IMG/VR virus record: IMGVR_UViG_3300033075_001196 | Coordinates: 60,388 to 124,387 of that record | Strand: one strand, 5' to 3' | DNA length: 64,000 nt | Source: a virus | Taxonomy: Duplodnaviria > Caudoviricetes | Shown here: piece after piece, positions 1-64,000 of the stretch | Layout: each line of letters begins with the position of its first letter | Position numbering within the stretch: position 1 is the first letter of the stretch | The notes under the pieces: generated by a model | Databases searched by the model: none | What the model saw: only the letters and a program-made list of their open reading frames with translations | What the model was told of the DNA's origin: nothing | Made by a program: the position numbers and the translations under genes

Positions 1-645
1 AAGATGCTTTATTGCTTGTGTACTAAATGTAGATAAATTTCCAGTAAATCCAACATTGTAATCTTTATATGTTGATCCAAATGCATGAGCACAATCCTCA
101 ACAATTAAAATTTTATGTCCAAAATGTTTTTCTGCCTTATTAACTATTGATGACAGTTTATCCATATCAACTGGATATCCACCCCAATGTACAATTGTTA
201 TAATTCTAGTATGTTCATTTATTAATCGTTCAACTGATTCCAACGATATATTCATTGTCATCGGATCAATATCCGCCCATATTAATTTTAAATTATTATG
301 TAGAATTGGCCAATTTGTAGCAGTGCACGTCAATGGAGTAGAAATTACTTCACTTTTATGATCTAATCCACCCCATTTAAAATCTGTTGATGCATATTCA
401 TAATATGTTGTCAATTTTCTATCCTTTTTCAACATATGATATATCAAATGTTCAGCTGACGTTGCAGAATTACATGTAATAGTATCATATATACAAAACG
501 GTTTTGAAAAGTAACTATTTAAATCCTTTTCAAATTGTTTTACTTTTGGTCCTTCACCAATATAACCACTGTTTAGAACGTCAAAAGCGGCAGCTGCTGC
601 AGCTGAAGACATATATACTTTAAATAATGGAATTTCATTTTTCAT
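1..645 (-). CDS. DegT/DnrJ/EryC1/StrS PLP-dependent sugar aminotransferase (5' part; runs off window edge)
   Basis: Manual translation from ATG 645: MKNEIPLFKVYMS..VLNSGYIGEGPKVKQFE..NSATSA..VHWGGYPVD..EDCAHAFG..TFSTQAIKHL; absent from the ORF track because it is truncated. Confidence 0.9.
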   Translation of the reverse strand, partial: MKNEIPLFKVYMSSAAAAAAFDVLNSGYIGEGPKVKQFEKDLNSYFSKPFCIYDTITCNSATSAEHLIYHMLKKDRKLTTYYEYASTDFKWGGLDHKSEVISTPLTCTATNWPILHNNLKLIWADIDPMTMNISLESVERLINEHTRIITIVHWGGYPVDMDKLSSIVNKAEKHFGHKILIVEDCAHAFGSTYKDYNVGFTGNLSTFSTQAIKHL

Positions 646-1340
646 TTTGAAATATTTAAATAAAAATTATTTTGTTTAATTTGCTTTGCAAATGTCTTTT
701 GATGTATTAAGCTGAATTTTCTATTAGATGTAACATCTTTAATATCTGCTGTTCCAATTACAGTAGCCCGTTTATAACCTGTTATTTTTTCATGGACATG
801 TCCAGTCCATTTAATTCTTTTTAAATTTTTAAAAATCCTCAGTTGTAAATCAGGCCAATTTATAATTGGTTCACCTTCATATTGATTGGAATGATCTACA
901 TTCCATCCAATTGATTGGGCATATGATAACTCTAAATTAGAAACTGTATTGACTCTTGGTAACCAAAAGGCTTCAATATCTGGATTTTCTTGTATTATAT
1001 CATGAATTAATAACAAATATGTTCCTAAATTTTCATCAGCATCAATCTGGAAAATATATTCCTTCGTACATTCTAATTTTAAATTGTTTTTAAAAGATGC
1101 AAAATCCCCATTAAGTGGAAACATAATGTGAGATATAAATGGATATTCATGTTGTAATTCTTCTATTAATTCTCTAACTTTTAAAGTAGAATTCGTTTCA
1201 TCAACCTGAATAACTATTTCATCATGTTGTTTGACAAATGGAATCAATTGTTTTATCAATGATTTTAATTCATCATGTTCATCACACACCGTAATTGCAA
1301 ATGATATGGATGGTATTTTATTTTTGATCATCTTCTTCAA
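642..1340 (-). CDS. Glycosyltransferase family 2
   Basis: N-terminal SFAITVCDE, FASFKN, IDADE (DxD), WPDLQLRIF, WTGHVHE motifs. Confidence 0.85.
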   Translation of the reverse strand: MKKMIKNKIPSISFAITVCDEHDELKSLIKQLIPFVKQHDEIVIQVDETNSTLKVRELIEELQHEYPFISHIMFPLNGDFASFKNNLKLECTKEYIFQIDADENLGTYLLLIHDIIQENPDIEAFWLPRVNTVSNLELSYAQSIGWNVDHSNQYEGEPIINWPDLQLRIFKNLKRIKWTGHVHEKITGYKRATVIGTADIKDVTSNRKFSLIHQKTFAKQIKQNNFYLNISK

Positions 1341-1818
1341 CTAAACTATTGTATAAATCAAATGCCTCTTCAAATTGTATTTTATCAAAAACTTTAATGG
1401 GAACATTATTTACTTTAAATAGACCCATTTCTTCTTTTCCATTTACTACGATTGGCAGATTAACCACAAAATGCGTGTTAATATCTTCTTTATCTTTCAA
1501 TTTTTCTACTTTTGATACACCCCATTTGAATCCTTGAATTTGATCAGCAATTGGAAATAGTACCCCGGAATGTTTAAACGCCAAGATTGGATACCATATA
1601 TTACCAGTAACAGTATCAATGAATTTAAATGGTAATATGTATGCAGGCAATTGATTTTCCAATTCCTGAATGGCTTCTGGTGAATTAATTGTCCACACAT
1701 CTTTCATGTTTTGGTAACCTGTACCTAAATCCATTCTATATGAGTCCTCAACTAGAACGGTTAATTCTCCAGTTATTGGAGAAAACTCATCGAATGAATC
1801 CTTTACTTCTTCTCTCAT
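1318..1818 (-). CDS. Hypothetical protein
   Basis: 166-aa ORF overlapping neighbours in the operon. Confidence 0.7.
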   Translation of the reverse strand: MREEVKDSFDEFSPITGELTVLVEDSYRMDLGTGYQNMKDVWTINSPEAIQELENQLPAYILPFKFIDTVTGNIWYPILAFKHSGVLFPIADQIQGFKWGVSKVEKLKDKEDINTHFVVNLPIVVNGKEEMGLFKVNNVPIKVFDKIQFEEAFDLYNSLVEEDDQK

Positions 1819-3122
1819 TGTTCTTTAAATTCTGGTATTTTGAATGTTGTTAATTCTGGGCTAGAAATTAATTTAGTTTCTTTAAATTGATCTAAATTAT
1901 TAAAAATATCCTCTATTTTATTTTTCATCATTTCTAATGAAAATTTATTTTTTGTTATATTAATATGTTTTTTGGAAGTATCCAAAAATTTCGCATACAA
2001 TTTATGACATGAATCTAAAATTTGTGAAGCGTATGTATAGTTTACTGTGAACCAACCACTTTCAGCCATTATCCAATTATTAACTGCTGATGGTGCTACC
2101 TGAGTTATTTGTCCTGGTAATAAATAACAAGCTTCTTGATTAAGAAAATCCAATTGACCTGACCATCCTGACGCAATGACTGGTTTGCCAGTTGCAGTAA
2201 ATTCTAATAATGGCCTACCAAATCCTTCCCCCTTAGTAAAGGATACCATTGCTTTAATTTTTTCATGATTGTATAATGAATTCATTTCATTGTCTGATAA
2301 TTCTCCGTGAATTACATAAACATTTGGTAATGACCCCTCATGCCCCTGATCTTTAATCAATTCACCAATTGTTTGTATTTTATTTTGTAGAGATAACAAT
2401 TCCAAATTGCTAAAATTTGCATGAGATGTTTTTAAAACTAATGCAGGTCTGTTTTGGGGTGCCTTTCTTTTAAATGTATTATAGAATGTATGTATTAGCA
2501 TACCTATATCCTTTCTATCAGCACCCAAATCTCCTTGTAACCAATGCCCAACAAACAAAAATGCATAGTCCTCGGTAACTGTTTTCATTAATGAATTTAC
2601 TGTAGAATCATTGCAAGTTATCTTTTTAAATATGTTGGTATCAATACCTTCAAACAACACCTCACAAGGAGCTGTTAATTTTAATACTTCGATAACTACA
2701 TCAGATCCTTCATTTTTCTTTTCAAATATAGTTGATTCGAATACCCGCTTTGAATGTTCTGACGATGTTAGCACTAAATGCATTCGATTACAACCTTCTA
2801 TCCATTCAGGTTTGCATAATGTTGTTTCTATTCCTGCAGTTAATCCAATATTATAATCTCCAACCGCTTGAAATTCATTTGGTATTGTACATTGGATCCA
2901 AATCTCTGGTTTATATGTTAATTGAGGAATTATCCTTTCATGAATGGCTCTGTGTTTAGGATCAGTCAACACTAATGCTGTTTGGGGAGTATCTCCCCAT
3001 GGTGTCGCTATGATATCAACATCATAACCCAAATCTATTAATGATGAAACAAAATCTCTAGACCTTGCACCGTAACCGCTTAAAGTTCTTACTGGTGCGG
3101 CGATTGTAACTTTTTTATTCAT
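1815..3122 (-). CDS. Glycosyltransferase, GT-B fold (GT4-like)
   Basis: SGYG N-terminal motif, RKDIG, KGEGFGRPLLE..GKPVIASGWSG. Confidence 0.88.
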   Translation of the reverse strand: MNKKVTIAAPVRTLSGYGARSRDFVSSLIDLGYDVDIIATPWGDTPQTALVLTDPKHRAIHERIIPQLTYKPEIWIQCTIPNEFQAVGDYNIGLTAGIETTLCKPEWIEGCNRMHLVLTSSEHSKRVFESTIFEKKNEGSDVVIEVLKLTAPCEVLFEGIDTNIFKKITCNDSTVNSLMKTVTEDYAFLFVGHWLQGDLGADRKDIGMLIHTFYNTFKRKAPQNRPALVLKTSHANFSNLELLSLQNKIQTIGELIKDQGHEGSLPNVYVIHGELSDNEMNSLYNHEKIKAMVSFTKGEGFGRPLLEFTATGKPVIASGWSGQLDFLNQEACYLLPGQITQVAPSAVNNWIMAESGWFTVNYTYASQILDSCHKLYAKFLDTSKKHINITKNKFSLEMMKNKIEDIFNNLDQFKETKLISSPELTTFKIPEFKEQ

Positions 3123-3125
3123 ATA

Positions 3126-4625
3126 TTATACTATTCCAATTTTTGTAACTTTTTTCTTAGGTTGCACTTTAATGATTTCTACCTTTGGTTTAGGTGTAAA
3201 AGTGTCTAGACATATATTGATTGCATCTGCCATTTTTGAGCTCATTATTTTACTTTCCATTCCCGCAGTTGTAATTAACCATTCTCTGCCTATTGAACCT
3301 GCTAATTTCCTTTCTTCTTTCGTTTTATTATACCAATATGATATTCCAGCAGCAACATCTTCAAGTTTGGCCCTATCGTCAAAAATATAAGGTGTTTCCA
3401 ATGATCCTTGTAATGATCTGTTTGATGGGATTATTGGATATGCCCAAGGACCATGATTTTTTAATATACCTGTATGGTTGGTAGTTAAATCTTCGGTTGG
3501 AAAGAATTCAGTGCCATCATCATTTTTATATCCTAATTGATCTTGCAATCCTCCAGTAACATTACTAATAATTGGTGTGCCTGCCATTAATGATTCAGCG
3601 GATGATAATCCAAATCCTTCATTACTTGCAATGTTGAGCGTAACATCAGCATTATTATAATAAAAATTTAATACTTTTGAAGGAATTCTTTCAATACTAA
3701 AAATAACTTGATAATCAGGACATATATTGTCTTTAACTGAGATTAAATCAGTTCCATTAGGATCTCTTGGATGAGTGTGAAGAAATAATACACATTTAGC
3801 TGCTTGTTCCTTAGGCAGTGTATCACAGAATAATTTATAAGCTAAAATTACATCTCCTGGTTGTTTTCTTCTAATATTTCTGTTATTCCAAAATACTATA
3901 AAATCAACATCTCCGTGTTTTTTAGCAAATACATCTTTAAAATCTAAATATTCTCTCCAATCAGGATCTGTTTCTGTTAATGGCCTGTATTTATTGGAAT
4001 CTATTCCGTGTGGAATATATGTTATCAAACTGGTATTATTTTTTTTCTTTACTACCTCAGCAGATTCCATTAGATCTATAGAATTATATCCACCATGTTC
4101 TAATACCTTTTTATGTATTATATGAGTCTGCTTATTAATTGCCATTAATAGATCACAAGAACTATATGCTGCCAAATTCCAATGTGGATATGGAAGATCA
4201 TCCCATATACTGTAATACATTATAGGAATTTTATATGTAGATCTAATTTCATACTCCATTGCATACAACCAAGTCCAATATCTCGGATCTGTAAAATGCA
4301 ATATTGCGTGAACTGTTTCATTGTTTAAAATGTGTCTAAGTATTCCTGCATCTCCATATCCTGAATATGGGTATAATTTAACCGATACATTTTCATATCC
4401 AGTTTCATCTTCAACAATTTTAGAAATATCTAAAATCTTTCCTTTGTCTGGATGATCAACTGTTGACGCTATTTGTATCCAATTAAATTGATTGGCGGTA
4501 TTGAATACAAATTCTCTGGCCATAGTACCAATACCTGATGGTGCATTGATATCATCTGCCAGTAATAATATTGTAGGCCTCTTTAAGGCTTCATCCGATA
4601 TCGGAATTAATTTTGGTAAATTCAT
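3126..4625 (-). CDS. Glycosyltransferase, GT-B fold (GT4-like)
   Basis: SGIG, PHGID, NRNIRRKQ, NEGFGLSSAESLMAGTPII motifs. Confidence 0.9.
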   Translation of the reverse strand: MNLPKLIPISDEALKRPTILLLADDINAPSGIGTMAREFVFNTANQFNWIQIASTVDHPDKGKILDISKIVEDETGYENVSVKLYPYSGYGDAGILRHILNNETVHAILHFTDPRYWTWLYAMEYEIRSTYKIPIMYYSIWDDLPYPHWNLAAYSSCDLLMAINKQTHIIHKKVLEHGGYNSIDLMESAEVVKKKNNTSLITYIPHGIDSNKYRPLTETDPDWREYLDFKDVFAKKHGDVDFIVFWNNRNIRRKQPGDVILAYKLFCDTLPKEQAAKCVLFLHTHPRDPNGTDLISVKDNICPDYQVIFSIERIPSKVLNFYYNNADVTLNIASNEGFGLSSAESLMAGTPIISNVTGGLQDQLGYKNDDGTEFFPTEDLTTNHTGILKNHGPWAYPIIPSNRSLQGSLETPYIFDDRAKLEDVAAGISYWYNKTKEERKLAGSIGREWLITTAGMESKIMSSKMADAINICLDTFTPKPKVEIIKVQPKKKVTKIGIV

Positions 4626-4658
4626 AAAACTTATTTAATATAAATATATTTTTAACTG

Positions 4659-5357
4659 TTATTTTATCATGTATTCACGATAGTTATTTAAATTATTCAT
4701 CATTAATTCTAGTTGATTTACTGTGAATCCAGTTGTAAAACAATTATAATTCATGATATTAGTACAAATTGTCTCAGTGTCTAATAATCCTTGTTTTATT
4801 TGATCTGATTGTGACAATTCAAATGGATGCATTAATCCAAATAAATGTCCTATTTCATGTGCTAAAACTTGTCCGTTATTATAATCAAACATCGTTTTAA
4901 AATTTATAAATACATTATCATATTTCGGAGACATTTGTTCAAAATCTTTACCCTTTTCAACTATAGTAAATCCTTGTAATGACACTTCTCCAATATCTTC
5001 AGATTTGATAATAAAAACATTTAAATATCCTTTTTCAGACCAATTATCAATAATATATTTTACTTGAGACTCATCGCCATATAAATAATTTCTAAAAATT
5101 CCATATAAATCTTTAGTATAATAATGTATTCTAAATCCCTCGACCATTTGAAATTTTACAAGTTGTCTGAATTCAAAATTTAAACCATTATTTGCAATCT
5201 TAACTGCATTATAATCATATTTTAAATATGATGGTTCATATGCTGTTGAATCATATATAAAATGATATAATACTGGAATAACTGGCTTTGATACTGATTG
5301 AGCTGATATATTAGTCATCACAATCAATTGAATGCATATGAATTTTAAAATATTCAT
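4659..5357 (-). CDS. Secreted zinc metalloprotease (metzincin, M43/pappalysin-like)
   Basis: HEIGHLFGLMH (HExxHxxGxxH), Met-turn NIMNY, N-terminal signal-peptide-like segment ending ISA-Q. Confidence 0.8.
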   Translation of the reverse strand: MNILKFICIQLIVMTNISAQSVSKPVIPVLYHFIYDSTAYEPSYLKYDYNAVKIANNGLNFEFRQLVKFQMVEGFRIHYYTKDLYGIFRNYLYGDESQVKYIIDNWSEKGYLNVFIIKSEDIGEVSLQGFTIVEKGKDFEQMSPKYDNVFINFKTMFDYNNGQVLAHEIGHLFGLMHPFELSQSDQIKQGLLDTETICTNIMNYNCFTTGFTVNQLELMMNNLNNYREYMIK

Positions 5358-5367
5358 TGAATACCTC

Positions 5368-5775
5368 CTAATTTAATATTAATAGTTTTTTATTGCTCTT
5401 TTCAGCCAACTTTTTGGCATATGATAATTCAAAGGTTAATGTGTTTCCCTTTTCAATAAATATAATTAGATAATCGCATTCATAAATTAAATGTTTGTAC
5501 CTATCTGATAGATGACTCATATGGTATTTTTTTCCATAATATTGCTCATCCATAGCGGAATACATTTTATATCCTGTATAGCTTGGGTTGAATTCTTTAT
5601 AACTCATATTCAATTCTAATGCCATTTTTTTGGCTATATGTTCAACCCCAGTAGAATTACCACCAGATAATATTGTTACATATGGGCCAAATTGCCTTTT
5701 AATTAATTGAAATATCTTTATAATTTCAGATTGATTATGATATGTTTCAGTCCCAATTATTCCTATATTATTCAT
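5368..5775 (-). CDS. SLOG/DUF2493 (YspA-like) nucleotide-binding protein
   Basis: IGIIG..ILSGG..GVE..A pattern. Confidence 0.5.
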   Translation of the reverse strand: MNNIGIIGTETYHNQSEIIKIFQLIKRQFGPYVTILSGGNSTGVEHIAKKMALELNMSYKEFNPSYTGYKMYSAMDEQYYGKKYHMSHLSDRYKHLIYECDYLIIFIEKGNTLTFELSYAKKLAEKSNKKLLILN

Positions 5776-6727
5776 TACATATTCTATTTGATCTTGGACA
5801 TAAATCTTCTCTGGTGTCGTATTTACAAAATAGACAATTTTTAAAATTCTTTCCAGCTATAGCTGGATATGTTTTATCTGTTTTATATGTGCCGTCATAA
5901 TTAAAACATTGTTCGACAAATTTACGTAAGTTTTTTGAAACTCTATTCAAAGAAACCTTTCCATTTGACGGAGAAAATTCCTGTATTCTTTTTTGTACCC
6001 ATAAACTATCCGGATCTATTTTTCTTTTTACAATAAAGTACTTAACATCTATCTTGCTAATATCAACATTTAACAATTTAGCAAAATGTCCTTTATAAAT
6101 TAAAACTTGATCCGTGGTGGTCTCATCTTTCTTTTTATAATCATTCCAACCCTTTGTAGAAGTTTTAATATCTATTATGATATACTTTAAAAGATCTTCA
6201 TCATAGAATATTAAATCTATAAATCCTGTTAATTTAATGGTCGGATAATCTTCATGTACCTGCGCCATTACTGGAAATTCGATTGCTATTAATTTTACCT
6301 TTCTAGTAGTAAAATATGATCCTCTCTTTTTTCGAAGATAATCTAATATTGCACAACCATCATTATAAAATGATGCCAATTCAGCTGGTGTTGAGAAATG
6401 TTTGCCAAACTTTTCCTTCCTTTCAGCATATTCCTTTGTCATGGCCGCCAGCAACATTTTATGTAAATCCATTTCATTTGCTTTCCGAACTGATTCAGTA
6501 TAAATCATTTTTAACCAATCTTGTATTACTGAATGTATGGCCTGCCCAAATACCAGATGTATAGATTCATCTGATTCTTTGACTTTCTGAATATAATTTA
6601 TCTCCCAGGATTTAGGACAAGTAAAATATTTACTATATTGCGAGAAAGAAATCACCCGATCACCTGGTTGTTTTTCTTCAACCAACTTAGCCAATGCTTT
6701 GGTACTTATGTATGTATCTTGCGACAT
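5768..6727 (-). CDS. PD-(D/E)XK exonuclease (RecB/Cas4-like, probable Fe-S)
   Basis: SFSQ..CP, FGQAIH, GFIDL, IDIKT, Q..Y, C-terminal CLFC..C. Confidence 0.85.
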   Translation of the reverse strand: MSQDTYISTKALAKLVEEKQPGDRVISFSQYSKYFTCPKSWEINYIQKVKESDESIHLVFGQAIHSVIQDWLKMIYTESVRKANEMDLHKMLLAAMTKEYAERKEKFGKHFSTPAELASFYNDGCAILDYLRKKRGSYFTTRKVKLIAIEFPVMAQVHEDYPTIKLTGFIDLIFYDEDLLKYIIIDIKTSTKGWNDYKKKDETTTDQVLIYKGHFAKLLNVDISKIDVKYFIVKRKIDPDSLWVQKRIQEFSPSNGKVSLNRVSKNLRKFVEQCFNYDGTYKTDKTYPAIAGKNFKNCLFCKYDTREDLCPRSNRICNE

Positions 6728-6729
6728 TT

Positions 6730-7254
6730 TTATTTTTTAATGTGATTCCAAACCGCCACACATTTTCTTATTTGATTATGGCAATCATCCAATGCCTTGT
6801 GTGCAACACCACCATGTTTCCAACCTTTAATTAGATCAGGAGCCAATGCATATAATGTTCTACAACATCTTTCCTTTCTAAAATTCCATGGAATATCAAT
6901 AGTAGGATTACATAAGGTATATGCAGCTGATAATATTTCCAAATCAAATCTTGGAGAATTAGCCCAAATAAATTCATTATTGTAAAAATTATTAAACTCA
7001 TACATTGCTTCATTAATACTGCAGCAGTCGGATTTTAATGAATTCCTTGATTCTTTTGATTGGCTCATCCACCACATTATTGTATCTGCTTGGACTGTCA
7101 ATCCTGCTTTTAGACAACTTTGCAAAGATATATTTCGATAAAATTCTTCACCAGTTTCTCCTGTATCTATATTAAACCTAACTGCCGCGAGACTTACTAT
7201 AGCACAACCAGATTTATTTCCCATTGTTTCAATGTCAACCATTAGATGGTCCAT
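6730..7254 (-). CDS. DEDDh 3'-5' exonuclease (Rv2179c/DexA-like)
   Basis: MVDIETMG, WAN..FD, HKALDDC. Confidence 0.85.
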   Translation of the reverse strand: MDHLMVDIETMGNKSGCAIVSLAAVRFNIDTGETGEEFYRNISLQSCLKAGLTVQADTIMWWMSQSKESRNSLKSDCCSINEAMYEFNNFYNNEFIWANSPRFDLEILSAAYTLCNPTIDIPWNFRKERCCRTLYALAPDLIKGWKHGGVAHKALDDCHNQIRKCVAVWNHIKK

Positions 7255-7255
7255 T

Positions 7256-7696
7256 CTATTTCAATTTAAATTGTTTTTTAATATCAGAATCCGAATATCC
7301 ATGATCTTTAAGATATGATATCAAGTCTTCTTGTTTGATAAATTGTAAATTAGAAACTGTTTCAGATTCGTTCCAACAAAACCTTTCACATAAAAATTTA
7401 ATAAGATTTGGTGATATTTTATCTTCAGATTCTTTATCAACTTTAGTATATTTTGTAAAAAATTTAACCTTAGGAAATAAATCTTTAAATAATTTATATA
7501 CCTCTCTATTTTGGAGTATGCCTACAGTATACTGTTGCAAATAATTAATTACTCCAATATAATCTGGAGACATTGATATCCACCTATTCATCATAAATGG
7601 ACTAAATTTTTTCTTGTCCGTTTCTGAATAATCATCCCATGATGGTTTATTAAAAAATACATCGTTGATATTATCAAATATACTCCGTTCTGCCAT
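7256..7696 (-). CDS. Clamp loader A subunit (T4 gp62-like)
   Basis: FSPFMMNRWISM motif; lies just downstream of the clamp-loader ATPase. Confidence 0.7.
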   Translation of the reverse strand: MAERSIFDNINDVFFNKPSWDDYSETDKKKFSPFMMNRWISMSPDYIGVINYLQQYTVGILQNREVYKLFKDLFPKVKFFTKYTKVDKESEDKISPNLIKFLCERFCWNESETVSNLQFIKQEDLISYLKDHGYSDSDIKKQFKLK

Positions 7697-7704
7697 AAAT
7701 TATT

Positions 7705-7971
7705 TTATGGATTTACTATTAAATTTGATTTAGGTGGATTTGGTTTCGTCTCCTCCACTTCTAATTGTTTTACTGGTGTTCCGCAATCATCACATCTCCA
7801 CATTGGAATTGGTATCATTGCATCAGCAGGCGTTCCTGAAAATATTTTAGAAACTGTTCTCATTGTGAATACCTGTTTAAAGAAGGTTCCACCACATTCG
7901 CATATGTGTGGTTTTGAATTATTCATTATCTGCCGCAGATATTCGGCTTCTGTCATTTGTCCTGGATTCAT
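7705..7971 (-). CDS. Small zinc-ribbon protein
   Basis: CECG...CDDCG. Confidence 0.65.
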   Translation of the reverse strand: MNPGQMTEAEYLRQIMNNSKPHICECGGTFFKQVFTMRTVSKIFSGTPADAMIPIPMWRCDDCGTPVKQLEVEETKPNPPKSNLIVNP

Positions 7972-7982
7972 AAAATATATTT

Positions 7983-8183
7983 TTAGTTAACACGTATAGT
8001 TTCAATTCTACTTTCCCCTGATCTGATGGGAATTATCACTCCTTCTGCATTCTTAAATTTATTCAATAATGGTTTAAATGTTTTTTTCATAACACCATCA
8101 ATATATTTATCTATTTTGGTAGGTTTGAGATCACCAATATTACAATAAAACACAATAATTGAATCTTTCTTTTCTGTTTTCAT
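7983..8183 (-). CDS. Hypothetical protein
   Basis: 66-aa ORF packed in the operon. Confidence 0.6.
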   Translation of the reverse strand: MKTEKKDSIIVFYCNIGDLKPTKIDKYIDGVMKKTFKPLLNKFKNAEGVIIPIRSGESRIETIRVN

Positions 8184-8186
8184 TTT

Positions 8187-8927
8187 TTATGATTTAAGTT
8201 CCGTTAAAATTTCGATAAACATAGCCATTACACCAATTTCTTTATCTACAATTTGATTATCAAACTGCATTGTTTTTGCTATAGCTAATATAGTAGCTGC
8301 CTGATGTCCATTTTTTGCAAATTCGTCTAAATTATCATATAAAAATCTATACAATTCTTCAAATGATTTGACTCTGGATTCAGCAATTATTTTTCTAATA
8401 TTTTTAAATGCGTCAGGTGGGTTTTTAAAAGTTTTCAATTCTTCTAAAATATCATCCATATAATTGGCAGCGGCTGCTATTTGGGCGTCTAATTTTAATG
8501 TTCCTGATTTGCTTAAACTTTGTAAATTATTTATTATCCTTCTCATGTCTGGATAACTTCTATTAATTACTGATGCAACATCCTTTTTTTCATATTTTAT
8601 ACCTTCCAAATCCAAAATCTCTATACATCTCTTTGCGACTTCACCTTTATTTGGGGGAAGTATATGAAATGGAACACACCGAGATTGAATTGGTTCTATT
8701 ATTTTTTCAACATAGTTGCAAGTTAAAATGAATCTTGCTCCTTTAGAAAAGGTTTCCATTAAATTTCTCAAGGCAGCTTGGGAATTACTAGTCATGAAAT
8801 CACAATTATGAGTCAAAATTCCAGAGCCTATAAAAAAATTATGATTTTTTTGCACTGATATATCATATACTTGATTGGTATCACCTGTTTTCGTGATTGA
8901 TATTATTTTTATTTTTTTTAATTCCAT
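8187..8927 (-). CDS. Clamp loader ATPase (gp44/RFC small subunit), C-terminal half preceded by a 41-aa C-intein
   Basis: VYDISV..HNFF..ILTHN|CDFMT followed by QAALRNLME, FILTCNY, IQSRC (SRC motif). Confidence 0.93.
   Translation of the reverse strand: MELKKIKIISITKTGDTNQVYDISVQKNHNFFIGSGILTHNCDFMTSNSQAALRNLMETFSKGARFILTCNYVEKIIEPIQSRCVPFHILPPNKGEVAKRCIEILDLEGIKYEKKDVASVINRSYPDMRRIINNLQSLSKSGTLKLDAQIAAAANYMDDILEELKTFKNPPDAFKNIRKIIAESRVKSFEELYRFLYDNLDEFAKNGHQAATILAIAKTMQFDNQIVDKEIGVMAMFIEILTELKS
8805..8927 (-). mobile_element. Split intein C-fragment (41 aa) of the clamp loader
   Basis: Blocks F/G: VYDISVQKNHNFFIGSGILTHN, Cys at +1. Confidence 0.92.
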
Positions 8928-10152
8928 TATATACTTTTTGTAATTGCATTATATTTTCTCCTTCAAAATCAATATTATTTATATAAGATAATATATTATC
9001 TTCATTTATCCAAATAAATTTAATTATATTTTTTAAACAATATTCAATTACTTGTTGCATTTTATTATCTTGGGCTGCCCATGTGCTTTTTGGTTTTACT
9101 TCGTATATAATATTTTTAGATTTATCATAAAAATCAACAATATATGAATGGGATTTCAATTCTGAATCGATCCATGGAATTCTTATTGTTTCAAATTCTA
9201 AATGTTTATTACTATTCCAGAATACTGCTTCCCAACTACTTCTGAATTTTTTAATAGATCCATCATCTAATATTATGCGGGCAGACCAATGGGTTCTAGT
9301 ATTTGTGATATATGGTGTAAATTCTCCAATGGCAATTTTGTGTTTCATAATCTCTGAATTTTTATGAGCTCTCTTTTTAAGATTATCTTTGCCTCTGTCT
9401 GTTTGATTAAATAATTTCATTTTAATAGAATTGATAGCCCCAACTCTCTTTAATATGGTCTGGCCAGCTTCTGTTTGATTTGATATTTTTCTAGTGGCAG
9501 AGGCCTTTTTGCATTTGATATTATAATCATAATATTTTATCCAAACACGATTTTTCTCGCATTCATCACAACAATTATTATAACTACCATGAAACTGTCT
9601 ATTATATTGTTCTATAAATTCAACACCACAATACTTGCATTTGGGTATTGGTATTTTCCATACTTGTGTCCCAATATATTGTAATATATTTGAAACTAAA
9701 TTATGATTAAAGTGAATATCTAAGTGACTAGACAATCCAGAAAGCGTTTTAAATTTTTTACCACAATATGGACATTGATTTTGTTGATTATACAAAATAT
9801 TTTGATAATCTTGTATTGGTTTATTTACTTTAAATTTTCTACATTTTCCAGAGGTGCAATAAGTTTTTTTAGTTTTGCTTTTGAATGGAGTATTGCAATT
9901 TAAACATATACAATCTATTAGTTTATTTTGATTTTTTATTATTTTTAATCTTCCTATTTCTCGATTAGCACATATATTACATCGTTTAACATATCCTCGA
10001 ACATAACTAATAAAACTTGATGGTTTGCCACAATCTACACAAAATTCTTCATTTAGTTGTTTTATAAAAGTATCATAATATTCTCTTATGGATATTTTAT
10101 GTTTTCTTAAATGATTTTTATTTAATTTCTCCCCACAAATATTACAATTCAT
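8881..10152 (-). CDS. Free-standing homing endonuclease (multiple Zn fingers + TnsA-like PD-(D/E)XK domain) between the split-intein halves
   Basis: Several CxxC and C2H2 motifs; FRSSWE..YIVDF..YEVKP. Confidence 0.82.
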   Translation of the reverse strand: MNCNICGEKLNKNHLRKHKISIREYYDTFIKQLNEEFCVDCGKPSSFISYVRGYVKRCNICANREIGRLKIIKNQNKLIDCICLNCNTPFKSKTKKTYCTSGKCRKFKVNKPIQDYQNILYNQQNQCPYCGKKFKTLSGLSSHLDIHFNHNLVSNILQYIGTQVWKIPIPKCKYCGVEFIEQYNRQFHGSYNNCCDECEKNRVWIKYYDYNIKCKKASATRKISNQTEAGQTILKRVGAINSIKMKLFNQTDRGKDNLKKRAHKNSEIMKHKIAIGEFTPYITNTRTHWSARIILDDGSIKKFRSSWEAVFWNSNKHLEFETIRIPWIDSELKSHSYIVDFYDKSKNIIYEVKPKSTWAAQDNKMQQVIEYCLKNIIKFIWINEDNILSYINNIDFEGENIMQLQKVYNGIKKNKNNINHENR

Positions 10153-10226
10153 ACTAATTTAGATTTATATTTACAACATATTTCGTATATAAATATACCC
10201 TTAACTAGTTAAAAACTCAATTTATA

Positions 10227-10865
10227 TTAAACAGGAGATAAAATATGATTATATTTATGTAAATCAATAGTTTTTACTATTATAACTTCATTTTTATCAT
10301 TATAAACAAACCATTTGTGTTCAGAAGTGCATCTAACCAGTTCTTCATTTTCTAACTGTATTTCCCATATTTCTTTAACACCCTTATTAAAAAACTTAAA
10401 TGGCTGCCATTCTATTTTGTTTGTTTTGATATTATATGATTTAACCAAATCATTAGATTCATCCAATTCTTCAATTGGTATTGCAATTTCAATTCCTGCT
10501 CTTAATATGTAAACTAATGTGCCTTTTTCTAAACATTCATCTAAGATTGTAATCTTCCATTTCTTAAATCCAACAGTACTAACAAAATTAGTAACCTTTG
10601 TCCTAATAGTATCAACATTATTTTCTGATGATGCATTAATATATAGAAAATCACAATCTAAATGATTTGCTATTAGTTTAGCTGCGGTCGTCTTTCCCGT
10701 TCCTGGTTTAGCTCCGAATAATAATAAATGTGGTATTTCACCCTCATTTAAATAATTCTGCAGCCTTTCTTTGAAATCCTCATTACCCACATATTCAGAT
10801 AATTTGGATGGGCGGTATTTTTCAACCCATAAATTGTTTATAATCTTATTGGACATCCTTAACAA
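10227..10865 (-). CDS. Clamp loader ATPase (gp44/RFC small subunit), N-terminal half + 102-aa N-intein
   Basis: WVEKYRP, PGTGKTT Walker A, NAS, ILDE|CLEKGTLV...CTSEHKW. Confidence 0.93.
   Translation of the reverse strand: MLRMSNKIINNLWVEKYRPSKLSEYVGNEDFKERLQNYLNEGEIPHLLLFGAKPGTGKTTAAKLIANHLDCDFLYINASSENNVDTIRTKVTNFVSTVGFKKWKITILDECLEKGTLVYILRAGIEIAIPIEELDESNDLVKSYNIKTNKIEWQPFKFFNKGVKEIWEIQLENEELVRCTSEHKWFVYNDKNEVIIVKTIDLHKYNHILSPV
10230..10535 (-). mobile_element. Split intein N-fragment (102 aa) of the clamp loader
   Basis: Block A CLEKGTLV, block B VRCTSEHKWFV, then stop. Confidence 0.92.
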
Positions 10866-11433
10866 TAACTTTACCTAAATTTTTAAATAATGGATTATCT
10901 AAATCCACCGGTTCCATATGTGATATATCAATATCATTGAATTTTGATATAAGTGATTGCATTATTTGTCCAATTTCATCTTTCTGATTGTCATATAAGA
11001 AGGGGGACTCACCTTGATTACCTCGTGTTATGGTATCATATAAAATTTCCAATTCAGTTTGAACTTCTGCAATTGTCAACACTTCAATTGGTACATAATA
11101 CACTGGATAAGATATTGATTCCTGTGATGACGCCAATCCAGGATTGATTAATCTATCGGTAATTTTAATTGATTGGTGGTTTCTTTCAAATTTTATTTCA
11201 ATATCAATCTTATCTTCAAATACACATTTGAATCTATTAAGAATATATTCGTTTTTAAATCCATATGAAACTCCTGGTTCAAGTGTGTATGAATTGCCTG
11301 GCTTAATTTCGCCTAATCCATATAAACTAATGGGTTGATGTTGTGCTTGCCATTTAAGATTTTTGTTCTTGGTGTGTAATATTAAATCCTGCAGGAAAGT
11401 AACTGTAGTTTGAATTAATGTAATATCTCTCAT
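10846..11433 (-). CDS. Hypothetical protein
   Basis: 195-aa ORF in operon. Confidence 0.7.
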   Translation of the reverse strand: MRDITLIQTTVTFLQDLILHTKNKNLKWQAQHQPISLYGLGEIKPGNSYTLEPGVSYGFKNEYILNRFKCVFEDKIDIEIKFERNHQSIKITDRLINPGLASSQESISYPVYYVPIEVLTIAEVQTELEILYDTITRGNQGESPFLYDNQKDEIGQIMQSLISKFNDIDISHMEPVDLDNPLFKNLGKVIVKDVQ

Positions 11434-12494
11434 TTTATTAAATTTATTGTATTTAAAAGAATTTTTAATTGATTAGAATCATAATACTTATCATGTACCT
11501 TTTTACATAATATAGGTATTTGTTCTGAATAATCCAAATAATTTTCCATATATCCTTTAATTTTATCATGCATAAAATGTCTAGCTTTGATATAATTTAA
11601 AAAAGGTGGAATTAAAATCTTTCTTGGGAATGTGTAATCGTTTCCAAAAAATAACTTATTTACCTTCGTATCAGGTATCAATGGAATACAACCAAACATC
11701 AACGCCTCCCAAATTGGAAATGGATTAGCTTCCTTTGCACTATGAGATATTACTATTTTTGCTTTTGATAATAATCTGTAATGCTCTATTATAGAATAAT
11801 TTTTCTCGTAACATAATACAAAATCATATTCTGGATATATTTTTCTTAAATTTGTAAACAATCTAATATCATGATCACTATTTGGTCTAGTAATACATAC
11901 TATTAAATCAGTCTTTTCAATTTCTTGTTTTTTAGAAAATTCATATAAAGATGAAAATGGATTAGGACATAGTATTGTTTCTCCCCCTTTACTGGCGGCC
12001 AGGAACCTATTATAATGTTCTAATTGGTGTTCATTATTGACTAAATTATAATCATAACAAGCACTTAAAAACTTTTCAAATTTAAGAGACCAATCATAAT
12101 ACCCTTTATACTTGCCGTAATACATATTCGATTTAAAATTTAAATATGTATAATATATCCCATCATCCCAGAATCCAATGAACCTCCACTCTAATCCTTT
12201 AAGAGTCTTGTACTCATTCAATGCCAATACTAATGGGTGCCTGGCATTAGGAAATATGAATATTGCATTATATGGTATATGCTTATTTTGAATTAATTGT
12301 CCAGCATTGTTATATAATGATGCAACTGATAGGAAATTATTAAGATATCCATACTTCCAATTTGGATTGGGATGGCCTTTAATTATTTCAACATCATATC
12401 CCCAAGATTTAATTTCCTGCGGAACAAAATCAGTCCACTGTGAGGTGTATCTGACTCCAGTCACATCATTATCAACAATGAAAACTTTTTTCAT
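11430..12494 (-). CDS. Divergent GT-B glycosyltransferase-like protein
   Basis: YRLLSKAKIVIS..EANPFPIWEALMFGCIPLIP resembles the GT-B donor-binding segment. Confidence 0.65.
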   Translation of the reverse strand: MKKVFIVDNDVTGVRYTSQWTDFVPQEIKSWGYDVEIIKGHPNPNWKYGYLNNFLSVASLYNNAGQLIQNKHIPYNAIFIFPNARHPLVLALNEYKTLKGLEWRFIGFWDDGIYYTYLNFKSNMYYGKYKGYYDWSLKFEKFLSACYDYNLVNNEHQLEHYNRFLAASKGGETILCPNPFSSLYEFSKKQEIEKTDLIVCITRPNSDHDIRLFTNLRKIYPEYDFVLCYEKNYSIIEHYRLLSKAKIVISHSAKEANPFPIWEALMFGCIPLIPDTKVNKLFFGNDYTFPRKILIPPFLNYIKARHFMHDKIKGYMENYLDYSEQIPILCKKVHDKYYDSNQLKILLNTINLIK

Positions 12495-12745
12495 TAAGCT
12501 GGCCTTCTACCACTTGTTACTGACGGTTCGATAATTTTAATAATCTTTGTAGCCGTAACTGAATGAATTGCCCAATCTCCCGGATACCCCTCATATTCAG
12601 CATAGATTTGTTTTTCTACATCAGTTACATTTACAGCATTGACTAAAAATTGTTCTACCATCTTTTTAATTTTACCACTTCTTTCATCCTCTATTTTCTT
12701 TTCGACCTTCACGAGGAAATAGGTCATTTCTGCTAAATCTGCCAT
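12494..12745 (-). CDS. DUF4494-like protein
   Basis: YFLVKV..SGKIKKMVEQFLVNA..TDVE pattern, recalled from a Bacteroidota family. Confidence 0.65.
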   Translation of the reverse strand: MADLAEMTYFLVKVEKKIEDERSGKIKKMVEQFLVNAVNVTDVEKQIYAEYEGYPGDWAIHSVTATKIIKIIEPSVTSGRRPA

Positions 12746-12747
12746 TT

Positions 12748-12951
12748 TTAATTGTTTTTATTTTCTATGACTGTAATATTTTTTATTAAATGATTTATTT
12801 TGGATTGAAATTTATTACATTCCTTTTTGGTATTCGCATATAACGTGAAGGATGTGCGTTGATAATCAAATGGAAGAAACCAATAATCTTCTCCTAATGG
12901 TTGGTTTAATTCTACAATAATTGTATACTTAAATTTTAATACTTTTTTCAT
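12748..12951 (-). CDS. Hypothetical protein
   Basis: Small ORF in operon. Confidence 0.55.
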   Translation of the reverse strand: MKKVLKFKYTIIVELNQPLGEDYWFLPFDYQRTSFTLYANTKKECNKFQSKINHLIKNITVIENKNN

Positions 12952-13199
12952 TCGGGAATATTAATACTGTTAATATATTCTACATGAGATGTTTGTTCAA
13001 TTCTGGTTGGTGTTAGTCCTGATAGTGAAAATCCATGTGATTCAAACTTAAATAGTTTTTTAAGATCATCAAATGACATATCTCGAATGATTCGTTCCGC
13101 ATTTCTTCGGCATGCAAACTCTTCAATTGATATTCCATAATAATCTTCCAGGCCTGAAATTTTATCTGATTCAATTCTTATTTGAGATCTGTATTTCAT
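12948..13199 (-). CDS. Hypothetical protein
   Basis: Small ORF with 4-nt overlaps at both ends. Confidence 0.6.
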   Translation of the reverse strand: MKYRSQIRIESDKISGLEDYYGISIEEFACRRNAERIIRDMSFDDLKKLFKFESHGFSLSGLTPTRIEQTSHVEYINSINIPE

Positions 13200-13756
13200 A
13201 TAGAATAAGTTGCACTAGTTTTCGGAGTTTCCTTGAATTCAACTGAGGTTACATTTGTTATATTTTTTAATTTATTCGCAATTATATCAAAAAACCATTT
13301 AGAGAGGTTTTCAGAAGTTGGAATAAAATTTACAAATATCAATCCTTGATATATTTCTTGTTTAAATAATTCTAATTTAGAATATAATTCAGGTTTAACA
13401 ATCCAATAATCTTCTGCAAATTGTAATAAATATTCATTTCTATTTTCAGCATTCATTCCTTCTAAAATCGGATAAAAATAAGAACAAACTTCTGGATCAT
13501 TGATATCCAAAATACATTTGTGATCAATAGTGTTGTCAATAAACTGTTTAAAAAATGATAGATTTTTAAAATCTATAATCATTCCTTGTTCATTTAATCC
13601 AGTGTCTTCCAATTCAATATTTATAACTCCATTATGACCATGTCTGAACCTGCAAGAGCAAACATTATCAATACTTAATCCAGGAATTAGAATTTGGCTG
13701 TGAACCCTATGCGAATAGGAAAATTCAAAACTTTTAGCAATAGTCCATTTGCTCAT
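13196..13756 (-). CDS. queD: 6-carboxy-5,6,7,8-tetrahydropterin synthase
   Basis: FSYSHR, CRFRHGHN, MIIDF, DH, PTSENL, ETP motifs. Confidence 0.92.
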   Translation of the reverse strand: MSKWTIAKSFEFSYSHRVHSQILIPGLSIDNVCSCRFRHGHNGVINIELEDTGLNEQGMIIDFKNLSFFKQFIDNTIDHKCILDINDPEVCSYFYPILEGMNAENRNEYLLQFAEDYWIVKPELYSKLELFKQEIYQGLIFVNFIPTSENLSKWFFDIIANKLKNITNVTSVEFKETPKTSATYSI

Positions 13757-14651
13757 ATTTTAAAATTTGTTTATATTTATAACTATTATAATCTAATTTA
13801 ATTGATTCGAAATAATTTGGAAAAACCATACTATTTAAATATAATATATTTTTAAGAAATTTGATAGTTCTGATTGTTTTATCCAAATCTTGAATACTTC
13901 CTACTAGAACATTACAATTACAACATTCATATATCTCCGAATCCAAATATATATTGTTGTTATAAGTTAATATCAGGATAGGATTGATTGTACTTTGTCT
14001 CAAAACTTTCATCTTTTCAATGAATGTCTTCTTCCATTCAGGACTAGCAAATCCAGAAATTTCAACAATTATATTATCGTATATAACAAAATCTACTATT
14101 TTTCTTTTACCATCAATTAAATTGACTATAACTTCATTAATATATGGTATATTATTTTTAATACAATATTCTGAAAATGATACTTCTAATTTTGATCTAA
14201 ATCTTTGTCCGATACTATTTAAACATTTCAAAGTACTAAAATTTTTAGATCTTAAACACGTGAAATTTGGATTTTCTAAGTCCTTTTTAAATCCACAACC
14301 AGGAGTTTTAGTTCCATATATTTCTATATATGTTTTACCCCGATTATTATGGTTTACCCAATATGGATTTTTATCTATCATCATTCTAGATCGCATGAAC
14401 TTTTTTTCACAACCACAAGGACATTGTGTTAATATTTTTTCATTACATGTGTAACAGGTTTTAGATTTATATTCTTTAGCAAAATATTGATTATTACAAT
14501 GTTCACATACTTTATTATAAGATCTATTTATATCTTTTCTTAAATGTATTGGTGTAGATATTTTTTTACACTTAAGGCATTTTTTATGTGTTGGGCAATT
14601 AATAATAAACAAATCATTGCAAATTATACAATGTTTCTCCTGTTTAATCAT
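13734..14651 (-). CDS. Putative homing endonuclease (Zn fingers + PD-(D/E)XK domain)
   Basis: CxxC repeats, CPCGC, FRSKLE..VDF..VEISG. Confidence 0.7.
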   Translation of the reverse strand: MIKQEKHCIICNDLFIINCPTHKKCLKCKKISTPIHLRKDINRSYNKVCEHCNNQYFAKEYKSKTCYTCNEKILTQCPCGCEKKFMRSRMMIDKNPYWVNHNNRGKTYIEIYGTKTPGCGFKKDLENPNFTCLRSKNFSTLKCLNSIGQRFRSKLEVSFSEYCIKNNIPYINEVIVNLIDGKRKIVDFVIYDNIIVEISGFASPEWKKTFIEKMKVLRQSTINPILILTYNNNIYLDSEIYECCNCNVLVGSIQDLDKTIRTIKFLKNILYLNSMVFPNYFESIKLDYNSYKYKQILKYEQMDYC

Positions 14652-14656
14652 TATAA

Positions 14657-14875
14657 TTATGAAAAATTTATTTGATTATAAAATCTTGGATAATCTTCAG
14701 CTACAGTCAATCCCTCCAATGGAATTTTTTTGAGTCCAGTACATTTGGCTACTGTCTCTCCTTGATATATGTCCATTACGTCTTCAATTACTGCACAATT
14801 TGCTTCTTGTCCTGATTCAGATAAGAATATATAAAATTCTCCATCTTTATTAGTGACTACATCTCCTCTTTTCAT
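14657..14875 (-). CDS. Hypothetical protein
   Basis: 72-aa ORF. Confidence 0.6.
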   Translation of the reverse strand: MKRGDVVTNKDGEFYIFLSESGQEANCAVIEDVMDIYQGETVAKCTGLKKIPLEGLTVAEDYPRFYNQINFS

Positions 14876-15008
14876 TTCTTATAAGTTTAAATTTAAATAA
14901 AATATAATGAATATATGATCCTATTATAGTTGACCCAAATATTAATGTAAAGATATTTGGATGTCCTTCTCCACACAATCCCAATGAATGTTTAATTATT
15001 TCTATCAT
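14850..15008 (-). CDS. Small membrane protein (start probably ATG 15008)
   Basis: MIEIIKHSLGLCGEGHPNIFTL + hydrophobic stretch; ATGA overlap with the upstream stop. Confidence 0.55.
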   Translation of the reverse strand: MIEIIKHSLGLCGEGHPNIFTLIFGSTIIGSYIHYILFKFKLIRNEKRRCSH

Positions 15009-15535
15009 TCCTTTATTTTTTCCACTTCGAAAATATAATTTAAATTTCTTGATGTGTCTTCTAAATCGTCCATCCCATATCCAGCTATCCACTCATTATT
15101 TATTTCAAATCCATTAATATAATGAATAGATGGATCCAATGCTGGGCTATCCTTTCTCTTGATTAATGTAATTACAGTTATAGATTTGGGAGAGTATTCC
15201 TTAAATTTATTGATGATAAAATTAATCGTGTTTCCAGTATCCAATATATCATCGACTAATATAATATCCTTTCCTACTATAGGATATTTCGGGAATTTAT
15301 GCACTCTCATTTGAGTTTGTCTCATTCCTTCATATGAAGACACTTTAATGAAATCACATTTAATTGGAGTACCAATACATTTAACTAAATCCGCATAAAA
15401 TCTAAATGCCCCATCTAACATACAAAATACCGTCGGAATTTGCATACTATTTTTGTTAATATGATCAGATAGTTTAACCCCCAGTTGGGTTGTCATATTA
15501 CTAATTTCTTGTGCTGATAGTAAGATCTTCTTCAT
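15005..15535 (-). CDS. hpt: Hypoxanthine/guanine phosphoribosyltransferase
   Basis: LDGAFRFYADL, VSSY, ILVDDILDTGNT (PRPP loop), AGYGMD..RNL. Confidence 0.9.
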   Translation of the reverse strand: MKKILLSAQEISNMTTQLGVKLSDHINKNSMQIPTVFCMLDGAFRFYADLVKCIGTPIKCDFIKVSSYEGMRQTQMRVHKFPKYPIVGKDIILVDDILDTGNTINFIINKFKEYSPKSITVITLIKRKDSPALDPSIHYINGFEINNEWIAGYGMDDLEDTSRNLNYIFEVEKIKE

Positions 15536-15710
15536 ATCCTTTTTCTATTAAAATGTTTCTAAATGCGGCTTCATAATATGTTGGAATATCAAATGATTCT
15601 CCTTGTTCATTTTTAAAAATTTCAATTGAAATTTTAGCTCTTTCAATAACTTCTGTAGTTAAGAAATATGAACTAGCTTCTTGTAAAATTTCTTCTATTC
15701 TATTTATCAT
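15501..15710 (-). CDS. Hypothetical protein
   Basis: 69-aa ORF. Confidence 0.6.
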   Translation of the reverse strand: MINRIEEILQEASSYFLTTEVIERAKISIEIFKNEQGESFDIPTYYEAAFRNILIEKGYEEDLTISTRN

Positions 15711-15711
15711 A

Positions 15712-16410
15712 TTAAGATTCTGACATTACTAGATAATATTTTGAAGCAATATCTTCTGCTTGGAATTGGCATATTAATATGCCGGCAGCGGATACCATTA
15801 TCTTTCCAGATGTACAATCTTTATTTGCTGATAATATTTCCTTCAACATATCTGCATTAAATAATAAAATTCCATCAATTGAATATTCAACTTCAGTGGG
15901 AATTGTTATTCTATCTGTATTATGTGTTGCATAATTAATTATGATATCTACTTTACCATCTGCATTTGTTTGGAATGCAAAATTAGTAGATTCTTCAATT
16001 GCTCCTTTAGCCTTTAAATACTTATCAATGAAAATTGAATTTATTGCAAATTCAAAATCAGGATCAGGAATTTCTTGTGTAGTTGGGGGATCTGGAATTA
16101 TTTCAAGTTTAGCCAGCATAAATTTGGCACTGATAGACTCGTCCTTAAAATTTATAGACTCGTCTGTAGTTGTGATATCTACTTCATTTTGAAGTGCTCC
16201 CAACATTTTGACAATGCCTTTGGTATTATAAATACCAAATTGGCCTTCTGGAAAATTTATTCCTTTTACTGCAACCATTCCCAAAGTTGATTTGTCCTCA
16301 GTTACAAAATTAGTAATTAGGCCACGATTCTTTGAATTCCATTTTACGGTATTACATAAGCCATTCAAAGAATATTTGCTTATGAAATTTAATAGTTTTG
16401 CTTTCTCCAT
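15712..16410 (-). CDS. DNA sliding clamp (gp45-like)
   Basis: 232 aa, FGIYN motif, immediately downstream of PolB. Confidence 0.75.
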   Translation of the reverse strand: MEKAKLLNFISKYSLNGLCNTVKWNSKNRGLITNFVTEDKSTLGMVAVKGINFPEGQFGIYNTKGIVKMLGALQNEVDITTTDESINFKDESISAKFMLAKLEIIPDPPTTQEIPDPDFEFAINSIFIDKYLKAKGAIEESTNFAFQTNADGKVDIIINYATHNTDRITIPTEVEYSIDGILLFNADMLKEILSANKDCTSGKIMVSAAGILICQFQAEDIASKYYLVMSES

Positions 16411-18998
16411 TATTTAAATTTAAAAAATTTGTTTGTATTTTCATTTGTTATAATTGCCCCCCAATTTAATGCATCCCAGAATGATTGCAATTTACTTTTT
16501 AATGTATTTTCAAATAAATCATTCCTATCAATATATTCAGTAACAAAATTTAATATTTCTTTAGGATCATCATTTCCTGTTAGTGCCATGGTTTCGAATC
16601 CAAACTGGTTTTTATTAACATAACACCAAAGAATTTTATCACCATCATTAATTTTAGGAATGTTTGTAATGTTAAACATATCTAATAACCTATTATAATT
16701 CATTGCCGCTTTAACATGTACTGGAGTTCCTTTTATATGTTTGCCTTCAGTCTTCCACTTTTGGATATCTTTAACACCGGTTGGTAACATTATGTCATTA
16801 ATATAAGTATTTTTTATAGTATAACCAAATTGTTGGACCTTTTTATTTAATAAAGTTTTATCTTTATCATGTAAGATATCAGTTAAGATCCCTTTCATAA
16901 ATTCTCTAAATGCTTTTGGAAAGTTTGATCTAACTACATCTATTCCTTTAACATCTATTTTATCAACTGGATATCCTTCTTTATTAACCATCCATTGAGC
17001 ATATCTCTTCTTTGAATCTAACCACAAAGCTCTTTTAGAAACATATTCTTGTTTAATATTCCACATATGCTCCTTAACATTATGAAATTTATCTGCATAT
17101 GAATCGTATGATTTATTAATAAATGATTGCACTTCCGTTGCTACATCCAATGTATATTTAATAATTTCCTCATCTGTTAGTAAATCTATACTTCCATATC
17201 TATGTTCTATAATAGGAACAGCTGAATAAAATAGACTATCTGTGTCAACATATATACATAATGAATCATGTGTTCCTAAAATTTGGGCATATTTTAAATT
17301 GGCAGCCTTCTCCGAAAAATTAATTACTGTTTGTCCAGTTAATGTAACTGCTTCTCCATTATCTTTGTCATGAAATCTAAATGTTTTCAATAATAAAACT
17401 CCATAAAAGGAATTTAATAAAATTTTAGTAACTAATTGCTTTTTATCATATAATGCTGCTAGATTTTTATCTCCAGATTCAGTATATTCTCTTTTAAGTT
17501 TATTAAACTCCTTTCTTTCTGCAAACCATCTTTTCAATATTGATGGGATCAATCCAACTTTATCTAAACTATATAGTATACCGTTGCTTGATATTGATAA
17601 ATTGTTTTTCTTTAAATATGTTCTCAATTCAATTGAGTGTGTAAACCTCAATTTATTTGTTTTAAATCCTTCCTCGGAAAACTTTCCAGCATTGGATTTT
17701 TCTTTAATCAATTCTACATTATATACTATATCTTTATTCGCCGCGAATTTTAGTGGATCATAATTTAGAACACGACCAAATTTAGTCTCAGGAGAAATAT
17801 TGAGAGATATGATATTTGATGGGTACAGCGATGTTAAATCGATATCATACACCCATTTATATAATCCCGGTTTAGGATCTTTAACAAATGCCCCTTCTGC
17901 TTTTTCATCATCATCTGATTCGTGTGGCTTTTGTGATGACGCAACTAAATTATTTCTCTTACAAAATGTTAATGATGCACCTTCAAGGTATTTAGATGGG
18001 AATATAAAATCTTCATATGCCACATGACCTTTATGACATATACCTCTAGCAATATCAATTAAATCTAATTTTTCATTTAATGACACTATCAATTCAACGT
18101 CAACAATATTATATTCTGCAAACTTCTTAATATCTGTATTATATAATTTATCTAGATCACCATCATATTCAATTTTACCTCTTTTTAATTCTTCCTTTGC
18201 TATAGTATCTAGCTTATAATTGGGAGATTCTGAATATGTGAAATTTTTATATAATGACAAATAATCTAATATAGATACTCCAGCTATTACTACCTTTAAT
18301 TGATTGAAGTCACCTGCAGGTCTTGTTTTGCAAATTTTTATTGGACTTAATCCTTTGGCCCAATCCTTTCCTAAAACTTTACTAATTCTATTATAAAGGT
18401 ATGGCATATCAAAAAATTCAACATTCCATCCAGTAATGACATCTGGCTTAATTAAATTATATTCTCTTAAAAAGACTTTTAATAAATCAAATTCAGATTT
18501 AAAAGTAAAATATTTTGCCTTTACTGTTTTTGTTTCATCATTAGGCAATTTAATTATGACATCATCATCATATTCTGATGGTGGTCTGTTTTTATCTAAT
18601 AATAAACAATAATATAAATTTTCTTTATATGAATAATAAGATATTGCAGTAATAGTATTACCTGCCTCTTCTGTAGTTGAATAAGATCCTTCTTTAGCTA
18701 CCTCAATGTCTAATGGCAAAATTACTAGTCCAGTTGATATGTCATCAGAATCTGGATATAAATCAATTAATGTTCTTGTTACTGCAGGAACATCATGCTC
18801 ATAAATCATTCCTAGTTTTTCTGCGGTTTCTGGCCAATCAGTAACTTTCTTAACATTTTGGCCATCCATAGTTATATGATCACCTTTTAGATCTACTTGA
18901 TATGCATATGGTTGATATTTGAATTTAGAATATCCTTCAATAGAATCCCACAAATGAATATCATTATTCCAAGAATCAAAATATATATTTTTATACAT
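16410..18998 (-). CDS. Family B DNA polymerase (gp43-like)
   Basis: Exo DIE, GWNVEFFD, YNIVD; Pol DLTSLYPS, KILLNSFYG, YVDTDS. Confidence 0.97.
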   Translation of the reverse strand: MYKNIYFDSWNNDIHLWDSIEGYSKFKYQPYAYQVDLKGDHITMDGQNVKKVTDWPETAEKLGMIYEHDVPAVTRTLIDLYPDSDDISTGLVILPLDIEVAKEGSYSTTEEAGNTITAISYYSYKENLYYCLLLDKNRPPSEYDDDVIIKLPNDETKTVKAKYFTFKSEFDLLKVFLREYNLIKPDVITGWNVEFFDMPYLYNRISKVLGKDWAKGLSPIKICKTRPAGDFNQLKVVIAGVSILDYLSLYKNFTYSESPNYKLDTIAKEELKRGKIEYDGDLDKLYNTDIKKFAEYNIVDVELIVSLNEKLDLIDIARGICHKGHVAYEDFIFPSKYLEGASLTFCKRNNLVASSQKPHESDDDEKAEGAFVKDPKPGLYKWVYDIDLTSLYPSNIISLNISPETKFGRVLNYDPLKFAANKDIVYNVELIKEKSNAGKFSEEGFKTNKLRFTHSIELRTYLKKNNLSISSNGILYSLDKVGLIPSILKRWFAERKEFNKLKREYTESGDKNLAALYDKKQLVTKILLNSFYGVLLLKTFRFHDKDNGEAVTLTGQTVINFSEKAANLKYAQILGTHDSLCIYVDTDSLFYSAVPIIEHRYGSIDLLTDEEIIKYTLDVATEVQSFINKSYDSYADKFHNVKEHMWNIKQEYVSKRALWLDSKKRYAQWMVNKEGYPVDKIDVKGIDVVRSNFPKAFREFMKGILTDILHDKDKTLLNKKVQQFGYTIKNTYINDIMLPTGVKDIQKWKTEGKHIKGTPVHVKAAMNYNRLLDMFNITNIPKINDGDKILWCYVNKNQFGFETMALTGNDDPKEILNFVTEYIDRNDLFENTLKSKLQSFWDALNWGAIITNENTNKFFKFK

Positions 18999-19689
18999 TA
19001 TTTATTTTTATACATTTTAAACTATTCTGATGTCTTTTGATTACATTTTTATGGAATGGTTTACCACAATTCTCACAAGATATTTTAGGCCTTTCAAAAT
19101 ATTTCAATCTAATCACATTATTAATTTCAGAATATTTTTCTTCCCATTTATCTCCGTATTTTTCTTGTAATGTTTGTTTCCAAGGTTTATATACTCTATT
19201 AATATTTTTTCTTTTAGGCAATGCTTTTCTTTTTTGCTTAAGTTCTTCTTTCATTCTATTTGCTTCTATTAATCCATATTTTAATATCCATCTTTTATAA
19301 TATCCCATACCTTTATTGGGATTCAAATCACCAATACATTTATTTGATATTTTCTTTCCGATTTCTAAAATATTTGGATTTCTAGTCAATGTATCTCCAC
19401 CGCAGCCGCCTTCAGTAATATTACATAAATTAGCCAATCCTATAGATAATATTAATTCCCGTTCCTTTTTAAATGATTCTTGTTCAGTTAAATCAAAATA
19501 TGTAATTTCAGGTATAAACCCATTTGATTTTTTGACAATTCTAGACCACCAAACATTTCTAGATTCATCACTGAAAGCTCTATTACCAGTACCCTTTCCT
19601 ACATAAAAAATGGTATTATCAGTTTTTCGTTTATGGACATACACATAAAATATTCTTTGAATTTTTTTATCTTCTAATGTACTGGACAT
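18991..19689 (-). CDS. GIY-YIG-like homing endonuclease
   Basis: FYVYVH..FYVGKG..R..E..N.TEGG; C-terminal CENC..H. Confidence 0.8.
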   Translation of the reverse strand: MSSTLEDKKIQRIFYVYVHKRKTDNTIFYVGKGTGNRAFSDESRNVWWSRIVKKSNGFIPEITYFDLTEQESFKKERELILSIGLANLCNITEGGCGGDTLTRNPNILEIGKKISNKCIGDLNPNKGMGYYKRWILKYGLIEANRMKEELKQKRKALPKRKNINRVYKPWKQTLQEKYGDKWEEKYSEINNVIRLKYFERPKISCENCGKPFHKNVIKRHQNSLKCIKINNV

Positions 19690-19709
19690 TTTTATTTAGT
19701 TTAGATGGA

Positions 19710-19763
19710 CTAGGAGGTGCATATGTAGCCTCTGAGCCAATATACGAAATCTCTTGGTGTCAT
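19710..19763 (-). pseudogene. 17-codon remnant of a small phage protein (MTPRDFVYWLRGY...)
   Basis: Manual translation; the N-terminus resembles a common MT.xxF.YWL.G[YF] phage family but stops after 17 aa. Confidence 0.4.
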
Positions 19764-19781
19764 ACTATTTAAATTTTTTAT

Positions 19782-19979
19782 TTAATTTAATGAATGTGGT
19801 GATGGAGCTGTACCTAACGTCTTACACAATATATCATGCAATGAACTTGGAGTTAAATTTGTTATAACATCCCGACTTGAATCATTAAGTACAATACATA
19901 TATATCCATATCCAGCTGGAATGATTTCCGGTAAGGTAGTTGATATCTTTTCTGTTACTTTACGGTTTATTTTACTCAT
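19782..19979 (-). CDS. Hypothetical protein
   Basis: 65-aa ORF. Confidence 0.55.
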   Translation of the reverse strand: MSKINRKVTEKISTTLPEIIPAGYGYICIVLNDSSRDVITNLTPSSLHDILCKTLGTAPSPHSLN

Positions 19980-19994
19980 TTTTCGTGTATTGAA

Positions 19995-21227
19995 TTATTT
20001 AAAAAATTCATGTTTAATAACAGTTTTACCAGTGTCCATAGTGGATAATTTTATAAAATGTGCCTTATATTTATCAAAAACTTTTTGTGGAGTTGTCCCA
20101 TTTTCATATGCCTTAACCATTTCATCAACTGCTCTCAACAATAAAAATGTATCTGAGTTAGTTACTTGCTCTAAGAAATATGGGTGACCTTCAACATATG
20201 AATTTATTTTATGCATCACATCTTTAAAGAACATAAAATTATGTAATACTACTGCGGCATATCCTTCTATAGTCCAATCTCTTAAATCTTCATATGTATA
20301 TCCCCCAATTAATAAATCGTCAAACGGAATTAAGTTAGGTAATAATGATTCTGAACCTTGTAATGTACTATCAGTGTGTTTTGAAACTTCCTTATTATTT
20401 GTTGCACGTTCTTTAGGAATATGTAATGATCCAAATGATGCGTTCTTAAAATTAACGTCATGATAATATAAACCATATACCACAGACCTACTTGGTGTTG
20501 ATGAATCCGTCAATACTCTCATTTCGGATCCGACATCATTCAAAGATTTTTGAAGTTGGCTTAGTAAGAAAAAATCAATCACTTTAGAAGTTCCTAAAAT
20601 ATGAATATATTTTCTATTTTTATTGTTTTGCTCCTTTCCCTGCAATAATGGTAATATAGATGAAAAGAATCTATATATACTTATACCGGCACCTCCTACT
20701 CCCCAGCCATCAAAATCATATTGTTTAACATTATCATACCATTTTTGGTATGTTATTTCATCATTACCTTGAATGACATTCAATAATTGAGTTTGTCCCT
20801 TTCTATTTTTTAAAAAATATTCAAAATTAGTTTTGCTTAATTCCAAACATTCATTGAATTTGCCATCATAAACCATTTTTGGTGGAATATCTAAATTCAT
20901 AGCGATATTAGAATTATTTTCTAACCAGTCTAGGATTAAAGGTCTCAATTTATCTTCCCATTTTATGGCGCCTGATGCTATTTGGAATCCTCCAGAATCA
21001 CCCATAGTTAATATCCCAGGTTGTTTCAATCCCCATTCTTCTGAAATATTTGGTTTTTTATAAAAATGACCACCAGTCATCAAAAAATATGGATGTCTAA
21101 ATAATTTAGGAAAATCTTCAGCATAAAATTTTATATTCAAATCATTGCGTAATCGCTTATTTTTTGCCATTGCTGAGCCAACATTACCCACAGAAAATGA
21201 TGGAAAATATATAAAATGTCTATTCAT
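19995..21227 (-). CDS. dpdA: TGT-fold DNA 7-deazaguanine transglycosylase (DpdA-like)
   Basis: MGDSGGFQ, NLDIPP, VIQG, GWGVGG, IHILG, DSSTP, HN motifs; next to queC/folE. Confidence 0.8.
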   Translation of the reverse strand: MNRHFIYFPSFSVGNVGSAMAKNKRLRNDLNIKFYAEDFPKLFRHPYFLMTGGHFYKKPNISEEWGLKQPGILTMGDSGGFQIASGAIKWEDKLRPLILDWLENNSNIAMNLDIPPKMVYDGKFNECLELSKTNFEYFLKNRKGQTQLLNVIQGNDEITYQKWYDNVKQYDFDGWGVGGAGISIYRFFSSILPLLQGKEQNNKNRKYIHILGTSKVIDFFLLSQLQKSLNDVGSEMRVLTDSSTPSRSVVYGLYYHDVNFKNASFGSLHIPKERATNNKEVSKHTDSTLQGSESLLPNLIPFDDLLIGGYTYEDLRDWTIEGYAAVVLHNFMFFKDVMHKINSYVEGHPYFLEQVTNSDTFLLLRAVDEMVKAYENGTTPQKVFDKYKAHFIKLSTMDTGKTVIKHEFFK

Positions 21228-21750
21228 TATTATAATTAATTAAATTTATTATTTTGTTCGAAATATCCTCAATTGAAACCTTCGCTGCAGTCTTATCTTT
21301 ATTGTAGCTAGTATCGCACATTGGCAATGTTTCATATACAATATTTAAGTTAGGATATAATATTTTTAATCTATTTGTTGCATCTTCTAATGCAGCCTTA
21401 TAAATAGAATATTTAACTTGATTAATATTATCAAATGATTGCCTTGCTTTATTTACTGACCCTAAAGTGATTATAGTTTTTGTAGGATCATCTCCAAAAC
21501 ATTCACATACTGTAAATAATGTTTCCAATTGTCCATAACCATCTGCATATGAATTATTTATACAACCAATAATATTAATATTAGGCGTAGATTTAATAAG
21601 GGATGAAATTTTATTTAAATTAGCTCGATCGGTTAGGTCAAATTGGGATCTATTAATTTCAATAACATCAATATTTAATTCTTTACAAATCTTAGCTAAG
21701 CCAGCCCCAATATCTCTAGAAGTACCAGTAATTATTAATTTTTTATTCAT
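21220..21750 (-). CDS. Short-chain dehydrogenase/reductase-like protein
   Basis: IITGTSRDIG Rossmann motif, INN, LGS, YSIYK (YxxxK). Confidence 0.75.
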   Translation of the reverse strand: MNKKLIITGTSRDIGAGLAKICKELNIDVIEINRSQFDLTDRANLNKISSLIKSTPNINIIGCINNSYADGYGQLETLFTVCECFGDDPTKTIITLGSVNKARQSFDNINQVKYSIYKAALEDATNRLKILYPNLNIVYETLPMCDTSYNKDKTAAKVSIEDISNKIINLINYNNE

Positions 21751-22552
21751 TAATTCTTAATTTTAATTCATCTAAATTACAATTATAATACTTTAATATA
21801 GCTGGAATTAATTCTCTCCTTCTAAATTCATCATAATGGCATTTTTCTCCGAGTTCACCTTTAATCATTTCATTAACCATCATTTTATTTTGTGGTACAG
21901 ATAATGGAAATATATTATATACTTCTGAAAATCCTAATTGGTAAAATATTCCCCATCTTCTAAAACATACAACACACTGTCCACACTTACCGTTTTCACC
22001 ACTTAAACAAGATGATGTTTGAATTAATTGTTCTTTAGTTACATATTCATGCTTTAAAGCCCATTCAATGACTTCAAATTTCCCAAATCCCATATCAGCA
22101 AATGGGAATCGTAATGTTATATCTTTTTGTAAAACATATTGCATTAAATTATTCCATTTATCAAGAAACTTATAATTTTTATCTGTGCTTTTTTCATGAA
22201 TTTCTCCTTGTAAAGCTCCCATCCATATTTCATCTGGTTGTTCTTGGCATGCAACCATTGTTGCCAGCAGAGCATTTCTTCCTGGAATTATGATATCTCC
22301 AGATAAACTGCCCTCTTTACCAATCAATTTTGAATTATTATCTAACCAATCGATTTTTTTAACTTCAACATCTACTCCAGAATCTTTAATAGATTGTAAT
22401 TCTTTATTCAAATAAGGTTGGCCTATATCATAAAAAATACACTTACAATTATAATTATTCTTATAATGATGTTTATATAATTGCCATAATAAAAAACTAT
22501 CTAACCCACCGCTATAGCAAATTATTATATTTCTTTTAATATCTGTTGCCAT
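21743..22552 (-). CDS. queC: 7-cyano-7-deazaguanine synthase
   Basis: SGGLDS PP-loop, IPGRN, SC..CGQCVVC Zn site. Confidence 0.88.
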   Translation of the reverse strand: MATDIKRNIIICYSGGLDSFLLWQLYKHHYKNNYNCKCIFYDIGQPYLNKELQSIKDSGVDVEVKKIDWLDNNSKLIGKEGSLSGDIIIPGRNALLATMVACQEQPDEIWMGALQGEIHEKSTDKNYKFLDKWNNLMQYVLQKDITLRFPFADMGFGKFEVIEWALKHEYVTKEQLIQTSSCLSGENGKCGQCVVCFRRWGIFYQLGFSEVYNIFPLSVPQNKMMVNEMIKGELGEKCHYDEFRRRELIPAILKYYNCNLDELKLRINE

Positions 22553-23061
22553 GTATATGCCCTTTTAACTTTAAAATGCTCAAATAATTTATTGAATTCT
22601 GTGTGAAATATATATGTATTAATGCAACCTTGTTCAGAACAATATTTCACATTATGTATATTATCATCGACATATATATTTGGATTATAATAATCTATAT
22701 ATTGATCTTTATTTTCATGTAAATTTAATATTTCTATTTTAAAATTAATTCCAAAAAAATGTCTATCTAAATTAATTTTTCTTGATTGCAAAAATTCTGA
22801 ACCGCAGGATGTAATTAATATAATATCATATTTTTTAGATATTATTTCCAATGATTCCCTTGCATCTTTAATTGGATTTAGTGATTTAAAATCATCTGAT
22901 GAGTTAAACTCAGCGTATATTCCTTCATAAAATAATTCTCCAATATGGTCAGATCTTAAACTTATTGATGGCCCAGTATAATTTTTATGTATTCTGGCCC
23001 AAGTATCAAATCCACCTGTCCAATCTAGTAATACATCATCTACATCTATTAGCGCATACAT
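22525..23061 (-). CDS. HAD-family 5'(3')-deoxyribonucleotidase-like protein
   Basis: DVDDVL, ITS, K, YVDD HAD motifs. Confidence 0.75.
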   Translation of the reverse strand: MYALIDVDDVLLDWTGGFDTWARIHKNYTGPSISLRSDHIGELFYEGIYAEFNSSDDFKSLNPIKDARESLEIISKKYDIILITSCGSEFLQSRKINLDRHFFGINFKIEILNLHENKDQYIDYYNPNIYVDDNIHNVKYCSEQGCINTYIFHTEFNKLFEHFKVKRAYTWQQILKEI

Positions 23062-23687
23062 TATAAAGATTTAATAAAATCATAAAACTCTTCTCTTGCT
23101 GCTGGGTCGTTTTTGAACGCCCCACTAACCTTTGCCGTCTTCATGGTGCTATTATGCTTAACACCTCTAACACAAGCGCATAGGTGATCACAACTAATTA
23201 CAACTGCTATTCCGCCATTTCCTTCACATACCTCATTTAAGTAATCATGAATCTGCATGGTTAAATTTTCCTGCACCTGTGGTCTTCTAGAAAACCATTC
23301 CACTACTCTATTCAATTTTGATAATCCAATTACCTTTGAACCTGGAAGATATGCAACATGAGCCTTTCCAATAAATGATAAGTTATGATGGGAACATATT
23401 GATTTAACATCTATATTTCCTTGGAAAACAATACCATCATAATTATTAATATTTTCAAATGCAGTTATTTTTGGAGGTGTTGTATAACATCCTGATATTA
23501 AATCGTTGACAAATGATTTTGCAACTCTTTTCGGAGTTTCTTTAGAATTTGGATCTTCTCTCCAATTTATTTTTAATGCATCTAAAAAATCACCATATGC
23601 TAATGCTGCGTTTTCTATTACGCGATTTTTTTCTTCGGTATTTAAATGAATATTATCATTTGCATACTTAAGTATTTTGTCTACCAT
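23061..23687 (-). CDS. folE: GTP cyclohydrolase I
   Basis: ETPKRVAK, CSHH, GLSKLNR, RPQVQE, HLCACVRGV. Confidence 0.96.
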   Translation of the reverse strand: MVDKILKYANDNIHLNTEEKNRVIENAALAYGDFLDALKINWREDPNSKETPKRVAKSFVNDLISGCYTTPPKITAFENINNYDGIVFQGNIDVKSICSHHNLSFIGKAHVAYLPGSKVIGLSKLNRVVEWFSRRPQVQENLTMQIHDYLNEVCEGNGGIAVVISCDHLCACVRGVKHNSTMKTAKVSGAFKNDPAAREEFYDFIKSL

Positions 23688-23757
23688 TAATCTTATTTAA
23701 TTATTTATATATTATATTAATAAATAATTTTCAATTAACCAAATTTAATTTATAATA

Positions 23758-24222
23758 TTATTTTCCAGTACTACCAAATCCTCCTTCACCTCTTGCAGTA
23801 TCAGATAATTCATCAACCTGTTCAAAGGATATTGGCATTATTTCTTCTAAATATATTTGTCCTATTCTATCACCAATAGAATATGGAAAGTTACGGTACA
23901 TCAGTGCTCCTGTCACATAATTGACTTCATCAGGTAGAACTTTGAATACGTATTTATAACTACCCCGATAATCTGAATCTCCAATACCTGGTGAATTTTG
24001 TTGTATAAGATCAGTTTTTGTTATTGATGATCTGGGTTGTAACATTACTCGGAATCTATCTGAGAATTCTAATGAAAATCCCAGATCAACTTCAAACCAA
24101 TCCCTTCTTATTCTTGTAATGTTTGCAGCATATACGTCCCAAGCTCCAGGATGCTCTGAGCCTTTGGTTGGTAATTTTGCATTAGGATGGATTAATTTAA
24201 TTTTTACTTGTACTGGATTCAT
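23758..24222 (-). CDS. dut: dUTPase (trimeric)
   Basis: PRSS, GIGDSDYRG, GDRIGQ, RGEGGFGSTG. Confidence 0.93.
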   Translation of the reverse strand: MNPVQVKIKLIHPNAKLPTKGSEHPGAWDVYAANITRIRRDWFEVDLGFSLEFSDRFRVMLQPRSSITKTDLIQQNSPGIGDSDYRGSYKYVFKVLPDEVNYVTGALMYRNFPYSIGDRIGQIYLEEIMPISFEQVDELSDTARGEGGFGSTGK

Positions 24223-25925
24223 ATTAATTTATTTATATTCTCTCTAACTTTTGTTAATGTTGTTTGATTATAAAATGTACCATCTTTGTATATACATTTC
24301 AACATATTTTCATCTGAAAATGCCTTCTCTTCAGATACTTCTGGTTCTGTTTTTATTTCTCCATTTTCATCTCTATATACAAATTGAAATCCCTTTAATG
24401 ATTTTTTAGTACCATCATCTGTTACTGGATCTTTGTAAATGTTAAATGATTTCATATGCGGATCTTTAAAACACCCATCATTCCAACAATCTTCTTCACA
24501 TCCCGCTTCACATTTGCCAATCTCACAAGGTTCAGAAGTTTCAATTTCAAACCAAGCACCTTTAATGGCCATTCCGATTGTGTCTCTAGTATTGTATTGA
24601 TATGTATAACTACCAATGCCTAATACTATATTGGTTGCAGCAAATCCTTTCGCAGCTAGTCTTTTATATATTTCTACTTGTCTAGCAGGTGTAATACTGT
24701 CACCATATATTGCTCCAATATGTGGATCTAATACCTTATATCCTTGTTTATTGATAGTTCCTCCAAAAATATCCCAAAGAAGTTCTATTACTCCTTTAAA
24801 TTCAGATTTATTAAATTCTTTACTTCTATTTACCATATAAATATCATCTCTAGAATCATGTTGTATTCTATAGATTTTACCATGTTCTACACAAAATCTA
24901 AACCCTTCTTCATAGGCAGGCCTTAAAATATTATTTCCAAAATCCCCAATATAATTACTTATATCAGGTAATTTTGATTTAGTACCACAAATAATATCGA
25001 CTGGATCACCGCTATCAGGTCTGATTACCAACTTACCATCCCTGGCCATAATAGCTTCTTTATTAGCTGGCAAATATTCAGTGATAAGCTTCCATAAATC
25101 AAATGTATCGCTTACAATTGATAAGATTCCTTTATCAAATATTTTAAGCCAATCAGCGATCATTTGTTGTTCACCAACTGTAAATATTTTAGTTGTACTA
25201 ACTGAATGTTCCGATGCATTAACTGAGTTAATACATACTTGATCATCTGGTTCACCATAATAATATCTTGCAGCTGGAATAGTTACTAAAGTATCAGATC
25301 CTCTAAAACTAGTAGCATGAGACAACCCAACTGTTATTTGATCATGTGGGTTCAATCCTCTGGCGGAGAAATCGTGGCACATAAAATCAACTAACCATAA
25401 ATTATCCGGGTCAGTTTTCGTCACCCATTCAATTGCATTTCTTTTATAAGCTAATGCTATAGTTGAAGAAACTGGCGCCTTCCATCTAACAGATGATAAT
25501 ATGGTTTCCAAATATAATGTTAACCAAGCAAATCCAGGTACTGTATTAATAAATACAAGGTGTGGAATATTTGCATTGGTTTCAATTCCTTCCTCTAGAG
25601 AACAGTATTGCATTGGCAGATACTGCAAATCATGGAGTTGTGAGAAATGATTTCCGGAATATTCTAATCCTAAATATAAAGCCATATCTTTAACAAATAT
25701 TAATGCTTCTTCTTTAGGTCGTTGAAAGAATGATTCTTCAAATAAATCATGTAACCATCTTATTGCAAATTGTTGCCCAAATGAAACAACCTTATCTGTA
25801 ATTGGTAAATACTTTAAACTCCTAGGTATTTCAGTACCATATAGTCGGGTTGTTCCTGGAGCTAGCATCTTTTTATGGCCTATTTTATAGCCATCTGTGT
25901 AATATAACGCGTTTGGTTTAAACAT
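24219..25925 (-). CDS. Nicotinamide phosphoribosyltransferase-like (probable Namat)
   Basis: TDGYK, HDFSARG, GSDT, ASEHSV, SIVSDT, VIRPDSGDP, IYGDSIT, KDPVTDDGTKKS. Confidence 0.92.
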   Translation of the reverse strand: MFKPNALYYTDGYKIGHKKMLAPGTTRLYGTEIPRSLKYLPITDKVVSFGQQFAIRWLHDLFEESFFQRPKEEALIFVKDMALYLGLEYSGNHFSQLHDLQYLPMQYCSLEEGIETNANIPHLVFINTVPGFAWLTLYLETILSSVRWKAPVSSTIALAYKRNAIEWVTKTDPDNLWLVDFMCHDFSARGLNPHDQITVGLSHATSFRGSDTLVTIPAARYYYGEPDDQVCINSVNASEHSVSTTKIFTVGEQQMIADWLKIFDKGILSIVSDTFDLWKLITEYLPANKEAIMARDGKLVIRPDSGDPVDIICGTKSKLPDISNYIGDFGNNILRPAYEEGFRFCVEHGKIYRIQHDSRDDIYMVNRSKEFNKSEFKGVIELLWDIFGGTINKQGYKVLDPHIGAIYGDSITPARQVEIYKRLAAKGFAATNIVLGIGSYTYQYNTRDTIGMAIKGAWFEIETSEPCEIGKCEAGCEEDCWNDGCFKDPHMKSFNIYKDPVTDDGTKKSLKGFQFVYRDENGEIKTEPEVSEEKAFSDENMLKCIYKDGTFYNQTTLTKVRENINKLI

Positions 25926-25929
25926 ATTT

Positions 25930-26802
25930 TTAAAATTCTATAATTACTGTTAAATTTTTTGGTTTCTCCGAAGTTTTTGTATTAATATAATCTAGACCTT
26001 TTGAGTTAGTTGTATACACACGATCGAATAATTCAAATAATTCAGGATCGGGATTGGGAATTGTCATATGACTAAATGCACAATACAACTTTCCAACATT
26101 TCTGCTTTTAAGTAACTTAGCTAATCCTATAACACTTCGACCACCAATACAAATATCATCAATAATCAACACATCTTTTCCTTGTAAATCTTGTTCATTT
26201 AATATTTGTGTCAATTTGCTTTCATTATTTTCATAGGTTCTGGATTTTGAGGCTGATATTAATTGGCCTTTCCATTTTAGTTTATCACAAATTTTAGTAA
26301 TCCATTTATAAGCTCCTGCATCTGGAGCTAATATGATTAAGTTATCTTTAATTCTACTATCGTAATATGTGCCGTGTAATGTCACATCAAATGAGTCATT
26401 TAGTAAAACTGGATATCTGTCTAAATCATTTTTTTTAATATCCCACAATACATTCAAAATAAATGAATAGTTATCGACAATTTCTACGTTATCAATTAAT
26501 GATTCCACTACCTCTGCATTATGTGGGTGAAATATTTTGAAATGAGCCTTTAAAGAATTTAAATGTTTGCATATTAATTTCAATCCAGGTGATTGATTTG
26601 ATTCAAATCGTTTATCTGCTTGGCCATCTAGTAAGCATGGAATTATGATATTGGGTTTCTCACCATTATGATTTGCAGCGTCTACATATTGTGTTAGATG
26701 CCATAAATCTTCATATGAATTGATTCTAAATTTCTGATAGAAATTATATGTTGGTTCCCATTCTACATATGCTGAACCGTCTGGATATTTGTGTATTTTC
26801 AT
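25930..26802 (-). CDS. Ribose-phosphate pyrophosphokinase-like (probable Adps)
   Basis: YPDG, QADKRF, PH, APDAGA, K.R, IIDDICIGG, TTNS. Confidence 0.9.
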   Translation of the reverse strand: MKIHKYPDGSAYVEWEPTYNFYQKFRINSYEDLWHLTQYVDAANHNGEKPNIIIPCLLDGQADKRFESNQSPGLKLICKHLNSLKAHFKIFHPHNAEVVESLIDNVEIVDNYSFILNVLWDIKKNDLDRYPVLLNDSFDVTLHGTYYDSRIKDNLIILAPDAGAYKWITKICDKLKWKGQLISASKSRTYENNESKLTQILNEQDLQGKDVLIIDDICIGGRSVIGLAKLLKSRNVGKLYCAFSHMTIPNPDPELFELFDRVYTTNSKGLDYINTKTSEKPKNLTVIIEF

Positions 26803-26838
26803 TTTTTATTCATGATTTTTTGTAAATTTATTTATTTT

Positions 26839-27009
26839 TTATATTTCTTTGAAAACATCACCTTGCATAAATCCATGAACATATGCCCGGCGTTCTGATT
26901 CTTCATCAACAAAAGGAAATAATGTCATGGCATTACCAATGGCCTGTTGGACTACAGGATCTGTATAATCATATTCAACAAGGCTGGGTATGGTATATTG
27001 TGGCTTCAT
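26839..27009 (-). CDS. Hypothetical 56-aa protein (not in ORF track)
   Basis: Manual translation MKPQYTIPSL...ERRAYVHGFMQG..; ATGA overlap with upstream gene. Confidence 0.55.
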   Translation of the reverse strand: MKPQYTIPSLVEYDYTDPVVQQAIGNAMTLFPFVDEESERRAYVHGFMQGDVFKEI

Positions 27010-27368
27010 CTTTTCTCTAATCTATATTTTTTAACCAATATTTCCAAATTTTCCAACGAAACATATATCCATAAAAACTTATCATATTTAAGGCCCAAAG
27101 TGCAAGATCCAATTTCACCAATTGGTTCACTCCAGGGTTGTCCTTTATTATATTCAAATCTATTACAGACTGTATTATGAGTTTTTCTTGTTAGATAAGT
27201 ATCAATCCATTCTTTAGGAGTTATTGTTGAATCTAAAGTTCTGGCATATCTATCATTTTTAACATCACATATTGATTTTATAGATAAGTTTAGAGCATCA
27301 TTGTATAGGTTTTTTAACAATAATATATCCAAATGTTTTGTTGAATACCAACCATTCCAATTTTTCAT
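27006..27368 (-). CDS. Hypothetical protein
   Basis: ORF in accessory run. Confidence 0.65.
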   Translation of the reverse strand: MKNWNGWYSTKHLDILLLKNLYNDALNLSIKSICDVKNDRYARTLDSTITPKEWIDTYLTRKTHNTVCNRFEYNKGQPWSEPIGEIGSCTLGLKYDKFLWIYVSLENLEILVKKYRLEKR

Positions 27369-27640
27369 ATTACAATTATTGAATTTGGATTAGATATAGT
27401 ACTAATATGGTCTGAATTTATTTCCTGAACTTTAATTTTACAAACCAGACTCCACCATTTTTTTGGATCCACTCCGGGTCTTACAACCTTCCAGCGAAAA
27501 TCATCAATAGATATTATTGTTCCTAGCGTGACATATCCACTCTTATTGAAAGCCACTCTAAGACCCGGTTCTAATAAAACTCCTGAATTGTCCCTAGGAA
27601 TATTTTCTGGAGGAAATTCTTGGTGTATTGATGTGTTCAT
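27365..27640 (-). CDS. Hypothetical protein
   Basis: ORF in accessory run. Confidence 0.65.
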   Translation of the reverse strand: MNTSIHQEFPPENIPRDNSGVLLEPGLRVAFNKSGYVTLGTIISIDDFRWKVVRPGVDPKKWWSLVCKIKVQEINSDHISTISNPNSIIVI

Positions 27641-27645
27641 ATAAT

Positions 27646-28017
27646 TTACTTTTTATGAGTGTTCCATGTAGATTTAATCTTCTTTATATATCCATGTTGA
27701 GCAACCTTTTCATCAGAATCATATTGATCATACAAAAATGGTTTTTGTTTTAAAACTGATCTTAATGATCTATGCACATCATTACCATTATTAAATAATT
27801 TTGATGATGGTGATGCATCAATAAATGCACCATCTAATCTATTCCAATATATTAAAGATTGATAAGGATATTCATTTCCAAAAGATAATTTTATTTCAAC
27901 AGTATCTCCTGGATATAATCTATTACCAAAATCATCCTTACAAAGATAATATCTTTTTTTAAATTGTCTTATGTTCATACGATTTAATATAAATTTGATT
28001 TTCTGATTATATCCCAA
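27646..28017 (-). CDS. Hypothetical protein (YopX-like D..G..LY.GD motif)
   Basis: CKDDFGNRLYPGDTV. Confidence 0.5.
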   Translation of the reverse strand: MGYNQKIKFILNRMNIRQFKKRYYLCKDDFGNRLYPGDTVEIKLSFGNEYPYQSLIYWNRLDGAFIDASPSSKLFNNGNDVHRSLRSVLKQKPFLYDQYDSDEKVAQHGYIKKIKSTWNTHKK

Positions 28018-28409
28018 GTAGAAATGTTTGTGATATAAATAATTTTAGTTTCAATATCTGGCATTAAATACGTTGCCCGTATTTTAAATTTAAATTTAGC
28101 ATTAAATTCTTGTTCGAATACAGACATCAATGCCACACCACGGGGAGTGTCTAAAATTTTAACATCTCCATAAATTCCATCTTCTTGAATATTAAGGTTG
28201 GTAATTATATGGGAAACATTCCTCAGATCTATTATTGAAATCATAGGTATTATATAATCGTCATCTAATAATTCACCTATCAATTGTCCTTTATTAGCTA
28301 ATATATTACATTCATCTATTAATGATTGAATATTAGATTTGTCAACACTAGGCCAAATAACATTTTTAAAATCTGTCAGTTTTATATTTTCAAGTTTCAT
28401 CTGGTTCAA
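27984..28409 (-). CDS. Prohead-protease (gp21)-like protein, apparently catalytically degenerate
   Basis: LIGEL..IDLRNVSHIITNL..IYGDVKILDTPRG. Confidence 0.65.
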   Translation of the reverse strand: MNQMKLENIKLTDFKNVIWPSVDKSNIQSLIDECNILANKGQLIGELLDDDYIIPMISIIDLRNVSHIITNLNIQEDGIYGDVKILDTPRGVALMSVFEQEFNAKFKFKIRATYLMPDIETKIIYITNISTWDIIRKSNLY

Positions 28410-28824
28410 ATTTAGCCTTCAATCTTAAATACAATTCCTTTTGTTTTGATTCTTCCAACCTTTCTTTTTTATATATTTCTGACTGCCTTTCGGCATATTG
28501 GTCATCAGTTTCTATTGTATATCTTCCAACTTGAATTATAAAATACCATACAAGTCTTGGTGGATCAAATGGATCATCATCCCACATTCTAGCTCCTTCT
28601 TCCTGAGTCCAACCCATTTGTGATATTTCATCTGTTGGTAATAATTTACCTGATGACAATAAGGCTGATAATCCATTATTAAAAACTTCAATTGTTATAC
28701 CTTCTTTATAATCATAACCACCAAGCATTTTAATATTATGGAATGTAAATACTTTGATTTTATTTTTTGAGCTTTGATCATAACCAGTTGTCGATAGCTC
28801 AAAATCTATAACATTTCGGCTCAT
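28390..28824 (-). CDS. Hypothetical protein
   Basis: 144-aa ORF. Confidence 0.65.
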   Translation of the reverse strand: MSRNVIDFELSTTGYDQSSKNKIKVFTFHNIKMLGGYDYKEGITIEVFNNGLSALLSSGKLLPTDEISQMGWTQEEGARMWDDDPFDPPRLVWYFIIQVGRYTIETDDQYAERQSEIYKKERLEESKQKELYLRLKAKFEPDET

Positions 28825-29282
28825 ACTTCAAATAATTCTGAATTTAGCATGACTCTGGCAAAATTAACATTACTATCAATTTTATTTTTATGATATCGGT
28901 GAAATCCTGGTCTTGCTCTTAACGGATGAATTAATCTATCAGCAATTCTTTCCCGAATAATATTAGAAGACTCTAGAGTAGGCTTCCAATCACCCTTTAA
29001 TTCGCTTGGAAACTCCCCTAGGTCAATTTTTGTGGAATGCCTTATATTTCTATTACCCAATTCTTTATTCACTGCCAGAAGGCGTCTATTTAAGTAATAT
29101 AACTTATTCTTAAAGAAGTTTATATGACCTTTTCCAATATTAAATACTTCTGGGATTTCAGATTTAATTTGATATCCATTTTTTCTTAATCCTCCAGTAA
29201 TCATTGTAATTTCTACAGATTCAGCAATCAAATGCTGATCGGATAGATATACTGGATTAATACCTATATTCACTCTTGCCAT
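28821..29282 (-). CDS. denV: Pyrimidine-dimer DNA glycosylase (endonuclease V)
   Basis: MARVN..LSDQHLIAE..EI, GKGHINFFKNKLYYL.RR. Confidence 0.88.
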   Translation of the reverse strand: MARVNIGINPVYLSDQHLIAESVEITMITGGLRKNGYQIKSEIPEVFNIGKGHINFFKNKLYYLNRRLLAVNKELGNRNIRHSTKIDLGEFPSELKGDWKPTLESSNIIRERIADRLIHPLRARPGFHRYHKNKIDSNVNFARVMLNSELFEV

Positions 29283-29302
29283 TTTAAATTGATTTTAAAC
29301 CA

Positions 29303-29335
29303 TAAAGATAATATAAATTATTTAATATGACCAAA
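29303..29335 (-). promoter_or_regulatory. Bacteroidota-type promoter (TTTG-N21-TATCTTTA)
   Basis: Fits the -33 TTTG / -7 TAnnTTTG architecture; upstream of denV. Confidence 0.65.
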
Positions 29336-29360
29336 TTTTTAAAAATTTATTCCATTTCAT

Positions 29361-29702
29361 CTAGCAGACTTTAAGGGTTATCAAATCCTTACATGCTTGT
29401 ATTGTCTTACAATCAGACAAACGATAATGAGTGCCTTGTATATGAGACCAACGATGCGTTAGATTCATATGTTGATTATCAATAGCGCAACAATAATAGA
29501 AGGGAGATTGTGAATTTTGCCAAATCCTTCCGATGGAAATATCATTTTTATAAACCTCTATTGATTCAGAAGCTACACCATTAATTCTAAAATCTGGATT
29601 TACCTTGTGCTTATATATTATTTCATCAGTTAAAAATCCATTAATTAATGGATACATTAATCCTGCAATTGCAATCGACGATACAAAATTCCTTCTATTC
29701 AT
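29361..29702 (-). CDS. Hypothetical protein with twin-arginine-like N-terminus
   Basis: MNRRNF + hydrophobic segment. Confidence 0.55.
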   Translation of the reverse strand: MNRRNFVSSIAIAGLMYPLINGFLTDEIIYKHKVNPDFRINGVASESIEVYKNDISIGRIWQNSQSPFYYCCAIDNQHMNLTHRWSHIQGTHYRLSDCKTIQACKDLITLKVC

Positions 29703-29707
29703 ATTAA

Positions 29708-30226
29708 TTATAATTTAATTTTAAAACCTCGATCTCTTAAATATAATAATGCCTCAGCATTACCTTTGGCATCATCTACTGGATGATGGGTATGAGATGT
29801 CTTTCTATGTTTCTTCCATTTATAATGAGAATCATTCATAAACCCACAATATAAATCTCCTATTCTTCTACTTGACCAACCAAATGGATTCCTTCCATAA
29901 AACATATGAAAATAATAATTAATAAATGCAAAATCATATGAATTATTATCTGAAATGAATATTGGTTGGCCTGGAATATTATGATTTATCCACTCAGCAA
30001 ATTTATTCATTATAATAGTAGGATCATCAAATTTTAAATGCTGGTCTCTTGTAATTCCAGATATATCTAATGAGTCTGGATCCCATTTATCTGAAATGGG
30101 TTTTACTTCACCATAAAATGTCTTATCTAATTGATTATCAACGATTACAGCACCAAAACATACCATACTATATGGTCCGGGAATTGGCCCATCCGATTCA
30201 ACATCTACAACTATATATTTGGCCAT
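29708..30226 (-). CDS. DEDDh 3'-5' exonuclease (second copy)
   Basis: VDVESDGP, YDF, HHPVDDA. Confidence 0.85.
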   Translation of the reverse strand: MAKYIVVDVESDGPIPGPYSMVCFGAVIVDNQLDKTFYGEVKPISDKWDPDSLDISGITRDQHLKFDDPTIIMNKFAEWINHNIPGQPIFISDNNSYDFAFINYYFHMFYGRNPFGWSSRRIGDLYCGFMNDSHYKWKKHRKTSHTHHPVDDAKGNAEALLYLRDRGFKIKL

Positions 30227-30264
30227 AACTTATTGATTATGAATGATTTTTAAATTTCATGTCA

Positions 30265-30296
30265 TAAAGGTATAAATTAAATTTCAATTGACCAAA
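30265..30296 (-). promoter_or_regulatory. Bacteroidota-type promoter (TTTG-N20-TACCTTTA)
   Basis: Same architecture, directly after a terminator. Confidence 0.65.
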
Positions 30297-30304
30297 TTTA
30301 ACAT

Positions 30305-30333
30305 AAAAAAAGGAGATATTTCTATCCCCCTTT
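30305..30333 (-). terminator. Intrinsic terminator after the histone-like gene
   Basis: Sense strand AAAGGGGGATA-GAAA-TATCTCCTTTTTTT. Confidence 0.75.
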
Positions 30334-30354
30334 CTTTGCATTCTCATAATATTA

Positions 30355-30546
30355 TTAGGCCTTTGCAGCTTTTCTAGCATTCTTTTCAGCCTGGACTTCA
30401 ACGCGTACCTCCTGCGCTAATTTCTTAATACTTTGCATGGCAGCTCTTACTCTACCTCCTGCAGCATTATTGCCCTCGAAAAACTTTACTACATCACCTT
30501 CACAGTCGGTGACTAACTGTTTGATTGCTTCAAAATTTGAATTCAT
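30355..30546 (-). CDS. Histone H1-like (Hc1-type) DNA-binding protein, 63 aa (start ATG 30546)
   Basis: KFFEGNNAAGGRVR..MQSIK.LAQEVR, typical of Hc1-like proteins; the longer track ORF overlaps the upstream gene. Confidence 0.75.
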   Translation of the reverse strand: MNSNFEAIKQLVTDCEGDVVKFFEGNNAAGGRVRAAMQSIKKLAQEVRVEVQAEKNARKAAKA

Positions 30547-30604
30547 TTGAAATTGATTTAAAAATGTTAATAAATAATTTTTATATAATAAATATAGTTT
30601 TGGA

Positions 30605-31159
30605 TTAGATTTTTTGTAATAACGTAAATGAAAGCGGTTCGGCTCCTGATCCTCTTGACCATCTTCCTCTAAATAAATAGAACCAAGCCCCCTCACTTCC
30701 GTTTATTAAATCTTTTGCACACATATATGAGTGATATCCATATTCATTTTTATTTTGCAAATCTTCCAAAGTCTTTAAAGACGAAACTTTGTAATATTTT
30801 AAACATTCTTTGACTGTTTTAAATGCAATTTTTCCATTCTTTTTAAACTGGTCTCCATATTTAGTAGAATCATCAGTTATTCCCAAAAATTCATATATAC
30901 CTGCTCCTTGGTTGTGTTGGTTATATGATCCCATAAAAATATCGCCCGGTTTTAATTCAGTTGATTTTATAGATTTAATTGCTTTAAAATTTCCTTTTTT
31001 AGTGCGTATAATTTCCCCACCTTTAGCTGCATCAACCGCTGCGAGTGCACCCGGAGTTTTCATGAAACCAGAAGTCATGGAATCCAAATCTGGGGCTTCT
31101 TTAATTAATTTCCTAACGTACTCTTTTACTAATTTTCTTTGTTTGGTTGTTAGTTTCAT
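30605..31159 (-). CDS. Hypothetical protein, possibly head-packaged
   Basis: N-terminal KLVKEYVRKLIKE-A; preceded by ATATTTAT and AGGA. Confidence 0.65.
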   Translation of the reverse strand: MKLTTKQRKLVKEYVRKLIKEAPDLDSMTSGFMKTPGALAAVDAAKGGEIIRTKKGNFKAIKSIKSTELKPGDIFMGSYNQHNQGAGIYEFLGITDDSTKYGDQFKKNGKIAFKTVKECLKYYKVSSLKTLEDLQNKNEYGYHSYMCAKDLINGSEGAWFYLFRGRWSRGSGAEPLSFTLLQKI

Positions 31160-31212
31160 TTTATTCCTATTTTAATATAAATATAAACCAAAAAAATAAT
31201 AAATATAGTTTT

Positions 31213-33069
31213 TTATTTAATTTCACAACCATCAGGTCCACAAGCTATTTCTCCACTAAGATCCGTATTGTCCTCCATCTCAAGTACTTTTGATAAATCT
31301 ATATCATGCAATGATTCAGATAATCTATTATATTCGTCTTCAGTAATATCTTCGAAAGGAGTCTGTTTATAAGATCCTCCGTCGTACGGCAGTACTGATA
31401 TTCCATTGTAAATTTCCCGATTCTCCCATAACCATTCACCTATTGCATACCATTCATGATCTTTAATATTTACTGTTACTGATACATTATGGTAATTACT
31501 TCCTGTTCTGTGGCCTGGTTTTATCCAATCAGTTTGAATACGTTTAACTCTATCTAATAACTGCAATGGTGACTCATACCTCAAGGAAGATCCAATTGGT
31601 GCTTTTTGTGGCACACAAATAATTGCTGTATCATGTGGTCTAAAGAAATCATCTTCAAGTAATTGTGGGTGATTTTCTAATAAGTATTTATATATAGCTT
31701 CATTCTTATTGACTCTCATTCTTCTTAAATAAAAATCATTAAACCAAGCATGAATTCCTGAGCTAGTTCCTAATACTATACTGGTAGTTCCTGAAGGTTT
31801 TATTGTATTGCATCTTGCGGCTTTATTGATACCAATAATTGCTGCCACCCTTTCGTTTTCCTCTTTAACAATTTTCGCAGCTTCCTTAATATTATATTTA
31901 AAAATTTCATTTGATGCAATTCCCGTCATTCCAATTCCAATTAAAGCTTCTCGTTCTGTATTCCTTTTCCAAATTGGCCTTAAATAATGAAAATCTGTAT
32001 ATGACGCTTGAAGAGTCCCAATAAATGCTGCTGCTCTAGATCTATTATTAAAATCTTCTTGAGATTCAATATCACTTGCATTAATTTCACAAAGATTACA
32101 AAATTGATTTCTGATTAGGGAAATTTCTGCGCAAGGATTAGTCGCAATGTCCTTATCATTAGTAAAAAATATCCCTGGTTCACCTGCTCCTGACGCTTCA
32201 ATCCTTTTCCATAAATCTAAAAAGAAATCTTTAGTAATTTTATGTCTCAATAAAACTACTGAATTATTAGCTCTTCCTCTTTGAGGATTATTCTCCCACC
32301 AATTTCCGGATTTAGCTGCCAGCATATCATCATCATCTGCATTAAATAATGATATTAATGCCGCTCTTCTTATTCCACCAGCTAATACTGCGTCTGCTTC
32401 ATGGCATATTATATCATGGCATTCAATTGGAGTTAATTGATCTCCATCTTTTTTAGCAGATAATATTCCTTCTATTTTTACCAAACATTCTTTCAATGGT
32501 TGAGCTCCAGGAGCCTTTCCACCTGAAGTAATTAATCTAGAGCCTTTAGGTCGAATATCTCTAAAATCAAATTGTATTGTACTTCCACCGCTGTAATATG
32601 ATTTTATTAATATTTTTATCGCATCTGCCCAACCTTCTATACTATCTGCAACTAGCCACCTTCGTGTTTTATCTTTGTTTGGTTTTCTAATATCTGGCAG
32701 TTGCTCTACTTGATGTTTTTGGACTCCAAATCCAACTCCGCACCCACTTAATAAAAGGAACATAATTTCAGAAAAGGCTGCAATATTATCTATTGGAAGA
32801 TATGCACAATTAAATATTCTATTTGGGGTTATTTCAATTGGTTTTCCTGCAAATTGCAATGATCTCATTGAAGGCAATACCTTCTTATCATAGACAAATT
32901 TATATGCCTCATTAATTTCATTTGCTAAATGAGGAAATTTAAAAACATGCATTTCTTTATTTCGATCAACAATTTCTTCCCACGTTTCTCTTCTCTTTAA
33001 TTTATCATTATACTTAGCATACTTCATATGTATTGCTAAATCTGACATAATTTTGTGATTTAAATCCAT
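31213..33069 (-). CDS. nrdJ: Class II (adenosylcobalamin-dependent) ribonucleotide reductase
   Basis: RETWEE, PSMRSL, FNC, GGIRRAA, NPCAEI, CNL, TIKPSGT, C-terminal CGPDGC. Confidence 0.93.
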   Translation of the reverse strand: MDLNHKIMSDLAIHMKYAKYNDKLKRRETWEEIVDRNKEMHVFKFPHLANEINEAYKFVYDKKVLPSMRSLQFAGKPIEITPNRIFNCAYLPIDNIAAFSEIMFLLLSGCGVGFGVQKHQVEQLPDIRKPNKDKTRRWLVADSIEGWADAIKILIKSYYSGGSTIQFDFRDIRPKGSRLITSGGKAPGAQPLKECLVKIEGILSAKKDGDQLTPIECHDIICHEADAVLAGGIRRAALISLFNADDDDMLAAKSGNWWENNPQRGRANNSVVLLRHKITKDFFLDLWKRIEASGAGEPGIFFTNDKDIATNPCAEISLIRNQFCNLCEINASDIESQEDFNNRSRAAAFIGTLQASYTDFHYLRPIWKRNTEREALIGIGMTGIASNEIFKYNIKEAAKIVKEENERVAAIIGINKAARCNTIKPSGTTSIVLGTSSGIHAWFNDFYLRRMRVNKNEAIYKYLLENHPQLLEDDFFRPHDTAIICVPQKAPIGSSLRYESPLQLLDRVKRIQTDWIKPGHRTGSNYHNVSVTVNIKDHEWYAIGEWLWENREIYNGISVLPYDGGSYKQTPFEDITEDEYNRLSESLHDIDLSKVLEMEDNTDLSGEIACGPDGCEIK

Positions 33070-33624
33070 TTATATTTCCTTTTTATTTTTTGTTATTATA
33101 ATTTCTGTTGGATATTTTTCAACTACTTTAAAGTCCTTTGGTGTAAATTTTTCAATCAATCGTTTTGAAAAGTAATACCTTTGCGAGTCAACTGGTTTAA
33201 ATATTAATTTATTGCAATATGACAAATGCTCTTCAAAGAATGGTATTATTTCATCTCTATATATTTTTGCTATTGTATTACTCCTTTTATCCCAATCCTG
33301 TGATGATGAATTTGATGGCAATTCTTGATATATTGGTTTATCATTTTCATCATACCACCAAGTTTTAAGTTCAAAATATGGATCTGCTACTGGTTGGTAT
33401 GTAATTCTAACATCATAAATATTTCCTACTACATCTGAATACCTAAACCATCCCTTTCCCACTTTTCTATATTCATATGAATTGTTTGGATTCAATAATT
33501 CAACAAGTGTAATATATGTCTCAAATAAATTTCTTTCGAGCACATTAAATTCCTTTCCTTCAAGTAGTTCTAATCTAATTATTTCTTTTTTTAGGAAATC
33601 AAAATATATTTCTGTTAGCTTCAT
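33070..33624 (-). CDS. Hypothetical protein
   Basis: 184-aa ORF. Confidence 0.7.
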   Translation of the reverse strand: MKLTEIYFDFLKKEIIRLELLEGKEFNVLERNLFETYITLVELLNPNNSYEYRKVGKGWFRYSDVVGNIYDVRITYQPVADPYFELKTWWYDENDKPIYQELPSNSSSQDWDKRSNTIAKIYRDEIIPFFEEHLSYCNKLIFKPVDSQRYYFSKRLIEKFTPKDFKVVEKYPTEIIITKNKKEI

Positions 33625-33626
33625 TT

Positions 33627-34466
33627 TTATACTCCTGTTAATTTATCATACGCACTGACGTGCAACCTTGTCAAGCCAATAAAACCATATTTCTTGGACA
33701 TTTCTAAAACAAAATGGGTTCGTTCGTGAAAGTTATCTCTACTTACTAATCCAGGCATACAACACACATTTTGTAGTGGTATGTTAAACGGTTTAATATA
33801 TGTTTCAAACATTTCAAATATATCATCTTCATTTGTAATTACAAATTTAAATTGATAATTTGTGTGTTCCATAATTCTCTTAATTGATAATGGGACTATT
33901 CTTTGTTTTTCAGTCATTCCACTATTAGATAATTTTGGAGAACAATTAATTTGATCTAATATATTAAATAAATCGTCATGAATATAATTTCTACCATTAG
34001 TTTCTATTTCATGATATACTTTGCATTTTTGACCGCCATTGTCATATAGTTGCCAAAACCTATCAAAATTTATAATTGATTCTTGATGTTGTCTAATTGT
34101 TGGCTCACCACCAGTCCATATTAAATGAATTAATCCATTTCTGATATTATCATATAACCCTTCTTCTTTCCATCCATTAATTAATTCTTCAAATTCAACA
34201 TAATTTCCTCTTAACCAAACAGGAGTAGTATCACAGCTCCAAGTTGCCTTTCCTTCCTTTTCTAAATCACCAATAAATGCATCATTTAAATCAGGATTAA
34301 TCTCTCCCTTTTTAATTTTATTTATGTATTGAATACTAGAGCCACATTGAAGATCACAAGTAGTTAATCTAATAAAATAAGAAGGGACTCCACTCGATTT
34401 GCCCTCTCCCTGAATACTGTAGAATTTTTCTGACAGAAGGAACTTATTTGGTAATATTTTTGTCAT
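33627..34466 (-). CDS. queE: 7-carboxy-7-deazaguanine synthase (radical SAM)
   Basis: FYSIQGEG, FIRLTTCDLQC..(insertion)..CDT, TGGEP, EIETNG, SPKL, FKFV, RLH. Confidence 0.9.
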   Translation of the reverse strand: MTKILPNKFLLSEKFYSIQGEGKSSGVPSYFIRLTTCDLQCGSSIQYINKIKKGEINPDLNDAFIGDLEKEGKATWSCDTTPVWLRGNYVEFEELINGWKEEGLYDNIRNGLIHLIWTGGEPTIRQHQESIINFDRFWQLYDNGGQKCKVYHEIETNGRNYIHDDLFNILDQINCSPKLSNSGMTEKQRIVPLSIKRIMEHTNYQFKFVITNEDDIFEMFETYIKPFNIPLQNVCCMPGLVSRDNFHERTHFVLEMSKKYGFIGLTRLHVSAYDKLTGV

Positions 34467-34472
34467 AATTTT

Positions 34473-34712
34473 TTATTTAAGATCTACTGGAGTTAACGTT
34501 CCATCTTCTATGGATTTTCTAATCCACCGCATGAAATAAATTGCTTTATCAGTAGCTAATAATGTAGCCGTACCAATATCGTGTAATGGAACTTGAAATA
34601 AATATTCATTTGTGGTGTCTGGTTCACCTATTACATAATAGAAAATACCTGCCCTGAATGAGTCGAAAGCCACAATATTGTTTTTTATAAGATTTGTTAA
34701 ATTTACATCCAT
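34473..34712 (-). CDS. Hypothetical protein (start probably ATG 34712)
   Basis: MDVNL...FMRWIRK; this start avoids overlap with the upstream ORF. Confidence 0.65.
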   Translation of the reverse strand: MDVNLTNLIKNNIVAFDSFRAGIFYYVIGEPDTTNEYLFQVPLHDIGTATLLATDKAIYFMRWIRKSIEDGTLTPVDLK

Positions 34713-34713
34713 A

Positions 34714-35262
34714 TTATTTATATTTTTGAATTGTATAATCATATCTTGCACATAATGCATTCCAATCGGGCACCTCATATTGTTTGTAAATACCTATAAT
34801 TTCACCTGTAATTTTACTAAAACTGATTTTTATCGCTTTTAATTTTTCATGAACACTTTTAGGTATTAATAAAAAATGAGTTTTATCTGTAAACGGGTTA
34901 TACGAAATTACTCTCAAGAGTCCTATTTTATTCGCTATTTTAGTAACTACTGCACAATGTTGTGTTTGTACATTATACTTCCCAGTTCTTACTTTATTTT
35001 TAATTAACCATGTCTTATTTGTTTTACATTGTACAGTGGTTGTTTTAACATCACTTCCATCTTCAAGATCCATTCCATATCCTATACTATCCATTGGGAT
35101 ACCAGATGTTCTACTTATTGCTAATTCTGCCACCTGTGTGCCATTAACGAGGTTGTCTGCGATTAATCGTTCAACTGTTATCCCTCCCTCTGGATAGGCT
35201 TTTTGTAAACAAAATTGTATTAATCTGATATTATGATGTGTGTTTTTTGCTAAAGTGTGCAT
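34714..35262 (-). CDS. Hypothetical protein, possible restriction-endonuclease-like fold
   Basis: E..D..DxK spacing (AELAI..MDLEDGSDVK); weak. Confidence 0.4.
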   Translation of the reverse strand: MHTLAKNTHHNIRLIQFCLQKAYPEGGITVERLIADNLVNGTQVAELAISRTSGIPMDSIGYGMDLEDGSDVKTTTVQCKTNKTWLIKNKVRTGKYNVQTQHCAVVTKIANKIGLLRVISYNPFTDKTHFLLIPKSVHEKLKAIKISFSKITGEIIGIYKQYEVPDWNALCARYDYTIQKYK

Positions 35263-35264
35263 CT

Positions 35265-35654
35265 TTAATATTTAATAGTTACATCAGCGATTTCAACTCT
35301 TTCACCAAATATTGATTCTAGATTTTCTTTAAAAATTGTTTCTAGCCTGGAAACTATGTAATCAATTTCCATTTCATCTTCATGTGTATCAATATCGCCA
35401 TAGGTATATGCCATACACTTAAAATCAAAATTGGACAATTCATCATATATTTTAAAATTAGTATCCAATTTTTCTATGAAAATTGCACCATCAACCATAC
35501 TTCTAATATATTCCTCAACAGAAGAATTATTAATTTGAAATGATTCTACATCATTTGGAATATACAATATAGATATATGCCCAACAATAAAATTAACTGG
35601 TTTATTTCTAAGCTTAAGCCCCAAAACTAAGTTTGGTATGTGATATAACTTCAT
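35265..35654 (-). CDS. Hypothetical protein
   Basis: 129-aa ORF behind a promoter motif. Confidence 0.65.
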   Translation of the reverse strand: MKLYHIPNLVLGLKLRNKPVNFIVGHISILYIPNDVESFQINNSSVEEYIRSMVDGAIFIEKLDTNFKIYDELSNFDFKCMAYTYGDIDTHEDEMEIDYIVSRLETIFKENLESIFGERVEIADVTIKY

Positions 35655-35669
35655 GTTATAATTTTAATA

Positions 35670-35701
35670 TTAAAATAATAAAACTTTAATTAATAAACAA
35701 A
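35670..35701 (-). promoter_or_regulatory. Bacteroidota-type promoter (TTTG-N20-TATTTTAA)
   Basis: Repeated motif with constant spacing. Confidence 0.55.
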
Positions 35702-35708
35702 TATTTAA

Positions 35709-36059
35709 TTATTTATCTTTATTAATTTTCTTTGGCGAATCAACTTCTGCAGTTGGAGATTCTGTAACTTCTTCTGATTTAATTGACTTTTTAGACATTT
35801 TAATACCTAAAAAATTTGGGTCACCTTCTGAATGTTTAGCAATTACCGCTAAATGATTCTTAGCTTCAACTTTATCACCGACCCTGGATATGATTTCTTT
35901 AATCACATTTATCATTTTAACATCACCATTTGATCCAGCTGGATATGATGCGAAAACTTCCATTGGATCCGTTACTGCATTTGATTGGTGCATTTCCAAT
36001 TCTTCTACACCAACATAAAAATGTCGAGTAGGTATGTGCGTGACTTTGTATGTATACAT
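35709..36059 (-). CDS. Hypothetical protein (degenerate GIY-YIG-like N-terminus)
   Basis: YTYKVT..FYVG. Confidence 0.55.
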   Translation of the reverse strand: MYTYKVTHIPTRHFYVGVEELEMHQSNAVTDPMEVFASYPAGSNGDVKMINVIKEIISRVGDKVEAKNHLAVIAKHSEGDPNFLGIKMSKKSIKSEEVTESPTAEVDSPKKINKDK

Positions 36060-36082
36060 TTTTTATCCTTTATTATAATTAT

Positions 36083-37462
36083 TTACCAACCTGGTTTTTT
36101 ATCTTGTTTTGAAAATAGTTCTGCATATCTTTTCTTTGCATTACTTTTATTAAATTCATTATCTGATTGCATTTTCGCGGAGGTCTTCTTTCCATCCTCA
36201 GATACTTCATCATATATTTCTATAGCACCGCGATTTGTATCCATCATTACTGGAAAGGTCATCCCATCTGCACCAAATCTGTTTTTAATAACATGCATTC
36301 TAGCAGTGTTTGCTAATTTATCTTGTCTCTTTCTTGATAATGATGCTACAAAATCCGCTGGAAAGATTTTTGAATAAGCTGAAGATATTTTATTTGCTTC
36401 TAAAACATCAGCATCCAATCCTTCCCTATTAGCTTGAGACACCGTCCAAACTGGAACCTGCAATTCGCCTGCAAATCCTTTAAGGTCTTCATATAGTGAT
36501 TTCAATATATGTTCTTCTTTATCAGAAGTGCCAGTATATTTTAATAAATCAGCATAATCAATCACTATTAAATCAGGAACTATGCCAATCAACTTTGATT
36601 TCTCAATATGTGCTCTAAGTCCCATTAATGATATTGATCTCATTGGATACCATTTGATATACAATTTACCTGGAACATCTTTTAGAATTTCCGGCAATCT
36701 ATCCTTATGTATTGGCAATTTATCTAGAGATATTCCTGATATGACTGCATCATATCTTAATCCACTATATGATTCATTTAATTCCAATGAATAATGAAAC
36801 ACAGTATAATTGTGTTTTATAGCGTGTGCTCCAATATTGGTCAATATCCATGATTTTCCACCTCCAGATGACGCTACAAATACTCCTAATTCTCCAGCAG
36901 ATAATCCACCTTTAAGTAATGTGTCTAATACTGGCCAACCAGTAGGTATTGGACTTCTAGCATCTGTTGTGTATCTAGGTTCAATATCTTCTAGATAATC
37001 TAAACCAATATTATTGGACATTCCAACTTTAAGAGCCCGGTCAATAATTTCCTTTATTGCATCATATTTCTCAAGTTTTAAATATTCAACCGATTGTAAA
37101 ATAGCTGATTTTAATTCTTGATTCTTACAAAATGATACTGTTTCGTTTTTTACAAATTCTAAATCTGACGCATCTATTTGTTTAATAGATTCTCGAAGAG
37201 TACTGATTATCTCCTGCCTTAATAGCTCATCATCAACCCTGTCTGTATATACTTTTAGTACATCTATGGTTGGAATTTTCTTATACTCATTATAATAAGT
37301 AAAACATTTCTTTACTATCCATTTAATTGATGCTGATTCAAAGTATTCTTCTTTAAGTATATCATATACCTGACTTATGAATACTACATCAGTTAATACT
37401 GATCCAATTAATTTGGTTTGAAATGAATGTCCATACTTACTAATCGAATCACGACTTTCCAT
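36083..37462 (-). CDS. Replicative DnaB-like helicase (gp41-like)
   Basis: IPTGW..LD..GGL..GEL, SGGGKS, SLEL, IDYADL, SQANR, KNRFG. Confidence 0.93.
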   Translation of the reverse strand: MESRDSISKYGHSFQTKLIGSVLTDVVFISQVYDILKEEYFESASIKWIVKKCFTYYNEYKKIPTIDVLKVYTDRVDDELLRQEIISTLRESIKQIDASDLEFVKNETVSFCKNQELKSAILQSVEYLKLEKYDAIKEIIDRALKVGMSNNIGLDYLEDIEPRYTTDARSPIPTGWPVLDTLLKGGLSAGELGVFVASSGGGKSWILTNIGAHAIKHNYTVFHYSLELNESYSGLRYDAVISGISLDKLPIHKDRLPEILKDVPGKLYIKWYPMRSISLMGLRAHIEKSKLIGIVPDLIVIDYADLLKYTGTSDKEEHILKSLYEDLKGFAGELQVPVWTVSQANREGLDADVLEANKISSAYSKIFPADFVASLSRKRQDKLANTARMHVIKNRFGADGMTFPVMMDTNRGAIEIYDEVSEDGKKTSAKMQSDNEFNKSNAKKRYAELFSKQDKKPGW

Positions 37463-38500
37463 ATATTTCTAATCTATTGTAACTGTTGTGAAGCCAAGTG
37501 TGTGGATCCTTAATCATTGAATTTAATCCATCTTCAAAAAACATTTCTAAAAATTTCTTCTTATCTAAAGTGACATCATCTCTTATTTTATTCAATATAT
37601 TCAATTTAGCATGGGCTGATATATCTGTTACTCTTAGCTGCATCAATTGATAATTCAATTTAATTTTTTCTGTTGATTCCATTATAGTGGAATATATTTT
37701 TACTTTTGGAAATTCAATTGCCTTTAATTTTGTTATTTCTATAAATTCATCAACGCTTAATTCACTATTAATAAATTCAGGATATCTTTTTAACATTGTT
37801 TTCAATCCAATTCCATTTACTCCAGGAATATTATCAGATGCGTCTCCGATCAATGTTCTATAAATTAAATAATTTTTACTTAGAAAACCAAATTCCTTTT
37901 CAATTAATTGTCTTGTATATGATAGTTTTTTAATAGGACTCCATACTGTTACATCATCAGTCACCAACTGAAGAAAATCTCTGTCACTAGAGCAGATTGT
38001 AATTTTACTATTAAATTGTCTAAAATGTTCAATTAAATATGCTACCGAATCATCTGCTTCAATATTATCTACAACCACAACTGATATTGGTAATGTATCA
38101 AGATATTGAATTATTCTACTGAATTGGGCTTTCATTGATTTTTGTTCATCTATCAAATCTCGAAATTCATCATGGCGATTGAATCTTGTTGTATTTTTTC
38201 GATTGGCTTTATACTCAGGATATATTTTTCTACGCCTTTGGGATCCGCCGACCCCATCAAATACAACTATACATTTAGTTGGTAGCTCCTTTCGGATTAA
38301 TGCCCCAATTGATCTTAAAAATCCAACAACACCACCAACATGATCTCCATTATCATTTAATGATGGGACGTTGCTAAAAACACGAATAAAAGTGTTTGTC
38401 AGGTGCCGTCGATGATGAGAACTCTACTATTAGTAGTATATGGTTCTCCATCGACGGCATATAAATTGTTAAATATTGTTAATAAATGATCTTTATTCAT
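37449..38500 (-). CDS. 5'-3' exonuclease/flap endonuclease (T4 RNase H/PolI N-domain-like), split over two frames at 38404-38397; ~348 aa if joined
   Basis: Frame 1 from ATG 38500: ...RVLIIDGT-TGA; frame 2: (T)NTFIR..GGVVGFL..VVFDG..RRKIYPEYKANR..EADD..SSDRD..GDASDNIPGVNGIG. Confidence 0.9.
38404..38459 (-). other. Coding-region RNA hairpin (11+6+5 bp) ending at the frame break
   Basis: TGCCGTCGATG/CATCGACGGCA, GAGAAC/GTTCTC and TACTA/TAGTA inverted repeats. Confidence 0.9.
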
Positions 38501-39459
38501 ATGATAATTTTTTGTTTTATAAAATCTATTATATTTTCAGCCGTCTCCAATTCTCGTTGCCATATAATCAATAATTCGTGTCCTGAATCGATAGCTAATT
38601 GATTTTTCTTTCGGTCTGTTTCCCAAACATCTTTTGCATATCTATTCATACTATTATCATAATAATTAGAATCATATACTTCAGGATCCATGTGCCAATA
38701 TGTTCCATTAAATTCAATTACTAAATTTAGCTCAGATACAAATATATCAAACGGCCGGCCTTTAATTATTTTTTCTGATTCAATTGTATATCCTAAATCA
38801 ATTAATGTGGTTTCAATTAAAATATGACCTTTACTTTTGAATATTGGTTTATGAATACCATCTACCCATTGTTGTTTGCAAATTTTAGATAATTTAGCCC
38901 TTGTCTCGGCAGACGCTTTATAATTTTCAGGCATACAATTTCCTCTAGCCCTTGCAGATGCTGATTGTAATACTCGAGTTTCTTCCGAAATTGCTTTACC
39001 TATTTGATTGGCTGAAATCTTTGCTTTAGTTTCTTCAGTGTGCCACACTTTATTGTTATTACGCCGTGATTCAACTCGTTTGGCTGCTGCTTCCTTAGTT
39101 CCGTTTTTTGGTGCACAATATGTTTCCATATTATGCTTAGAAAGTTTCTTCAATTCTGTAATGTAGTCGATGTTATCAAGATCATTCCAGAATTTATTTA
39201 TTGAAATTGACATTTTCAGTTTTGATGCATCACTATATTTGATAGGTTTACTATTACGAATATTATTAGCTACTTTACCTTGCAATGATCTTAAAGTTTT
39301 TTTTAAAACGGACCAATCATATGTTTGAAAAAATGCATGCATTAATGGAGTAAATTCAGCCTTTGTCATTTTCATACTTTTACGATATGAATTTAGTCCA
39401 AAAATTGGAATATTAATATCCATTAATGCATTATACATTTCAATTACTAATGTGTCCAT
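38497..39459 (-). CDS. Homing endonuclease (NUMOD3-like repeats + Vsr/DUF559-like domain)
   Basis: HTEETKAKIS, SEETR, SAETRAKLS; FDI..IEFNGTYWH..D..K..G..IIW. Confidence 0.82.
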   Translation of the reverse strand: MDTLVIEMYNALMDINIPIFGLNSYRKSMKMTKAEFTPLMHAFFQTYDWSVLKKTLRSLQGKVANNIRNSKPIKYSDASKLKMSISINKFWNDLDNIDYITELKKLSKHNMETYCAPKNGTKEAAAKRVESRRNNNKVWHTEETKAKISANQIGKAISEETRVLQSASARARGNCMPENYKASAETRAKLSKICKQQWVDGIHKPIFKSKGHILIETTLIDLGYTIESEKIIKGRPFDIFVSELNLVIEFNGTYWHMDPEVYDSNYYDNSMNRYAKDVWETDRKKNQLAIDSGHELLIIWQRELETAENIIDFIKQKIII

Positions 39460-40328
39460 TATCCTTCTTCTGATACAAAGTCTTCATCTGAAACTGTTAT
39501 GTCGTCCACTCCAAAATCTTCATTAACTTTATATTTCATAATCAATGCATTACATAAAATGTCATATAAATAATCATGCAACGGTTTGTTATGAATCAAT
39601 AAATTAGCAAAATCCTTAGAATAGAATTTCAATTCATCTATGCTGGCCAATTCTCCGGTTTTAGGATTAACTATTTCCATTTTTGGAAAAGTTAAATGAT
39701 ATCCGTTTCCACTTTTAATAATCAATTTATGACTTTCTAGTGTATCTATCCAAGAACCATAATCATCAATCCCAGAATTAAAATAAATATCATAATCGAC
39801 AGTCCTTAATGGTGGGCCTAACCGGTTTTTTACAACTTGTGCCCTAGTTTTTATACCAACTATTTCATCTCCCGATTTCATTTTCACCTTAATTTGGCCC
39901 AAGGATTTTAATCTAATTCTAACTGATGCATGAAATGCCAAGGCTTTACCACCACTAGTTGTATTATGATTAATCCTGCCATTAGCATTATATGTATGTG
40001 AATTGGCTACTTCAATATCCACTACTTGCATTCTGCCGAAGGTCTTAACAAATTCTGGATGGTCTTTAAGATAAATTTCTTTATCTGCTTCCATAATTCT
40101 GTGATTTGCAGTACCTTTTAATATTCCATCAGTATAAAATTCTTCTACTGATTCTTTGACTACAAAACTTTTAATTGGATTATAGGTTAATTCACCATTT
40201 ACAGTCGTTTCAACTTCAATTCCTAATTCACTGACATCATAAATGTCAGGAGTTTCAAAATCATTATTCATTGCAAATCTTTCTGAAAATTCTGCTAATG
40301 TAATTTCTTCATAAATAAATTCGTCCAT
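39459..40328 (-). CDS. recA: RecA/UvsX C-terminal half preceded by a 122-aa C-intein
   Basis: GTANHR (block B), VVDIEV..HTYNANGRINHN|TTSGGKALAFHASVRI, VKNRLGPP. Confidence 0.93.
   Translation of the reverse strand: MDEFIYEEITLAEFSERFAMNNDFETPDIYDVSELGIEVETTVNGELTYNPIKSFVVKESVEEFYTDGILKGTANHRIMEADKEIYLKDHPEFVKTFGRMQVVDIEVANSHTYNANGRINHNTTSGGKALAFHASVRIRLKSLGQIKVKMKSGDEIVGIKTRAQVVKNRLGPPLRTVDYDIYFNSGIDDYGSWIDTLESHKLIIKSGNGYHLTFPKMEIVNPKTGELASIDELKFYSKDFANLLIHNKPLHDYLYDILCNALIMKYKVNEDFGVDDITVSDEDFVSEEG
39963..40328 (-). mobile_element. Atypically split intein C-fragment (122 aa)
   Basis: Contains blocks B, F and G; ends in HN; Thr at +1. Confidence 0.9.
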
Positions 40329-41065
40329 AATATTTTTTTTATTTCGTCTATGTTATTGTTAATTTCGGTTTCCCATAATATAATATATTTAAAGTTGTTT
40401 TCCAAAAATTTTGCCTGTTTTCTTTCATCTCTTTCCCAAATTTTATTTACAGGGGCTCTGAACACTGTTTTATTTGCATCAAATATATCTGGATTAGCAT
40501 GCCAATAATCTCCGTATACCTCAACTACAGCATGTTGTTCAGGCAAATAAAAGTCTGGAATATATGTTAATGATCCGAATGTGAATGGCTTCTCATATTC
40601 GAATTTTAAATTAAATTCATCTAATATTGTCGCAATTATATATTCTAATGAATTCATATTTATTCCTTTAAAACAATATTGTTTATTCCTTGCAGAATAT
40701 AACATTCTTTTAAATTTTTCAACATCATTCAATTTAGCATCAGCCCACATTTTCTTTGCTTTTTTAGAAATTTTTTCACACCGTTCACTTGATTTCATTG
40801 ATGTCATAAATTTTTCTTTAAATGTTGGATCCGCCATATTGGCTTTATTTTTTATAACTGATTTAACATATGCTCCAGATGCCCTTCTGTTTTTAATTTG
40901 CTGATCGGAATATTCTTTATCCTTCCAACGATCACTATTTTGTTTTCCTATTATATACTTCCATTTATCTGATCTGATTTGGTATTTCTTTCTAACATCA
41001 ATTGATGCGTCAAGACTTTTATATAAGAATAGGAGGAAATTGTCAATCGTTTGAAACTTTATATC
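40295..41065 (-). CDS. Vsr/DUF559-like homing endonuclease between the RecA intein halves; frame is open up to 41065 but the first ATG is at 40837
   Basis: MNSLE..YIPDF..VEVYGDYWH..ILWE; 76 extra stop-free codons upstream with no ATG/GTG/TTG. Confidence 0.78.
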   Translation of the reverse strand, partial: DIKFQTIDNFLLFLYKSLDASIDVRKKYQIRSDKWKYIIGKQNSDRWKDKEYSDQQIKNRRASGAYVKSVIKNKANMADPTFKEKFMTSMKSSERCEKISKKAKKMWADAKLNDVEKFKRMLYSARNKQYCFKGINMNSLEYIIATILDEFNLKFEYEKPFTFGSLTYIPDFYLPEQHAVVEVYGDYWHANPDIFDANKTVFRAPVNKIWERDERKQAKFLENNFKYIILWETEINNNIDEIKKILWTNLFMKKLH

Positions 41066-41789
41066 TTATTTTTATTTTTGTAGATAATGGGTCTACACAA
41101 TATGGATCTCCAAACATTGCATTCATCTTCACTCTTAGCTGATTAGTAAATATTAAACATATATTTTCTTTACTAATCATTCCAGTAATCTTCCTCATTG
41201 CTTTTGATAAAATAATAGCCTTATCTGTAGCATATCCATCTTTAGCATAATCAGCTTCCAACTCCTTTAAAGTAGTGGCGCCCATTACTGAATCTACTAA
41301 TATTGTTACTAGTTTTTTCTTATCTGAAGATCTCACTTTTTCAATTATAGCCTCAATCGCATCAAATATATCTTCCAATGCTTCTAATTGAAGATACATT
41401 AATTTAGTTATGTCAACTCCTATAGCAGCTAAATATTCCCTACTTACTGCAGATTCTGTGTCAATGTATACCGCGATACCGCCTTTCTTTTGGGTATTTG
41501 CTAATGCATACGCCCCTAATAAACTCTTACCAGATGCCTCTAATCCTGTTATTTCAATGATTTTACCTACTGGCCATCCGCCATGTGGTCTATTACTAAC
41601 TCCAATGTCTAGTAATGTGTGGCCAGTAGGTATCCAATCTTTAACATCAGTGGCAACATTTGGATCTGATAAATAATATGCAGCCTGGTGACCGTGATCC
41701 TTAAATTTTGTATTGATTGCTGAAATCAATTCAGATGATAATGCATCAACGATTGCAGGTGCAACCTTCTCATTCTTATTCTTTGCCAT
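41043..41789 (-). CDS. recA: RecA/UvsX N-terminal half + 18-aa N-intein
   Basis: IPTG..LD, GLEASGKS, YIDTE, VDSV, FTNQLR..FGDPY|CVDPLSTKIKIRYKVSND*. Confidence 0.93.
   Translation of the reverse strand: MAKNKNEKVAPAIVDALSSELISAINTKFKDHGHQAAYYLSDPNVATDVKDWIPTGHTLLDIGVSNRPHGGWPVGKIIEITGLEASGKSLLGAYALANTQKKGGIAVYIDTESAVSREYLAAIGVDITKLMYLQLEALEDIFDAIEAIIEKVRSSDKKKLVTILVDSVMGATTLKELEADYAKDGYATDKAIILSKAMRKITGMISKENICLIFTNQLRVKMNAMFGDPYCVDPLSTKIKIRYKVSND
41046..41099 (-). mobile_element. Atypically split intein N-fragment (18 aa)
   Basis: Block A-like CVDPLSTKIKI directly after RecA GDPY. Confidence 0.85.
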
Positions 41790-41804
41790 TAAATTTTAAT
41801 TAGT

Positions 41805-42611
41805 TTATTTAAATAAATCGTCGAAATCAGAATCATCAACTGTGGTAGAAGCCTTGATTGGTTGTTTCTTAGTTGGTTTGACTTCAGGAATATCATCATA
41901 ACTAACATCTTCATCAAATACTGACTTTGATGTTGCACCGTCTGCTGGTGCGTCTTTGTCTTCTGCTTCTTCTGAATTATTTAAGAAATTTTCCAACATT
42001 TTTTTCAATTCATCATATGTTGGTTCTGGCCATAATGTATTAACATCAGGCATTTCTTTAATCAAGTCCAACACTTCCTTTTTAGAAGTCATCTCAGTTT
42101 TGTCAGGTTTAACTCGAATCATGATATCTGGCCAAGGTTTTTCTGTTTTAATAACTTCTACAGTTATATCTCGACCATTTTTTGGATGACTGATATCTCC
42201 GTAATCTGGATCGTCAATTACCTTTAATAATTCTTGATAAATTTGTTTTCCAAATCCCCAAAACTTAACTCCTTCTTCCTCTTTACCTCTCACTAATATT
42301 GGTATATAAGTTCTAGGTTTTGCTTGCATTGATACTGCAGTTTTCCAATCTTCCTTTTCACCAGTTGCCTTTAAAGTATCTACAAATTCTTGAACTGGAT
42401 CTGGTTTGCCAAACGATATTGGAGATAATATTGTTTGGTTTTTTAATTTATAATAAAAAAATAGCTCAATAAATGGCCAATCTTTATTATGTAAATAAGG
42501 CAACATTCTAATAATATGTTTACCCGGTGTTGGAGTCCATCTCCATTTGCTACCTCCGCCCTTGGGGGTTTCTAAAGCTGAAAGTTTTTGTTTGATTTTG
42601 TTTAAATCCAT
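41805..42611 (-). CDS. Single-stranded DNA-binding protein (gp32-like)
   Basis: W.P..G...IR.LP, FWGFGK, YGDI..GRDI, acidic tail DFDDLF. Confidence 0.85.
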   Translation of the reverse strand: MDLNKIKQKLSALETPKGGGSKWRWTPTPGKHIIRMLPYLHNKDWPFIELFFYYKLKNQTILSPISFGKPDPVQEFVDTLKATGEKEDWKTAVSMQAKPRTYIPILVRGKEEEGVKFWGFGKQIYQELLKVIDDPDYGDISHPKNGRDITVEVIKTEKPWPDIMIRVKPDKTEMTSKKEVLDLIKEMPDVNTLWPEPTYDELKKMLENFLNNSEEAEDKDAPADGATSKSVFDEDVSYDDIPEVKPTKKQPIKASTTVDDSDFDDLFK

Positions 42612-42653
42612 GATTAATTTGTGTTTGTGATTAAATAATATTTTTATTATATT

Positions 42654-42685
42654 TTAATATAAGTTATGTTATTGTAATAAACAAA
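42654..42685 (-). promoter_or_regulatory. Bacteroidota-type promoter (TTTG-N20-TATATTAA)
   Basis: Upstream of the SSB/RecA/helicase operon. Confidence 0.55.
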
Positions 42686-42694
42686 TTTTTATGA

Positions 42695-43075
42695 TTATAT
42701 TTTTTCAACTAATTTAAAATTAATGTATTCTACTAAATTGTTTTTATATAAAAGTAATTGATTATTGTAAAGTGACCAATCAATTGGATAATTAAATATT
42801 AATTGTCCATTGTTTGTCCGCTTAATTATTTCGTTAATTGCATTGATTGTATATAATGTATTTGATTCTGCTTTTCTGTGTATTATAATTATTCTATTTA
42901 TTAAATCATATTCCTCAGTTACAGTAAATGTACAAAAATATTCGTATGGTTTGTCTATATTATTATATATAAATATAAAATTATTGTATTTAAACGTAGA
43001 TTTTATATAATTAATTGTCAATTCCAAATTTGATTTCGGAGTAAACATACACAACAGCCTTGATTTTTGTTCCAT
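42695..43075 (-). CDS. Hypothetical protein
   Basis: LLCMF..HRK.ESNTLYTINA.N..W..Y. Confidence 0.7.
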   Translation of the reverse strand: MEQKSRLLCMFTPKSNLELTINYIKSTFKYNNFIFIYNNIDKPYEYFCTFTVTEEYDLINRIIIIHRKAESNTLYTINAINEIIKRTNNGQLIFNYPIDWSLYNNQLLLYKNNLVEYINFKLVEKI

Positions 43076-43087
43076 TCTTCATCACTC

Positions 43088-44197
43088 CTAAATTAATTTT
43101 TCATTAATCACATCACCCAATATATTTAAATGATTGTCCTTGATATTAAAAATTCCACCGCCTAAACGATTTTCTTTAGTACAATTTAATGAAGGATATA
43201 ATGTATCCCCTTCGGTAAGATATACCATATCACCTCTTATCGTTCCCCAATAACTGATGGTTGCCAATATTTTTGCTATGTAGGCATCAATTAATGCACA
43301 AAATTTTGATGGTAATTCATCTATATTTTGATTTTCTAAGGATGTTTTAATGTTTGTAGATAGTGCCTTAAGAGATGCTAATCTACTCACATTGCTCATA
43401 TTTAAAAATTGGTTCAACTCTTCTTTATTTCCCTCATCACCAATTTTAGCTAATATTGAATTAATATTTGATTTAGTAAATTCTTGAATTTTTTCTCCAT
43501 CTATCACTTCACCCAAATTTATCAATATCGTCAAAATTGATATGATTTCTGGATCTAATAATCCAAATGATACTACTTCATTATGAAAATTTCTTAATAT
43601 TACATTTGCAGCATCAACATGTACATCAGCAGTTATTGTACCATCTGCTGATTTCCCTTTGACATTCCCATCTAATACAATAGCAAACCAAAAAACTGCC
43701 GGAGATATTCCAGGTATTTGAATAGTTTCAACAACAAGATCATATAAAATCTTTTCATACTGACCCATTTTAAATGTGCCATTGAAAAGATCACGGTTTG
43801 TCCTCTTACCTATAATTCGACGGAGCTGGTCTTGTAATGTATCTGGTAATGCCATTATTTTTTGATATAATGTATCCAATCCATCTACTTGTAATCCAGT
43901 TTGAATATATCTTCTGTTAATAATATCCGAAAATTGTTCAAATGAATCTAATAAATTTCTAAAATCTTCATTGGATTCATGGGTTTCTACTTCCTTTGGT
44001 GGTAATTGTTCTGCTGTATCTTCAGGAGTTTGTTCGTCATCTTCAGATATAAATGACATTATCTGCTGCCAGTTAGAAATGTTATATTCCACTAATACTT
44101 CTTTCAAAATATCCAATTCTGGTTCTGTATATGGTGGGTTGGCATATCCATTGGGCAACCTATAAAACCATTCTGATACTATATTATTTATGTCCAT
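43088..44197 (-). CDS. Hypothetical protein
   Basis: 369-aa ORF, N-terminal EWFYRLP.GY. Confidence 0.7.
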   Translation of the reverse strand: MDINNIVSEWFYRLPNGYANPPYTEPELDILKEVLVEYNISNWQQIMSFISEDDEQTPEDTAEQLPPKEVETHESNEDFRNLLDSFEQFSDIINRRYIQTGLQVDGLDTLYQKIMALPDTLQDQLRRIIGKRTNRDLFNGTFKMGQYEKILYDLVVETIQIPGISPAVFWFAIVLDGNVKGKSADGTITADVHVDAANVILRNFHNEVVSFGLLDPEIISILTILINLGEVIDGEKIQEFTKSNINSILAKIGDEGNKEELNQFLNMSNVSRLASLKALSTNIKTSLENQNIDELPSKFCALIDAYIAKILATISYWGTIRGDMVYLTEGDTLYPSLNCTKENRLGGGIFNIKDNHLNILGDVINEKLI

Positions 44198-45494
44198 TAT
44201 AATCTTTCATTGCGTGATAATTCTTTCCAAATTTTATTGAACTTCTTAAATTATCTTGATTTAAAATAATTCGAATATCATTCAAAAATTGTTTACCGTC
44301 CTCTTTATTATAATCAAATAAAAAGGAATCATATGTATACAATACTAACTTACTTTTCTTCTTATATAAATATTTAAAAATATTCATTAACATTAAAGAA
44401 TTATACTCAGTTTCATATCCTTGTAGTAAATAATTGAATAAAATATTTGGAGTCATTTTGATATCAAAATTATCACGTTTAATTTTTCTTCTTGATAATG
44501 GCATTTCTATATATCCATTTTTGACAAATGATGCCCACAATGAATTTCGATATGCATGAATAGCTTTGAAGAACGGAATTTGCAGATATTCATTGTTTAT
44601 ATTTCCATAAAGGAGCTGCCAGGTTATATTCTTTGATTTAACATAGTTATCCTCCCCTAGGACAGGAGTTTTGAAGTAAAACCTACCAAAGTATTCATGT
44701 AAATTACCCCCCGGCAGATCAAAGCTAATTAGGTTTGCGGCTAATCGTACATGCATGCTATCATAATCATACTCAATTAAATAATCGGATGATGGAATTA
44801 TCATTGATCTTATGCCAGTACTTTTATTCAAAGCTGCAAAATTGATATTATTAAAATGATTTGATGGTCTACCCGTGCTGGTATATAAATTATACTGGCA
44901 ATATAATTTGTTAACATTTTTATTAATATATTGTCTAGCTATTATTGGATCAATTGTAAGTCCGGAATTTTCTATCATATATAAATTATTCAATAAATTT
45001 ATATTATAAAATGAATAGGCCTCATCAATTGGAATTATTTTAATTAAGGTTAGACATTGAACTCTGATATTTCTACAATGTGTTATCCACAACATCATTG
45101 GGATGATATTATTGACATTTTTAATATCTGTGTACCATTTATGATATAATGAAATTTCAATACTGCGCAGTATTTCTAGAGGTTCATTGAATTCAATCCA
45201 ATGTAATAACCCAACATCTAAAGAATTTGGAAGAAAATTAAATACATTTGATTTATTATAAACGAATATTTGTTTTTTAAATATATGTTTAATTAATTTA
45301 AGGTTTAATGTTTTATGATAATCATGGTGACAAACATTAATAATATATTCAATTTTAGAATCAATAGCATATACATAAATAAATGAAATTTCATTCTCAC
45401 ATCTATGATTTGATGGGTCTTGAAGTATTGGAATTAAAATAACATCCTCTTCTAAAGATATATCTGAAAGATCCGTTATCAATTTAAATTTCAT
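44184..45494 (-). CDS. Divergent family A DNA polymerase domain protein
   Basis: TSTGRPS, EYDYDSMHVRL (motif A), SKNITWQLLYG (motif B), NYLLQG, LYTYDSF (motif C). Confidence 0.8.
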   Translation of the reverse strand: MKFKLITDLSDISLEEDVILIPILQDPSNHRCENEISFIYVYAIDSKIEYIINVCHHDYHKTLNLKLIKHIFKKQIFVYNKSNVFNFLPNSLDVGLLHWIEFNEPLEILRSIEISLYHKWYTDIKNVNNIIPMMLWITHCRNIRVQCLTLIKIIPIDEAYSFYNINLLNNLYMIENSGLTIDPIIARQYINKNVNKLYCQYNLYTSTGRPSNHFNNINFAALNKSTGIRSMIIPSSDYLIEYDYDSMHVRLAANLISFDLPGGNLHEYFGRFYFKTPVLGEDNYVKSKNITWQLLYGNINNEYLQIPFFKAIHAYRNSLWASFVKNGYIEMPLSRRKIKRDNFDIKMTPNILFNYLLQGYETEYNSLMLMNIFKYLYKKKSKLVLYTYDSFLFDYNKEDGKQFLNDIRIILNQDNLRSSIKFGKNYHAMKDYNGHK

Positions 45495-45500
45495 TTCCCA

Positions 45501-45532
45501 TTAAAATAATTGATAGGAAACAAAAAACCAAA
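45501..45532 (-). promoter_or_regulatory. Bacteroidota-type promoter (TTTG-N20-TATTTTAA)
   Basis: At the boundary of the structural and replication modules; box ends 6 nt before the ATG. Confidence 0.55.
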
Positions 45533-45533
45533 T

Positions 45534-46097
45534 TTATTTAGAAAATTCCGTCAAATTCTTTAAATATGCTCGTAATCTAATAAAATTATTACGAATTTCT
45601 GCCTGGATAATCTCCCGTTCATTGAAATCATATATATATGCACCAGTAATCTTCCATTTAATTATTACTGAATTCCAGATGATTCCATTAATACCTGGTT
45701 GATTCCGAGTATTGATTGTATTATGTTGATCAGCATCTATTTCAATAATTGTAACCAATGGATTATTCCGTTTCTGCACAAAATATCTGTATATATATCC
45801 ATCATTATAATCATCTAAAGTTGGTCGAAGCAAATACGGTGTGGGTTGGACATAATTATTTGTTACAATATTTTTAATTTTATTATATGTTTTAACATCA
45901 TGTGTCCAATCATTTCGTTTTAAAAATAATTCTACAGATTTCTGTGAAGGATTAAATTCTGTGAAGAAGTGTCCGTTTGGCAAGGCATGATATCCTCCTA
46001 TATAGTCATCTCCTGATGATAATATAAATTCGCCACCAGGTGTATATTGACCTGTTAAAATTTGGTGTTGCGAGTAATATGGTTGATTTAGTGCCAT
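45534..46097 (-). CDS. Hypothetical baseplate-region protein
   Basis: Last gene of the tail operon. Confidence 0.55.
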   Translation of the reverse strand: MALNQPYYSQHQILTGQYTPGGEFILSSGDDYIGGYHALPNGHFFTEFNPSQKSVELFLKRNDWTHDVKTYNKIKNIVTNNYVQPTPYLLRPTLDDYNDGYIYRYFVQKRNNPLVTIIEIDADQHNTINTRNQPGINGIIWNSVIIKWKITGAYIYDFNEREIIQAEIRNNFIRLRAYLKNLTEFSK

Positions 46098-46100
46098 AGT

Positions 46101-48050
46101 TTATAAGTCTTTCCATTCAATATCTTCATAAAAAGTCATTATTCCTGATAATTTTGTGGTCCAAGATGATTCTTGCCCATTAAATGTATGCGTCACAGCT
46201 CTCAGCATAAAATAATTATTATTCTTTTTATAATGAGGCGTCAGCTGGGTTGTTGAGATGCCATTACCTGGTAGGAATCCAAACACACCATCTAATTCTG
46301 CTTCAATTGACATTCCTAAATATGGTATTATTTCATATTTTTTAGATGATGGTGTTGATTTGGCCAATGTTCCTATTGCTCCTAATAATGCATTTTCTTG
46401 CACAGCGCCAAATTGATTTGCTCCTAAAGTTCCAGGAGTATATAATAATTCTCCGATAGATTTTACTGCGTCTTTATGTGTAGTGCTGGCCTTTTTATTA
46501 TCTACTTGCTCTTTACATCCACGCACTGATGCAGGCCCATCACCTTTTCTAGATGGCCCGGCAAACATACCCGCTTTATATTCTTCAGCTCCAACATTTG
46601 ATTGAATTGTACAAGATCTAGTTGATCCATCACCATCTATTGGATTCAATATTACAACTTTCAATGGATCTGGAGCCTTCCCATTGTTTTGATCGATCAC
46701 CACCAATGTATTTGTATTTTTGGGATGAACTGCCAATCTTAATTGCATTGCGCCACCAGTACAAATTCCGATATGATCAAATATTTTTTTTAAAAAATCT
46801 TCTATTGGTAATACCATATCCTTTGTATCTTTAACATCAACTGAATCTGATGTTGCTTGGCGAGTTTTTGATGCCTCTACAAATGCTTTAACAATGATTG
46901 ATCTTTCCAATAAAATATTTTTATGAATAACCTTTTGTCTTGATGATTCTTTACTACCCATTGCTGTGACTTTAGAAAGATTCTTACAATCAGTTTCAAA
47001 GTTTTTACCATCACCAGTCCCATTTTTATAATTTCCCATCCCATTACCTAATAATAAGCATGTTAATGGTGAACCCGATCTTAATTGATAATCTACCCAA
47101 CTAATACTAATATTATCATCAAATACTATTTTCAATTTATCAAAATCTGATTTGTCTCTATCAATTACCGCAGTGGCTATTTCTTCTTTAATTTGCCCCA
47201 TCAATAACCGTTTAATAACATATTCTAATGTTAAGTAAACAACATTAAAGGTTTGTTCCGCCTCTGATTTAAAATCAAATTTATTTATCATTTGATTAAT
47301 CCAAGAGCCTGCAGCTGTTGAATATAAATGTTTTCCTGAATATACTACAATTGCTCCGCCACCTGCAGGGGTTATGGTCTCACCATCCTGCATTTCGTCA
47401 ATGCCTTTTTCACCATTTTTTTGTGCATCATAGGCAATTAGCTCAGCCATGCCAATTACAGGATATTTTTTATTACCACCCTTATATTTTAATTTTGTAT
47501 CTTTAATAATAGAAGACACCTCAATATCTTTTACTGCTTCTGCAGCTGCAACAGCCTTACAACTGGCTATCCAATATCCTTCTGATGTTGTAGAGAAATT
47601 AAATGTAACTACCCTAAATGGCCCAGCGTTTAATGATTGTTGATCTCCTTCATTCCAAGATTTTCCATATCCAAATTTCGCTGATATTTTATTTCCTGGA
47701 AGTAAGAATGCTAATTCAATTTGTTTAAAATCTTCTAACGTATAACACTCAATTGTTATACTAATAGTTTGAGTCAACCCAAATTCTCCACCATATTCTA
47801 TTACAACATCTTTAAGAGTTGGACCTATTTTCAATCTTTTGGCTGGATTGTATACTTCATGAAATGTGTCAGCATCTTTAGGAAGTGTTATTGAATCTCC
47901 TCCCATACAACTATTTGCTGTTCCTGTAACCTTAATCCATGCAGGATTTCTTGTGGCTGCTTTATAATGAGGGCCATTTTTATATAAAGTTGATCTGGAT
48001 TGTAATACACCAATGGCCCCATCTTCTGGATTTCGTCTAAATGGATTCAT
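46101..48050 (-). CDS. Probable baseplate hub/tail protein
   Basis: Position; C-terminal ELDGVFG..PGN..F..VTH..W.T pattern. Confidence 0.55.
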   Translation of the reverse strand: MNPFRRNPEDGAIGVLQSRSTLYKNGPHYKAATRNPAWIKVTGTANSCMGGDSITLPKDADTFHEVYNPAKRLKIGPTLKDVVIEYGGEFGLTQTISITIECYTLEDFKQIELAFLLPGNKISAKFGYGKSWNEGDQQSLNAGPFRVVTFNFSTTSEGYWIASCKAVAAAEAVKDIEVSSIIKDTKLKYKGGNKKYPVIGMAELIAYDAQKNGEKGIDEMQDGETITPAGGGAIVVYSGKHLYSTAAGSWINQMINKFDFKSEAEQTFNVVYLTLEYVIKRLLMGQIKEEIATAVIDRDKSDFDKLKIVFDDNISISWVDYQLRSGSPLTCLLLGNGMGNYKNGTGDGKNFETDCKNLSKVTAMGSKESSRQKVIHKNILLERSIIVKAFVEASKTRQATSDSVDVKDTKDMVLPIEDFLKKIFDHIGICTGGAMQLRLAVHPKNTNTLVVIDQNNGKAPDPLKVVILNPIDGDGSTRSCTIQSNVGAEEYKAGMFAGPSRKGDGPASVRGCKEQVDNKKASTTHKDAVKSIGELLYTPGTLGANQFGAVQENALLGAIGTLAKSTPSSKKYEIIPYLGMSIEAELDGVFGFLPGNGISTTQLTPHYKKNNNYFMLRAVTHTFNGQESSWTTKLSGIMTFYEDIEWKDL

Positions 48051-48052
48051 TT

Positions 48053-48361
48053 TTAAAATTGTTTTGCTATCATTAAATCATAAATTTCATTTGCAGTATA
48101 TGTTGCAGGAATTCTAATTCTCCTTCCTGCGGGGAGAACCATAGTACCATATGGTAAACCAGTATTTGCTCTCTGTATTACCCACCATAACCTTGGATCT
48201 CCATAATGTTCATATGCTAATAAATCCATTCTATCGAGTTTTTTGGTTATTATATAAATATCTGATGGGCGATATTCGAATTCAGGATAGTACATTGTTT
48301 CATAGCTACGTTTTTTACCGTCTCTTTGTATTAATGTTACTACATCACTATATCTTTGCAT
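48053..48361 (-). CDS. Baseplate wedge LysM-like protein (gp53/gpX-like)
   Basis: DRMDLLAYEHYGDPRLWWVI..AN..G..IRIP. Confidence 0.8.
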   Translation of the reverse strand: MQRYSDVVTLIQRDGKKRSYETMYYPEFEYRPSDIYIITKKLDRMDLLAYEHYGDPRLWWVIQRANTGLPYGTMVLPAGRRIRIPATYTANEIYDLMIAKQF

Positions 48362-48909
48362 TATTTTTCACCTTTTATGTATTGATTTGTGTGTCCATAC
48401 GGACCATCATCTTGTGGTTTTCTATAATCTGGTTTATTTATTCCTATAAATTTTATATCCATTGAACATTGAATATATAATGGAATTTTGTCTATCCAAG
48501 GTGATTCATTATCCACTGAAAATGTCAGCGATGTTATGATTCCCACTCCTGAAATATATTTACCAAGATACATTCTAACATATATACCATTGAATCCTTG
48601 GCCTCTTTTGTAGATTGGATATGTTAATGATGCCAATGAATTCATTTTTTTCATATTAAGATGGTGTTCTTCATTTTGTAACGCCATTATCTTAAAATCT
48701 ATAGATACATTTCTACTAAATTGATTGTACATCATCTTTGGATCTGCTCTTCCCATATCCATATGTTCTGACCACTGCGGTGAATAGCTATCAGATATAC
48801 TATCCACAAATGCATTCAAATTAATTTTATGTTTTTCTACTTCACCTTTAGTTGGGACTATAGGAATGAATGCAAATGGTGTGCCGCCTTCTGGTATTGT
48901 TGATGCCAT
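48361..48909 (-). CDS. Tail-tube initiator/baseplate protein
   Basis: DSYSPQW..GRADP..Y..F.R..I.F..SL..YP..G.ITSL..W; follows tape measure. Confidence 0.6.
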   Translation of the reverse strand: MASTIPEGGTPFAFIPIVPTKGEVEKHKINLNAFVDSISDSYSPQWSEHMDMGRADPKMMYNQFSRNVSIDFKIMALQNEEHHLNMKKMNSLASLTYPIYKRGQGFNGIYVRMYLGKYISGVGIITSLTFSVDNESPWIDKIPLYIQCSMDIKFIGINKPDYRKPQDDGPYGHTNQYIKGEK

Positions 48910-51900
48910 TATCTATTATTTAATCCTCTATTAATGTTATTTAATTCTTTTTGTGTTTCTCGTCCAATTATAGCGGGAACTGGTCTGCTAGCATAATATG
49001 CAAATCCATCAATTAATTCACTTAACAACCTTTCCATTTTTGCTGTACTTATTGGTTTTGAATTTACATTTGTTGTTTCTGTAGATGCTGTATTTTGTAC
49101 ATCATTAGACATATATGATTCACCAACTGTAGGAACTATAGGGGCAACAGTCGCCGGGGCTATATTTGTCATATTCATTGATGGTGTACTAACTATAGGA
49201 GTAGATCCGCCAATTAAAGAAGATTGTGTTGCTGTATTTATTGATAATTGTTTATTTATTTCTAAAGAATTATCTCCAACATCTTTTAATTTTTTTAAAT
49301 CTATAGATCCCAAAATAACAGCTAGCTGTGTTAAACTGTCTGATAGTACTTTAATAGAATTAGCTACTATAGACATTGGATTAGCTAATAATGCTATTTT
49401 TTCTAATTTTTCAAATGGATCTGTTGTAAATAATGATGTTAATCCCTGTATAATACTCCCAGCACTTATAGCTGCTAATCCTGCGGCAATTCCCATCAAA
49501 GCTGGTCCTATCATTATTAGGTTACTAATATCCATATCTGCCAATGTTCCCATTAATTTAGTTATTCCATCAAATGTTGATGTGACTATTCCAGATATTC
49601 CTGACAATATGCTAGAAACTATAGGTTCAAATTTAGTAATCGCATCTCCCACTACATTTAAGGCTTTTCCAAATAAATATAATACACCAGTCATAGCTAA
49701 CATTGCCGCTATTCCTAATCCAAGTCCAACTGCACCTACGCCAGATCCCATCACCGCACCTAATTCTTCTACCGCAAGTATTAATCCACCAATTGCTGCT
49801 CCAGCCATAACTAATGAACTAAAATTTACAGAATTAAATTCTTGCATCGCCTTTGCTGTAGTCCATAAGGCACCTGACATGATTACTAATGCTGCCGCAC
49901 CTAGTAATGCTTTTGGTTGAAATTTATTTAATCCATTGGCCATTCCAGTAAATACACTTTCAAAGAATTTTCCAATTCCTTCTCCAAGATTTACTAAAAC
50001 CTGTTTAATTGTATCTGCAATACTGACAATTAAATCTTTTAATTTACCAAAACCTTCTTGTATTTTTTCTCCGATCTTACTAACAAAATCTGATAATTTA
50101 GATAATTTAGAAGTTGATTGACTAGTATCCGTTACATTGGTTGTTGTAGCTTCTTGAGATATTGTTTGGGTTGCATCTGCCTTACCAGTTAATTTACCAA
50201 GTAATTTACTTAAAATTCCTTTTTTAGATTCAACTTGATCAGTAATTGGTTTAATTAAATCAGTGTCCTCTGCCTTCTTTTTAAAGAATGAAAATGGATC
50301 AAATGATTTAAATTTATCTGTAATTGTTTTAAATATACTTGGCTTGGTTAATTGGCCAACTACTGCTTCGCTAGCTGTTGCAGCCTGACCACCGAATCCG
50401 CTAAATACTTTACCAAGTAATTTATTAACACCAGTTAATTTACCTAAATATCTTGCACCAAATAATCCTCCGATCACCATTCCTATTTTGCTAATAATAT
50501 CTGATGTTTTATTTAAACCAGAATTCATTCCATCAATTGATGAAACTGCATCTGTTGATTTTCCAAATAATTTTTCTAATCCAGTTACAAGCCAAGTTAT
50601 TAATTCACCTGCCCATTGGAATGGTAAAAAGAATCCTTTAACTAATGGTGTTATAAATTTAATGATACCACCTATTACTTTAAAGCTGGCTCCTATGGCA
50701 TCTAATATACCAGTTGATGCTCCTAATGCATCTGACATAGATTCTATAATTGGAACTAATGCTTTATATAATATGGCCTTTATTTTTTCAAACGCTACTG
50801 CTAATTTCTTTGTAGAATTTAATTCTTCAGCTTTAGCTTTCATATTTTCAAGGTTCATATTACCAATATCACCAACCTTATCCATGTTGGCTTGTAATAT
50901 TGCCATTTGATCTGCATCTAATTGGCCAGACATTTCTTTGAGTTTGATAGATTTTCTTAAATCTCCTATCTCCATACCTAATGTAGATGCCAATTTTCGT
51001 TGTGTAAATTCTGACATCTCGTTGAAATCTTGCATGGTACCAATTTGATCCATGATTGATTTCATCGATTCTTCAAGCTTGCCTGACATTCTTAAATCAA
51101 ATGCCTCTGATAAGTTTAATTTGCCTCCAGACATAGCAGCTAATTCAGTCATATCTGTCATGAACCCTTCAATGTTAAGCATCTTATCAGCAATTTGTCC
51201 TGCTTGTTTAATACTCATACCCATTCTTCTAATTTGAATGGCTGCCTTTGCTGCTTGGTTTGGCATTCCAGCAAAATATAAGGATACTTCTTTTGATCCT
51301 TCAATCAAATCCTTCGCAATTATATTAGGAGCAATACCTGCTGCTTCTGACATATAACCAATATCAGCTAGTAACCTTTGTGATAATGAATCATCTGCCC
51401 CTATTTGTTTAAATAAAGTCATTAAATCCATAGCATCAGTTGCAAGAATACCAAATGCTTGTTCAGCATTAGTTGCAGTCGCCACCAATTCTTGATTAGA
51501 TTGTTTAGATAAATCTAAAATTCTGCCATTTGATTCTACTTGTTTCTTCTGTATCTCTAATATTTGTTCTTCTGTTATAAATCTATTACCTGATGCTGAA
51601 ACTAGTTGCAATGAATCTTCCACCATTTTCTTTGACGTTGCTCTAGAAACACCCAATTCCTTAGATACATTGCTCACTTTATCTTCAAGGCCTTTAACTA
51701 ATCCTACTATTGCTGCAATTCCAATTATTAATAATCCTACTGGACCTAGCATTGATGTTATAGATCCACCAAATGTTTTTAGAGCCTTTGTTGATGCCAT
51801 TAATTTAGATTCACCATTGGCCAAAGACACTGCGTATTTTTGTAATCCCACATTTAATGCATTGGTAATCTGACTCTGAATATTGCTTAATCCCAACATC

Positions 51901-53132
51901 CGTTGCATACTATACGGAATAATATCTAACATAGTTTGTGCTGAAGTTCCAATTTGACTAAATTGATCTTCAAATTTACTAGTAATTTTAAAAATATCTG
52001 AATATGCACTGTACTGTTTATTAGTTAAATCTAAATGATCTGCATTTGTTTGTAACATAGATTTTGAAGAAGCATATTGTCCTAACAATATTTTTTCTTC
52101 TTTATTTAATAATGATATTTTATTATTGATATCAGTTAATTCAGATTCGGATAAGTTTTTAATATCATGCAGACTATACGCAATATCATCGTATAACTTT
52201 ATTCTATCTTCAATCGCAAAATTAATCATATTTGCAGATGTTCCTAAAATTTCTGTTTGGGTTTGTATATCTGTTAATGCACCAGTAGACATATCTTGTT
52301 GATATCCCATAGAAAGAGCAACATATGATTTTAACTTCTCTTTTCTAAGTTTAAATTCTTCATCAATTTGATTACGTAGTAAAGTAGTTGTATCACTGAT
52401 TCCTGAAATGGCTGAACTAAAATCAATTTCTGCAGAGCCTGGTGTCATTTGTACACCAGTTGATTCTGAATTCATTGCACTTTGTATTTTATTAAGATCA
52501 TCAGAATGCTTTTTAATATCATCTAGATTAATCTTTTCAGGAGAGAATAAATTCGGAATTGTGCTATCAGCAAGATCAAAAAATCCTTTAGTAATTGATA
52601 CACCTTTAGTTAAATCAATATTAATATCTTTAATTTGTTTACTATTGGAATTGACTGATGCTTGAAATTTTTTATATTGATCTGCTAAATCAGATACTAA
52701 ATCTAATCTTTCTTTATATATATCTTGTTGTGTTTCCTCTTCTTCAGTAATGTCTTCTTTAACTGTCAATTCTTTATCTAAATCAACTAGTAATTCTCTT
52801 TTAATTGATACATAACTTTCCGAATTTTTTAATGTTTCATAGGAAATACTTTGTAATTCTTCCCATCTATTAACTAATTTTCCAGCTGATTCGTCGGATA
52901 ATTGTAATTGTTTTAAATAACCTTGAAGCACCGGTTTAGTGTCAAATTTACCTTTAGCAACTCCTTCTAAAGCTCCTTGTACTTGTTCGCGAGTTGTTAA
53001 TATACCTTGATTGGCAGCTTCTAGTACTAAGACTAATTCTTTAATCTTGGATTCAATTGACGTTGTAGTTTGATTTAAAACTTCAATGGTCTTTTTAACA
53101 GACGCTGTATATTTCTGTAGATTTTCCGGCAT
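48909..53132 (-). CDS. Tail tape measure protein
   Basis: 1407 aa, helical, Ala/Gly-rich hydrophobic repeats, after the tail chaperones. Confidence 0.88.
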   Translation of the reverse strand: MPENLQKYTASVKKTIEVLNQTTTSIESKIKELVLVLEAANQGILTTREQVQGALEGVAKGKFDTKPVLQGYLKQLQLSDESAGKLVNRWEELQSISYETLKNSESYVSIKRELLVDLDKELTVKEDITEEEETQQDIYKERLDLVSDLADQYKKFQASVNSNSKQIKDINIDLTKGVSITKGFFDLADSTIPNLFSPEKINLDDIKKHSDDLNKIQSAMNSESTGVQMTPGSAEIDFSSAISGISDTTTLLRNQIDEEFKLRKEKLKSYVALSMGYQQDMSTGALTDIQTQTEILGTSANMINFAIEDRIKLYDDIAYSLHDIKNLSESELTDINNKISLLNKEEKILLGQYASSKSMLQTNADHLDLTNKQYSAYSDIFKITSKFEDQFSQIGTSAQTMLDIIPYSMQRMLGLSNIQSQITNALNVGLQKYAVSLANGESKLMASTKALKTFGGSITSMLGPVGLLIIGIAAIVGLVKGLEDKVSNVSKELGVSRATSKKMVEDSLQLVSASGNRFITEEQILEIQKKQVESNGRILDLSKQSNQELVATATNAEQAFGILATDAMDLMTLFKQIGADDSLSQRLLADIGYMSEAAGIAPNIIAKDLIEGSKEVSLYFAGMPNQAAKAAIQIRRMGMSIKQAGQIADKMLNIEGFMTDMTELAAMSGGKLNLSEAFDLRMSGKLEESMKSIMDQIGTMQDFNEMSEFTQRKLASTLGMEIGDLRKSIKLKEMSGQLDADQMAILQANMDKVGDIGNMNLENMKAKAEELNSTKKLAVAFEKIKAILYKALVPIIESMSDALGASTGILDAIGASFKVIGGIIKFITPLVKGFFLPFQWAGELITWLVTGLEKLFGKSTDAVSSIDGMNSGLNKTSDIISKIGMVIGGLFGARYLGKLTGVNKLLGKVFSGFGGQAATASEAVVGQLTKPSIFKTITDKFKSFDPFSFFKKKAEDTDLIKPITDQVESKKGILSKLLGKLTGKADATQTISQEATTTNVTDTSQSTSKLSKLSDFVSKIGEKIQEGFGKLKDLIVSIADTIKQVLVNLGEGIGKFFESVFTGMANGLNKFQPKALLGAAALVIMSGALWTTAKAMQEFNSVNFSSLVMAGAAIGGLILAVEELGAVMGSGVGAVGLGLGIAAMLAMTGVLYLFGKALNVVGDAITKFEPIVSSILSGISGIVTSTFDGITKLMGTLADMDISNLIMIGPALMGIAAGLAAISAGSIIQGLTSLFTTDPFEKLEKIALLANPMSIVANSIKVLSDSLTQLAVILGSIDLKKLKDVGDNSLEINKQLSINTATQSSLIGGSTPIVSTPSMNMTNIAPATVAPIVPTVGESYMSNDVQNTASTETTNVNSKPISTAKMERLLSELIDGFAYYASRPVPAIIGRETQKELNNINRGLNNR

Positions 53133-53351
53133 CTATTTTCCTTTTTTATCCTTACATAGAATATGCCATGGCTGGTGTTTACAAAAGTGTTCTAAATTAT
53201 CTTGGAGATCTAATGTGCGTTGTTTGATATCCTTCAATTTTGCTTGAAGGTTTGGATCAGAATCAACTTCCTTTCCAATTTGATCTAACACTTTTTTAAA
53301 TTGAGACTTGACCAATAATTTAGCTAGTCTCACAAATATATTATCAGCCAT
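53133..53351 (-). CDS. Hypothetical protein
   Basis: 72-aa ORF preceded by ATATTTAT. Confidence 0.6.
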   Translation of the reverse strand: MADNIFVRLAKLLVKSQFKKVLDQIGKEVDSDPNLQAKLKDIKQRTLDLQDNLEHFCKHQPWHILCKDKKGK

Positions 53352-53383
53352 TTCTTTATAAATAAATATAAAATTATTCTAAA

Positions 53384-53692
53384 TTATTTTCGGCCGCGTT
53401 TACGCTTCTGTTTTTCAGCTTGTTCCAAACGAGCTTCCAGAATTTTAGACAACTTAGAAAAATATAAATTTCTAATTGTTAATGGCATTGTATATATATC
53501 CTGATAAGTAAACCCACCTTGAGCTTGAAATAGGAAGTCGAATAATTCATGATGAATTTTTAACTTATATTCTGGAGTAATACCGAAAAAGGAATGATCT
53601 AATATTAATGTATTATCCCTTGAAGTCTGGCCAGAATAGATCCAATCCGAGTGAAATTTCAGAACGAAAGGGTTCACCGGTAGCCTCATCAA
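53384..53692 (-). CDS. Tail assembly chaperone, second part (conserved portion probably begins near FFGITPEY, ~53590)
   Basis: H.ELF....GGFT..DIY.MP...R; +1 frame overlap with the upstream chaperone. Confidence 0.65.
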   Translation of the reverse strand: MMRLPVNPFVLKFHSDWIYSGQTSRDNTLILDHSFFGITPEYKLKIHHELFDFLFQAQGGFTYQDIYTMPLTIRNLYFSKLSKILEARLEQAEKQKRKRGRK

Positions 53693-54491
53693 CTACCTCT
53701 ATTTTTAGATCAACATCAGGTTGCACTTTACCAATAAATTCTCGAAGTGATCTTGAATCTATAGCTCTCATATTAGCTATAGCTGAATTAATTACTCCAA
53801 CATCTGTATTACCATCAATTGATTTTATCATATATCTTAACCTAGTAGTTAAGTTTGTTTCAACTTGGCCTTTACCAGCATATTTCTTTTGTTGTTCTAA
53901 AGACTGTTCAATTTGTTTTTGAATTCCTACTGTTAATAATTGAAATTCAACAACCTGCTTTGATGATGGTAATGTGAATTTGAAATGAGATGTACCAGGA
54001 ACTAATAAAGACTCATCAATTTCTTTATGCTGTATTTGTGTAAGGTCAACATTAACTGGTTGTGCTACTCCTGCAGAATTTGTTATTTTAGTTTCATATA
54101 TTGGACCATATCCATATATTCTTGCTGCAACCATAATGGCATTTCTATCTCCCAGTAACAGGTCATCATATTTAAATTTTGTAACCAGCATTGCTTGAAA
54201 TAATTTATCTAGTACCGTTCCATTTTTTATATACGATGTAGTAGATAAGATATCTTCCTCTGCAGTTGTCATATACTTCATTTCTACCTGACCTTTACTA
54301 AGAGGGGAATCAGATGAATATAACAATCCTTTGCTTGGCAGATCTACTAATTCTGTTGGGAAACTGTATATAGATGTTTGTATTTTAGCTTCAGTGGGAA
54401 TTTGAAGCAATTCTTCAACTATTGGTGGTTTAGCATTCAATATTGGTGATTGGTTTGAAGTATCACTATTTGTCAAATCATTAATTGTCAT
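53613..54491 (-). CDS. Tail/baseplate assembly chaperone (gp26-like); start probably ATG 54491
   Basis: LPSKG..Y, MTTAEEDIL, LLLGDRNAI..AR..GYG, DS..LR, FWP. Confidence 0.75.
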   Translation of the reverse strand: MTINDLTNSDTSNQSPILNAKPPIVEELLQIPTEAKIQTSIYSFPTELVDLPSKGLLYSSDSPLSKGQVEMKYMTTAEEDILSTTSYIKNGTVLDKLFQAMLVTKFKYDDLLLGDRNAIMVAARIYGYGPIYETKITNSAGVAQPVNVDLTQIQHKEIDESLLVPGTSHFKFTLPSSKQVVEFQLLTVGIQKQIEQSLEQQKKYAGKGQVETNLTTRLRYMIKSIDGNTDVGVINSAIANMRAIDSRSLREFIGKVQPDVDLKIEVVDEATGEPFRSEISLGLDLFWPDFKG

Positions 54492-54545
54492 AAAACTTAT
54501 CCTTTTATTTATTAATAAATATAATATTGATGTAAATTTTAACAT

Positions 54546-54578
54546 AAAAAAAGGATATAAAATTAATTATACCCTTTT
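54546..54578 (-). terminator. Intrinsic terminator after tail tube/holin
   Basis: Sense AAAAGGGTATAA..TTATATCC followed by a T-run. Confidence 0.7.
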
Positions 54579-54598
54579 CTTTTAAGTTTTGATTTAAA

Positions 54599-54793
54599 TT
54601 AAGTTGTAGTCTTTCCTTTAAAATAACCATATATCATTGTAATTACACCAATTATAGTGGTTACTGCTTGCCATGTTGAGTCAAAGTTTGCCAGCGTAAA
54701 TTCAATGATTCCTGCGAATTTACCAACACCTAATGCAGTTAATAAAACTCCAATGCCGGTAAGAATGTGTCTAACTAAAGATTTTGTGATCAT
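54599..54793 (-). CDS. Putative holin (two TM segments)
   Basis: RHILT..G motif, two hydrophobic helices, basic tail. Confidence 0.6.
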   Translation of the reverse strand: MITKSLVRHILTGIGVLLTALGVGKFAGIIEFTLANFDSTWQAVTTIIGVITMIYGYFKGKTTT

Positions 54794-54823
54794 GTTTTTA
54801 TATTTATGTTGTTTAAAAAATTG

Positions 54824-55285
54824 TTAACTTAATACTGCGTAATCATATTTAATTGTCAGTTCTATTGTCTTCGCCTCATCTGTTGCCCAGTCCATATCTC
54901 CCCAATTTGAAGCACCAATAAATGCACCATGAATAGTCCATTTTTCTACAGATGATCCGTGTGGATCTAATGCCTGAATAGTAATATCTTTCTTATATTC
55001 ACTAAATGCAAATCCATCGACCCCACTTTCTGAATTGTGGTGAGTTTTAATCCAATCGTGTACTTCCTTTGCAGCACTTGGATCAACTGGATCATATAGT
55101 GTGACTGTAATGTCTTGCCATCTAGACTTTCCTTTAACTTTAAAATCTGTATTGATATAATCAATTACAATTTCTCCGTTGTCAATGGATGGCATTGAAG
55201 TTGCTTTGCAAACAAATGCTGTAATTCCGTTAATTAGTAATTTGTGTCTAAATGCTACTTTAGGTTCAAATGGTGTAAATATCAT
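54824..55285 (-). CDS. Tail tube protein (gp19-like)
   Basis: EPK..R, W.DITVTLYDP, YKKDI..LDP.G..VEKW..GAF..GDMDW, YDYA. Confidence 0.9.
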   Translation of the reverse strand: MIFTPFEPKVAFRHKLLINGITAFVCKATSMPSIDNGEIVIDYINTDFKVKGKSRWQDITVTLYDPVDPSAAKEVHDWIKTHHNSESGVDGFAFSEYKKDITIQALDPHGSSVEKWTIHGAFIGASNWGDMDWATDEAKTIELTIKYDYAVLS

Positions 55286-55330
55286 TTTTCTTTTCCTTTT
55301 CCTTTTATATAAATATTACTAATTTTTATT

Positions 55331-57157
55331 TTATTTCTTTGCATCAGCATCAACTGGAAATACAGCTGCTGTTGGTGTGATGATAAAATCGGTTATAATA
55401 AATTCCGCCGTCTTTGCAGGTTTTAAATATATCTGCGCTCTCATTTCATTTCTATCGATTACATCAGGTGTATTATTTCTATCATCAATTATGATTTTGA
55501 AATCATATAACCCTTGTTTTCTCCTACAATCTTCGAACCAAGGTCTAGTTAAGTTGATATATTTAGTTCTAGTCTCTACTGTATTTTGTTCGAATACCAA
55601 ATATTTGGCTGTATCTGCTACGTGTCTCTTAGCCGCAATTAATAATCTTCTAACATTAATTCTATCTAATGCGCTTCTCTTCTTTTGTAATGTCTTTTGT
55701 CCCCAAACTACAATACCATTTTTAGGGAAAGTAGCAATTGGATTAATATTCTTCGCATAAAGATTATCACGATCGCCTTGAGTCATTATTCTTTCAGTTT
55801 GGATAACTGTATCTAATGTACCTCTATTTAAACCTGCAGGTGCAAACCATTTGAATCCAAAATAATCATTGAATGCATAAACTCCAGCTACCATTGGGCT
55901 TGGTGGAACCCATACATTTTCTCCTAAATCTGGATCTGGAACTTGCATCCACGGATAATAATATCCTGCATAGTTACTATTTCTAGCTTCAGCTATAGCT
56001 CTTGCTTGACCAACAGTTGAACCAAAATAGGTTGGATCTACAACATAAAATGCATCACCTCTATCTTCAATCATTGATATTGCTCGAGTAATTATCTTTG
56101 CATGGTCTTCAAGATTATCAATTAATCCTGGAGTCATAAATAAATCAAAATCAAATTGATCTTTATTTGCTAGCATATCTATTGCATCTTCATATGCTGT
56201 TTTACCATATGATGATGACGCTAAATTGAATCCTTGCGTGTTAAGATTCCAAATTGCTTGATTCATAGATTTTGGATGGGATACATTTCCATCAGATCCG
56301 CCTGCAAATGTTCCTGACATTGCGGTTGGTAATGATCCTGACAATGAATTATCTCTTATTGTTCCATTATCATTTAAGTAATTCAATGTTGATTTGTATA
56401 CTTGTACTCTAACAAATCTTGATCTGTTTGGTTGGCTACCAGTTAATTGTAAGTACGGTGCACCATTTGAATCATATCTTAATGAATTTACTTGATCTCC
56501 AATTACTTTAGTAATAAAATTACTAGTATTTGGATCTAATGATAAATTACTGAATTGTTCTAATATAATCTTTCTACCAGATGTATCATCACCTCGTCTA
56601 ATATAGAGATCAAATGTACCTCTATTATTATCAATATTAGCAGTTTCCCATCTAATATTATATCTTGATCCACTTTGTAATAAACCTTCAGTTTGAACTT
56701 CATCTGCAGTAATACCTGATCCTGATAGTGCTGCTAAAGTAGCTCCACTATTACAAACATCGCCATCTGTTAATGCAATCAATTTAAATGACATATCAGT
56801 TGATGTAAAAGATGATGTTGGAGTATTAGCTGCCTTTACAAATGAATATGCTGGTGTATAAGATCCTGCTAATATTCTTGTTACAATAACTGTTTCTCCC
56901 CATCTTAAATATTCTTGAACTGCATAGGTTGTCAAATATTTGTATTCCTTTAAACTTGCTCCTGATCCAGAAGAGAATACATCTCCAAACCATCTAAGAT
57001 ATTCTGAATATGTTGACACAGTTGTTGGTACCATTGCTGGGCCACGAACTGTTGGTCCCACTACACACAATCCAGGTGCAATTGTTGCCCCTTGATAGAA
57101 TGATATGTCAAATTCTCGGTTGAATACACCGGCACTTAAATACAAATTATTTGCCAT
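55331..57157 (-). CDS. Contractile tail sheath (gp18-like)
   Basis: SAGVF.RE.D, WFAPAGLNRG, INPI..GQKTLQ..SALDRINVRRLL, FEQN, P.KTAEFI. Confidence 0.95.
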   Translation of the reverse strand: MANNLYLSAGVFNREFDISFYQGATIAPGLCVVGPTVRGPAMVPTTVSTYSEYLRWFGDVFSSGSGASLKEYKYLTTYAVQEYLRWGETVIVTRILAGSYTPAYSFVKAANTPTSSFTSTDMSFKLIALTDGDVCNSGATLAALSGSGITADEVQTEGLLQSGSRYNIRWETANIDNNRGTFDLYIRRGDDTSGRKIILEQFSNLSLDPNTSNFITKVIGDQVNSLRYDSNGAPYLQLTGSQPNRSRFVRVQVYKSTLNYLNDNGTIRDNSLSGSLPTAMSGTFAGGSDGNVSHPKSMNQAIWNLNTQGFNLASSSYGKTAYEDAIDMLANKDQFDFDLFMTPGLIDNLEDHAKIITRAISMIEDRGDAFYVVDPTYFGSTVGQARAIAEARNSNYAGYYYPWMQVPDPDLGENVWVPPSPMVAGVYAFNDYFGFKWFAPAGLNRGTLDTVIQTERIMTQGDRDNLYAKNINPIATFPKNGIVVWGQKTLQKKRSALDRINVRRLLIAAKRHVADTAKYLVFEQNTVETRTKYINLTRPWFEDCRRKQGLYDFKIIIDDRNNTPDVIDRNEMRAQIYLKPAKTAEFIITDFIITPTAAVFPVDADAKK

Positions 57158-57244
57158 TAATTATTTCCTCATGTTATTTTATATGTCCAATTTATTATAA
57201 ATATTTTGTTTTTTTCTTAAACATTATATTTGATTAAACTTAAT

Positions 57245-58099
57245 TTAGATTTTTGAATGTCCTGACCTATTTACTAATCTGGATTTAGGAGGATTCATTC
57301 CGTTTGGTTCATAATCTACTATAATGTTATCCTGTTCCACTTCGTTTTGAAATACAACTCTTTTAATTGTATATGCCTTTTGTACATTTGATTCTTTAAG
57401 ATCAAATTCATTTTGTAGTAATCCATCCACTAATAATGGAATAACACATTTAGCTGCTCTGTCTTCACCAATATTGTTTGTGACATCAAATGAATAATCT
57501 TGAATTTTTGTAACAAATTGAAATACATCTCCCCATGGGACATTATCATTTGGCACAATAGACTCTACAATTTTATTTAAATGATTTACTGTTTCAGCCC
57601 ATACTGTTAATTCGTAGCTCACACGAACATTAGTTGGAATTGCTGACACATACATTTCATATGATTTATTATTATTTTCTCTTGGAAAATCATGCGCGTT
57701 ATTTTTCTGTGTTGCTGGATAGAATATTAATGAATTTGCAGAATCTTTATATTTGCTAATTCTTAATTTTGAAAATCTATCATCTTCAACCATGCTTATT
57801 CTTTTAATGGAAATTAAAGGCACCATTATTTTTCTATTATCGTCTCTTAAGTATCCTTGTCGTTGAATTTGATCCCATTTTTCGCCATTAGCAAATATTA
57901 TTGGAACATTTAATACTTGACCATTTTGCTCTACTTGTGGTTGTATTTTTTCTTTTAAAAAATAATATATAGCATAATCAATATCATAGATTGTTATTGA
58001 TGGTACAATAAATGTATCATTATCCCTTCGAATATCCTCAGCCCTATTTCTTGAGCCATCTTCACTTCTAGATATTGAATCTATTTTTGGATTTTGCAA
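57245..58099 (-). CDS. Probable tail terminator/completion protein
   Basis: Lies between neck and sheath; DID.AI, VPII..EKW, PLI; TTG start. Confidence 0.55.
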   Translation of the reverse strand: MQNPKIDSISRSEDGSRNRAEDIRRDNDTFIVPSITIYDIDYAIYYFLKEKIQPQVEQNGQVLNVPIIFANGEKWDQIQRQGYLRDDNRKIMVPLISIKRISMVEDDRFSKLRISKYKDSANSLIFYPATQKNNAHDFPRENNNKSYEMYVSAIPTNVRVSYELTVWAETVNHLNKIVESIVPNDNVPWGDVFQFVTKIQDYSFDVTNNIGEDRAAKCVIPLLVDGLLQNEFDLKESNVQKAYTIKRVVFQNEVEQDNIIVDYEPNGMNPPKSRLVNRSGHSKI

Positions 58100-58107
58100 T
58101 TTTTTCC

Positions 58108-58659
58108 TTATATATTTTTAGGATATGATGGATCAATATATTCTTCTGTTGGATCGCCTGTCCTTAAATTATCTTCTATATTTAATGTATTTCTTTTCGT
58201 TTGATGTGTTTCACATACAATTGTATGATCATATCCATGTAATGCCCAATTATTTTGAGTCATCCCAATATTGGTATTTGGATTTCTGTCTGACCAGTAT
58301 TTGTTATCATTTACATTATCCACTTCAAAATAAGTATCATCATACATTATGATATCACCTTCTTGCAAGAAAATATTTTGATTTTTTAAATCAGCTTTAA
58401 GAAATGAAAATATAATTGATCTGTTAAAATCTAATATATCTGAATCTGTTTGAGATTGTTTATCTTCTGGTGTTGATTTAGCAAAGACTCTCACTCCTGG
58501 TTTATATCTTCGATCAATTGCCTCCCCATATATATTGGTAGATGTTGATTCATGAGATATTTTAAATATCAATACTTCTGAACTGATTACTTGATGCATC
58601 AATTCCATACTAATTCCTCTTAAAAATCCAGCGTCTCTATTACCAGTGAAAAGTGCCAT
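58108..58659 (-). CDS. Head-closure/neck protein (gp14-like)
   Basis: NIYGE, EGDII..FEV; synteny. Confidence 0.6.
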   Translation of the reverse strand: MALFTGNRDAGFLRGISMELMHQVISSEVLIFKISHESTSTNIYGEAIDRRYKPGVRVFAKSTPEDKQSQTDSDILDFNRSIIFSFLKADLKNQNIFLQEGDIIMYDDTYFEVDNVNDNKYWSDRNPNTNIGMTQNNWALHGYDHTIVCETHQTKRNTLNIEDNLRTGDPTEEYIDPSYPKNI

Positions 58660-58661
58660 AA

Positions 58662-59816
58662 TTACCTCACATATATTGCTAATGGTGCTTTCATCAATTG
58701 ATTTTGTAATGCATCCGATTCAGCTTGTTTTCTTTCCAATTGTGCTTGCCTTGAAGTACTTTCTAATAACTCTTTTAATTCCGTCAACAAATTTTCTTGT
58801 TCTGCGGAAGCCTGTGTAATTAGATCAGAAGCATTTAAAGTTATCTCAGAATCTCCAAATGGTAATGAACTATACTTTCCACGAATTAATCCCAATGTTT
58901 CTTTAGCTATAGATAATCCATATCGTCTTATCCAATCTTTACCTAAATCATTAATTGTTGAATATGTTAAATTTGAATATGGTATATTACTTATATCAGA
59001 TATTTTACCAGAATTTGATCCTGATAAATTAGCATCTAATACTTCCGAATCTAATGTGTATTGAAATCTTAAAGTCAACTCTTCAACTGGTACTGGAAAT
59101 ATCCATAACCTGTCATTTGTTAATTGGAAACTGTATGCCGATCCCCTAATTTGATCTGACATTTCTATTGCTTGAACTTTTATCAAATCATAATTCAACG
59201 GCATTAATATTGATTCACCAGTAGTCCCTTGCCATCCAAAATCTTGCATCAACCCATAATTACCAGTTATATTCATTGGATCAACATTTGCTCCTTGAAA
59301 TGCATTATAAAATATCTTTCTGATAGTAAAAATATCTGTATTGAAGTTACCCTTCTCAAGCGAAACAGAAGAAGTATCTTTAAAGTTATAAACTTGTTGA
59401 CCAATATTTAAGGAAATAGATCCTGTATAATATGTTAAGTTGCCTCCTACTCCAGTTTCAGTTGCATATTGTTTTGCCAATTTGAATACACCTGCTAATG
59501 TTGGTTGTATATATTGTGACTGTAAATCTAATGATGATGTTGGCAAGCCAGACACATTAATTAAATTATCTCTTGCATTAAATAAAGAAATTAATGTACC
59601 ATATTTAGAAACTGCATCTTCAAATGATGCATAAAAATTTAGATCAACTAATTCAATATTAGTAATTGGATATCCTAACCTTTGTGCAGCCCATGTAGCA
59701 AACTTATCACAATCAGTTCTAAATGAGGCGTCAGTATCATAAAATCCAAATGGGGTAGAGCCAGTAGTAAAACTACTAGAACCTGGCCATATATAAATCA
59801 TTGGTTCAAACGCCAT
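58662..59816 (-). CDS. Neck/head-tail adaptor protein (gp13-like)
   Basis: RLGYP..IEL, WIRRY..KE.LG..RGKY..LN..E..L. Confidence 0.75.
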   Translation of the reverse strand: MAFEPMIYIWPGSSSFTTGSTPFGFYDTDASFRTDCDKFATWAAQRLGYPITNIELVDLNFYASFEDAVSKYGTLISLFNARDNLINVSGLPTSSLDLQSQYIQPTLAGVFKLAKQYATETGVGGNLTYYTGSISLNIGQQVYNFKDTSSVSLEKGNFNTDIFTIRKIFYNAFQGANVDPMNITGNYGLMQDFGWQGTTGESILMPLNYDLIKVQAIEMSDQIRGSAYSFQLTNDRLWIFPVPVEELTLRFQYTLDSEVLDANLSGSNSGKISDISNIPYSNLTYSTINDLGKDWIRRYGLSIAKETLGLIRGKYSSLPFGDSEITLNASDLITQASAEQENLLTELKELLESTSRQAQLERKQAESDALQNQLMKAPLAIYVR

Positions 59817-59910
59817 ACTTAATTTCCTTACCTATGTCAATAGTAATTATTTTTATTAATAAATATATTAAAATAGAAAGATCCATTGACACATCTAATC
59901 TATTTAAGTT

Positions 59911-60246
59911 TTATACGTCTTTCCAAAGACCTTGTTGTATTGTTTCTGTATTTTTAAGAGCTTCATACGCCACCTTATAAATATTTCCACCAGTTTCTGG
60001 ATCATATTTAAACTCTACCCCAAATGCATGAATAGGTCTGACATATTTATTCCTTGCATCAGCATCAGCGTACACAAAAACATATGCCATATTTTCAATA
60101 ATTTTTCTAAATTTCAATGTTTCGAAATCATTTTCATCTGTTTCGAAATATTCTTCTTCAGAATTTCCTAAACTTATCTTCCGAATAATAAAGTATGCCT
60201 CTGCATAAAATTGATCCGCGAATGTAAAACTTCCTTGTACTGCCAT
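59911..60246 (-). CDS. Hypothetical protein
   Basis: 111-aa ORF. Confidence 0.65.
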   Translation of the reverse strand: MAVQGSFTFADQFYAEAYFIIRKISLGNSEEEYFETDENDFETLKFRKIIENMAYVFVYADADARNKYVRPIHAFGVEFKYDPETGGNIYKVAYEALKNTETIQQGLWKDV

Positions 60247-60247
60247 A

Positions 60248-60907
60248 TTATTTTCTATATTCTTCTATTAATTTAAAAACATCTGATAAAACTTCATGTC
60301 TGTGATTTTCTTTTAATTCAATAAATGTAATGTGATCGGATTTCTTCAAAATTGATAATATTGTTCCAACAGATTTAAACCTAGTTGATAAATCAATTTG
60401 ATCTAAATCGCCACAAAAAATCATTTTTGATTCTTTTCCTAACCTTCCCAAACACATTATTAATTGGGTTTCTGTTAAATTCTCGAATTCATCTACTATA
60501 ATAACTGAACGTTCGAATGTCCTTCCCCTAAAATGGGTTAAAGCACATAATTCAATTTTCTTATCAGCCTCTAATTGTTTGACCTTTTCAGCATTATATG
60601 CTTTATTCATATTGTCTCTAATTGGAACTAACCATGGATCCATTTTTTCTTGTATTGTTCCTGGTAAGAATCCATTTTCTTCAGAAGAAACAGTTGGTCT
60701 AGTTATAACTATCTTTTCTACTTGTCTGGTAAAAAATAGATCCAATGCAATTTGAGTTGCCAACGCGGTTTTACCAGAACCTGCCCTTCCCATTAGGAAG
60801 TTGATTGGTTTTTGAATTATTAATTCTTTAGCTAATTTTTGTTCTTCATTAAGAACAATATTAAATTTGACATCACCCTTAGGTTTTCGTTTAGTACTAT
60901 TATCCAT
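60248..60907 (-). CDS. phoH: PhoH-like ATPase
   Basis: GRAGSGKT, ITRP, GFLPG, RGRTF, VDE, GD..QID, NHRH. Confidence 0.93.
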   Translation of the reverse strand: MDNSTKRKPKGDVKFNIVLNEEQKLAKELIIQKPINFLMGRAGSGKTALATQIALDLFFTRQVEKIVITRPTVSSEENGFLPGTIQEKMDPWLVPIRDNMNKAYNAEKVKQLEADKKIELCALTHFRGRTFERSVIIVDEFENLTETQLIMCLGRLGKESKMIFCGDLDQIDLSTRFKSVGTILSILKKSDHITFIELKENHRHEVLSDVFKLIEEYRK

Positions 60908-60966
60908 CTTCTCCTAATCTTTATTCTTTAATAAATATTATTTAAAAATTGGTTAACCTTATAAAC

Positions 60967-60999
60967 AAAAAAATAGTGGATAAAATTTTACCCACTATT
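60967..60999 (-). terminator. Intrinsic terminator after the small lipoprotein gene
   Basis: Sense AATAGTGGGTAAAATTTTATCCACTATT followed by a T-run. Confidence 0.75.
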
Positions 61000-61020
61000 C
61001 TAATAATACCTTTGTCGATA

Positions 61021-61179
61021 TTATTTAAGAGAATCAATTGTTGCAGAATCAATTGTTGCTGATGTGCTATCAACAGTTTCAATTGTCTCTACAGTGGGAG
61101 ATTTTGGTGATTTGCACGCAGTTGCTGTAGACATTATCATTATTGCAGCCGCGATTTCAAAGTAATTAATCAATTTCAT
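61021..61179 (-). CDS. Small lipoprotein, 52 aa (not in ORF track)
   Basis: MKLINYFEIAAAIMIMSTATA-C22-KSPKSPTVETIETVDSTSATIDSATIDSLK; lipobox-like ATAC; flanked by terminators. Confidence 0.7.
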   Translation of the reverse strand: MKLINYFEIAAAIMIMSTATACKSPKSPTVETIETVDSTSATIDSATIDSLK

Positions 61180-61261
61180 AATAAGAAGTTTTTTTTAAAA
61201 ATTTTTAAAATCGTATACATAATATATATATTACATTTTTTTGAATTTAATATATGAACAT

Positions 61262-61292
61262 AAAAAAAGGGATGATTTTTCAACCATCCCTT
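61262..61292 (-). terminator. Intrinsic terminator after major capsid gene
   Basis: Sense AAGGGATG..CATCCC followed by a T-run. Confidence 0.8.
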
Positions 61293-61312
61293 AATTTTTT
61301 TATCTAATTAGA

Positions 61313-62947
61313 TTAAATAGAATTTAATCCTTCAATGAATAATTTACCGTAGAATTCTGGTCTCAACATTTTCTTAGCATATCGAGTTCTTATACCAATT
61401 CTTGGAGTAAAGTTATCCGGATCCATTACCACTGGAGTCATCTCTAATGGAATATATGGAGAATAAACCGCACCTGCTTCTAAGAATGAAGCTCCTTTAT
61501 ATCCAACTAATATGCAGTTTTCAGACATATATGGATTTTTGTACACTGTGTATTGGTTATTGATTTGACCAACTTTTCTAGCACCCATTCCGAACTTAGA
61601 TTGTCCACCTGAAGTGTCGACTCCAAATCCTTCAATTGATTCTAAAATTGTGCATATCTTAGGAGAAGTAACTAAAAATGTAGCTCCACCTCTTAATGTC
61701 AATCTATCAATCTCGTTACTCATTTTTCTTAGTTTAGTACCAATAGTTTGGAACCAAGTTTGTTGAGTATATGCTGCTACGTTAGCAGATGTTTGTGTCC
61801 AAGAAGATCCAACTTTTTCATATCCCAATCTAGCTGACCAATAATCAACTGTTTGAGCTCCTTGAATTAACATATCAAGTAATTCAAAATCAATTTCTTG
61901 ATTGATGTACTCACCCAATAATGTAGTTAATTCGCTTTGAGCGTCAATATTGTGATAGTGTTCAATATCTTCCGCAAATTCTGGAGTCCATTGTGCTTTT
62001 AATTTCTTAGATTTAGCAATCAATGTATCTTGGTGCATTTGTAAATCAAATGATGGGATATCCAATGGATCTTCCTGAGTTTTTCCTTCCTCAAAATCAC
62101 CACGTGTAATATCAGTCGGTTGCTTTTGGTAATAAATTACAGCATCTGATGAGCTAACCAATGATCCCGAAACAATAAATGTAACATATGTACCGGTAGA
62201 ATCCACTGCTGTAAATTCTGGAAAGTGTGTATTAAGATTCGTTGCAGTTATACTAAACGCTCTAACACCTTTAGTATCTGGATCAGTTAATCTACTTAAT
62301 GGGATTGTAACTTTCTTTAAAGTTGCACCTAAAGCAGCTTGACTAGCAGAAAATTCTGTGTTATAATTAAGATCAGATAACCAAGAAATTGTATCAATTG
62401 AACCAGAACCTAAAGCCAATTGTCCTGCAGATGCAGTTAACAATAAGTTTTGAGCTGATGATGATACATCATTAATTGAATATGCAAATCTACCTGCGCC
62501 GTAAAGACCACCTGTTCCTACTGCAGTACCTTTCGTTGCATCTGTCACACCCCATACTGAATCATTTTGTGATGTTCTAGCTGCACCAGTTGTAAATCCT
62601 GGTTGGCCAGTTGCATATTTAAATTCTAACCAGAAGACAAGTCCTGATGGTGCATTTAATGGTTGAGTAGAAATAAATTCCTTAGCAGATAAGCTACTGA
62701 ATACACGTCTTACCAACGGTAATGCAATTCCTGACCATTCTTCTCCACCAGCAGTAGTATTAGTTCTGTTGGCTTCTTTAATTAATTGTTTAGCTTGATT
62801 TTCAAGCAAATCAGATACTTGTCCTTCTTGGATAGCATCTAGACCGTCCAACAGTCCTGTTTTTTTCCATTTTAAACGAGTCGCTTCTGTTTGTCTCTTG
62901 CGATTGTTTAATTCCGGATTGGATGTTAATAATGATTTAGTGTCCAT
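61313..62947 (-). CDS. Major capsid protein (gp23-like); start probably ATG 62947
   Basis: KW..TGLL, LLENQ, LPLVRR, QP..PSGL.F, KLKAQWT.E, EID.E, YSPYIPL, FTP..G..TRY. Confidence 0.95.
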   Translation of the reverse strand: MDTKSLLTSNPELNNRKRQTEATRLKWKKTGLLDGLDAIQEGQVSDLLENQAKQLIKEANRTNTTAGGEEWSGIALPLVRRVFSSLSAKEFISTQPLNAPSGLVFWLEFKYATGQPGFTTGAARTSQNDSVWGVTDATKGTAVGTGGLYGAGRFAYSINDVSSSAQNLLLTASAGQLALGSGSIDTISWLSDLNYNTEFSASQAALGATLKKVTIPLSRLTDPDTKGVRAFSITATNLNTHFPEFTAVDSTGTYVTFIVSGSLVSSSDAVIYYQKQPTDITRGDFEEGKTQEDPLDIPSFDLQMHQDTLIAKSKKLKAQWTPEFAEDIEHYHNIDAQSELTTLLGEYINQEIDFELLDMLIQGAQTVDYWSARLGYEKVGSSWTQTSANVAAYTQQTWFQTIGTKLRKMSNEIDRLTLRGGATFLVTSPKICTILESIEGFGVDTSGGQSKFGMGARKVGQINNQYTVYKNPYMSENCILVGYKGASFLEAGAVYSPYIPLEMTPVVMDPDNFTPRIGIRTRYAKKMLRPEFYGKLFIEGLNSI

Positions 62948-62967
62948 TTTTTCCTTTTTTTTATTTA

Positions 62968-63780
62968 TTAAAGACCTGCAAGTTTTTGCCATCTTTCTTT
63001 GTTAACAAATACATTTTCGTTAATTGGTTTAGCTATTGATTTAACAGCCTTTGATGCAGCTCCTTCAGTTATCTTTCTAGCTGGTTTATCATTTCTCTTA
63101 GAAAAATTCCCTGCCATAGTTACATAAACTATTTTAGTTTCTTTAAGGTTATCACATCTATCAAATGCTTCCAACACTTTCATTTTCTGTGCTTCAGTTA
63201 ATGAATACTTTCCTAAAATTTTAGTAGTATATAATAATTTAGCATTTAAAACTCCCACTTCATTAAGTATGGATTTTTGTGAGCTAATTACTTTATACGC
63301 TTCTTTTAATTTTCTCTTCAATTGACGGTTTTCCATTGTTGGTGATGATTTAGGTCCGCAATCTTCATCTTCTTCTGTTTCCAATTCATCTTCAACTTCT
63401 TGAAGAATTTCATCAATCATTTCATCGTCAACTTCTTCTTCTTCAGATGCTACTTCATCAACTAATGGATCATCCATTGTTTCTTCATCTTCCATTCCTG
63501 TGTCGCCTTCTAGTTCGGCAAGAACTTCATCTAAATCAACATCCTCTTCTTCATCATCCATTTCTGGTGCTGCAGGAGGCATTTCTTCTGTAGCTGTAGG
63601 TTCAGCTGGCGGCATTTCTGTGTCGTCTTCTTCGTCTTCTAATCCTTCTTCTGCTATTCTTCTTGAAAGCATTGATTGCATTTGTGGTGCAAAAGCTTCT
63701 GTTAAGGTTGAAATAGCACTTTTTTCTGCAATTGCTCTGACTGCCTTAGCATCAGCTATTGCTTCTTTAAGTAAATTCAT
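62968..63780 (-). CDS. Prohead core/scaffold protein
   Basis: LLKEAIADAKAVR, long acidic region, LNAKLLY, C-terminal RWQKLAGL; directly upstream of capsid. Confidence 0.8.
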   Translation of the reverse strand: MNLLKEAIADAKAVRAIAEKSAISTLTEAFAPQMQSMLSRRIAEEGLEDEEDDTEMPPAEPTATEEMPPAAPEMDDEEEDVDLDEVLAELEGDTGMEDEETMDDPLVDEVASEEEEVDDEMIDEILQEVEDELETEEDEDCGPKSSPTMENRQLKRKLKEAYKVISSQKSILNEVGVLNAKLLYTTKILGKYSLTEAQKMKVLEAFDRCDNLKETKIVYVTMAGNFSKRNDKPARKITEGAASKAVKSIAKPINENVFVNKERWQKLAGL

Positions 63781-63915
63781 TTTAAATTCCTTGTGTAAAT
63801 TGTGTCTCTAAGATTATTGAGAATCTTAATATAGATTGTTAAATAGTTTAACGATTGGATATTGGGGATCCAATATAATTTCTAAAATATATATTATTCA
63901 AATTTTGAAAACATA

Positions 63916-63999
63916 TTATTTTACTAACTTGCTTATAACTTTTTGTTTATGAATCGCTTTAGACATCATGTCTTTTTTGATTCTTGATGGTTTTACATA
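63916..63999 (-). CDS. rpsU: Ribosomal protein bS21-like, C-terminal 27 aa (runs off window edge)
   Basis: Manual translation YVKPSRIKKDMMSKAIHKQKVISKLVK*: [YF].KPS..[RK] and KA...Q of bS21; position upstream of scaffold/capsid. Confidence 0.62.
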   Translation of the reverse strand, partial: YVKPSRIKKDMMSKAIHKQKVISKLVK

Positions 64000-64000
64000 T

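Follow-up and report, generated by a model that had tools for sequence, protein, structure and literature searches.

The flap endonuclease (FEN) gene of this phage raises the question of how a full-length enzyme could be made from a reading frame that breaks inside its own catalytic motif. We analysed a 64,000 nt stretch (the window) of a 124-kb viral record that is estimated to be 69 % complete, and in which the broken FEN gene provides the sole PF02739 match; a second FEN gene could lie in the part of the genome that the record lacks.

A FEN gene broken at its catalytic motif

On the minus strand, the FEN start codon (ATG, 38500–38498) overlaps the TGA (38499–38497) of an upstream 320 aa ORF, and the N-terminal frame encodes MNKDHLLTIFNNLYAVDGEPYTTNSRVLIIDGT before it ends at an in-frame TGA (Table 1). 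The remainder of the enzyme lies in the −1/+2 frame, which is open from ACA (38399–38397) to position 37449 and is 5 nt out of register with the N-terminal ORF; no ATG, GTG or TTG occurs in this frame before the TTG at 38156. In profile searches, the Pfam family 5_3_exonuc_N matched the FEN body from profile position 11 on, which leaves profile positions 1–10 to the 33-codon ORF, and 5_3_exonuc was also matched (FEN domain scores, PF02739 104 bits and PF01367 41 bits). The first catalytic Asp, within the DGxN motif, is encoded by the 33-codon ORF and the remaining enzyme by the body, the protein of which is 100 % identical to P0001, the contiguous 344 aa FEN of relatives that lack the upstream gene. 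A 5 nt skip reads as IIDG-T-NTFIR, giving a 348 aa protein with a motif identical to that of P0001. The break, the frames and the skip are thus as the first-pass annotation had described them.

Table 1. Features of the interrupted FEN locus (window coordinates)
Feature	Position	Strand	Basis
Homing-endonuclease-like gene, free-standing, 320 aa	38497..39459	-	ORF call; NUMOD3 and domains of relatives
Whole inserted cassette	38400..39457	-	blastn against L033 and alignment
Cassette-encoded FEN N terminus, 33 codons (..RVLIIDGT) closed by TGA	38399..38500	-	Reading frames, alignment
RNA hairpin, 11 + 6 + 5 bp (predicted)	38404..38459	-	Fold energy and covariation
Proposed take-off codon ACC (Thr)	38402..38404	-	Invariant in 10 contigs
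In-frame TGA stop, next base C	38399..38401	-	Directly 3' of take-off codon
Proposed landing codon ACA (ACG in SRR349258xx variants)	38397..38399	-	Shares last base of TGA
FEN body, 315 codons plus stop	37449..38396	-	Profile matches; identity to P0001

At least 13 contigs, drawn from several studies and assemblers, share the break. Its junction, GACGGCACCTGAC[A/G]AACAC[T/A]TTT, recurred identically in contigs of SRR32380201, SRR21677119, SRR132874xx, SRR349258xx, ERZ23498527/651 and ERZ4198739, and a contig of run X7 that crosses 38284–38675 carried the junction without an indel. The assembly error that had been raised as an alternative is refuted by these independent contigs. Polymorphisms within the window lineage fit coding constraint on both halves of the gene: GTT>ATT substitutes Ile for Val, a residue found in homologues, whilst, read in the FEN frame, ACA>ACG and ACT>ACA leave the residue unchanged. 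A blastn comparison of the locus with the phage GenBank collection gave no match, and the exact-junction pattern gave none in IMG/VR, where near-identical records possibly fall outside the search. Amongst the datasets listed as carrying the cassette junction there was no RNA dataset; run X19, labelled RNA-Seq but probably DNA, contained the cassette-free allele only.

A mobile cassette with a putative endonuclease gene

Comparison with near-identical genomes located the origin of the break. By blastn, the window and L033 share 99.4 % identity at 45067–41018 and at 38400–31449, and nothing in L033 matched the interval 39457–38400. In all of L032–L036 the flanks are 99.0–99.9 % identical to the window, the FEN gene is contiguous (344 aa) and the endonuclease gene is absent. 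The insert of 1.06 kb sits between recA and FEN, where it comprises the endonuclease gene, a recoded FEN start (codons 1–33), the hairpin and the gap. It replaces native FEN codons 1–28, and near-identity to the endonuclease-less genomes picks up again at 38400. Compared with the native allele, all the VLIIDGT codons have a changed third position (GTA TTA ATA ATT GAT GGG ACT in the native gene, GTT CTC ATC ATC GAC GGC ACC in the window). ATGA overlaps couple the endonuclease gene to recA-C on its upstream side and to the FEN start on its downstream side.

The 320 aa product is homing-endonuclease-like, with NUMOD3 and a putative C-terminal nuclease region that resembles Vsr/MTES_1575. NUMOD3 was detected directly (21 bits against a cut-off of 20.4); the nuclease domain was visible through relatives only (PF18741/PF04480/PF07460), L060 scoring 16.9 bits for it, under the cut-off. 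The relatives share the conserved motifs D..E.NG..WH.D and WQ..WE. Homologues of the endonuclease occupy the same place in L054–58 (55 % identity), with the FEN gene broken at the same codon as CTT TGA CTT, and in L059 (42 % identity), where the break reads CTT TAA CTA.

Several observations indicate that these elements move as one unit: the presence/absence polymorphism, the homologues at the same site and the arrangement in L053. In that lineage the ACT/ACA polymorphism is all that sets the cassette start, hairpin and gap apart from those of the window, and the FEN body differs from that of the window, with divergence beginning ~35 nt after the gap, a pattern that would be expected of homing with variable co-conversion tracts. 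The identical junction was carried by both recA-intact and recA-interrupted backgrounds. Five gapped lineages have recA directly upstream of FEN, with no endonuclease gene, and keep the hairpin and the gap, so the gap persists without homing drive.

The target of the endonuclease would be the conserved IDGxNTFI-coding sequence of cassette-free phages, and the carrier itself is probably protected against it by the recoding and the gap combined. The first-pass annotation had suggested that the element controls the dose of the nuclease; we found no evidence of this and have dropped the idea. The evidence points instead to a homing-endonuclease cassette in which the recoded target site and the gap move together with their endonuclease gene, in the manner of T4 mobA/gene 60.

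Stop-led gaps and a covarying hairpin in relatives

The first-pass annotation had proposed looking in homologous FEN genes for a conserved break accompanied by a covarying hairpin, and both were found. IMG/VR was scanned with patterns in which the take-off and landing positions were left as N and a stop was required by design; counts were read from alignments, and as lineages share ancestry, contig counts do not equal independent events. All 26 matches with a 6 nt gap were FEN genes with a true stop (TGA, TAA or TAG, never TGG). The take-off codon was CTN in 26/26 and the landing codon CTN in 24/26, giving CTN-stop-CTN in 24 of the 26; the landing exceptions were L075 (CGA) and L079 (GTA). When the stop requirement was removed, the scan returned 35 matches, consisting of the same 26 and nine non-FEN sequences, and in this control no FEN gene in IMG/VR had a sense, translated two-codon insert at the site.

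Gaps of 5 nt occurred in at least seven versions, including ACG TGA CA, CTG/TTG TAG TG, ACT TAG CT and ACG TAG CG/CT, and gaps of 7 nt in four. A stop directly follows the take-off codon in the window and in every 5, 6 and 7 nt version, as the scan pattern was designed to require. Deletion of the gap restored DGxN in every 5, 6 and 7 nt case. All three stop codons were found at the site, even within one lineage (TAA in L071, TGA in L072). Both halves of the ORF are open and conserved in 13 lineages, with 41–54 % identity to L060 there. Gaps of 4 and 8 nt were absent amongst the loci examined, and a hairpin-anchored IMG/VR scan for gaps of 8–11 nt returned one chance match, which was not a FEN gene.

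The claim that take-off and landing codons are synonymous proved true of only part of the family. In the window lineage, ACC and ACA (or ACG) are synonymous and differ at one base of three, and most 5 and 6 nt versions also agree at two of three bases. The property is not universal, and matching is poor in some 7 nt versions (CTC..AAC and CTA..AAA match at one base).

Immediately 5' of the gap lies the predicted hairpin, at the position first annotated. Its 3' arm consists of the VLIIDG codons and the first base of the take-off codon (A38404), and its 5' arm lies in upstream N-terminal codons. The fold energy is −29.7 kcal/mol, against an average of −10.4 for shuffled sequences (z −6.9; none of 200 shuffles was as good). 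Across 21 lineages the basal 7 bp helix is 98.6 % paired. Its covariation score was 0.541, compared with 0.211 in shuffles, a value reached by 0/500 of them, and every slid control fell far below it. Covariation with the 5' arm involves the third positions of the I/V, Asp and Gly codons, in support of the suggestion that this arm is tuned to the codons of the catalytic motif through synonymous positions. G.U pairs, which are workable only in sense-strand RNA, make up 13 of 147 cells.

Ten gapped lineages fold at −22 to −38 kcal/mol, with the 3' arm ending 0–3 nt into the take-off codon. Persistence of the hairpin in contiguous close relatives had been named as a finding that would count against a bypass element. 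The contiguous close relatives that we folded had no hairpin (L033, −4.2 kcal/mol, z +1.2; the 77 %-identical L037, −7.6 kcal/mol, z 0). Two distant contiguous homologues do fold well near the site (L005, z −5.5; L022, z −3.1), and hence a hairpin can exist without a gap. An Rfam search yielded a snoRNA match at chance level only (E 0.26). The hairpin was also considered as an intrinsic terminator, and none was found there.

A candidate forward hop, its alternatives and its precedents

We consider that the locus encodes a programmed short forward hop, which would restore canonical IIDG-T-NTFIR and which travels as a mobile cassette like T4 mobA/gene 60, with a probability of roughly 0.7. The first-pass proposal of a programmed short bypass gains strong comparative support from the gap family, the covariation and the hairpin-free gapless close relatives; its product we infer. 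A ribosome translating the 33-codon ORF would stall with UGA-C in its A site whilst peptidyl-tRNA-Thr is still paired with ACC. The hairpin would refold behind the ribosome and so favour its movement forward along the mRNA; the tRNA would then pair again with ACA, 5 nt further on, and AAC (38396–38394) would be the next codon decoded. The product would be a single 348 aa FEN with the canonical motif and the junction peptide VLIIDGTNTFIR.

As judged from the sequence, the site has the form of a stop-hop, in which 8–9 nt would encode one residue and canonical spacing would be restored. The predicted fold places a structure able to refold behind the ribosome 5' of the take-off site. There is no take-off stem-loop inside the gap, which is 5 nt long, and the only stable structure lies 5' of take-off. 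The imperfect match of take-off and landing codons in several versions means that re-pairing cannot be the sole determinant of landing; together with the variation in gap length, it suggests that the landing site may be set by mRNA pulling and not by codon re-pairing. Published synthetic stop-hops have an efficiency of about 1 %, and a high efficiency here would therefore need the hairpin or other signals. It is also fairly probable, from these comparisons, that the locus belongs to a natural and widespread family of 5–7 nt stop-hops, powered by refolding of a coding hairpin and spread by a homing endonuclease whose carriers the gap protects.

The alternative that survives best, which we nevertheless regard as unlikely, is conventional recoding that adds two residues, by −1 frameshifting at 5 nt gaps, readthrough at 6 nt gaps and +1 frameshifting at 7 nt gaps. 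Each of the three lengths is within one base of two codons, the absence of 4 and 8 nt gaps amongst the loci examined, and of any FEN gene from the 8–11 nt scan, is as this explanation would have it, and the CTN after the stop in 6 nt gaps could be a plain conserved Leu codon. It would, however, require three separate mechanisms at one site. The sequence GAC GGC ACC TGA contains no slippery heptamer, structure lies upstream with none downstream, and the −1 frame is closed nine codons upstream by TAA TAG TAG, features that do not fit −1 frameshifting. Near-identical cassettes vary in the length and content of the gap (CTT TGA CGA in L075, ACG TGA CA in L086), and the supposed extra residues are thus unconserved. 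Were two residues tolerated, stops should often have turned into sense codons, whereas the control scan found no such FEN gene, and DGxN is kept in 27/27 distant contiguous relatives examined and in the seven closest full-length FENs read. The two-residue −1 product of the window would read IIDGT-L-T-NTFIR, with the peptide ..IIDGTLTNTFIR.

Less probable again is that the FEN gene has been inactivated, the frameshift being a gene-conversion scar that hitch-hikes with a selfish gene whilst a host 5'-3' exonuclease suffices. RNase H mutants of T4 survive with the Pol I of the host. The break falls exactly at the junction of cassette and native sequence, and the near-identity of the body to those of cassette-free relatives fits a recent invasion. 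Such a scar would hardly recur as a stop-led gap at the same codon across endonucleases of 42–100 % identity and FEN N-termini of 41–54 % identity, with both halves open, nor would it be expected to persist in the five lineages that have no endonuclease gene and so no drive. The hairpin covaries, no further lesions ever accompany the gaps, and the stop stands directly after the take-off codon in 26/26 sequences of the 6 nt scan (by pattern design for 5 and 7 nt).

Slightly more doubtful than inactivation is a split enzyme, made by termination and restart, in which a 33-residue peptide bearing the first catalytic Asp and a 315-residue body would assemble non-covalently. Some relatives would suit restart: the TAG-TG versions have, in the FEN frame, a GTG overlapping the stop (in L102 the ORF is called from GTG 2470), and L054 has an ATG two codons past the gap. 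Genes split by homing endonucleases are known, as are gene 39/60 and fractured genes (10.1101/2022.08.31.505936; PMC2677866). The window itself offers no ATG, GTG or TTG near the resume site, the first being the distant TTG noted above. Moreover, the codon after the stop is CTT, CTC, CTA or CTG in 24/26 of the 6 nt gaps, none a normal start apart from rare CTG, and there is no Shine–Dalgarno-like spacing.

A sequencing or assembly error has nothing in its favour, and it and stop-codon reassignment together have a probability close to negligible: the record does encode a tRNA with anticodon UCA (no tRNA gene lies within the 64-kb window), but reading TGA as sense would leave the wrong frame, which a TAA closes after 15 codons, any of TGA, TAA and TAG can stand at this site in relatives, and neighbouring genes end with TGA in ATGA overlaps.

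The closest precedent for the proposed hop is the T4 gene 60 bypass, carried by an element encoding the homing endonuclease MobA (Huang 1988; Bonocora 2011, as cited in 10.1101/2022.08.31.505936). In both systems a free-standing endonuclease gene, a recoded segment of the target gene and a non-coding gap travel together; a stop opens the gap directly after the take-off codon, the landing codon lies at the end of the insert or just before it, and some lineages have the gap with no endonuclease gene. The gap in T4 is likewise thought to shield the carrier from its own endonuclease, and an mRNA stem-loop 5' of take-off, here a predicted one, is implicated in forward movement. Pairing of the mRNA leaving the ribosome has been proposed as a driver of forward bypassing (10.1101/2024.12.09.627546). 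The differences are considerable. The gap is 5 nt here and 5–7 nt in relatives, compared with 50 nt in T4 gene 60 (20 nt in one clade), leaving no room for a take-off stem-loop, and the only evident structure is a long upstream hairpin of coding sequence. The endonuclease is NUMOD3/Vsr-like, unlike the HNH protein MobA, and the target is the FEN catalytic motif rather than a topoisomerase, in a gene whose product is not divided between two subunits. Matching between take-off and landing codons is only partial, and the single product here is a predicted one.

Synthetic ‘stop-hops’ in Escherichia coli included +5 and +6 events (Weiss, Dunn, Atkins & Gesteland 1987, as described in PMC5009743). 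According to that review, short stop-hops are known from synthetic constructs only, and natural counterparts were expected but never found. As in those constructs, the tRNA here would leave the pre-stop codon and re-pair 5 or 6 nt on, so that 8–9 nt would give one residue, and their CUU-stop-CUN form is the dominant one amongst the 6 nt relatives. Whereas the synthetic sites are engineered and inefficient, the present one occurs in nature, is conserved and linked to a mobile element, and lies behind a covarying hairpin.

T4-like free-standing Seg/Mob endonucleases show a similar genomic arrangement, with carriers immune via target-site polymorphism (PMC2330249, PMC10448857). An intergenic endonuclease gene beside a conserved target gene, presence or absence among near-identical genomes, flanking co-conversion and a recoded target site are common to both. 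Unlike in Seg/Mob, the putative immunity here includes a frame-breaking insert in an active-site motif, which would be tolerable only if translation repairs it. The mitochondrial bypassing elements of Magnusiomyces, termed ‘byps’, are GC-rich inserts of 27–55 nt. Like the proposed gap, byps (Nosek et al. 2015, cited in PMC5009743) are short mobile inserts in conserved coding sequence that are neutralized at translation; unlike the cassette, they belong to a mitochondrial system and have no known link to homing endonucleases.

Apart from the mitochondrial elements, what is known of efficient bypassing has long come from T4 gene 60 and its homologues. If our reading is right, this locus would be the first stop-hop found in nature, would join T4 gene 60 as the second bypass system of phages, and would illustrate how a selfish endonuclease can put a frame-breaking insert into active-site codons without killing the gene. 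The locus and its relatives would offer a natural, minimal and variable bypass system, with dozens of alleles, three gap lengths, three stop codons and a covarying hairpin, and this variety would make the part played by upstream mRNA refolding in ribosome movement directly testable. Gene callers split or truncate FEN genes of this kind; the product in the window was called as 228 aa.

The broken FEN gene and its junction

On the minus strand of the window, the flap endonuclease (FEN) gene is divided into a short N-terminal ORF and a remainder in another frame (see table). The initiating ATG at 38500 shares an ATGA with the TGA of the upstream ORF. Pfam assigns the remainder to 5_3_exonuc_N (104 bits over profile positions 11-164) and to 5_3_exonuc (41 bits); its first possible start codon is TTG 38156. 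The -1 frame is shut by TAA TAG TAG nine codons 5' of the junction, so the two halves have to be joined at G-T-stop. A skip of 5 nt gives IIDG-T-NTFIR, restoring the DGxN motif of the first catalytic Asp, in a protein of 348 aa. This gapped FEN gives the only hit to PF02739 in the 124-kb record (estimated completeness, 69%). The ORFs, frames, 5-nt offset and hairpin had been described accurately in the first-pass annotation, as checked on the minus strand.

Features of the FEN and recA genes in the window
Feature	Position	Strand	Basis
N-terminal FEN ORF, 33 codons, MNKDHLLTIFNNLYAVDGEPYTTNSRVLIIDGT	from 38500, stop TGA 38401-38399	minus	ORF reading
FEN remainder, open in -1/+2 frame	ACA 38399-38397 to 37449	minus	ORF reading and Pfam
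recA ORF 1, 248 aa, RecA_N	41043-41789	minus	Pfam
recA ORF 2, 180 aa, no Pfam match	40295-40837	minus	Pfam
recA ORF 3, 289 aa	39459-40328	minus	RecA match limited to residues 120-188

An indel error, which the first-pass annotation had wanted excluded, is contradicted by the recurrence of the same junction in contigs from several runs and assemblies. The gene-caller product of the locus, a 228-aa truncated FEN, is present on 13 contigs, and the exact 320-aa upstream protein on seven. The junction GACGGCACCTGAC[A/G]AACAC[T/A]TTT is common to all 10 contigs aligned, which were drawn from Logan assemblies (at least four run series) and two ENA assemblies. A third ENA assembly supplies one more contig with it, the eleventh, in which the upstream protein is 90% identical, and a contig from a sequencing run of another study (X7) crosses 38284-38675 without an indel. 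Three polymorphisms were seen in the junction region: GTT>ATT (V>I), in which the Ile is a residue also used by homologues, and ACA>ACG and ACT>ACA, both synonymous in the FEN frame. All three fit coding constraint on both FEN halves.

A cassette with a homing-endonuclease-like gene

The FEN body, used as a database query, recovered P0001, a contiguous 344-aa FEN that is 100% identical across all 316 residues of the body and has a different N-terminus, MSRYTELFQKLHSTTPLTSNSNVLIIDGTNTFIR. On both flanks, the contigs encoding P0001 (L032-L036) share 99.0-99.9% identity with the window; in L033 the matching stretches are window 45067-41018 and 38400-31449. In these genomes FEN is directly ATGA-coupled to recA-C, and window 39457-38400, comprising the 320-aa ORF and the new FEN start, has no counterpart. 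Near-identity to the cassette-free alleles restarts at 38400, one base ahead of the proposed landing codon. Between the native allele (GTA TTA ATA ATT GAT GGG ACT AAC) and that of the window (GTT CTC ATC ATC GAC GGC ACC TG ACA AAC), all synonymous positions are altered, and the window allele has 5 extra nt.

The 320-aa protein carries a NUMOD3 motif, and its family includes members with PF18741/PF04480 Vsr-like nuclease domains. The cassette was found beside both an intact 397-aa recA and an interrupted recA, and the cassette-free allele is present in one sample (run X19). Contig L053 carries the window's version of the cassette start, hairpin and gap, save for the ACT/ACA polymorphism, and its FEN body departs from that of the window ~35 nt past the gap. 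Such a polymorphic insert, joined to differing FEN bodies, is characteristic of a free-standing homing endonuclease whose co-conversion tracts vary. The purpose proposed in the first-pass annotation, control of nuclease dose, gives way to that of a probable homing-endonuclease immunity cassette.

The account of the T4 MobA/gene 60 element (10.1101/2022.08.31.505936; Bonocora 2011 as cited there) describes a similar arrangement: an endonuclease gene, an insert carrying its own diverged version of the target segment it displaces, a stop-led gap with the insert ending at the landing codon, and, in some cases, a gap retained after the endonuclease is lost. The FEN cassette differs in its endonuclease family, its target gene and its only partial codon matching; its gap is 5-7 nt rather than the 50 of gene 60, and lacks an internal take-off stem-loop.

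Gap and hairpin among relatives

Endonuclease homologues at 55% (L054-58) and 42% (L059) identity occupy the same location, and in-frame 6-nt gaps break FEN at the same codon (GGC CTT TGA CTT AAT and GGA CTT TAA CTA AAC, respectively). The patterns used to scan IMG/VR had N at every base of the take-off and landing triplets and permitted TGG at the stop position. All 26 matches to the 6-nt pattern were FEN genes with a true stop (TGA, TAA or TAG); take-off was CTN in 26/26 and landing CTN in 24/26, the exceptions being CGA and GTA. For 5-nt gaps there were seven FEN matches plus a separate group of ~20 contigs reading NTYIR; together they show the versions ACG TGA CA, CTG TAG TG, TTG TAG TG, ACT TAG CT and ACG TAG CG/CT. 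Gaps of 7 nt were found in eight FEN matches (CTC TAG/TAA CGTC, CTC TGA CAAC and CTA TAG AAAA). No 4- or 8-nt gaps occurred among the related loci collected, and a pattern scan for 8-11-nt gaps returned one chance match only. A control pattern with 9 unspecified nt separating GG from AAY retrieved the same 26 genes and nine non-FEN sequences, with no FEN carrying a sense two-codon insert at the gap site. DG[L/T/M]N is present in 27/27 more distant contiguous relatives. Both the N-terminal ORF and the body are open in 13 gapped lineages, in a region just 41-54% identical to L060, the first row of the alignment.

Near-identical cassettes with the same hairpin arms can carry different gaps: L075:7425-7456 reads GGA CTT TGA CGA AAT (6 nt, take-off Leu) and L086:2741-2771 reads GGA ACG TGA CA AAT (5 nt, take-off Thr). 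A single cassette lineage can rapidly change both its gap length and the residue at x. Separately, the ~20 near-identical IMG/VR contigs L102-L120, L141 and L142 encode an endonuclease homologue of 310 aa and 34% identity; the FEN start that comes after it has 42 codons and ends GGA TTG TAG TG AAT ACT TAC. The TAG overlaps a FEN-frame GTG, so gene callers begin FEN there.

The window hairpin (38459-38404) folds at -29.7 kcal/mol, compared with -10.4 in shuffles (z -6.9; 0/200 shuffles as low), and its 3' end is the first base of ACC. Covariation was computed after 21 lineages had been aligned by ordinary MAFFT; in this alignment 98.6% of cells in the basal 7-bp helix are paired and 27 cells are altered on both sides. 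The covariation score of 0.541 (0.211 in shuffles) was reached by 0/500 shuffles, and slid controls had a maximum of 0.21. On the 3' arm, the covarying partners occupy position three of the codons for I/V, Asp and Gly. G.U pairs in 13 cells argue that selection acts on the sense-strand RNA. In ten gapped lineages the folding energy is -22 to -38 kcal/mol (z -4 to -8), with the 3' arm terminating 0-3 nt into the take-off codon. Close contiguous alleles lack the hairpin: L033 (-4.2; z +1.2) and L037 (-7.6; z 0) do not fold. As a caveat, two distant contiguous alleles, L005:2642-2711 (z -5.5) and L022:2934-3003 (z -3.1), do have significant hairpins, placed just 5' of, or across, the DG codons, which could be healed cassettes or pre-existing structure. 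No Rfam family or terminator-like site accounts for the hairpin.

In five lineages (L063, L065, L071, L077 and L080) a full recA lies directly 5' of the gapped FEN, with no adjoining endonuclease gene, so the gap and hairpin last where homing drive cannot maintain them. This argues strongly against the gapped FEN being a hitch-hiking pseudogene. The homologues bear out the break at the same codon and the covarying hairpin named in the first-pass annotation; its synonymous codon pair is borne out in part, with imperfect landing matches, especially in the 7-nt gaps.

Candidate mechanism and possible mobile elements nearby

The one reading that accommodates all three lengths and all three stops, the lack of sense inserts and the regained DGxN is that the gap is left untranslated. 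The comparison across relatives backs the hop first proposed for this gene, and from this sequence-level evidence we give a ribosome hop across the gap a probability of about 0.7. In such an event, peptidyl-tRNA would depart the codon preceding the stop, the ribosome would move forward by 5-7 nt, and decoding would restart at the Asn codon. For the window this would mean take-off at ACC, landing at ACA (whose first base is the A of TGA) and restart at AAC. The base directly after the stop is C in the window and in most versions, a context that Poole, Brown and Tate reportedly described in 1995 as the weakest for bacterial termination. The hairpin would necessarily be melted with the stop in the A site, and its refolding as the 3' arm exits the ribosome would favour forward movement. 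Pairing of exiting mRNA has been proposed for such a role in gene 60 (10.1101/2024.12.09.627546). The imperfect landing matches suggest that tRNA re-pairing helps but does not decide landing. The putative event is similar to the +5/+6 stop-hops that Weiss et al. 1987 obtained with synthetic constructs. A 2016 review knew of no natural stop-hop (PMC5009743), and full-text literature searches returned no later report of one.

A phage-encoded tRNA-Thr(UGU) lies outside the window (L186:3502-3575; G000:C1:43502-43575 of the same record) and would pair fully with ACA/ACG and weakly with ACC. Eight further tRNA genes are present within the first 60 kb of the record. ARAGORN also predicted, outside the window, a tRNA with anticodon UCA ('SeC'; L185:16990-17064; G000:C1:36990-37064), a potential UGA reader in a phage otherwise using TGA as stop; it cannot mend a 5-nt gap, and could compete with termination at UGA.

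The window recA (39459-41789, minus strand) is split into three ORFs, and the first ~118 residues of the third end ..NGRINHN|T, resembling an intein C-terminus. An intact 397-aa recA is present in L042/L045/L053; that of L033 has a different 355-aa insert, in a stretch merely 83% identical to the window. One possibility is that the interrupted recA is a 'fractured gene' of the split-intein kind, accompanied by an endonuclease of its own (compare PMC2677866). The ribonucleotide-reductase region (window 31213-34480; L032:9762-12447) is mosaic among otherwise 99%-identical genomes, with 89% identity to L032 and gene lengths of 618 aa vs 536 aa. The same region in relatives has intein-splicing and LAGLIDADG matches, and additional 79-aa or 158-aa ORFs are variably present; more mobile-element traffic is likely here.

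Follow-up and report, generated by a model that had tools for sequence, protein, structure and literature searches.

The sole RecA in the 124-kb virus record from which our window was taken (the whole 64,000-nt stretch analyzed) is encoded in two pieces with another gene lying between them. How could such a locus yield a recombinase? We propose, with a probability of roughly 85%, that this RecA/UvsX gene is a "fractured gene," in which a class-1 mini-intein occupies loop L2 (GDPY/TTSGG, the slash marking the insertion point) and has itself been interrupted at S1 by a Vsr-like endonuclease gene. Phage metagenomes contain many loci of this already known type, and the split RecA adds one more case.

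Both halves are full-length open frames on the minus strand, as read from the ORF listing and the raw sequence. The RecA-N ORF (41043..41789, 248 aa) encodes a 230-aa RecA/UvsX N-extein (41100..41789) that contains Walker A/B, loop L1, and the first half of loop L2, ends in FGDPY, and is followed by CVDPLSTKIKIRYKVSND and a TGA stop. This N-extein matched positions 5-200 of the Pfam RecA profile (E 5e-37) and the UvsX-like recombinases of PHROG 97 (E 4e-46), and it aligned to Escherichia coli RecA as far as MFGNPE. The RecA-C ORF (39459..40328, 289 aa) ends with a 167-aa C-extein (39462..39962, stop codon 39459-39461) whose first residue is Thr+1 (TTSGGKALAFHASVR); it matched Pfam RecA positions 198-262 (E 5e-14), and its alignment with E. 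coli RecA begins at TTTGGNAL. Between them, the halves span the RecA profile completely, neither duplicating nor omitting any part of it. A blastn search of the region against isolated phages returned only a 15% match, to RecA of Microcystis phage Mel-JY01, and no close cultured relative.

In phmmer searches against E. coli RecA structures, ...MFGDPY paired with ...MFGNPE, and NHN-TTSGGKALAFHASVR paired with NPE-TTTGGNALKFYASVR. The alignments of both halves therefore indicate that removal of 140 residues restores loop L2 with no residue gained or lost, the insertion site being GNPE/TTTGG of the E. coli protein. The insertion is missing in homologs, including phage alleles that are intein-free at the same junction (L057, ADPY/TTSGG; L069, SDPW/TTSGG), and the conserved host motif is restored exactly. 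A preliminary description of this DNA had given the C-terminus of RecA-N, which proved correct to the residue, and had predicted that ligation would rebuild GDPY-TTSGG in L2, which the E. coli RecA alignments and the two intein-free alleles corroborate.

The N-terminal intein fragment, IntN (41046..41099, minus strand; stop codon 41043-41045), comprises 18 aa (CVDPLSTKIKIRYKVSND) and carries block A with Cys1. The Cys1 codon (41097-41099) directly follows the N-extein, giving FGDPY/C-V-D-P-L-S-T as expected of block A. The C-terminal fragment, IntC (39963..40328, minus strand), comprises 122 aa with helix α1 (EEITLAEFSERF), block B (GTANH), block F (VVDIEV), and block G (NGRINHN). None of its 122 residues is cysteine, and TTSGGKAL comes next. 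Block B provides the Thr-x-x-His signature as G-T-A-N-H, and block G ends in a penultimate His and a terminal Asn (NGRINHN/T); the +1 residue is Thr here and Ser in L097. His76 is invariant in alignments A1, A3, and A5, as are Asp104, His121, and Asn122 of IntC. By sequence, the insertion shows every feature expected of a class-1 intein. The single IntC sequence reached an E value of 0.9 against Pfam Intein_splicing, short of significance.

IntN has a net charge of +2 (+3 for its first 15 residues) and IntC of -15 (-8 for its first 30 residues). The earlier account of a cysteine-free IntC, a 140-aa total (18 + 122), and a basic IntN facing an acidic IntC start thus stands. Its 18-residue N-fragment is right as a length, and the working IntN consists of 15 core residues followed by a 3-residue tail: a contiguous mini-intein (L003) whose first 15 residues are identical to those of the window's IntN runs from ...RYKV straight into IEEEITL.

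We found 51 IMG/VR loci with an intein at the L2 site, recognizable by the motif CVDP..T..KI.Y directly after RecA L2. Contiguous mini-inteins of 133-151 aa account for 11 of the 51. Some 40 loci are split, with an IntN of 15-41 aa (15 being the commonest length) and with or without an endonuclease gene; wherever a split locus retained enough downstream DNA, IntC-RecA-C lay downstream on the same strand. The order N-half, endonuclease, C-half recurs in L001 and L002 and also in about 20 other loci, where the gaps measure approximately 875-1150 nt. The break falls at one variable loop and takes three forms: an IntN of 15-18 aa with an endonuclease gene, an IntN of 28 aa with a 65-106-nt spacer, and an IntN of 32-41 aa with overlapping stop and start codons. 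Intein-free, contiguous, split with endonuclease, and split without endonuclease alleles therefore coexist at a single site. Forty-six cluster representatives were recovered at E <= 1e-30, of which about 27 begin with IntC, and 32 protein clusters show the split arrangement while retaining the catalytic residues. The charge pattern is likewise family-wide (mean of +2.0 for IntN and -5.3 for the first 30 residues of IntC).

Across 26 metagenome C-fragments and 30 IMG/VR inteins, Cys1, His76, Asp104, His121, Asn122, and Thr/Ser+1 vary little or not at all, and they persist in split and contiguous alleles whose overall identity is only 30-60%. This conservation bears on the possibility that the intein pieces hold the RecA halves together without splicing, either as a non-covalent two-chain recombinase or as a mere dimerization device. 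The strong charge complementarity of IntN and IntC would favor tight binding even in an unspliced complex. However, binding alone would not require these six residues to be conserved, and RecA-DNA structures such as 3cmu suggest that a 140-residue domain left in L2 would probably block DNA binding. We consider this explanation very unlikely.

When the family profile was searched against the PDB, it retrieved inteins only (the Spl DnaX mini-intein at E 3.5e-5, gp41-1 at 0.023, and CatC at 0.074); a phmmer search of the contiguous relative (the L003 allele) against the PDB matched no intein. We modeled the window's IntC and this relative, the latter as a proxy for the fused intein, using AlphaFold 2. 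The IntC model had a pLDDT of 91.7, with VIA Z scores of 13.4 to PI-PfuI (the best fit; 116 residues, 2.2 Å), 11.2 to VidaL (6vgv), and 8.7 to PolB16 (8cpo). The model of the contiguous relative had a pLDDT of 88.7, falling to 64-74 over the first 20 residues, so that the IntN strands are only moderately confident. Its best 50 Foldseek rows were all inteins or HINT-type domains, with VIA Z scores of 9-12.4 (best fit: Z 12.4, 113 residues, 2.8 Å). More than 60 intein or HINT chains had a VIA Z of at least 8 across the two models. The models thus support a HINT fold for the window's IntC and for its contiguous relative, one of the outcomes on which the preliminary reading as an intein had been made to depend.

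Residues 1-125 of the IntC model superpose on VidaL 6vgv chain residues 17-144 (rmsd 2.5 Å over 106 residues). Residue 1 of the model pairs with residue 17 of VidaL and residue 15A of PolB16; in other inteins it pairs with residue 11-13. Helix α1 spans IntC residues 11-18. The models place the break between strand β2 and helix α1, which is the S1 site used by VidaL and PolB16.

The gene between the RecA halves (40295..40837, minus strand) is free-standing, encodes 180 aa from its first ATG, and shares 34 nt with the beginning of RecA-C. The product matched the endonuclease families PHROG 559, 22677, and 13076 (E 2e-10 to 1.5e-6); matches to Pfam Vsr (E 0.014) and DUF559 (E 0.038) were below the cut-off. 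Alignment A4 shows invariant D95, E106, G109, W112, H113, and D137, which correspond to the Vsr-like motifs described in PMC2677866. [quoted passage not shown] Upstream of its ATG, the same frame, which is +1 relative to RecA-N, remains open for 76 codons (40838..41065, minus strand) without an ATG, GTG, or TTG, its first codon lying 23 nt ahead of the RecA-N stop. The 362-aa L002 endonuclease aligns through its residues 130-186 with residues 20-76 of this stretch, and the endonuclease frame as a whole is 44% identical to that protein over 227 aa (E 9e-62). The stretch is thus probably an endonuclease remnant, and otherwise a spacer between IntN and the endonuclease. The lack of a canonical start over the 76 codons, together with the missing N-terminal domain, suggests that part of the cassette is decaying. 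An Rfam search found nothing at gathering scores in the whole window and nothing at E <= 1 in 37900-41200, and no intron was detectable. We also rejected an intron in the neighboring RNase H/FEN gene, in which an apparent 242-nt gap is a frame break.

The truncated appearance of the endonuclease could also mean that recA is dead, broken by endonuclease invasion, and that the phage uses the RecA of its host or a recombinase encoded in the missing part of its genome. The frame break in the RNase H/FEN gene fits such decay, and the incompleteness of the record (69% complete) leaves room for a second, intact recombinase gene elsewhere in the genome. However, both fragments are full length and together match the RecA profile throughout, and decay would not preserve the split layout and intact catalytic residues across some 40 divergent loci of IMG/VR as well as 32 protein clusters. 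A dead gene is, in our view, about as improbable as unspliced association. Least probable of all is joining at the level of RNA or translation, by ribosomal bypass or by a +1 shift at GAT-TGA-C through which RecA-N-IntN would be fused to the frame that lacks a start: the 76 open codons invite this idea, but they are accounted for by a 5' deletion given their homology to the L002 endonuclease, the L001 and L002 endonuclease ORFs are separate with their own ATG about 30 nt past the IntN stop, no RNA family was found around the locus, and the fusion would still stop short of IntC.

We therefore return to the fractured gene and infer that the RecA halves are joined by trans-splicing. The translation products would be a 230-aa RecA-N bearing the 18-aa IntN and a 122-aa IntC joined to the 167-aa RecA-C. 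Since each polypeptide has only part of L2 and of the ATPase core, neither should function by itself. The basic IntN would dock as strands β1-β2 on the acidic, otherwise complete IntC and close the HINT fold. Cys1 would then form a thioester by an N-S acyl shift, the Thr+1 hydroxyl would attack this thioester to give a branched ester, and Asn122 would cyclize with the help of His121 to release the intein. A final O-N shift would convert the junction to a standard Tyr-Thr peptide bond, completing a recombinase of 397 aa. The endonuclease gene, whose product is presumably active, would be the mobile agent behind the split; since it looks 5'-truncated, the split is probably now fixed and not actively homing.

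Fractured genes were described in 2009 by Dassa, London, Stoddard, Schueler-Furman, and Pietrokovski, whose paper was also the first to describe the Vsr-like endonuclease family (PMC2677866). As in the window, those genes consist of an N-half with IntN, a free-standing endonuclease gene, and IntC with a C-half, on one strand and in this order, and the Vsr-like endonuclease ORF overlaps the IntC start (PMC2677866). RecA/UvsX is not among the eight enzyme types that host them, and UvsX appears only as a neighboring gene (PMC2677866); in contrast, the window's split falls in RecA/UvsX, after about 15 intein residues. The spacer also differs, being a 205-nt start-less open frame in the window and 27-51 nt in the published cases (PMC2677866). 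Among the open-access papers searched, none pairs UvsX with a split intein inside UvsX itself. Thiel et al. reportedly listed "VidaL UvsX" inteins in 2014, among which the L2 intein may already figure.

The architecture most closely resembles that of VidaL (PDB 6vgv/6vgw; Burton et al. 2020), which the passages on it in PMC13014065 describe as a natural, Cys1-dependent split intein with a 16-aa IntN and a break at S1. Both inteins depend on Cys1 by sequence or report, have a very short IntN, and are cut at S1 after strand β2; the window's intein differs in its Thr+1, its cysteine-free IntC, and its insertion site. VidaL 6vgv, which was in the searched set, did not match the window's intein family by phmmer or by family profile at E <= 10, and structure-based identity between VidaL and the IntC model is 17-21%. 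The preliminary assignment to the VidaL type thus holds for architecture and S1 position (VIA alignment) and fails for sequence kinship. The L002 RecA contains another atypically split intein, in its P-loop, and this one did match VidaL weakly (E 0.0025) over the full IntC length. The contrast between these two results argues that the L2 intein, at its separate site, belongs to a lineage of its own that shares the VidaL architecture. We suggest, only tentatively, that the L2 RecA/UvsX intein may represent an uncharacterized lineage without sequence kinship to VidaL and that its members may have become split at S1 on more than one occasion.

PolB16 OarG is also a natural S1-type split intein, and its 15-aa IntN, reported as the shortest characterized (PMC10189870; PDB 8cpo), has exactly the IntN length of most relatives of the window's intein. 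It is a cysteine-independent Ser1/Ser+1 intein of a PolB polymerase with a 168-aa IntC, whereas the window's is a Cys1/Thr+1 intein of RecA with a 122-aa IntC. AceL-TerL, GOS-TerL, and the consensus Cat (PDB 6dsl) are, like the window's intein, atypically split and from phage metagenomes. Cat was the top Foldseek match of the contiguous relative (23% identity) in addition to its weak profile match. These inteins are split at S2, after helix α1, with an IntN of 25-37 aa, in the terminase large subunit (PMC13014065), in contrast to S1 and RecA in the window. Mycobacterial RecA inteins (Mtu RecA, PDB 2in0, and others) are class-1 inteins in RecA with a HINT match at Z ~10, but they are contiguous, large, and endonuclease-containing, occupy other RecA positions, and have no detectable sequence relation to the window's intein. 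The M. leprae RecA intein lies in the same loop, a few residues upstream.

Few natural split inteins have an IntN short enough for synthesis (VidaL, 16 aa; PolB16, 15 aa; AceL-TerL, 25 aa; PMC13014065, PMC10189870). The rarity ascribed to such inteins at the outset does not extend to nature, given the approximately 40 split loci in IMG/VR alone. For protein engineering, the family supplies many natural 15-18-aa IntN variants, each with a cysteine-free IntC and Thr+1. The alleles coexisting at one site are a clear natural record of the fractured-gene route to split inteins, and the loop after strand β2 emerges as a second permissive site for endonuclease insertion; knowledge of intein mechanism is unchanged. 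If the L2 intein is indeed an uncharacterized, repeatedly split lineage, it would offer a natural series for the birth of split inteins with contiguous ancestors still extant, and a ready trans-splicing pair with a 15-aa IntN, a cysteine-free IntC, and a Thr+1 that leaves no Cys scar.

As noted in the preliminary description, the phage carries a second, differently split intein. This companion element, separate from the RecA locus, is a canonically split intein in a clamp-loader gene (8187..10865, minus strand), with a 102-aa IntN after ILDE and a 41-aa IntC ending in THN before CDF; a 423-aa endonuclease gene separates the halves. Its charges (IntN -4, IntC +2) have the opposite polarity to those of the RecA pair, which supports the presumed orthogonality of the two inteins. 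A member of the L2 family thus shares its phage with a canonical split intein that should not cross-react, and, on the tentative reading of a repeatedly split lineage, the two may be naturally orthogonal.

A second free-standing endonuclease gene (38497..39459, minus strand) lies directly downstream of RecA-C, its ATG overlapping the RecA-C stop (TAATG). The 320-aa product combines NUMOD3 (Pfam E 3e-4) with a Vsr-like core and matched the homing endonucleases of PHROG 22677 and 3339. It is related to the intervening 180-aa endonuclease (E 1.6e-10) and has the same conserved core in alignment A4.

In the window, the RecA/UvsX recombinase is encoded by two genes, RecA-N (41043-41789, minus strand, 248 aa) and RecA-C (39459-40328, minus strand, 289 aa). 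The phage gene is fractured by an atypically split intein of the S1 type, a kind of element that is already known. The ORF listing places every gene between 38.4 and 42.7 kb on the minus strand. In transcription order, a gp32-like ssDNA-binding protein gene (41805-42611) is followed by RecA-N, 205 nt devoid of start codons, and a 180-aa endonuclease ORF (40295-40837). RecA-C comes next and starts within that ORF, the two sharing 34 nt. Its stop codon overlaps (TAATG) the ATG of a second endonuclease gene (38497-39459, 320 aa), which is free-standing, Vsr-like, and carries a NUMOD3 motif; an RNase H/FEN gene comes last. At its C terminus, RecA-N reads FGDPY and then CVDPLSTKIKIRYKVSND before the stop codon. 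The first 122 residues of RecA-C lack cysteine, contain GTANH, VVDIEV, and NGRINHN, and are followed by TTSGGKAL. The preliminary description of these ends was accurate in all details. No other RecA was found in the virus record containing the window (124,387 bp, 69% complete).

The two fragments together cover the Pfam RecA model: the N fragment accounts for profile positions 5-200 and the C fragment for 198-262. When aligned to E. coli RecA structures using phmmer, ...MFGDPY pairs with ...MFGNPE and NHN-TTSGGKALAFHASVR pairs with NPE-TTTGGNALKFYASVR, placing the 140 extra residues exactly between residues 4 and 5 of the loop L2 sequence G-N-P-E-T-T-T-G-G. Uninterrupted genes in related phage contigs read ADPY|TTSGG (L057) and SDPW|TTSGG (L069) across this site. 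Some relatives carry a group I intron in recA besides the split intein, five codons past the intein site (after TTPGG/TTSGG). The intron of L086 (660-982, plus strand) matches Rfam RF00028 with 70.9 bits (E = 2e-16). At the same position, L082, L115, and L122 have an insert of ~1.1 kb with an endonuclease ORF of 290-330 aa, L124 shows the same broken match, and L104 has an insert of ~280 nt with no long ORF. The coding sequence of loop L2 is a hot spot for inteins and introns alike.

Because a Pfam Intein_splicing scan of the single sequence was not significant (E = 0.9), the case for a split intein, as originally proposed, rests on four other lines of evidence, all of which support it. First, the sequence has every position that defines a class-1 intein, namely Cys1, the block B Thr/His, the block F Asp, the penultimate His, the terminal Asn, and a hydroxyl residue at +1, the first C-extein position. 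These positions vary little or not at all, both among 26 metagenomic C-fragments with 50-70% identity across the intein and among 30 intein sequences from IMG/VR loci. Second, in the PDB a profile of these 30 inteins matched nothing but inteins and intein-like domains, among them the Spl DnaX mini-intein (E = 3.5e-5), gp41-1 (0.023), and CatC (0.074). Third, the related IMG/VR locus L003 has a single frame of 511 codons (stop to stop) containing a contiguous 133-aa mini-intein at the same site; its residues 1-15 are identical to those of the window's IntN, and residue 16 onward (IEEEITL...) aligns with IntC residue 5 onward. An AlphaFold model of this L003 intein (pLDDT 88.7) yielded only intein or HINT-type domains among its best 50 Foldseek matches, and VIA-align gave Z scores of 9-12.4 to more than 60 such domains. 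Fourth, the model of the window's own IntC (pLDDT 91.7) aligned with PI-PfuI (Z = 13.4, 116 residues, 2.2 Å), the Aes123 PolB1 intein (Z = 12.1), and VidaL (Z = 11.2). We infer that the mechanism is ordinary class-1 trans-splicing.

Most inteins aligned with the IntC model only from their residue 11-13 on, indicating that IntC lacks strands β1-β2, which would be supplied by IntN. The matches to VidaL (IntN of 16 aa) and PolB16 (IntN of 15 aa) start at chain residue 17 and residue 15A, respectively, which are the starts of their own IntC pieces. Helix α1 is formed by residues 11-18 of the window's IntC. Under the definition in PMC13014065, the predicted structure thus places the split at the S1 site and not at the S2 site of AceL-TerL. 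Relative to the contiguous L003 intein, the window has three additional residues at the IntN end (SND) and four at the IntC start (MDEF). The three at the IntN end suggest that the working IntN comprises 15 residues.

Despite the shared split architecture, the L2 intein appears to be a lineage apart from VidaL. Neither phmmer nor the family profile reached VidaL, although the structures searched include its crystal structure, whereas the IntC of a P-loop intein in the related locus L002 matches VidaL (6vgv) over its full length, if weakly (E = 0.0025). This second atypically split intein, also with a short IntN, breaks RecA-N itself (1149-2378, plus strand; GWEA|CVTEDTIIDVIIE*), and the L002 recombinase is consequently encoded in three pieces. 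Inteins named 'VidaL UvsX-1/-2' were reportedly listed from metagenomes by Thiel et al. in 2014.

A search of IMG/VR with a degenerate DNA pattern for IntN returned 51 loci, every one with RecA L2 sequence preceding the match. The intein is contiguous in 11 loci (133-151 aa), with the surplus length in the loop past residue 15. It is split in the other ~40, where IntN is 15 aa in 22 loci, 16-18 aa in nine, and 22, 28, 32, 36, 39, or 41 aa in the remainder. IntC-RecA-C lies downstream on the same strand in all split loci except six, in which the available DNA stops within ~730 nt of IntN. Approximately 20 split loci have an IntN-IntC gap of ~875-1150 nt, room for an endonuclease gene; in others the gap is 392 or 536 nt, or 65-106 nt, and in five the IntN stop codon overlaps the IntC start. 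These spacings and IntN lengths indicate that breaks in the loop after residue 15 come in at least three different forms and that split alleles endure without any endonuclease. Among 1.84 billion cluster representatives, the family profile matched 46 proteins at E ≤ 1e-30, of which ~27 start with IntC and ~19 contain the intein internally. Worth noting are the core IntN of 15 aa, the combination of a cysteine-free IntC with Thr at +1, and the survival of contiguous and endonuclease-free alleles.

Also worth noting is that the same phage has a canonical split intein of opposite polarity, which fractures the clamp-loader (RFC/gp44-like) gene (8187-10865, minus strand). Its IntN (102 aa) follows ILDE, its IntC (41 aa) ends in THN before CDF, and a gene for a 423-aa Cys-rich endonuclease lies between the halves, overlapping the IntC start. 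Net charges are +2 (IntN) and -15 (IntC) for the RecA pair and -4 and +2 for the clamp-loader pair, an inverted polarity by which mixed pairs would repel. This makes cross-complementation unlikely, as does size: the two short pieces total only 59 residues, and the two long pieces duplicate the core. Piece sizes and charges therefore lend support to the orthogonality presumed in the preliminary description.

The 180-aa endonuclease between the RecA halves matches PHROG endonuclease families (E = 2e-10) and, weakly, Pfam Vsr (E = 0.014); an alignment with five relatives shows no variation at D95, E106, W112-H113, and D137. Ahead of the first ATG, the endonuclease frame stays open for another 76 codons (40838-41065, minus strand), none of them ATG, GTG, or TTG. 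This stretch starts 23 nt ahead of the RecA-N stop codon, in the +1 frame, and most of it shows homology to the 362-aa endonuclease of L002 (residues 130-186). Homology to the middle of a longer protein gives the gene the look of a 5'-truncated one rather than that of a recoding signal. The simplest reading of the sequence is that a 5' deletion took the original start along with the N-terminal domain, which would leave a nuclease core translated, if at all, from the internal ATG. Geometrically, a +1 shift at the IntN stop could lead into the endonuclease frame, but nothing speaks in its favor.

The second endonuclease gene recalls T4 segA, which adjoins uvsX (PMC2988022), and a Vsr-like ORF or remnant also lies just 3' of recA in L003 and L005. 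The RNase H/FEN gene is broken just past LIIDG (window ~38390-38500, minus strand). No intron was detectable, and this explanation was rejected in favor of a frame break, for which a sequencing error, a frameshift, or loss of gene function (a pseudogene) could account. A stop follows the first 33 codons (38399-38500), and the remainder resumes in another frame from NTFIRVF, with 43% identity over 319 aa to the homologue in the related locus L001.

Follow-up and report, generated by a model that had tools for sequence, protein, structure and literature searches.

The virion genes of this T4-like phage start differently from its other genes. Early and replication genes carry a host-type, A-rich and G-poor leader, and virion (late) genes carry a short Shine-Dalgarno (SD) motif at canonical spacing, the early and late classes being assigned from gene function and position only. 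Comparative sequence evidence supports a tie between this SD bias and possession of a phage-encoded bS21, a fragment of whose gene lies at the end of the window (the 64,000-nt stretch of viral DNA analyzed here). We regard as an evenly balanced proposition that, through the phage bS21, ribosomes that are otherwise SD-blind come to read SD motifs on late mRNAs.

The window comes from an incomplete 124-kb contig recovered from wastewater/activated sludge, and carries the virion-gene block of a ∼180-kb T4-like myophage (G000 in the genome comparison). The most likely host is a member of the Bacteroidia with SD-ignoring ribosomes. Counting against this host assignment, Microcystis is the host of the cultured relative with the most similar capsid protein.

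Shine-Dalgarno motifs in the structural block

The structural block (42695–63780) contains 21 genes, for which SD-like motifs were scored at spacing 3–9 (Table 1). Predicted anti-SD pairing at positions −17 to −4 reaches dG ≤ −5 in 12 of the 21 structural genes versus 18 of the remaining 174 (Fisher p = 2.4e-6), and 9% of internal ATG controls reach the same threshold. Likewise, motifs of at least 5 nt at spacing 3–10 precede 10 of the 21 structural genes versus 2% of internal ATG controls. The difference between structural and other genes persists within intergenic-gap classes and within gene-size classes, and the late-gene bias suggested in the earlier note on this DNA is borne out. The late motifs are short (−5 to −9 kcal/mol), they occur at SD-like spacing more often than chance, and pairing with the anti-SD is predicted.

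Table 1. Features of the structural block and of the bS21 gene fragment, with associated SD motifs
Feature	Position	Strand	Basis of assignment	SD motif
Phage bS21, 3′ end (last 27 codons)	63919..63999	(-)	translation, HMM, alignment, synteny; cut by contig end	
bS21 stop codon	63916-63918	(-)		
bS21 His54 codon	63949-63951	(-)		
bS21 Lys55 codon	63946-63948	(-)		
Acidic scaffold-like gene, 270 aa	62968..63780	(-)	position and composition	AAGGA at 63788-63792, spacing 7
Major capsid protein (gp23-like)	61313..62947	(-)	phrog_138, E=4e-65	AAAGGA at 62952-62957, spacing 4
PhoH-like gene	60248..60907	(-)	phrog_170, E=2.5e-60	AGGAG at 60911-60915, spacing 3
Head-tail adaptor-like gene, 384 aa	58662..59816	(-)	phrog_211, E=9e-10	AAGGA at 59825-59829
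Neck-region gene, 183 aa	58108..58659	(-)		GAGGT at 58664-58668, kept in G002 orthologue
gp15-like tail sheath stabilizer, TTG start	57245..58099	(-)	PF16724	AAGGA at 58105-58109
Tail sheath	55331..57157	(-)	phrog_23, E=2e-66	(G)AGGA at 57166-57169
Tail tube	54824..55285	(-)	phrog_4542, E=6e-33	AAAGGA at 55294-55299
Tape measure protein, 1407 aa	48909..53132	(-)	weak phrog_1535, size, position	AAAGGA at 53139-53144
gp25-like baseplate wedge subunit	48053..48361	(-)	phrog_7145, E=2e-10	AGGTGA at 48368-48373
Last structural-block gene, 126 aa, no assigned function	42695..43075	(-)		AGGAG at 43085-43089

The earlier note had placed SD motifs ahead of the scaffold, capsid, phoH, neck, sheath, tube, tape measure and wedge genes, and all of these were found at spacing 3–9. 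The motif that it gave to a 'chaperone' was not recovered: no SD precedes any of the genes (54793, 54545 and 53351) that separate the tube gene from the tape measure gene. Some gene models merit comment. The scaffold-like gene has no PHROG or Pfam match and only a weak orthologue in G002. A capsid start at 62992 was replaced by 62947 as the true start, and an intrinsic-terminator-like hairpin lies 3′ of this gene. In the gp15-like gene, the PF16724 match starts ahead of the first ATG.

The SD-poor replication module (SSB, UvsX onward) begins at 42611, just downstream of the 126-aa gene. In line with the earlier note, the SSB, UvsX, helicase and queE leaders are A/T-rich, with nrdJ (AAAGGA) as an exception. 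Genes outside the structural block have the Bacteroidia-typical A(−14..−11) leader, a signal of the Flavobacterium johnsoniae type (Baez 2019, PMC6847099). Its value is 0.58–0.64 in non-structural genes, compared with 0.61 in Flavobacterium phage immuto and 0.43 in Mel-JY01.

A bS21 gene at the end of the window

From its sequence and gene context, the open reading frame at the 3′ window end is bS21, as the earlier note had suggested. The minus strand of 63916–63999 translates as YVKPSRIKKDMMSKAIHKQKVISKLVK followed by a stop. Searched in six frames with a profile HMM of relatives' bS21 genes, the 124-kb contig gives this fragment as its sole match (E=3e-5, 20.8 bits). The 27-aa fragment by itself has no Pfam match; full-length relatives score 31.3 bits (L010) and 26.5 bits (L003), above and slightly below the PF01165 cut-off of 27 bits, and 13 of 15 close homologues have a precomputed PF01165 match. 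The fragment gives a gapless alignment with F. johnsoniae bS21 (7jil_z; S42, K51, A52, H54, K55, Q56), with the 9i5v_9 bS21 and with the phage relatives. A KPS motif followed by a basic C-terminal helix is present (YVKPS...SKAIHKQK versus FIKPSVVKRAQIQKAAYIQ of 7jil_z), and the window His and Lys stand opposite Tyr54 and Ile55 of the F. johnsoniae protein. The gene also occupies the position of bS21 in relatives, upstream of scaffold and capsid, and is syntenic with the annotated RpsU of Mel-JY01. The contig terminates within the gene, and a junction of its two ends yields a stop codon; contigs from other public runs extend 206–905 nt beyond 63999. A search for phage-encoded bS18 or bS6 found none.

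SD motifs and bS21 among relatives

SD enrichment limited to structural genes occurs in four phages with an aromatic residue at bS21 position 54 (G000, G001, G002 and G007). In the complete genome of G002, which encodes a Tyr-type bS21, SD motifs precede 22 of 59 structural genes versus 21 of 203 others (p=5e-6); in G001 the counts are 15/45 and 3/34. Phe-type G007 has them only in its 40–60 kb and 100–120 kb bins, of which the second is the head module. The nearest cultured phages by capsid, immuto (vB_FspM_immuto, MW353176; 46% identity) and Mel-JY01 (PP395634; 50%), have their head and tail genes in the same order. Immuto encodes no bS21 and has no SD anywhere, with 0/40 on the same genes and 13% in its own control. 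Similarly, G006, also without bS21, has SD motifs on 6 of 143 genes. Pooled bS21-absent loci, which fall into three distinct clades of the capsid tree, stand at 17% versus 21% in their control, and aromatic-type loci show a 3.9-fold motif enrichment (p=5e-17). Counting against the link, a Tyr-type subclade with Leu55 (L007/L076/L077) has no SD enrichment. The link is correlative, and the bS21-absent lineages amount to only three independent ones.

Phage bS21 and a proposed route to SD reading

We compared 27 phage aromatic-type bS21 proteins with 54 of the Flavobacterium type. Residue 54 in the phage proteins is Tyr (15), His (10) or Phe (2). Residue 55 is Arg or Lys in 22 of the 27, versus Ile in 54/54 Flavobacterium-type proteins and Val in 9i5v_9. 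The phage C-tail carries a charge of +4 to +7 versus +2 to +3; the window tail has a net charge of +7 (pI 10.8), against a pI of 9.7 in the 54 Flavobacterium-type proteins. The phage aromatic-type proteins also have a 14-residue N-terminal extension that host bS21 lacks. Both Tyr54 and Ile55 of bS21 touch the sequestered 16S 3′ tail, and a weakly basic C-terminal domain is a further criterion of the sequestering type (Jha 2021, PMC7797042). The window protein has none of these features, with His for Tyr54, Lys for Ile55 and a strongly charged tail. The bS21 genes of its aromatic-type relatives have SD-less leaders (−3.8 to +0.8 kcal/mol with a 12-nt anti-SD probe); host rpsU leaders average −19.6 kcal/mol, a value obtained with a different probe, the 16-nt 16S tail.

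Once bS21 is lost or mutated, F. johnsoniae ribosomes can use SD motifs, and the Y54A substitution raises SD-dependent translation 1.7- to 3-fold (McNutt 2023, PMC9976891). In the route that we propose, ordinary ribosomes would make phage bS21 from its SD-less mRNA as late transcription begins. The phage protein would then displace exchangeable host bS21 on 30S subunits, an incorporation that we predict, and would stop holding the anti-SD in the bS21/bS18/bS6 pocket because of the change of residue 55 from Ile to Lys/Arg, the more basic C-tail and the N-terminal extension. Ribosomes carrying it would read SD motifs, giving late phage mRNAs an advantage over early ones and over those of the host. 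His54 would be a neutral alternative to Tyr and not a switch; histidine is able to stack on adenine. More tentatively, this phage clade may run a private translation code on SD-blind Bacteroidia, in which a variant bS21 reopens the host anti-SD late and an SD-marked virion regulon, often behind the promoter-like motif ATATTTAT, is preferred over host and early phage mRNAs.

It is unlikely, in our estimation, that phage bS21 acts like host bS21, keeping the anti-SD hidden and topping up or replacing the host protein late, with SD motifs working by another route (for instance through ribosomes that naturally lack bS21, through a further phage factor, or through purine-rich leaders bound in a standby or S1-type manner). 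In favor of this, K51, A52 and Q56 are retained, and the clade keeps an aromatic residue at position 54. His54 and Phe54 were already described in phage bS21 and read as conserved stacking on A1534, with the conclusion that the anti-SD stays blocked when the phage protein is present (Chen 2022, PMC9723584). The conserved aromatic residue suggests that the Bacteroidia-specific A1534 stacking is retained, which argues for sequestration and not release. The late SDs are moreover weak beside the rpsU SD that bS21-free ribosomes need, and in F. johnsoniae bS21 defects only strong-SD mRNAs gained while a weak-SD mRNA did not (McNutt 2023, PMC9976891), which also speaks against the switch that we propose. 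However, Ile55, tail charge and N-terminus all differ from the host protein. A supply of host-like bS21 would reduce SD reading, yet phage bS21 accompanies SD-rich late genes, and this reading would leave unexplained why bS21-less relatives lack, and even avoid, SD motifs on the same genes.

Shared history is a somewhat less probable account. If the bS21 lineages came from, or still infect, partly SD-reading hosts, SD motifs and bS21 could have traveled together with no functional link. Consistent with this, relatives with a non-aromatic bS21 (Mel-JY01 on Microcystis, with a Lys/Arg-type bS21 and SD on 37% of its genes, G008 and G009) use SD genome-wide and on bS21 itself, and the groups interleave on the capsid tree. 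However, SD motifs are no commoner than chance, or rarer, among the ∼400 non-structural genes of G000, G002 and G001, which have the Bacteroidia A(−14..−11) leader, so ordinary translation in their hosts appears to be SD-independent. SD motifs also persist in phages whose capsids are 47–58% identical (G000 versus G001/G002/G007) while individual sites turn over, which points to selection and not a relic, and bS21-less sister lineages have lost them.

It is improbable that the AAGGA-type motifs are not ribosome-binding sites at all and instead belong to a late promoter or leader, or reflect the composition of purine-rich late regions. Many are short and A-rich (AAAGGA), ATATTTAT lies 28–50 nt upstream in association with them (8/18 versus 22/177), and coding-strand controls in higher-GC relatives reach 18–33% at loose dG thresholds. 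However, a G peak at −12 to −8 from the start codon, confined to structural genes, appears at every intergenic length. The motifs also precede overlapping or abutting genes and a TTG start, and exceed internal-ATG controls 5- to 20-fold in G000.

The earlier note's proposal that phage bS21 frees the anti-SD and steers ribosomes to SD-bearing late mRNAs gains from the comparison, in that bS21-less relatives have no SD on orthologues; its choice of a Tyr54-to-His change as the specific switch is very improbable and largely refuted, despite the Y54A precedent and the His in the window protein, since Tyr-type G002 has the same SD partition, Phe-type G007 has SD in only a few blocks, Tyr interchanges with His between phage bS21s of 60–85% identity, and His54 was already known.

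Relation to known systems

The role of phage bS21 has been a question since 2019, and published proposals ('selects phage transcripts') name no transcript feature. In freshwater Bacteroidetes myophages, bS21 is transcribed with late structural genes and was proposed to enter host ribosomes to favor late phage transcripts (Chen 2022, PMC9723584). The general idea of ribosome specialization is thus already published; what is new here is the SD as a candidate cis-element of that preference. Ordinary SD motifs on late genes of aromatic-type phages, missing from bS21-less relatives on the same kind of SD-blind host, supply the candidate feature, with position 55, tail charge and the N-extension as candidate determinants. 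If correct, no earlier natural case would exist of a virus turning back on a ribosome function switched off in its host lineage. The phage would also offer a clean natural example of virus-made specialized ribosomes and, for engineering in Bacteroidia, an SD-dependent expression channel that can be switched.

The phages of Chen 2022 likewise carry bS21 in the head-gene region, have Tyr (rarely His or Phe) at residue 54 and have predicted Bacteroidetes hosts. Their bS21 lies on the strand opposite the capsid gene, whereas in the present phage the two genes share a strand and bS21 immediately precedes scaffold and capsid. In Francisella tularensis, an alternative bS21 copy is reported to alter the choice of mRNAs for translation (PMC9578407), a precedent for ribosomes specialized through bS21; that paralogue is cellular, in an SD-using gammaproteobacterium, and is not tied there to anti-SD sequestration. 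Pelagibacter phage HTVC008M encodes a bS21 able to enter host ribosomes (Mizuno 2019, cited in PMC9976891); its host belongs to another phylum that is not known to sequester the anti-SD, and an SD partition by gene class has not been reported for it.

A further parallel is bS21/rpsU autoregulation through bS21-free ribosomes in F. johnsoniae, which shares its protein family and its pocket with the phage case, and in which bS21 occupancy or a C-tail change toggles ribosomes between SD-blind and SD-reading (Jha 2021; McNutt 2023). The host protein combines Tyr54-Ile55 with a tail that is only weakly basic, lacks an N-extension and is encoded by an mRNA with a very strong SD, whereas the phage protein combines His/Tyr54 and Lys/Arg55 with a basic tail, the 14-residue extension and no SD of its own. 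The host uses the SD-reading state for only one gene class; in the phage, a whole late regulon would use it.

A bS21 gene cut by the contig end

The contig (G000) is linear, 124,387 bp long and 30.6% GC, with an estimated completeness of 69% (CheckV); the window makes up its right-hand 64 kb, where nearly all genes lie on the minus strand. An earlier note had read the truncated ORF at its right-hand end as a ribosomal protein bS21 with histidine in place of a conserved tyrosine, and this identification holds. The fragment is the sole match in the contig to a phage-bS21 HMM (E=3e-5), a profile of the closest phage bS21s has Bacteroidota bS21 as its top structure matches (9i5v_9, 5e-10; Flavobacterium johnsoniae 7jil_z, 2e-9), and gap-free alignment to Bacteroidota bS21 puts the window residues at S42, K51, A52, H54, K55 and Q56 (F. 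johnsoniae numbering). Synteny agrees: Microcystis phage Mel-JY01 (PP395634) has an annotated RpsU at the equivalent place, between the prohead protease and scaffold/capsid, and of 118 related capsid-gene neighbourhoods that were retrieved, 62 have bS21 there. The 27-aa tail alone has no match in PDB sequences or Pfam, a degenerate DNA pattern for DMMSKAIHKQ finds nothing in viral contigs, megablast of the region finds no match among phages, and a relative's bS21 finds none among cultured phages by tblastn at 1e-3.

Circular joining of the contig ends leads to a stop codon and does not restore the gene. Contigs in three public runs continue 206-905 nt past the window end, and the complete gene would be expected to encode 75-80 aa, with an N-extension of the form MNKKEK...GG.G..V, behind an SD-less leader. 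The assembly of run X1 is fragmented into contigs of 71-458 nt from ~62770 to the window end, which is probably why the contig stops there. Nearby, an acidic repeat in the scaffold-like gene carries an 18-nt insertion polymorphism among wastewater strains (runs X3, X4 and X17).

Shine-Dalgarno motifs on structural genes

Genes were called mechanically (longest ORFs, first ATG, starts shifted by ≤60 nt and only to remove overlaps), and starts were thus chosen blind to Shine-Dalgarno (SD) motifs; the 60-nt limit was adopted because a stricter refinement rule shifted many starts by >100 nt. An SD was scored where dG(-17..-4) against the 16S tail was ≤-5 kcal/mol. The same threshold over the whole 20 nt gave high control rates in higher-GC relatives and was replaced by window-restricted dG and motif-plus-spacing metrics.

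The bias toward late genes noted earlier holds across the contig: 12/21 genes of the structural block have an SD vs 18/174 elsewhere (Fisher p=2.4e-6), with internal ATGs at 9%. The difference persists whether or not genes have an intergenic gap, and among genes ≥150 aa. The earlier list of SD-bearing genes, including its nrdJ exception, was likewise recovered, save that no SD was found before the 'chaperone'. PHROG/Pfam searches also confirm the labels given to the major capsid protein, PhoH, sheath, tube, gp15-like sheath stabiliser and gp25-like wedge subunit, with a weak match for the tape measure. After start correction, the capsid and gp15-like genes both have AA(A)GGA. When G000 and the relative G002 are pooled, G peaks at -12..-8 in structural genes (22-33%); the remaining genes have little G at these positions and are rich in A at -14..-11 (50-64%), which is the leader signature reported for F. 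johnsoniae (Baez 2019, PMC6847099).

Coordinates of features in G000 (window numbering unless stated)
Feature	Coordinates	Strand	Details
bS21 fragment	63916-63999	-	translation YVKPSRIKKDMMSKAIHKQKVISKLVK*
Scaffold-like gene, acidic repeat	63595-63600		site of 18-nt insertion
Structural block	42695-63780		21 genes
Major capsid protein	61313-62947		start corrected to 62947
Terminator-like hairpins	61180-61312; 60908-61020		just downstream of capsid gene and of next ORF (52 aa)
gp15-like gene	start 58099		start corrected to TTG
ATATTTAT copies	53370, 55316, 57204, 59866, 60938		upstream of genes starting 53351, 55285, 57157, 59816, 60907
ATATTTAT copies	genome 3784, 6353	+	before SD-bearing genes of 786 aa and 256 aa
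TTG-started frame	53384-53692		102 codons
Replication module	below 42611		SSB, split UvsX, exonuclease, DnaB, queE, nrdJ
UvsX/RecA-like recombinase	39459-41789		N-part 41043-41789, C-part 39459-40328
HNH/homing-endonuclease-like ORF	40295-40837		between UvsX pieces
Second HNH gene	38497-39459		just downstream
nrdJ and neighbours	31213-36059		39218-42018 in G002
Gene with strongest SD	4659-5357		232 aa
~90-nt leaders	contig 14419, 15837, 34288	-	outside window, loci L149/L150
Plus-strand block	genome 2806-8481	+	

bS21 type and SD pattern across relatives

Phage bS21 and SDs are probably linked, judging from sequence comparison across relatives, which fall into three groups. Phages without bS21 have SDs nowhere: Flavobacterium phage immuto (MW353176) has them on 0/40 structural and 8/170 other genes (control 13%) and lacks any PF01165 or phage-HMM match genome-wide; G006 (113 kb) has them on 6/143 genes; and G005 (50 kb), with no bS21 in the entire contig, on 2/14 genes at locus L014, around its capsid gene. 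Phages with an aromatic residue at bS21 position 54 (G000, G001, G002 and G007) have SDs in late or structural modules only. Those with a non-aromatic type (Arg, Lys, Leu, Ala, Ser or Asn at 54) have SDs throughout the genome, the bS21 gene included (Mel-JY01, where 37% of genes have one, G008 and G009).

Among de-duplicated loci around the capsid gene, those lacking bS21 are at control level (SD 17% vs 21%), aromatic-type loci are enriched (motif ≥5 nt at spacing 3-10, 24.9% vs 6.3%, p=5e-17) and non-aromatic-type loci strongly so, a comparison that comprises a small number of independent contrasts. In the capsid tree the bS21-absent loci are distributed over three distinct clades, of which one is the sister of G007. 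The exception is a Tyr-Leu55 subclade (L007/L076/L077) without SD enrichment. The bS21 type also co-varies with the gene's own leader: non-aromatic-type genes have a conserved GAGGT or AAGGA 3-5 nt upstream (loci L011, L015, L017, L020, L024, L032, L085-L093, L131 and L133), and aromatic-type genes never do.

Differences between phage and host bS21

We compared 27 aromatic-type phage bS21s with 54 distinct Flavobacterium-type bS21s (86-100% identity to the F. johnsoniae query). Contact with the sequestered 16S 3′ tail has been reported for two residues of bS21, Tyr54 and Ile55; a weakly basic bS21 tail is a trait of the phylum (Jha 2021, PMC7797042). No bS18 or bS6 was found in the phages.

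Host and aromatic-type phage bS21 compared
Character	Host	Phage	Window
Residue 54	Tyr 54/54	Tyr 15, His 10, Phe 2	His
Residue 55	Ile 54/54	Arg/Lys 22/27	Lys
C-tail net charge	+2..+3	+4..+7	+7
Residues before KPS	40	54	
SD on own leader	mean -19.6 kcal/mol	none	

The earlier note had proposed that the Tyr-to-His change itself could free the anti-SD. This does not fit the relatives: the complete 171.9-kb genome G002 has Tyr54 and the same SD partition (structural 22/59 vs other 21/203, p=5e-6), and within a set of 15 close bS21 homologues, proteins with 60-85% identity differ in having His or Tyr, the two alternating. G001 (66 kb), of the His type, has SDs on 15/45 structural vs 3/34 other genes; in the complete 286-kb genome G007, with Phe at position 54, SDs are found in two blocks only, one being the bS21-holding head module. 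His54 and Phe54 in phage bS21 were already known and have been interpreted as conserved stacking (Chen 2022, PMC9723584). We therefore consider a His-specific release of the anti-SD very improbable. Residue 55 was also rejected as sole determinant: the Leu55 clade is without SD enrichment, yet Phe-Leu and Phe-Tyr types have it.

A possible switch to SD reading

The earlier interpretation has partial support, in a broader form in which phage bS21 is linked to late SDs. In F. johnsoniae, bS21, bS18 and bS6 together hold the anti-SD; when bS21 is removed, loses its C-tail or carries Y54A, translation of strong-SD mRNA rises and that of SD-less mRNA falls (McNutt 2023, PMC9976891). Phage bS21 would bind the platform without holding the 16S tail, and ribosomes carrying it would be converted to SD reading at the time of late-gene transcription. 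The protein would itself be produced from an SD-less mRNA and thus would escape the host autoregulatory loop. Two observations count against this model: conservation of an aromatic residue 54 suggests that some host-like contact is kept, and the late SDs are short, and a weak-SD mRNA gained nothing from bS21 defects in vitro. We consider it about as likely as not that phage bS21 turns ribosomes to SD reading for late genes, in a host and with a timing that we infer.

Phage bS21 has been proposed to enter Bacteroidetes ribosomes and favour late transcripts (Chen 2022, PMC9723584). That study concluded that it keeps the anti-SD blocked and identified no mRNA feature; in the clades it describes, bS21 and capsid genes are on opposite strands, which is not the case in G000. 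Full-text literature searches turned up no account of bS21 phages whose SD motifs are partitioned to late genes; the gene is thus another member of a kind already known, and the novelty lies in the SD partition and in its occurring alongside bS21.

Exceptions, candidate promoters and terminators

The strongest SD in G000 (AGGAGGT, -11.6 kcal/mol, spacing 5) belongs to a gene of 232 aa in the replication/metabolism region, which otherwise lacks SDs. PHROG gives no function for this gene or for the plus-strand block. In G000 and G002 alike, SD motifs precede nrdJ and its neighbours, a conserved non-structural exception to the partition and possibly a middle or late transcription unit.

The motif ATATTTAT, found 28-50 nt before start codons, is associated with SD-bearing genes (8/18 vs 22/177, p=0.002) and is a candidate late promoter. 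The two SD-bearing plus-strand genes that it precedes may encode tail fibres. Three near-identical ~90-nt leaders, GGTTATTTGAAC...TATCTTTATG.CGTAATTAAAAATAAAGTAT-ATG, stand before small genes and may be cassettes of an early promoter and a leader; the TAATTAAAAATAAAG leader recurs in shortened form before other small genes. Two intrinsic-terminator-like hairpins with T runs (GGGATGG..CATCCC-TTTTTTT and GTGGGTAAAATTTTATCCAC-TATTTTTTT) point to a separate transcription unit for scaffold and capsid. The Bacteroidota promoter consensus TTTG...TAnnTTTG is not enriched over Markov shuffles and is therefore uninformative for host inference.

Relatives, occurrence and other features

By capsid protein, the closest cultured relatives are Mel-JY01 (50%) and immuto (46%), and the best relative among metagenome contigs has 64% identity; exact-protein look-ups of scaffold and capsid returned no record. 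Thirteen studies of wastewater and activated sludge include runs with near-identical DNA. Parts of the capsid and scaffold genes are also represented in RNA contigs of a sludge metatranscriptome; these show neither timing nor strand and were therefore excluded from the evidence.

Upstream of the tape measure gene, the TTG-started frame overlaps the end of a 310-aa T4-baseplate-like gene, lacks an SD and could represent a frameshift-type tail chaperone arrangement. The UvsX/RecA-like recombinase gene is split around an HNH/homing-endonuclease-like ORF, and its orthologue in G002 is a single gene of 394 aa.
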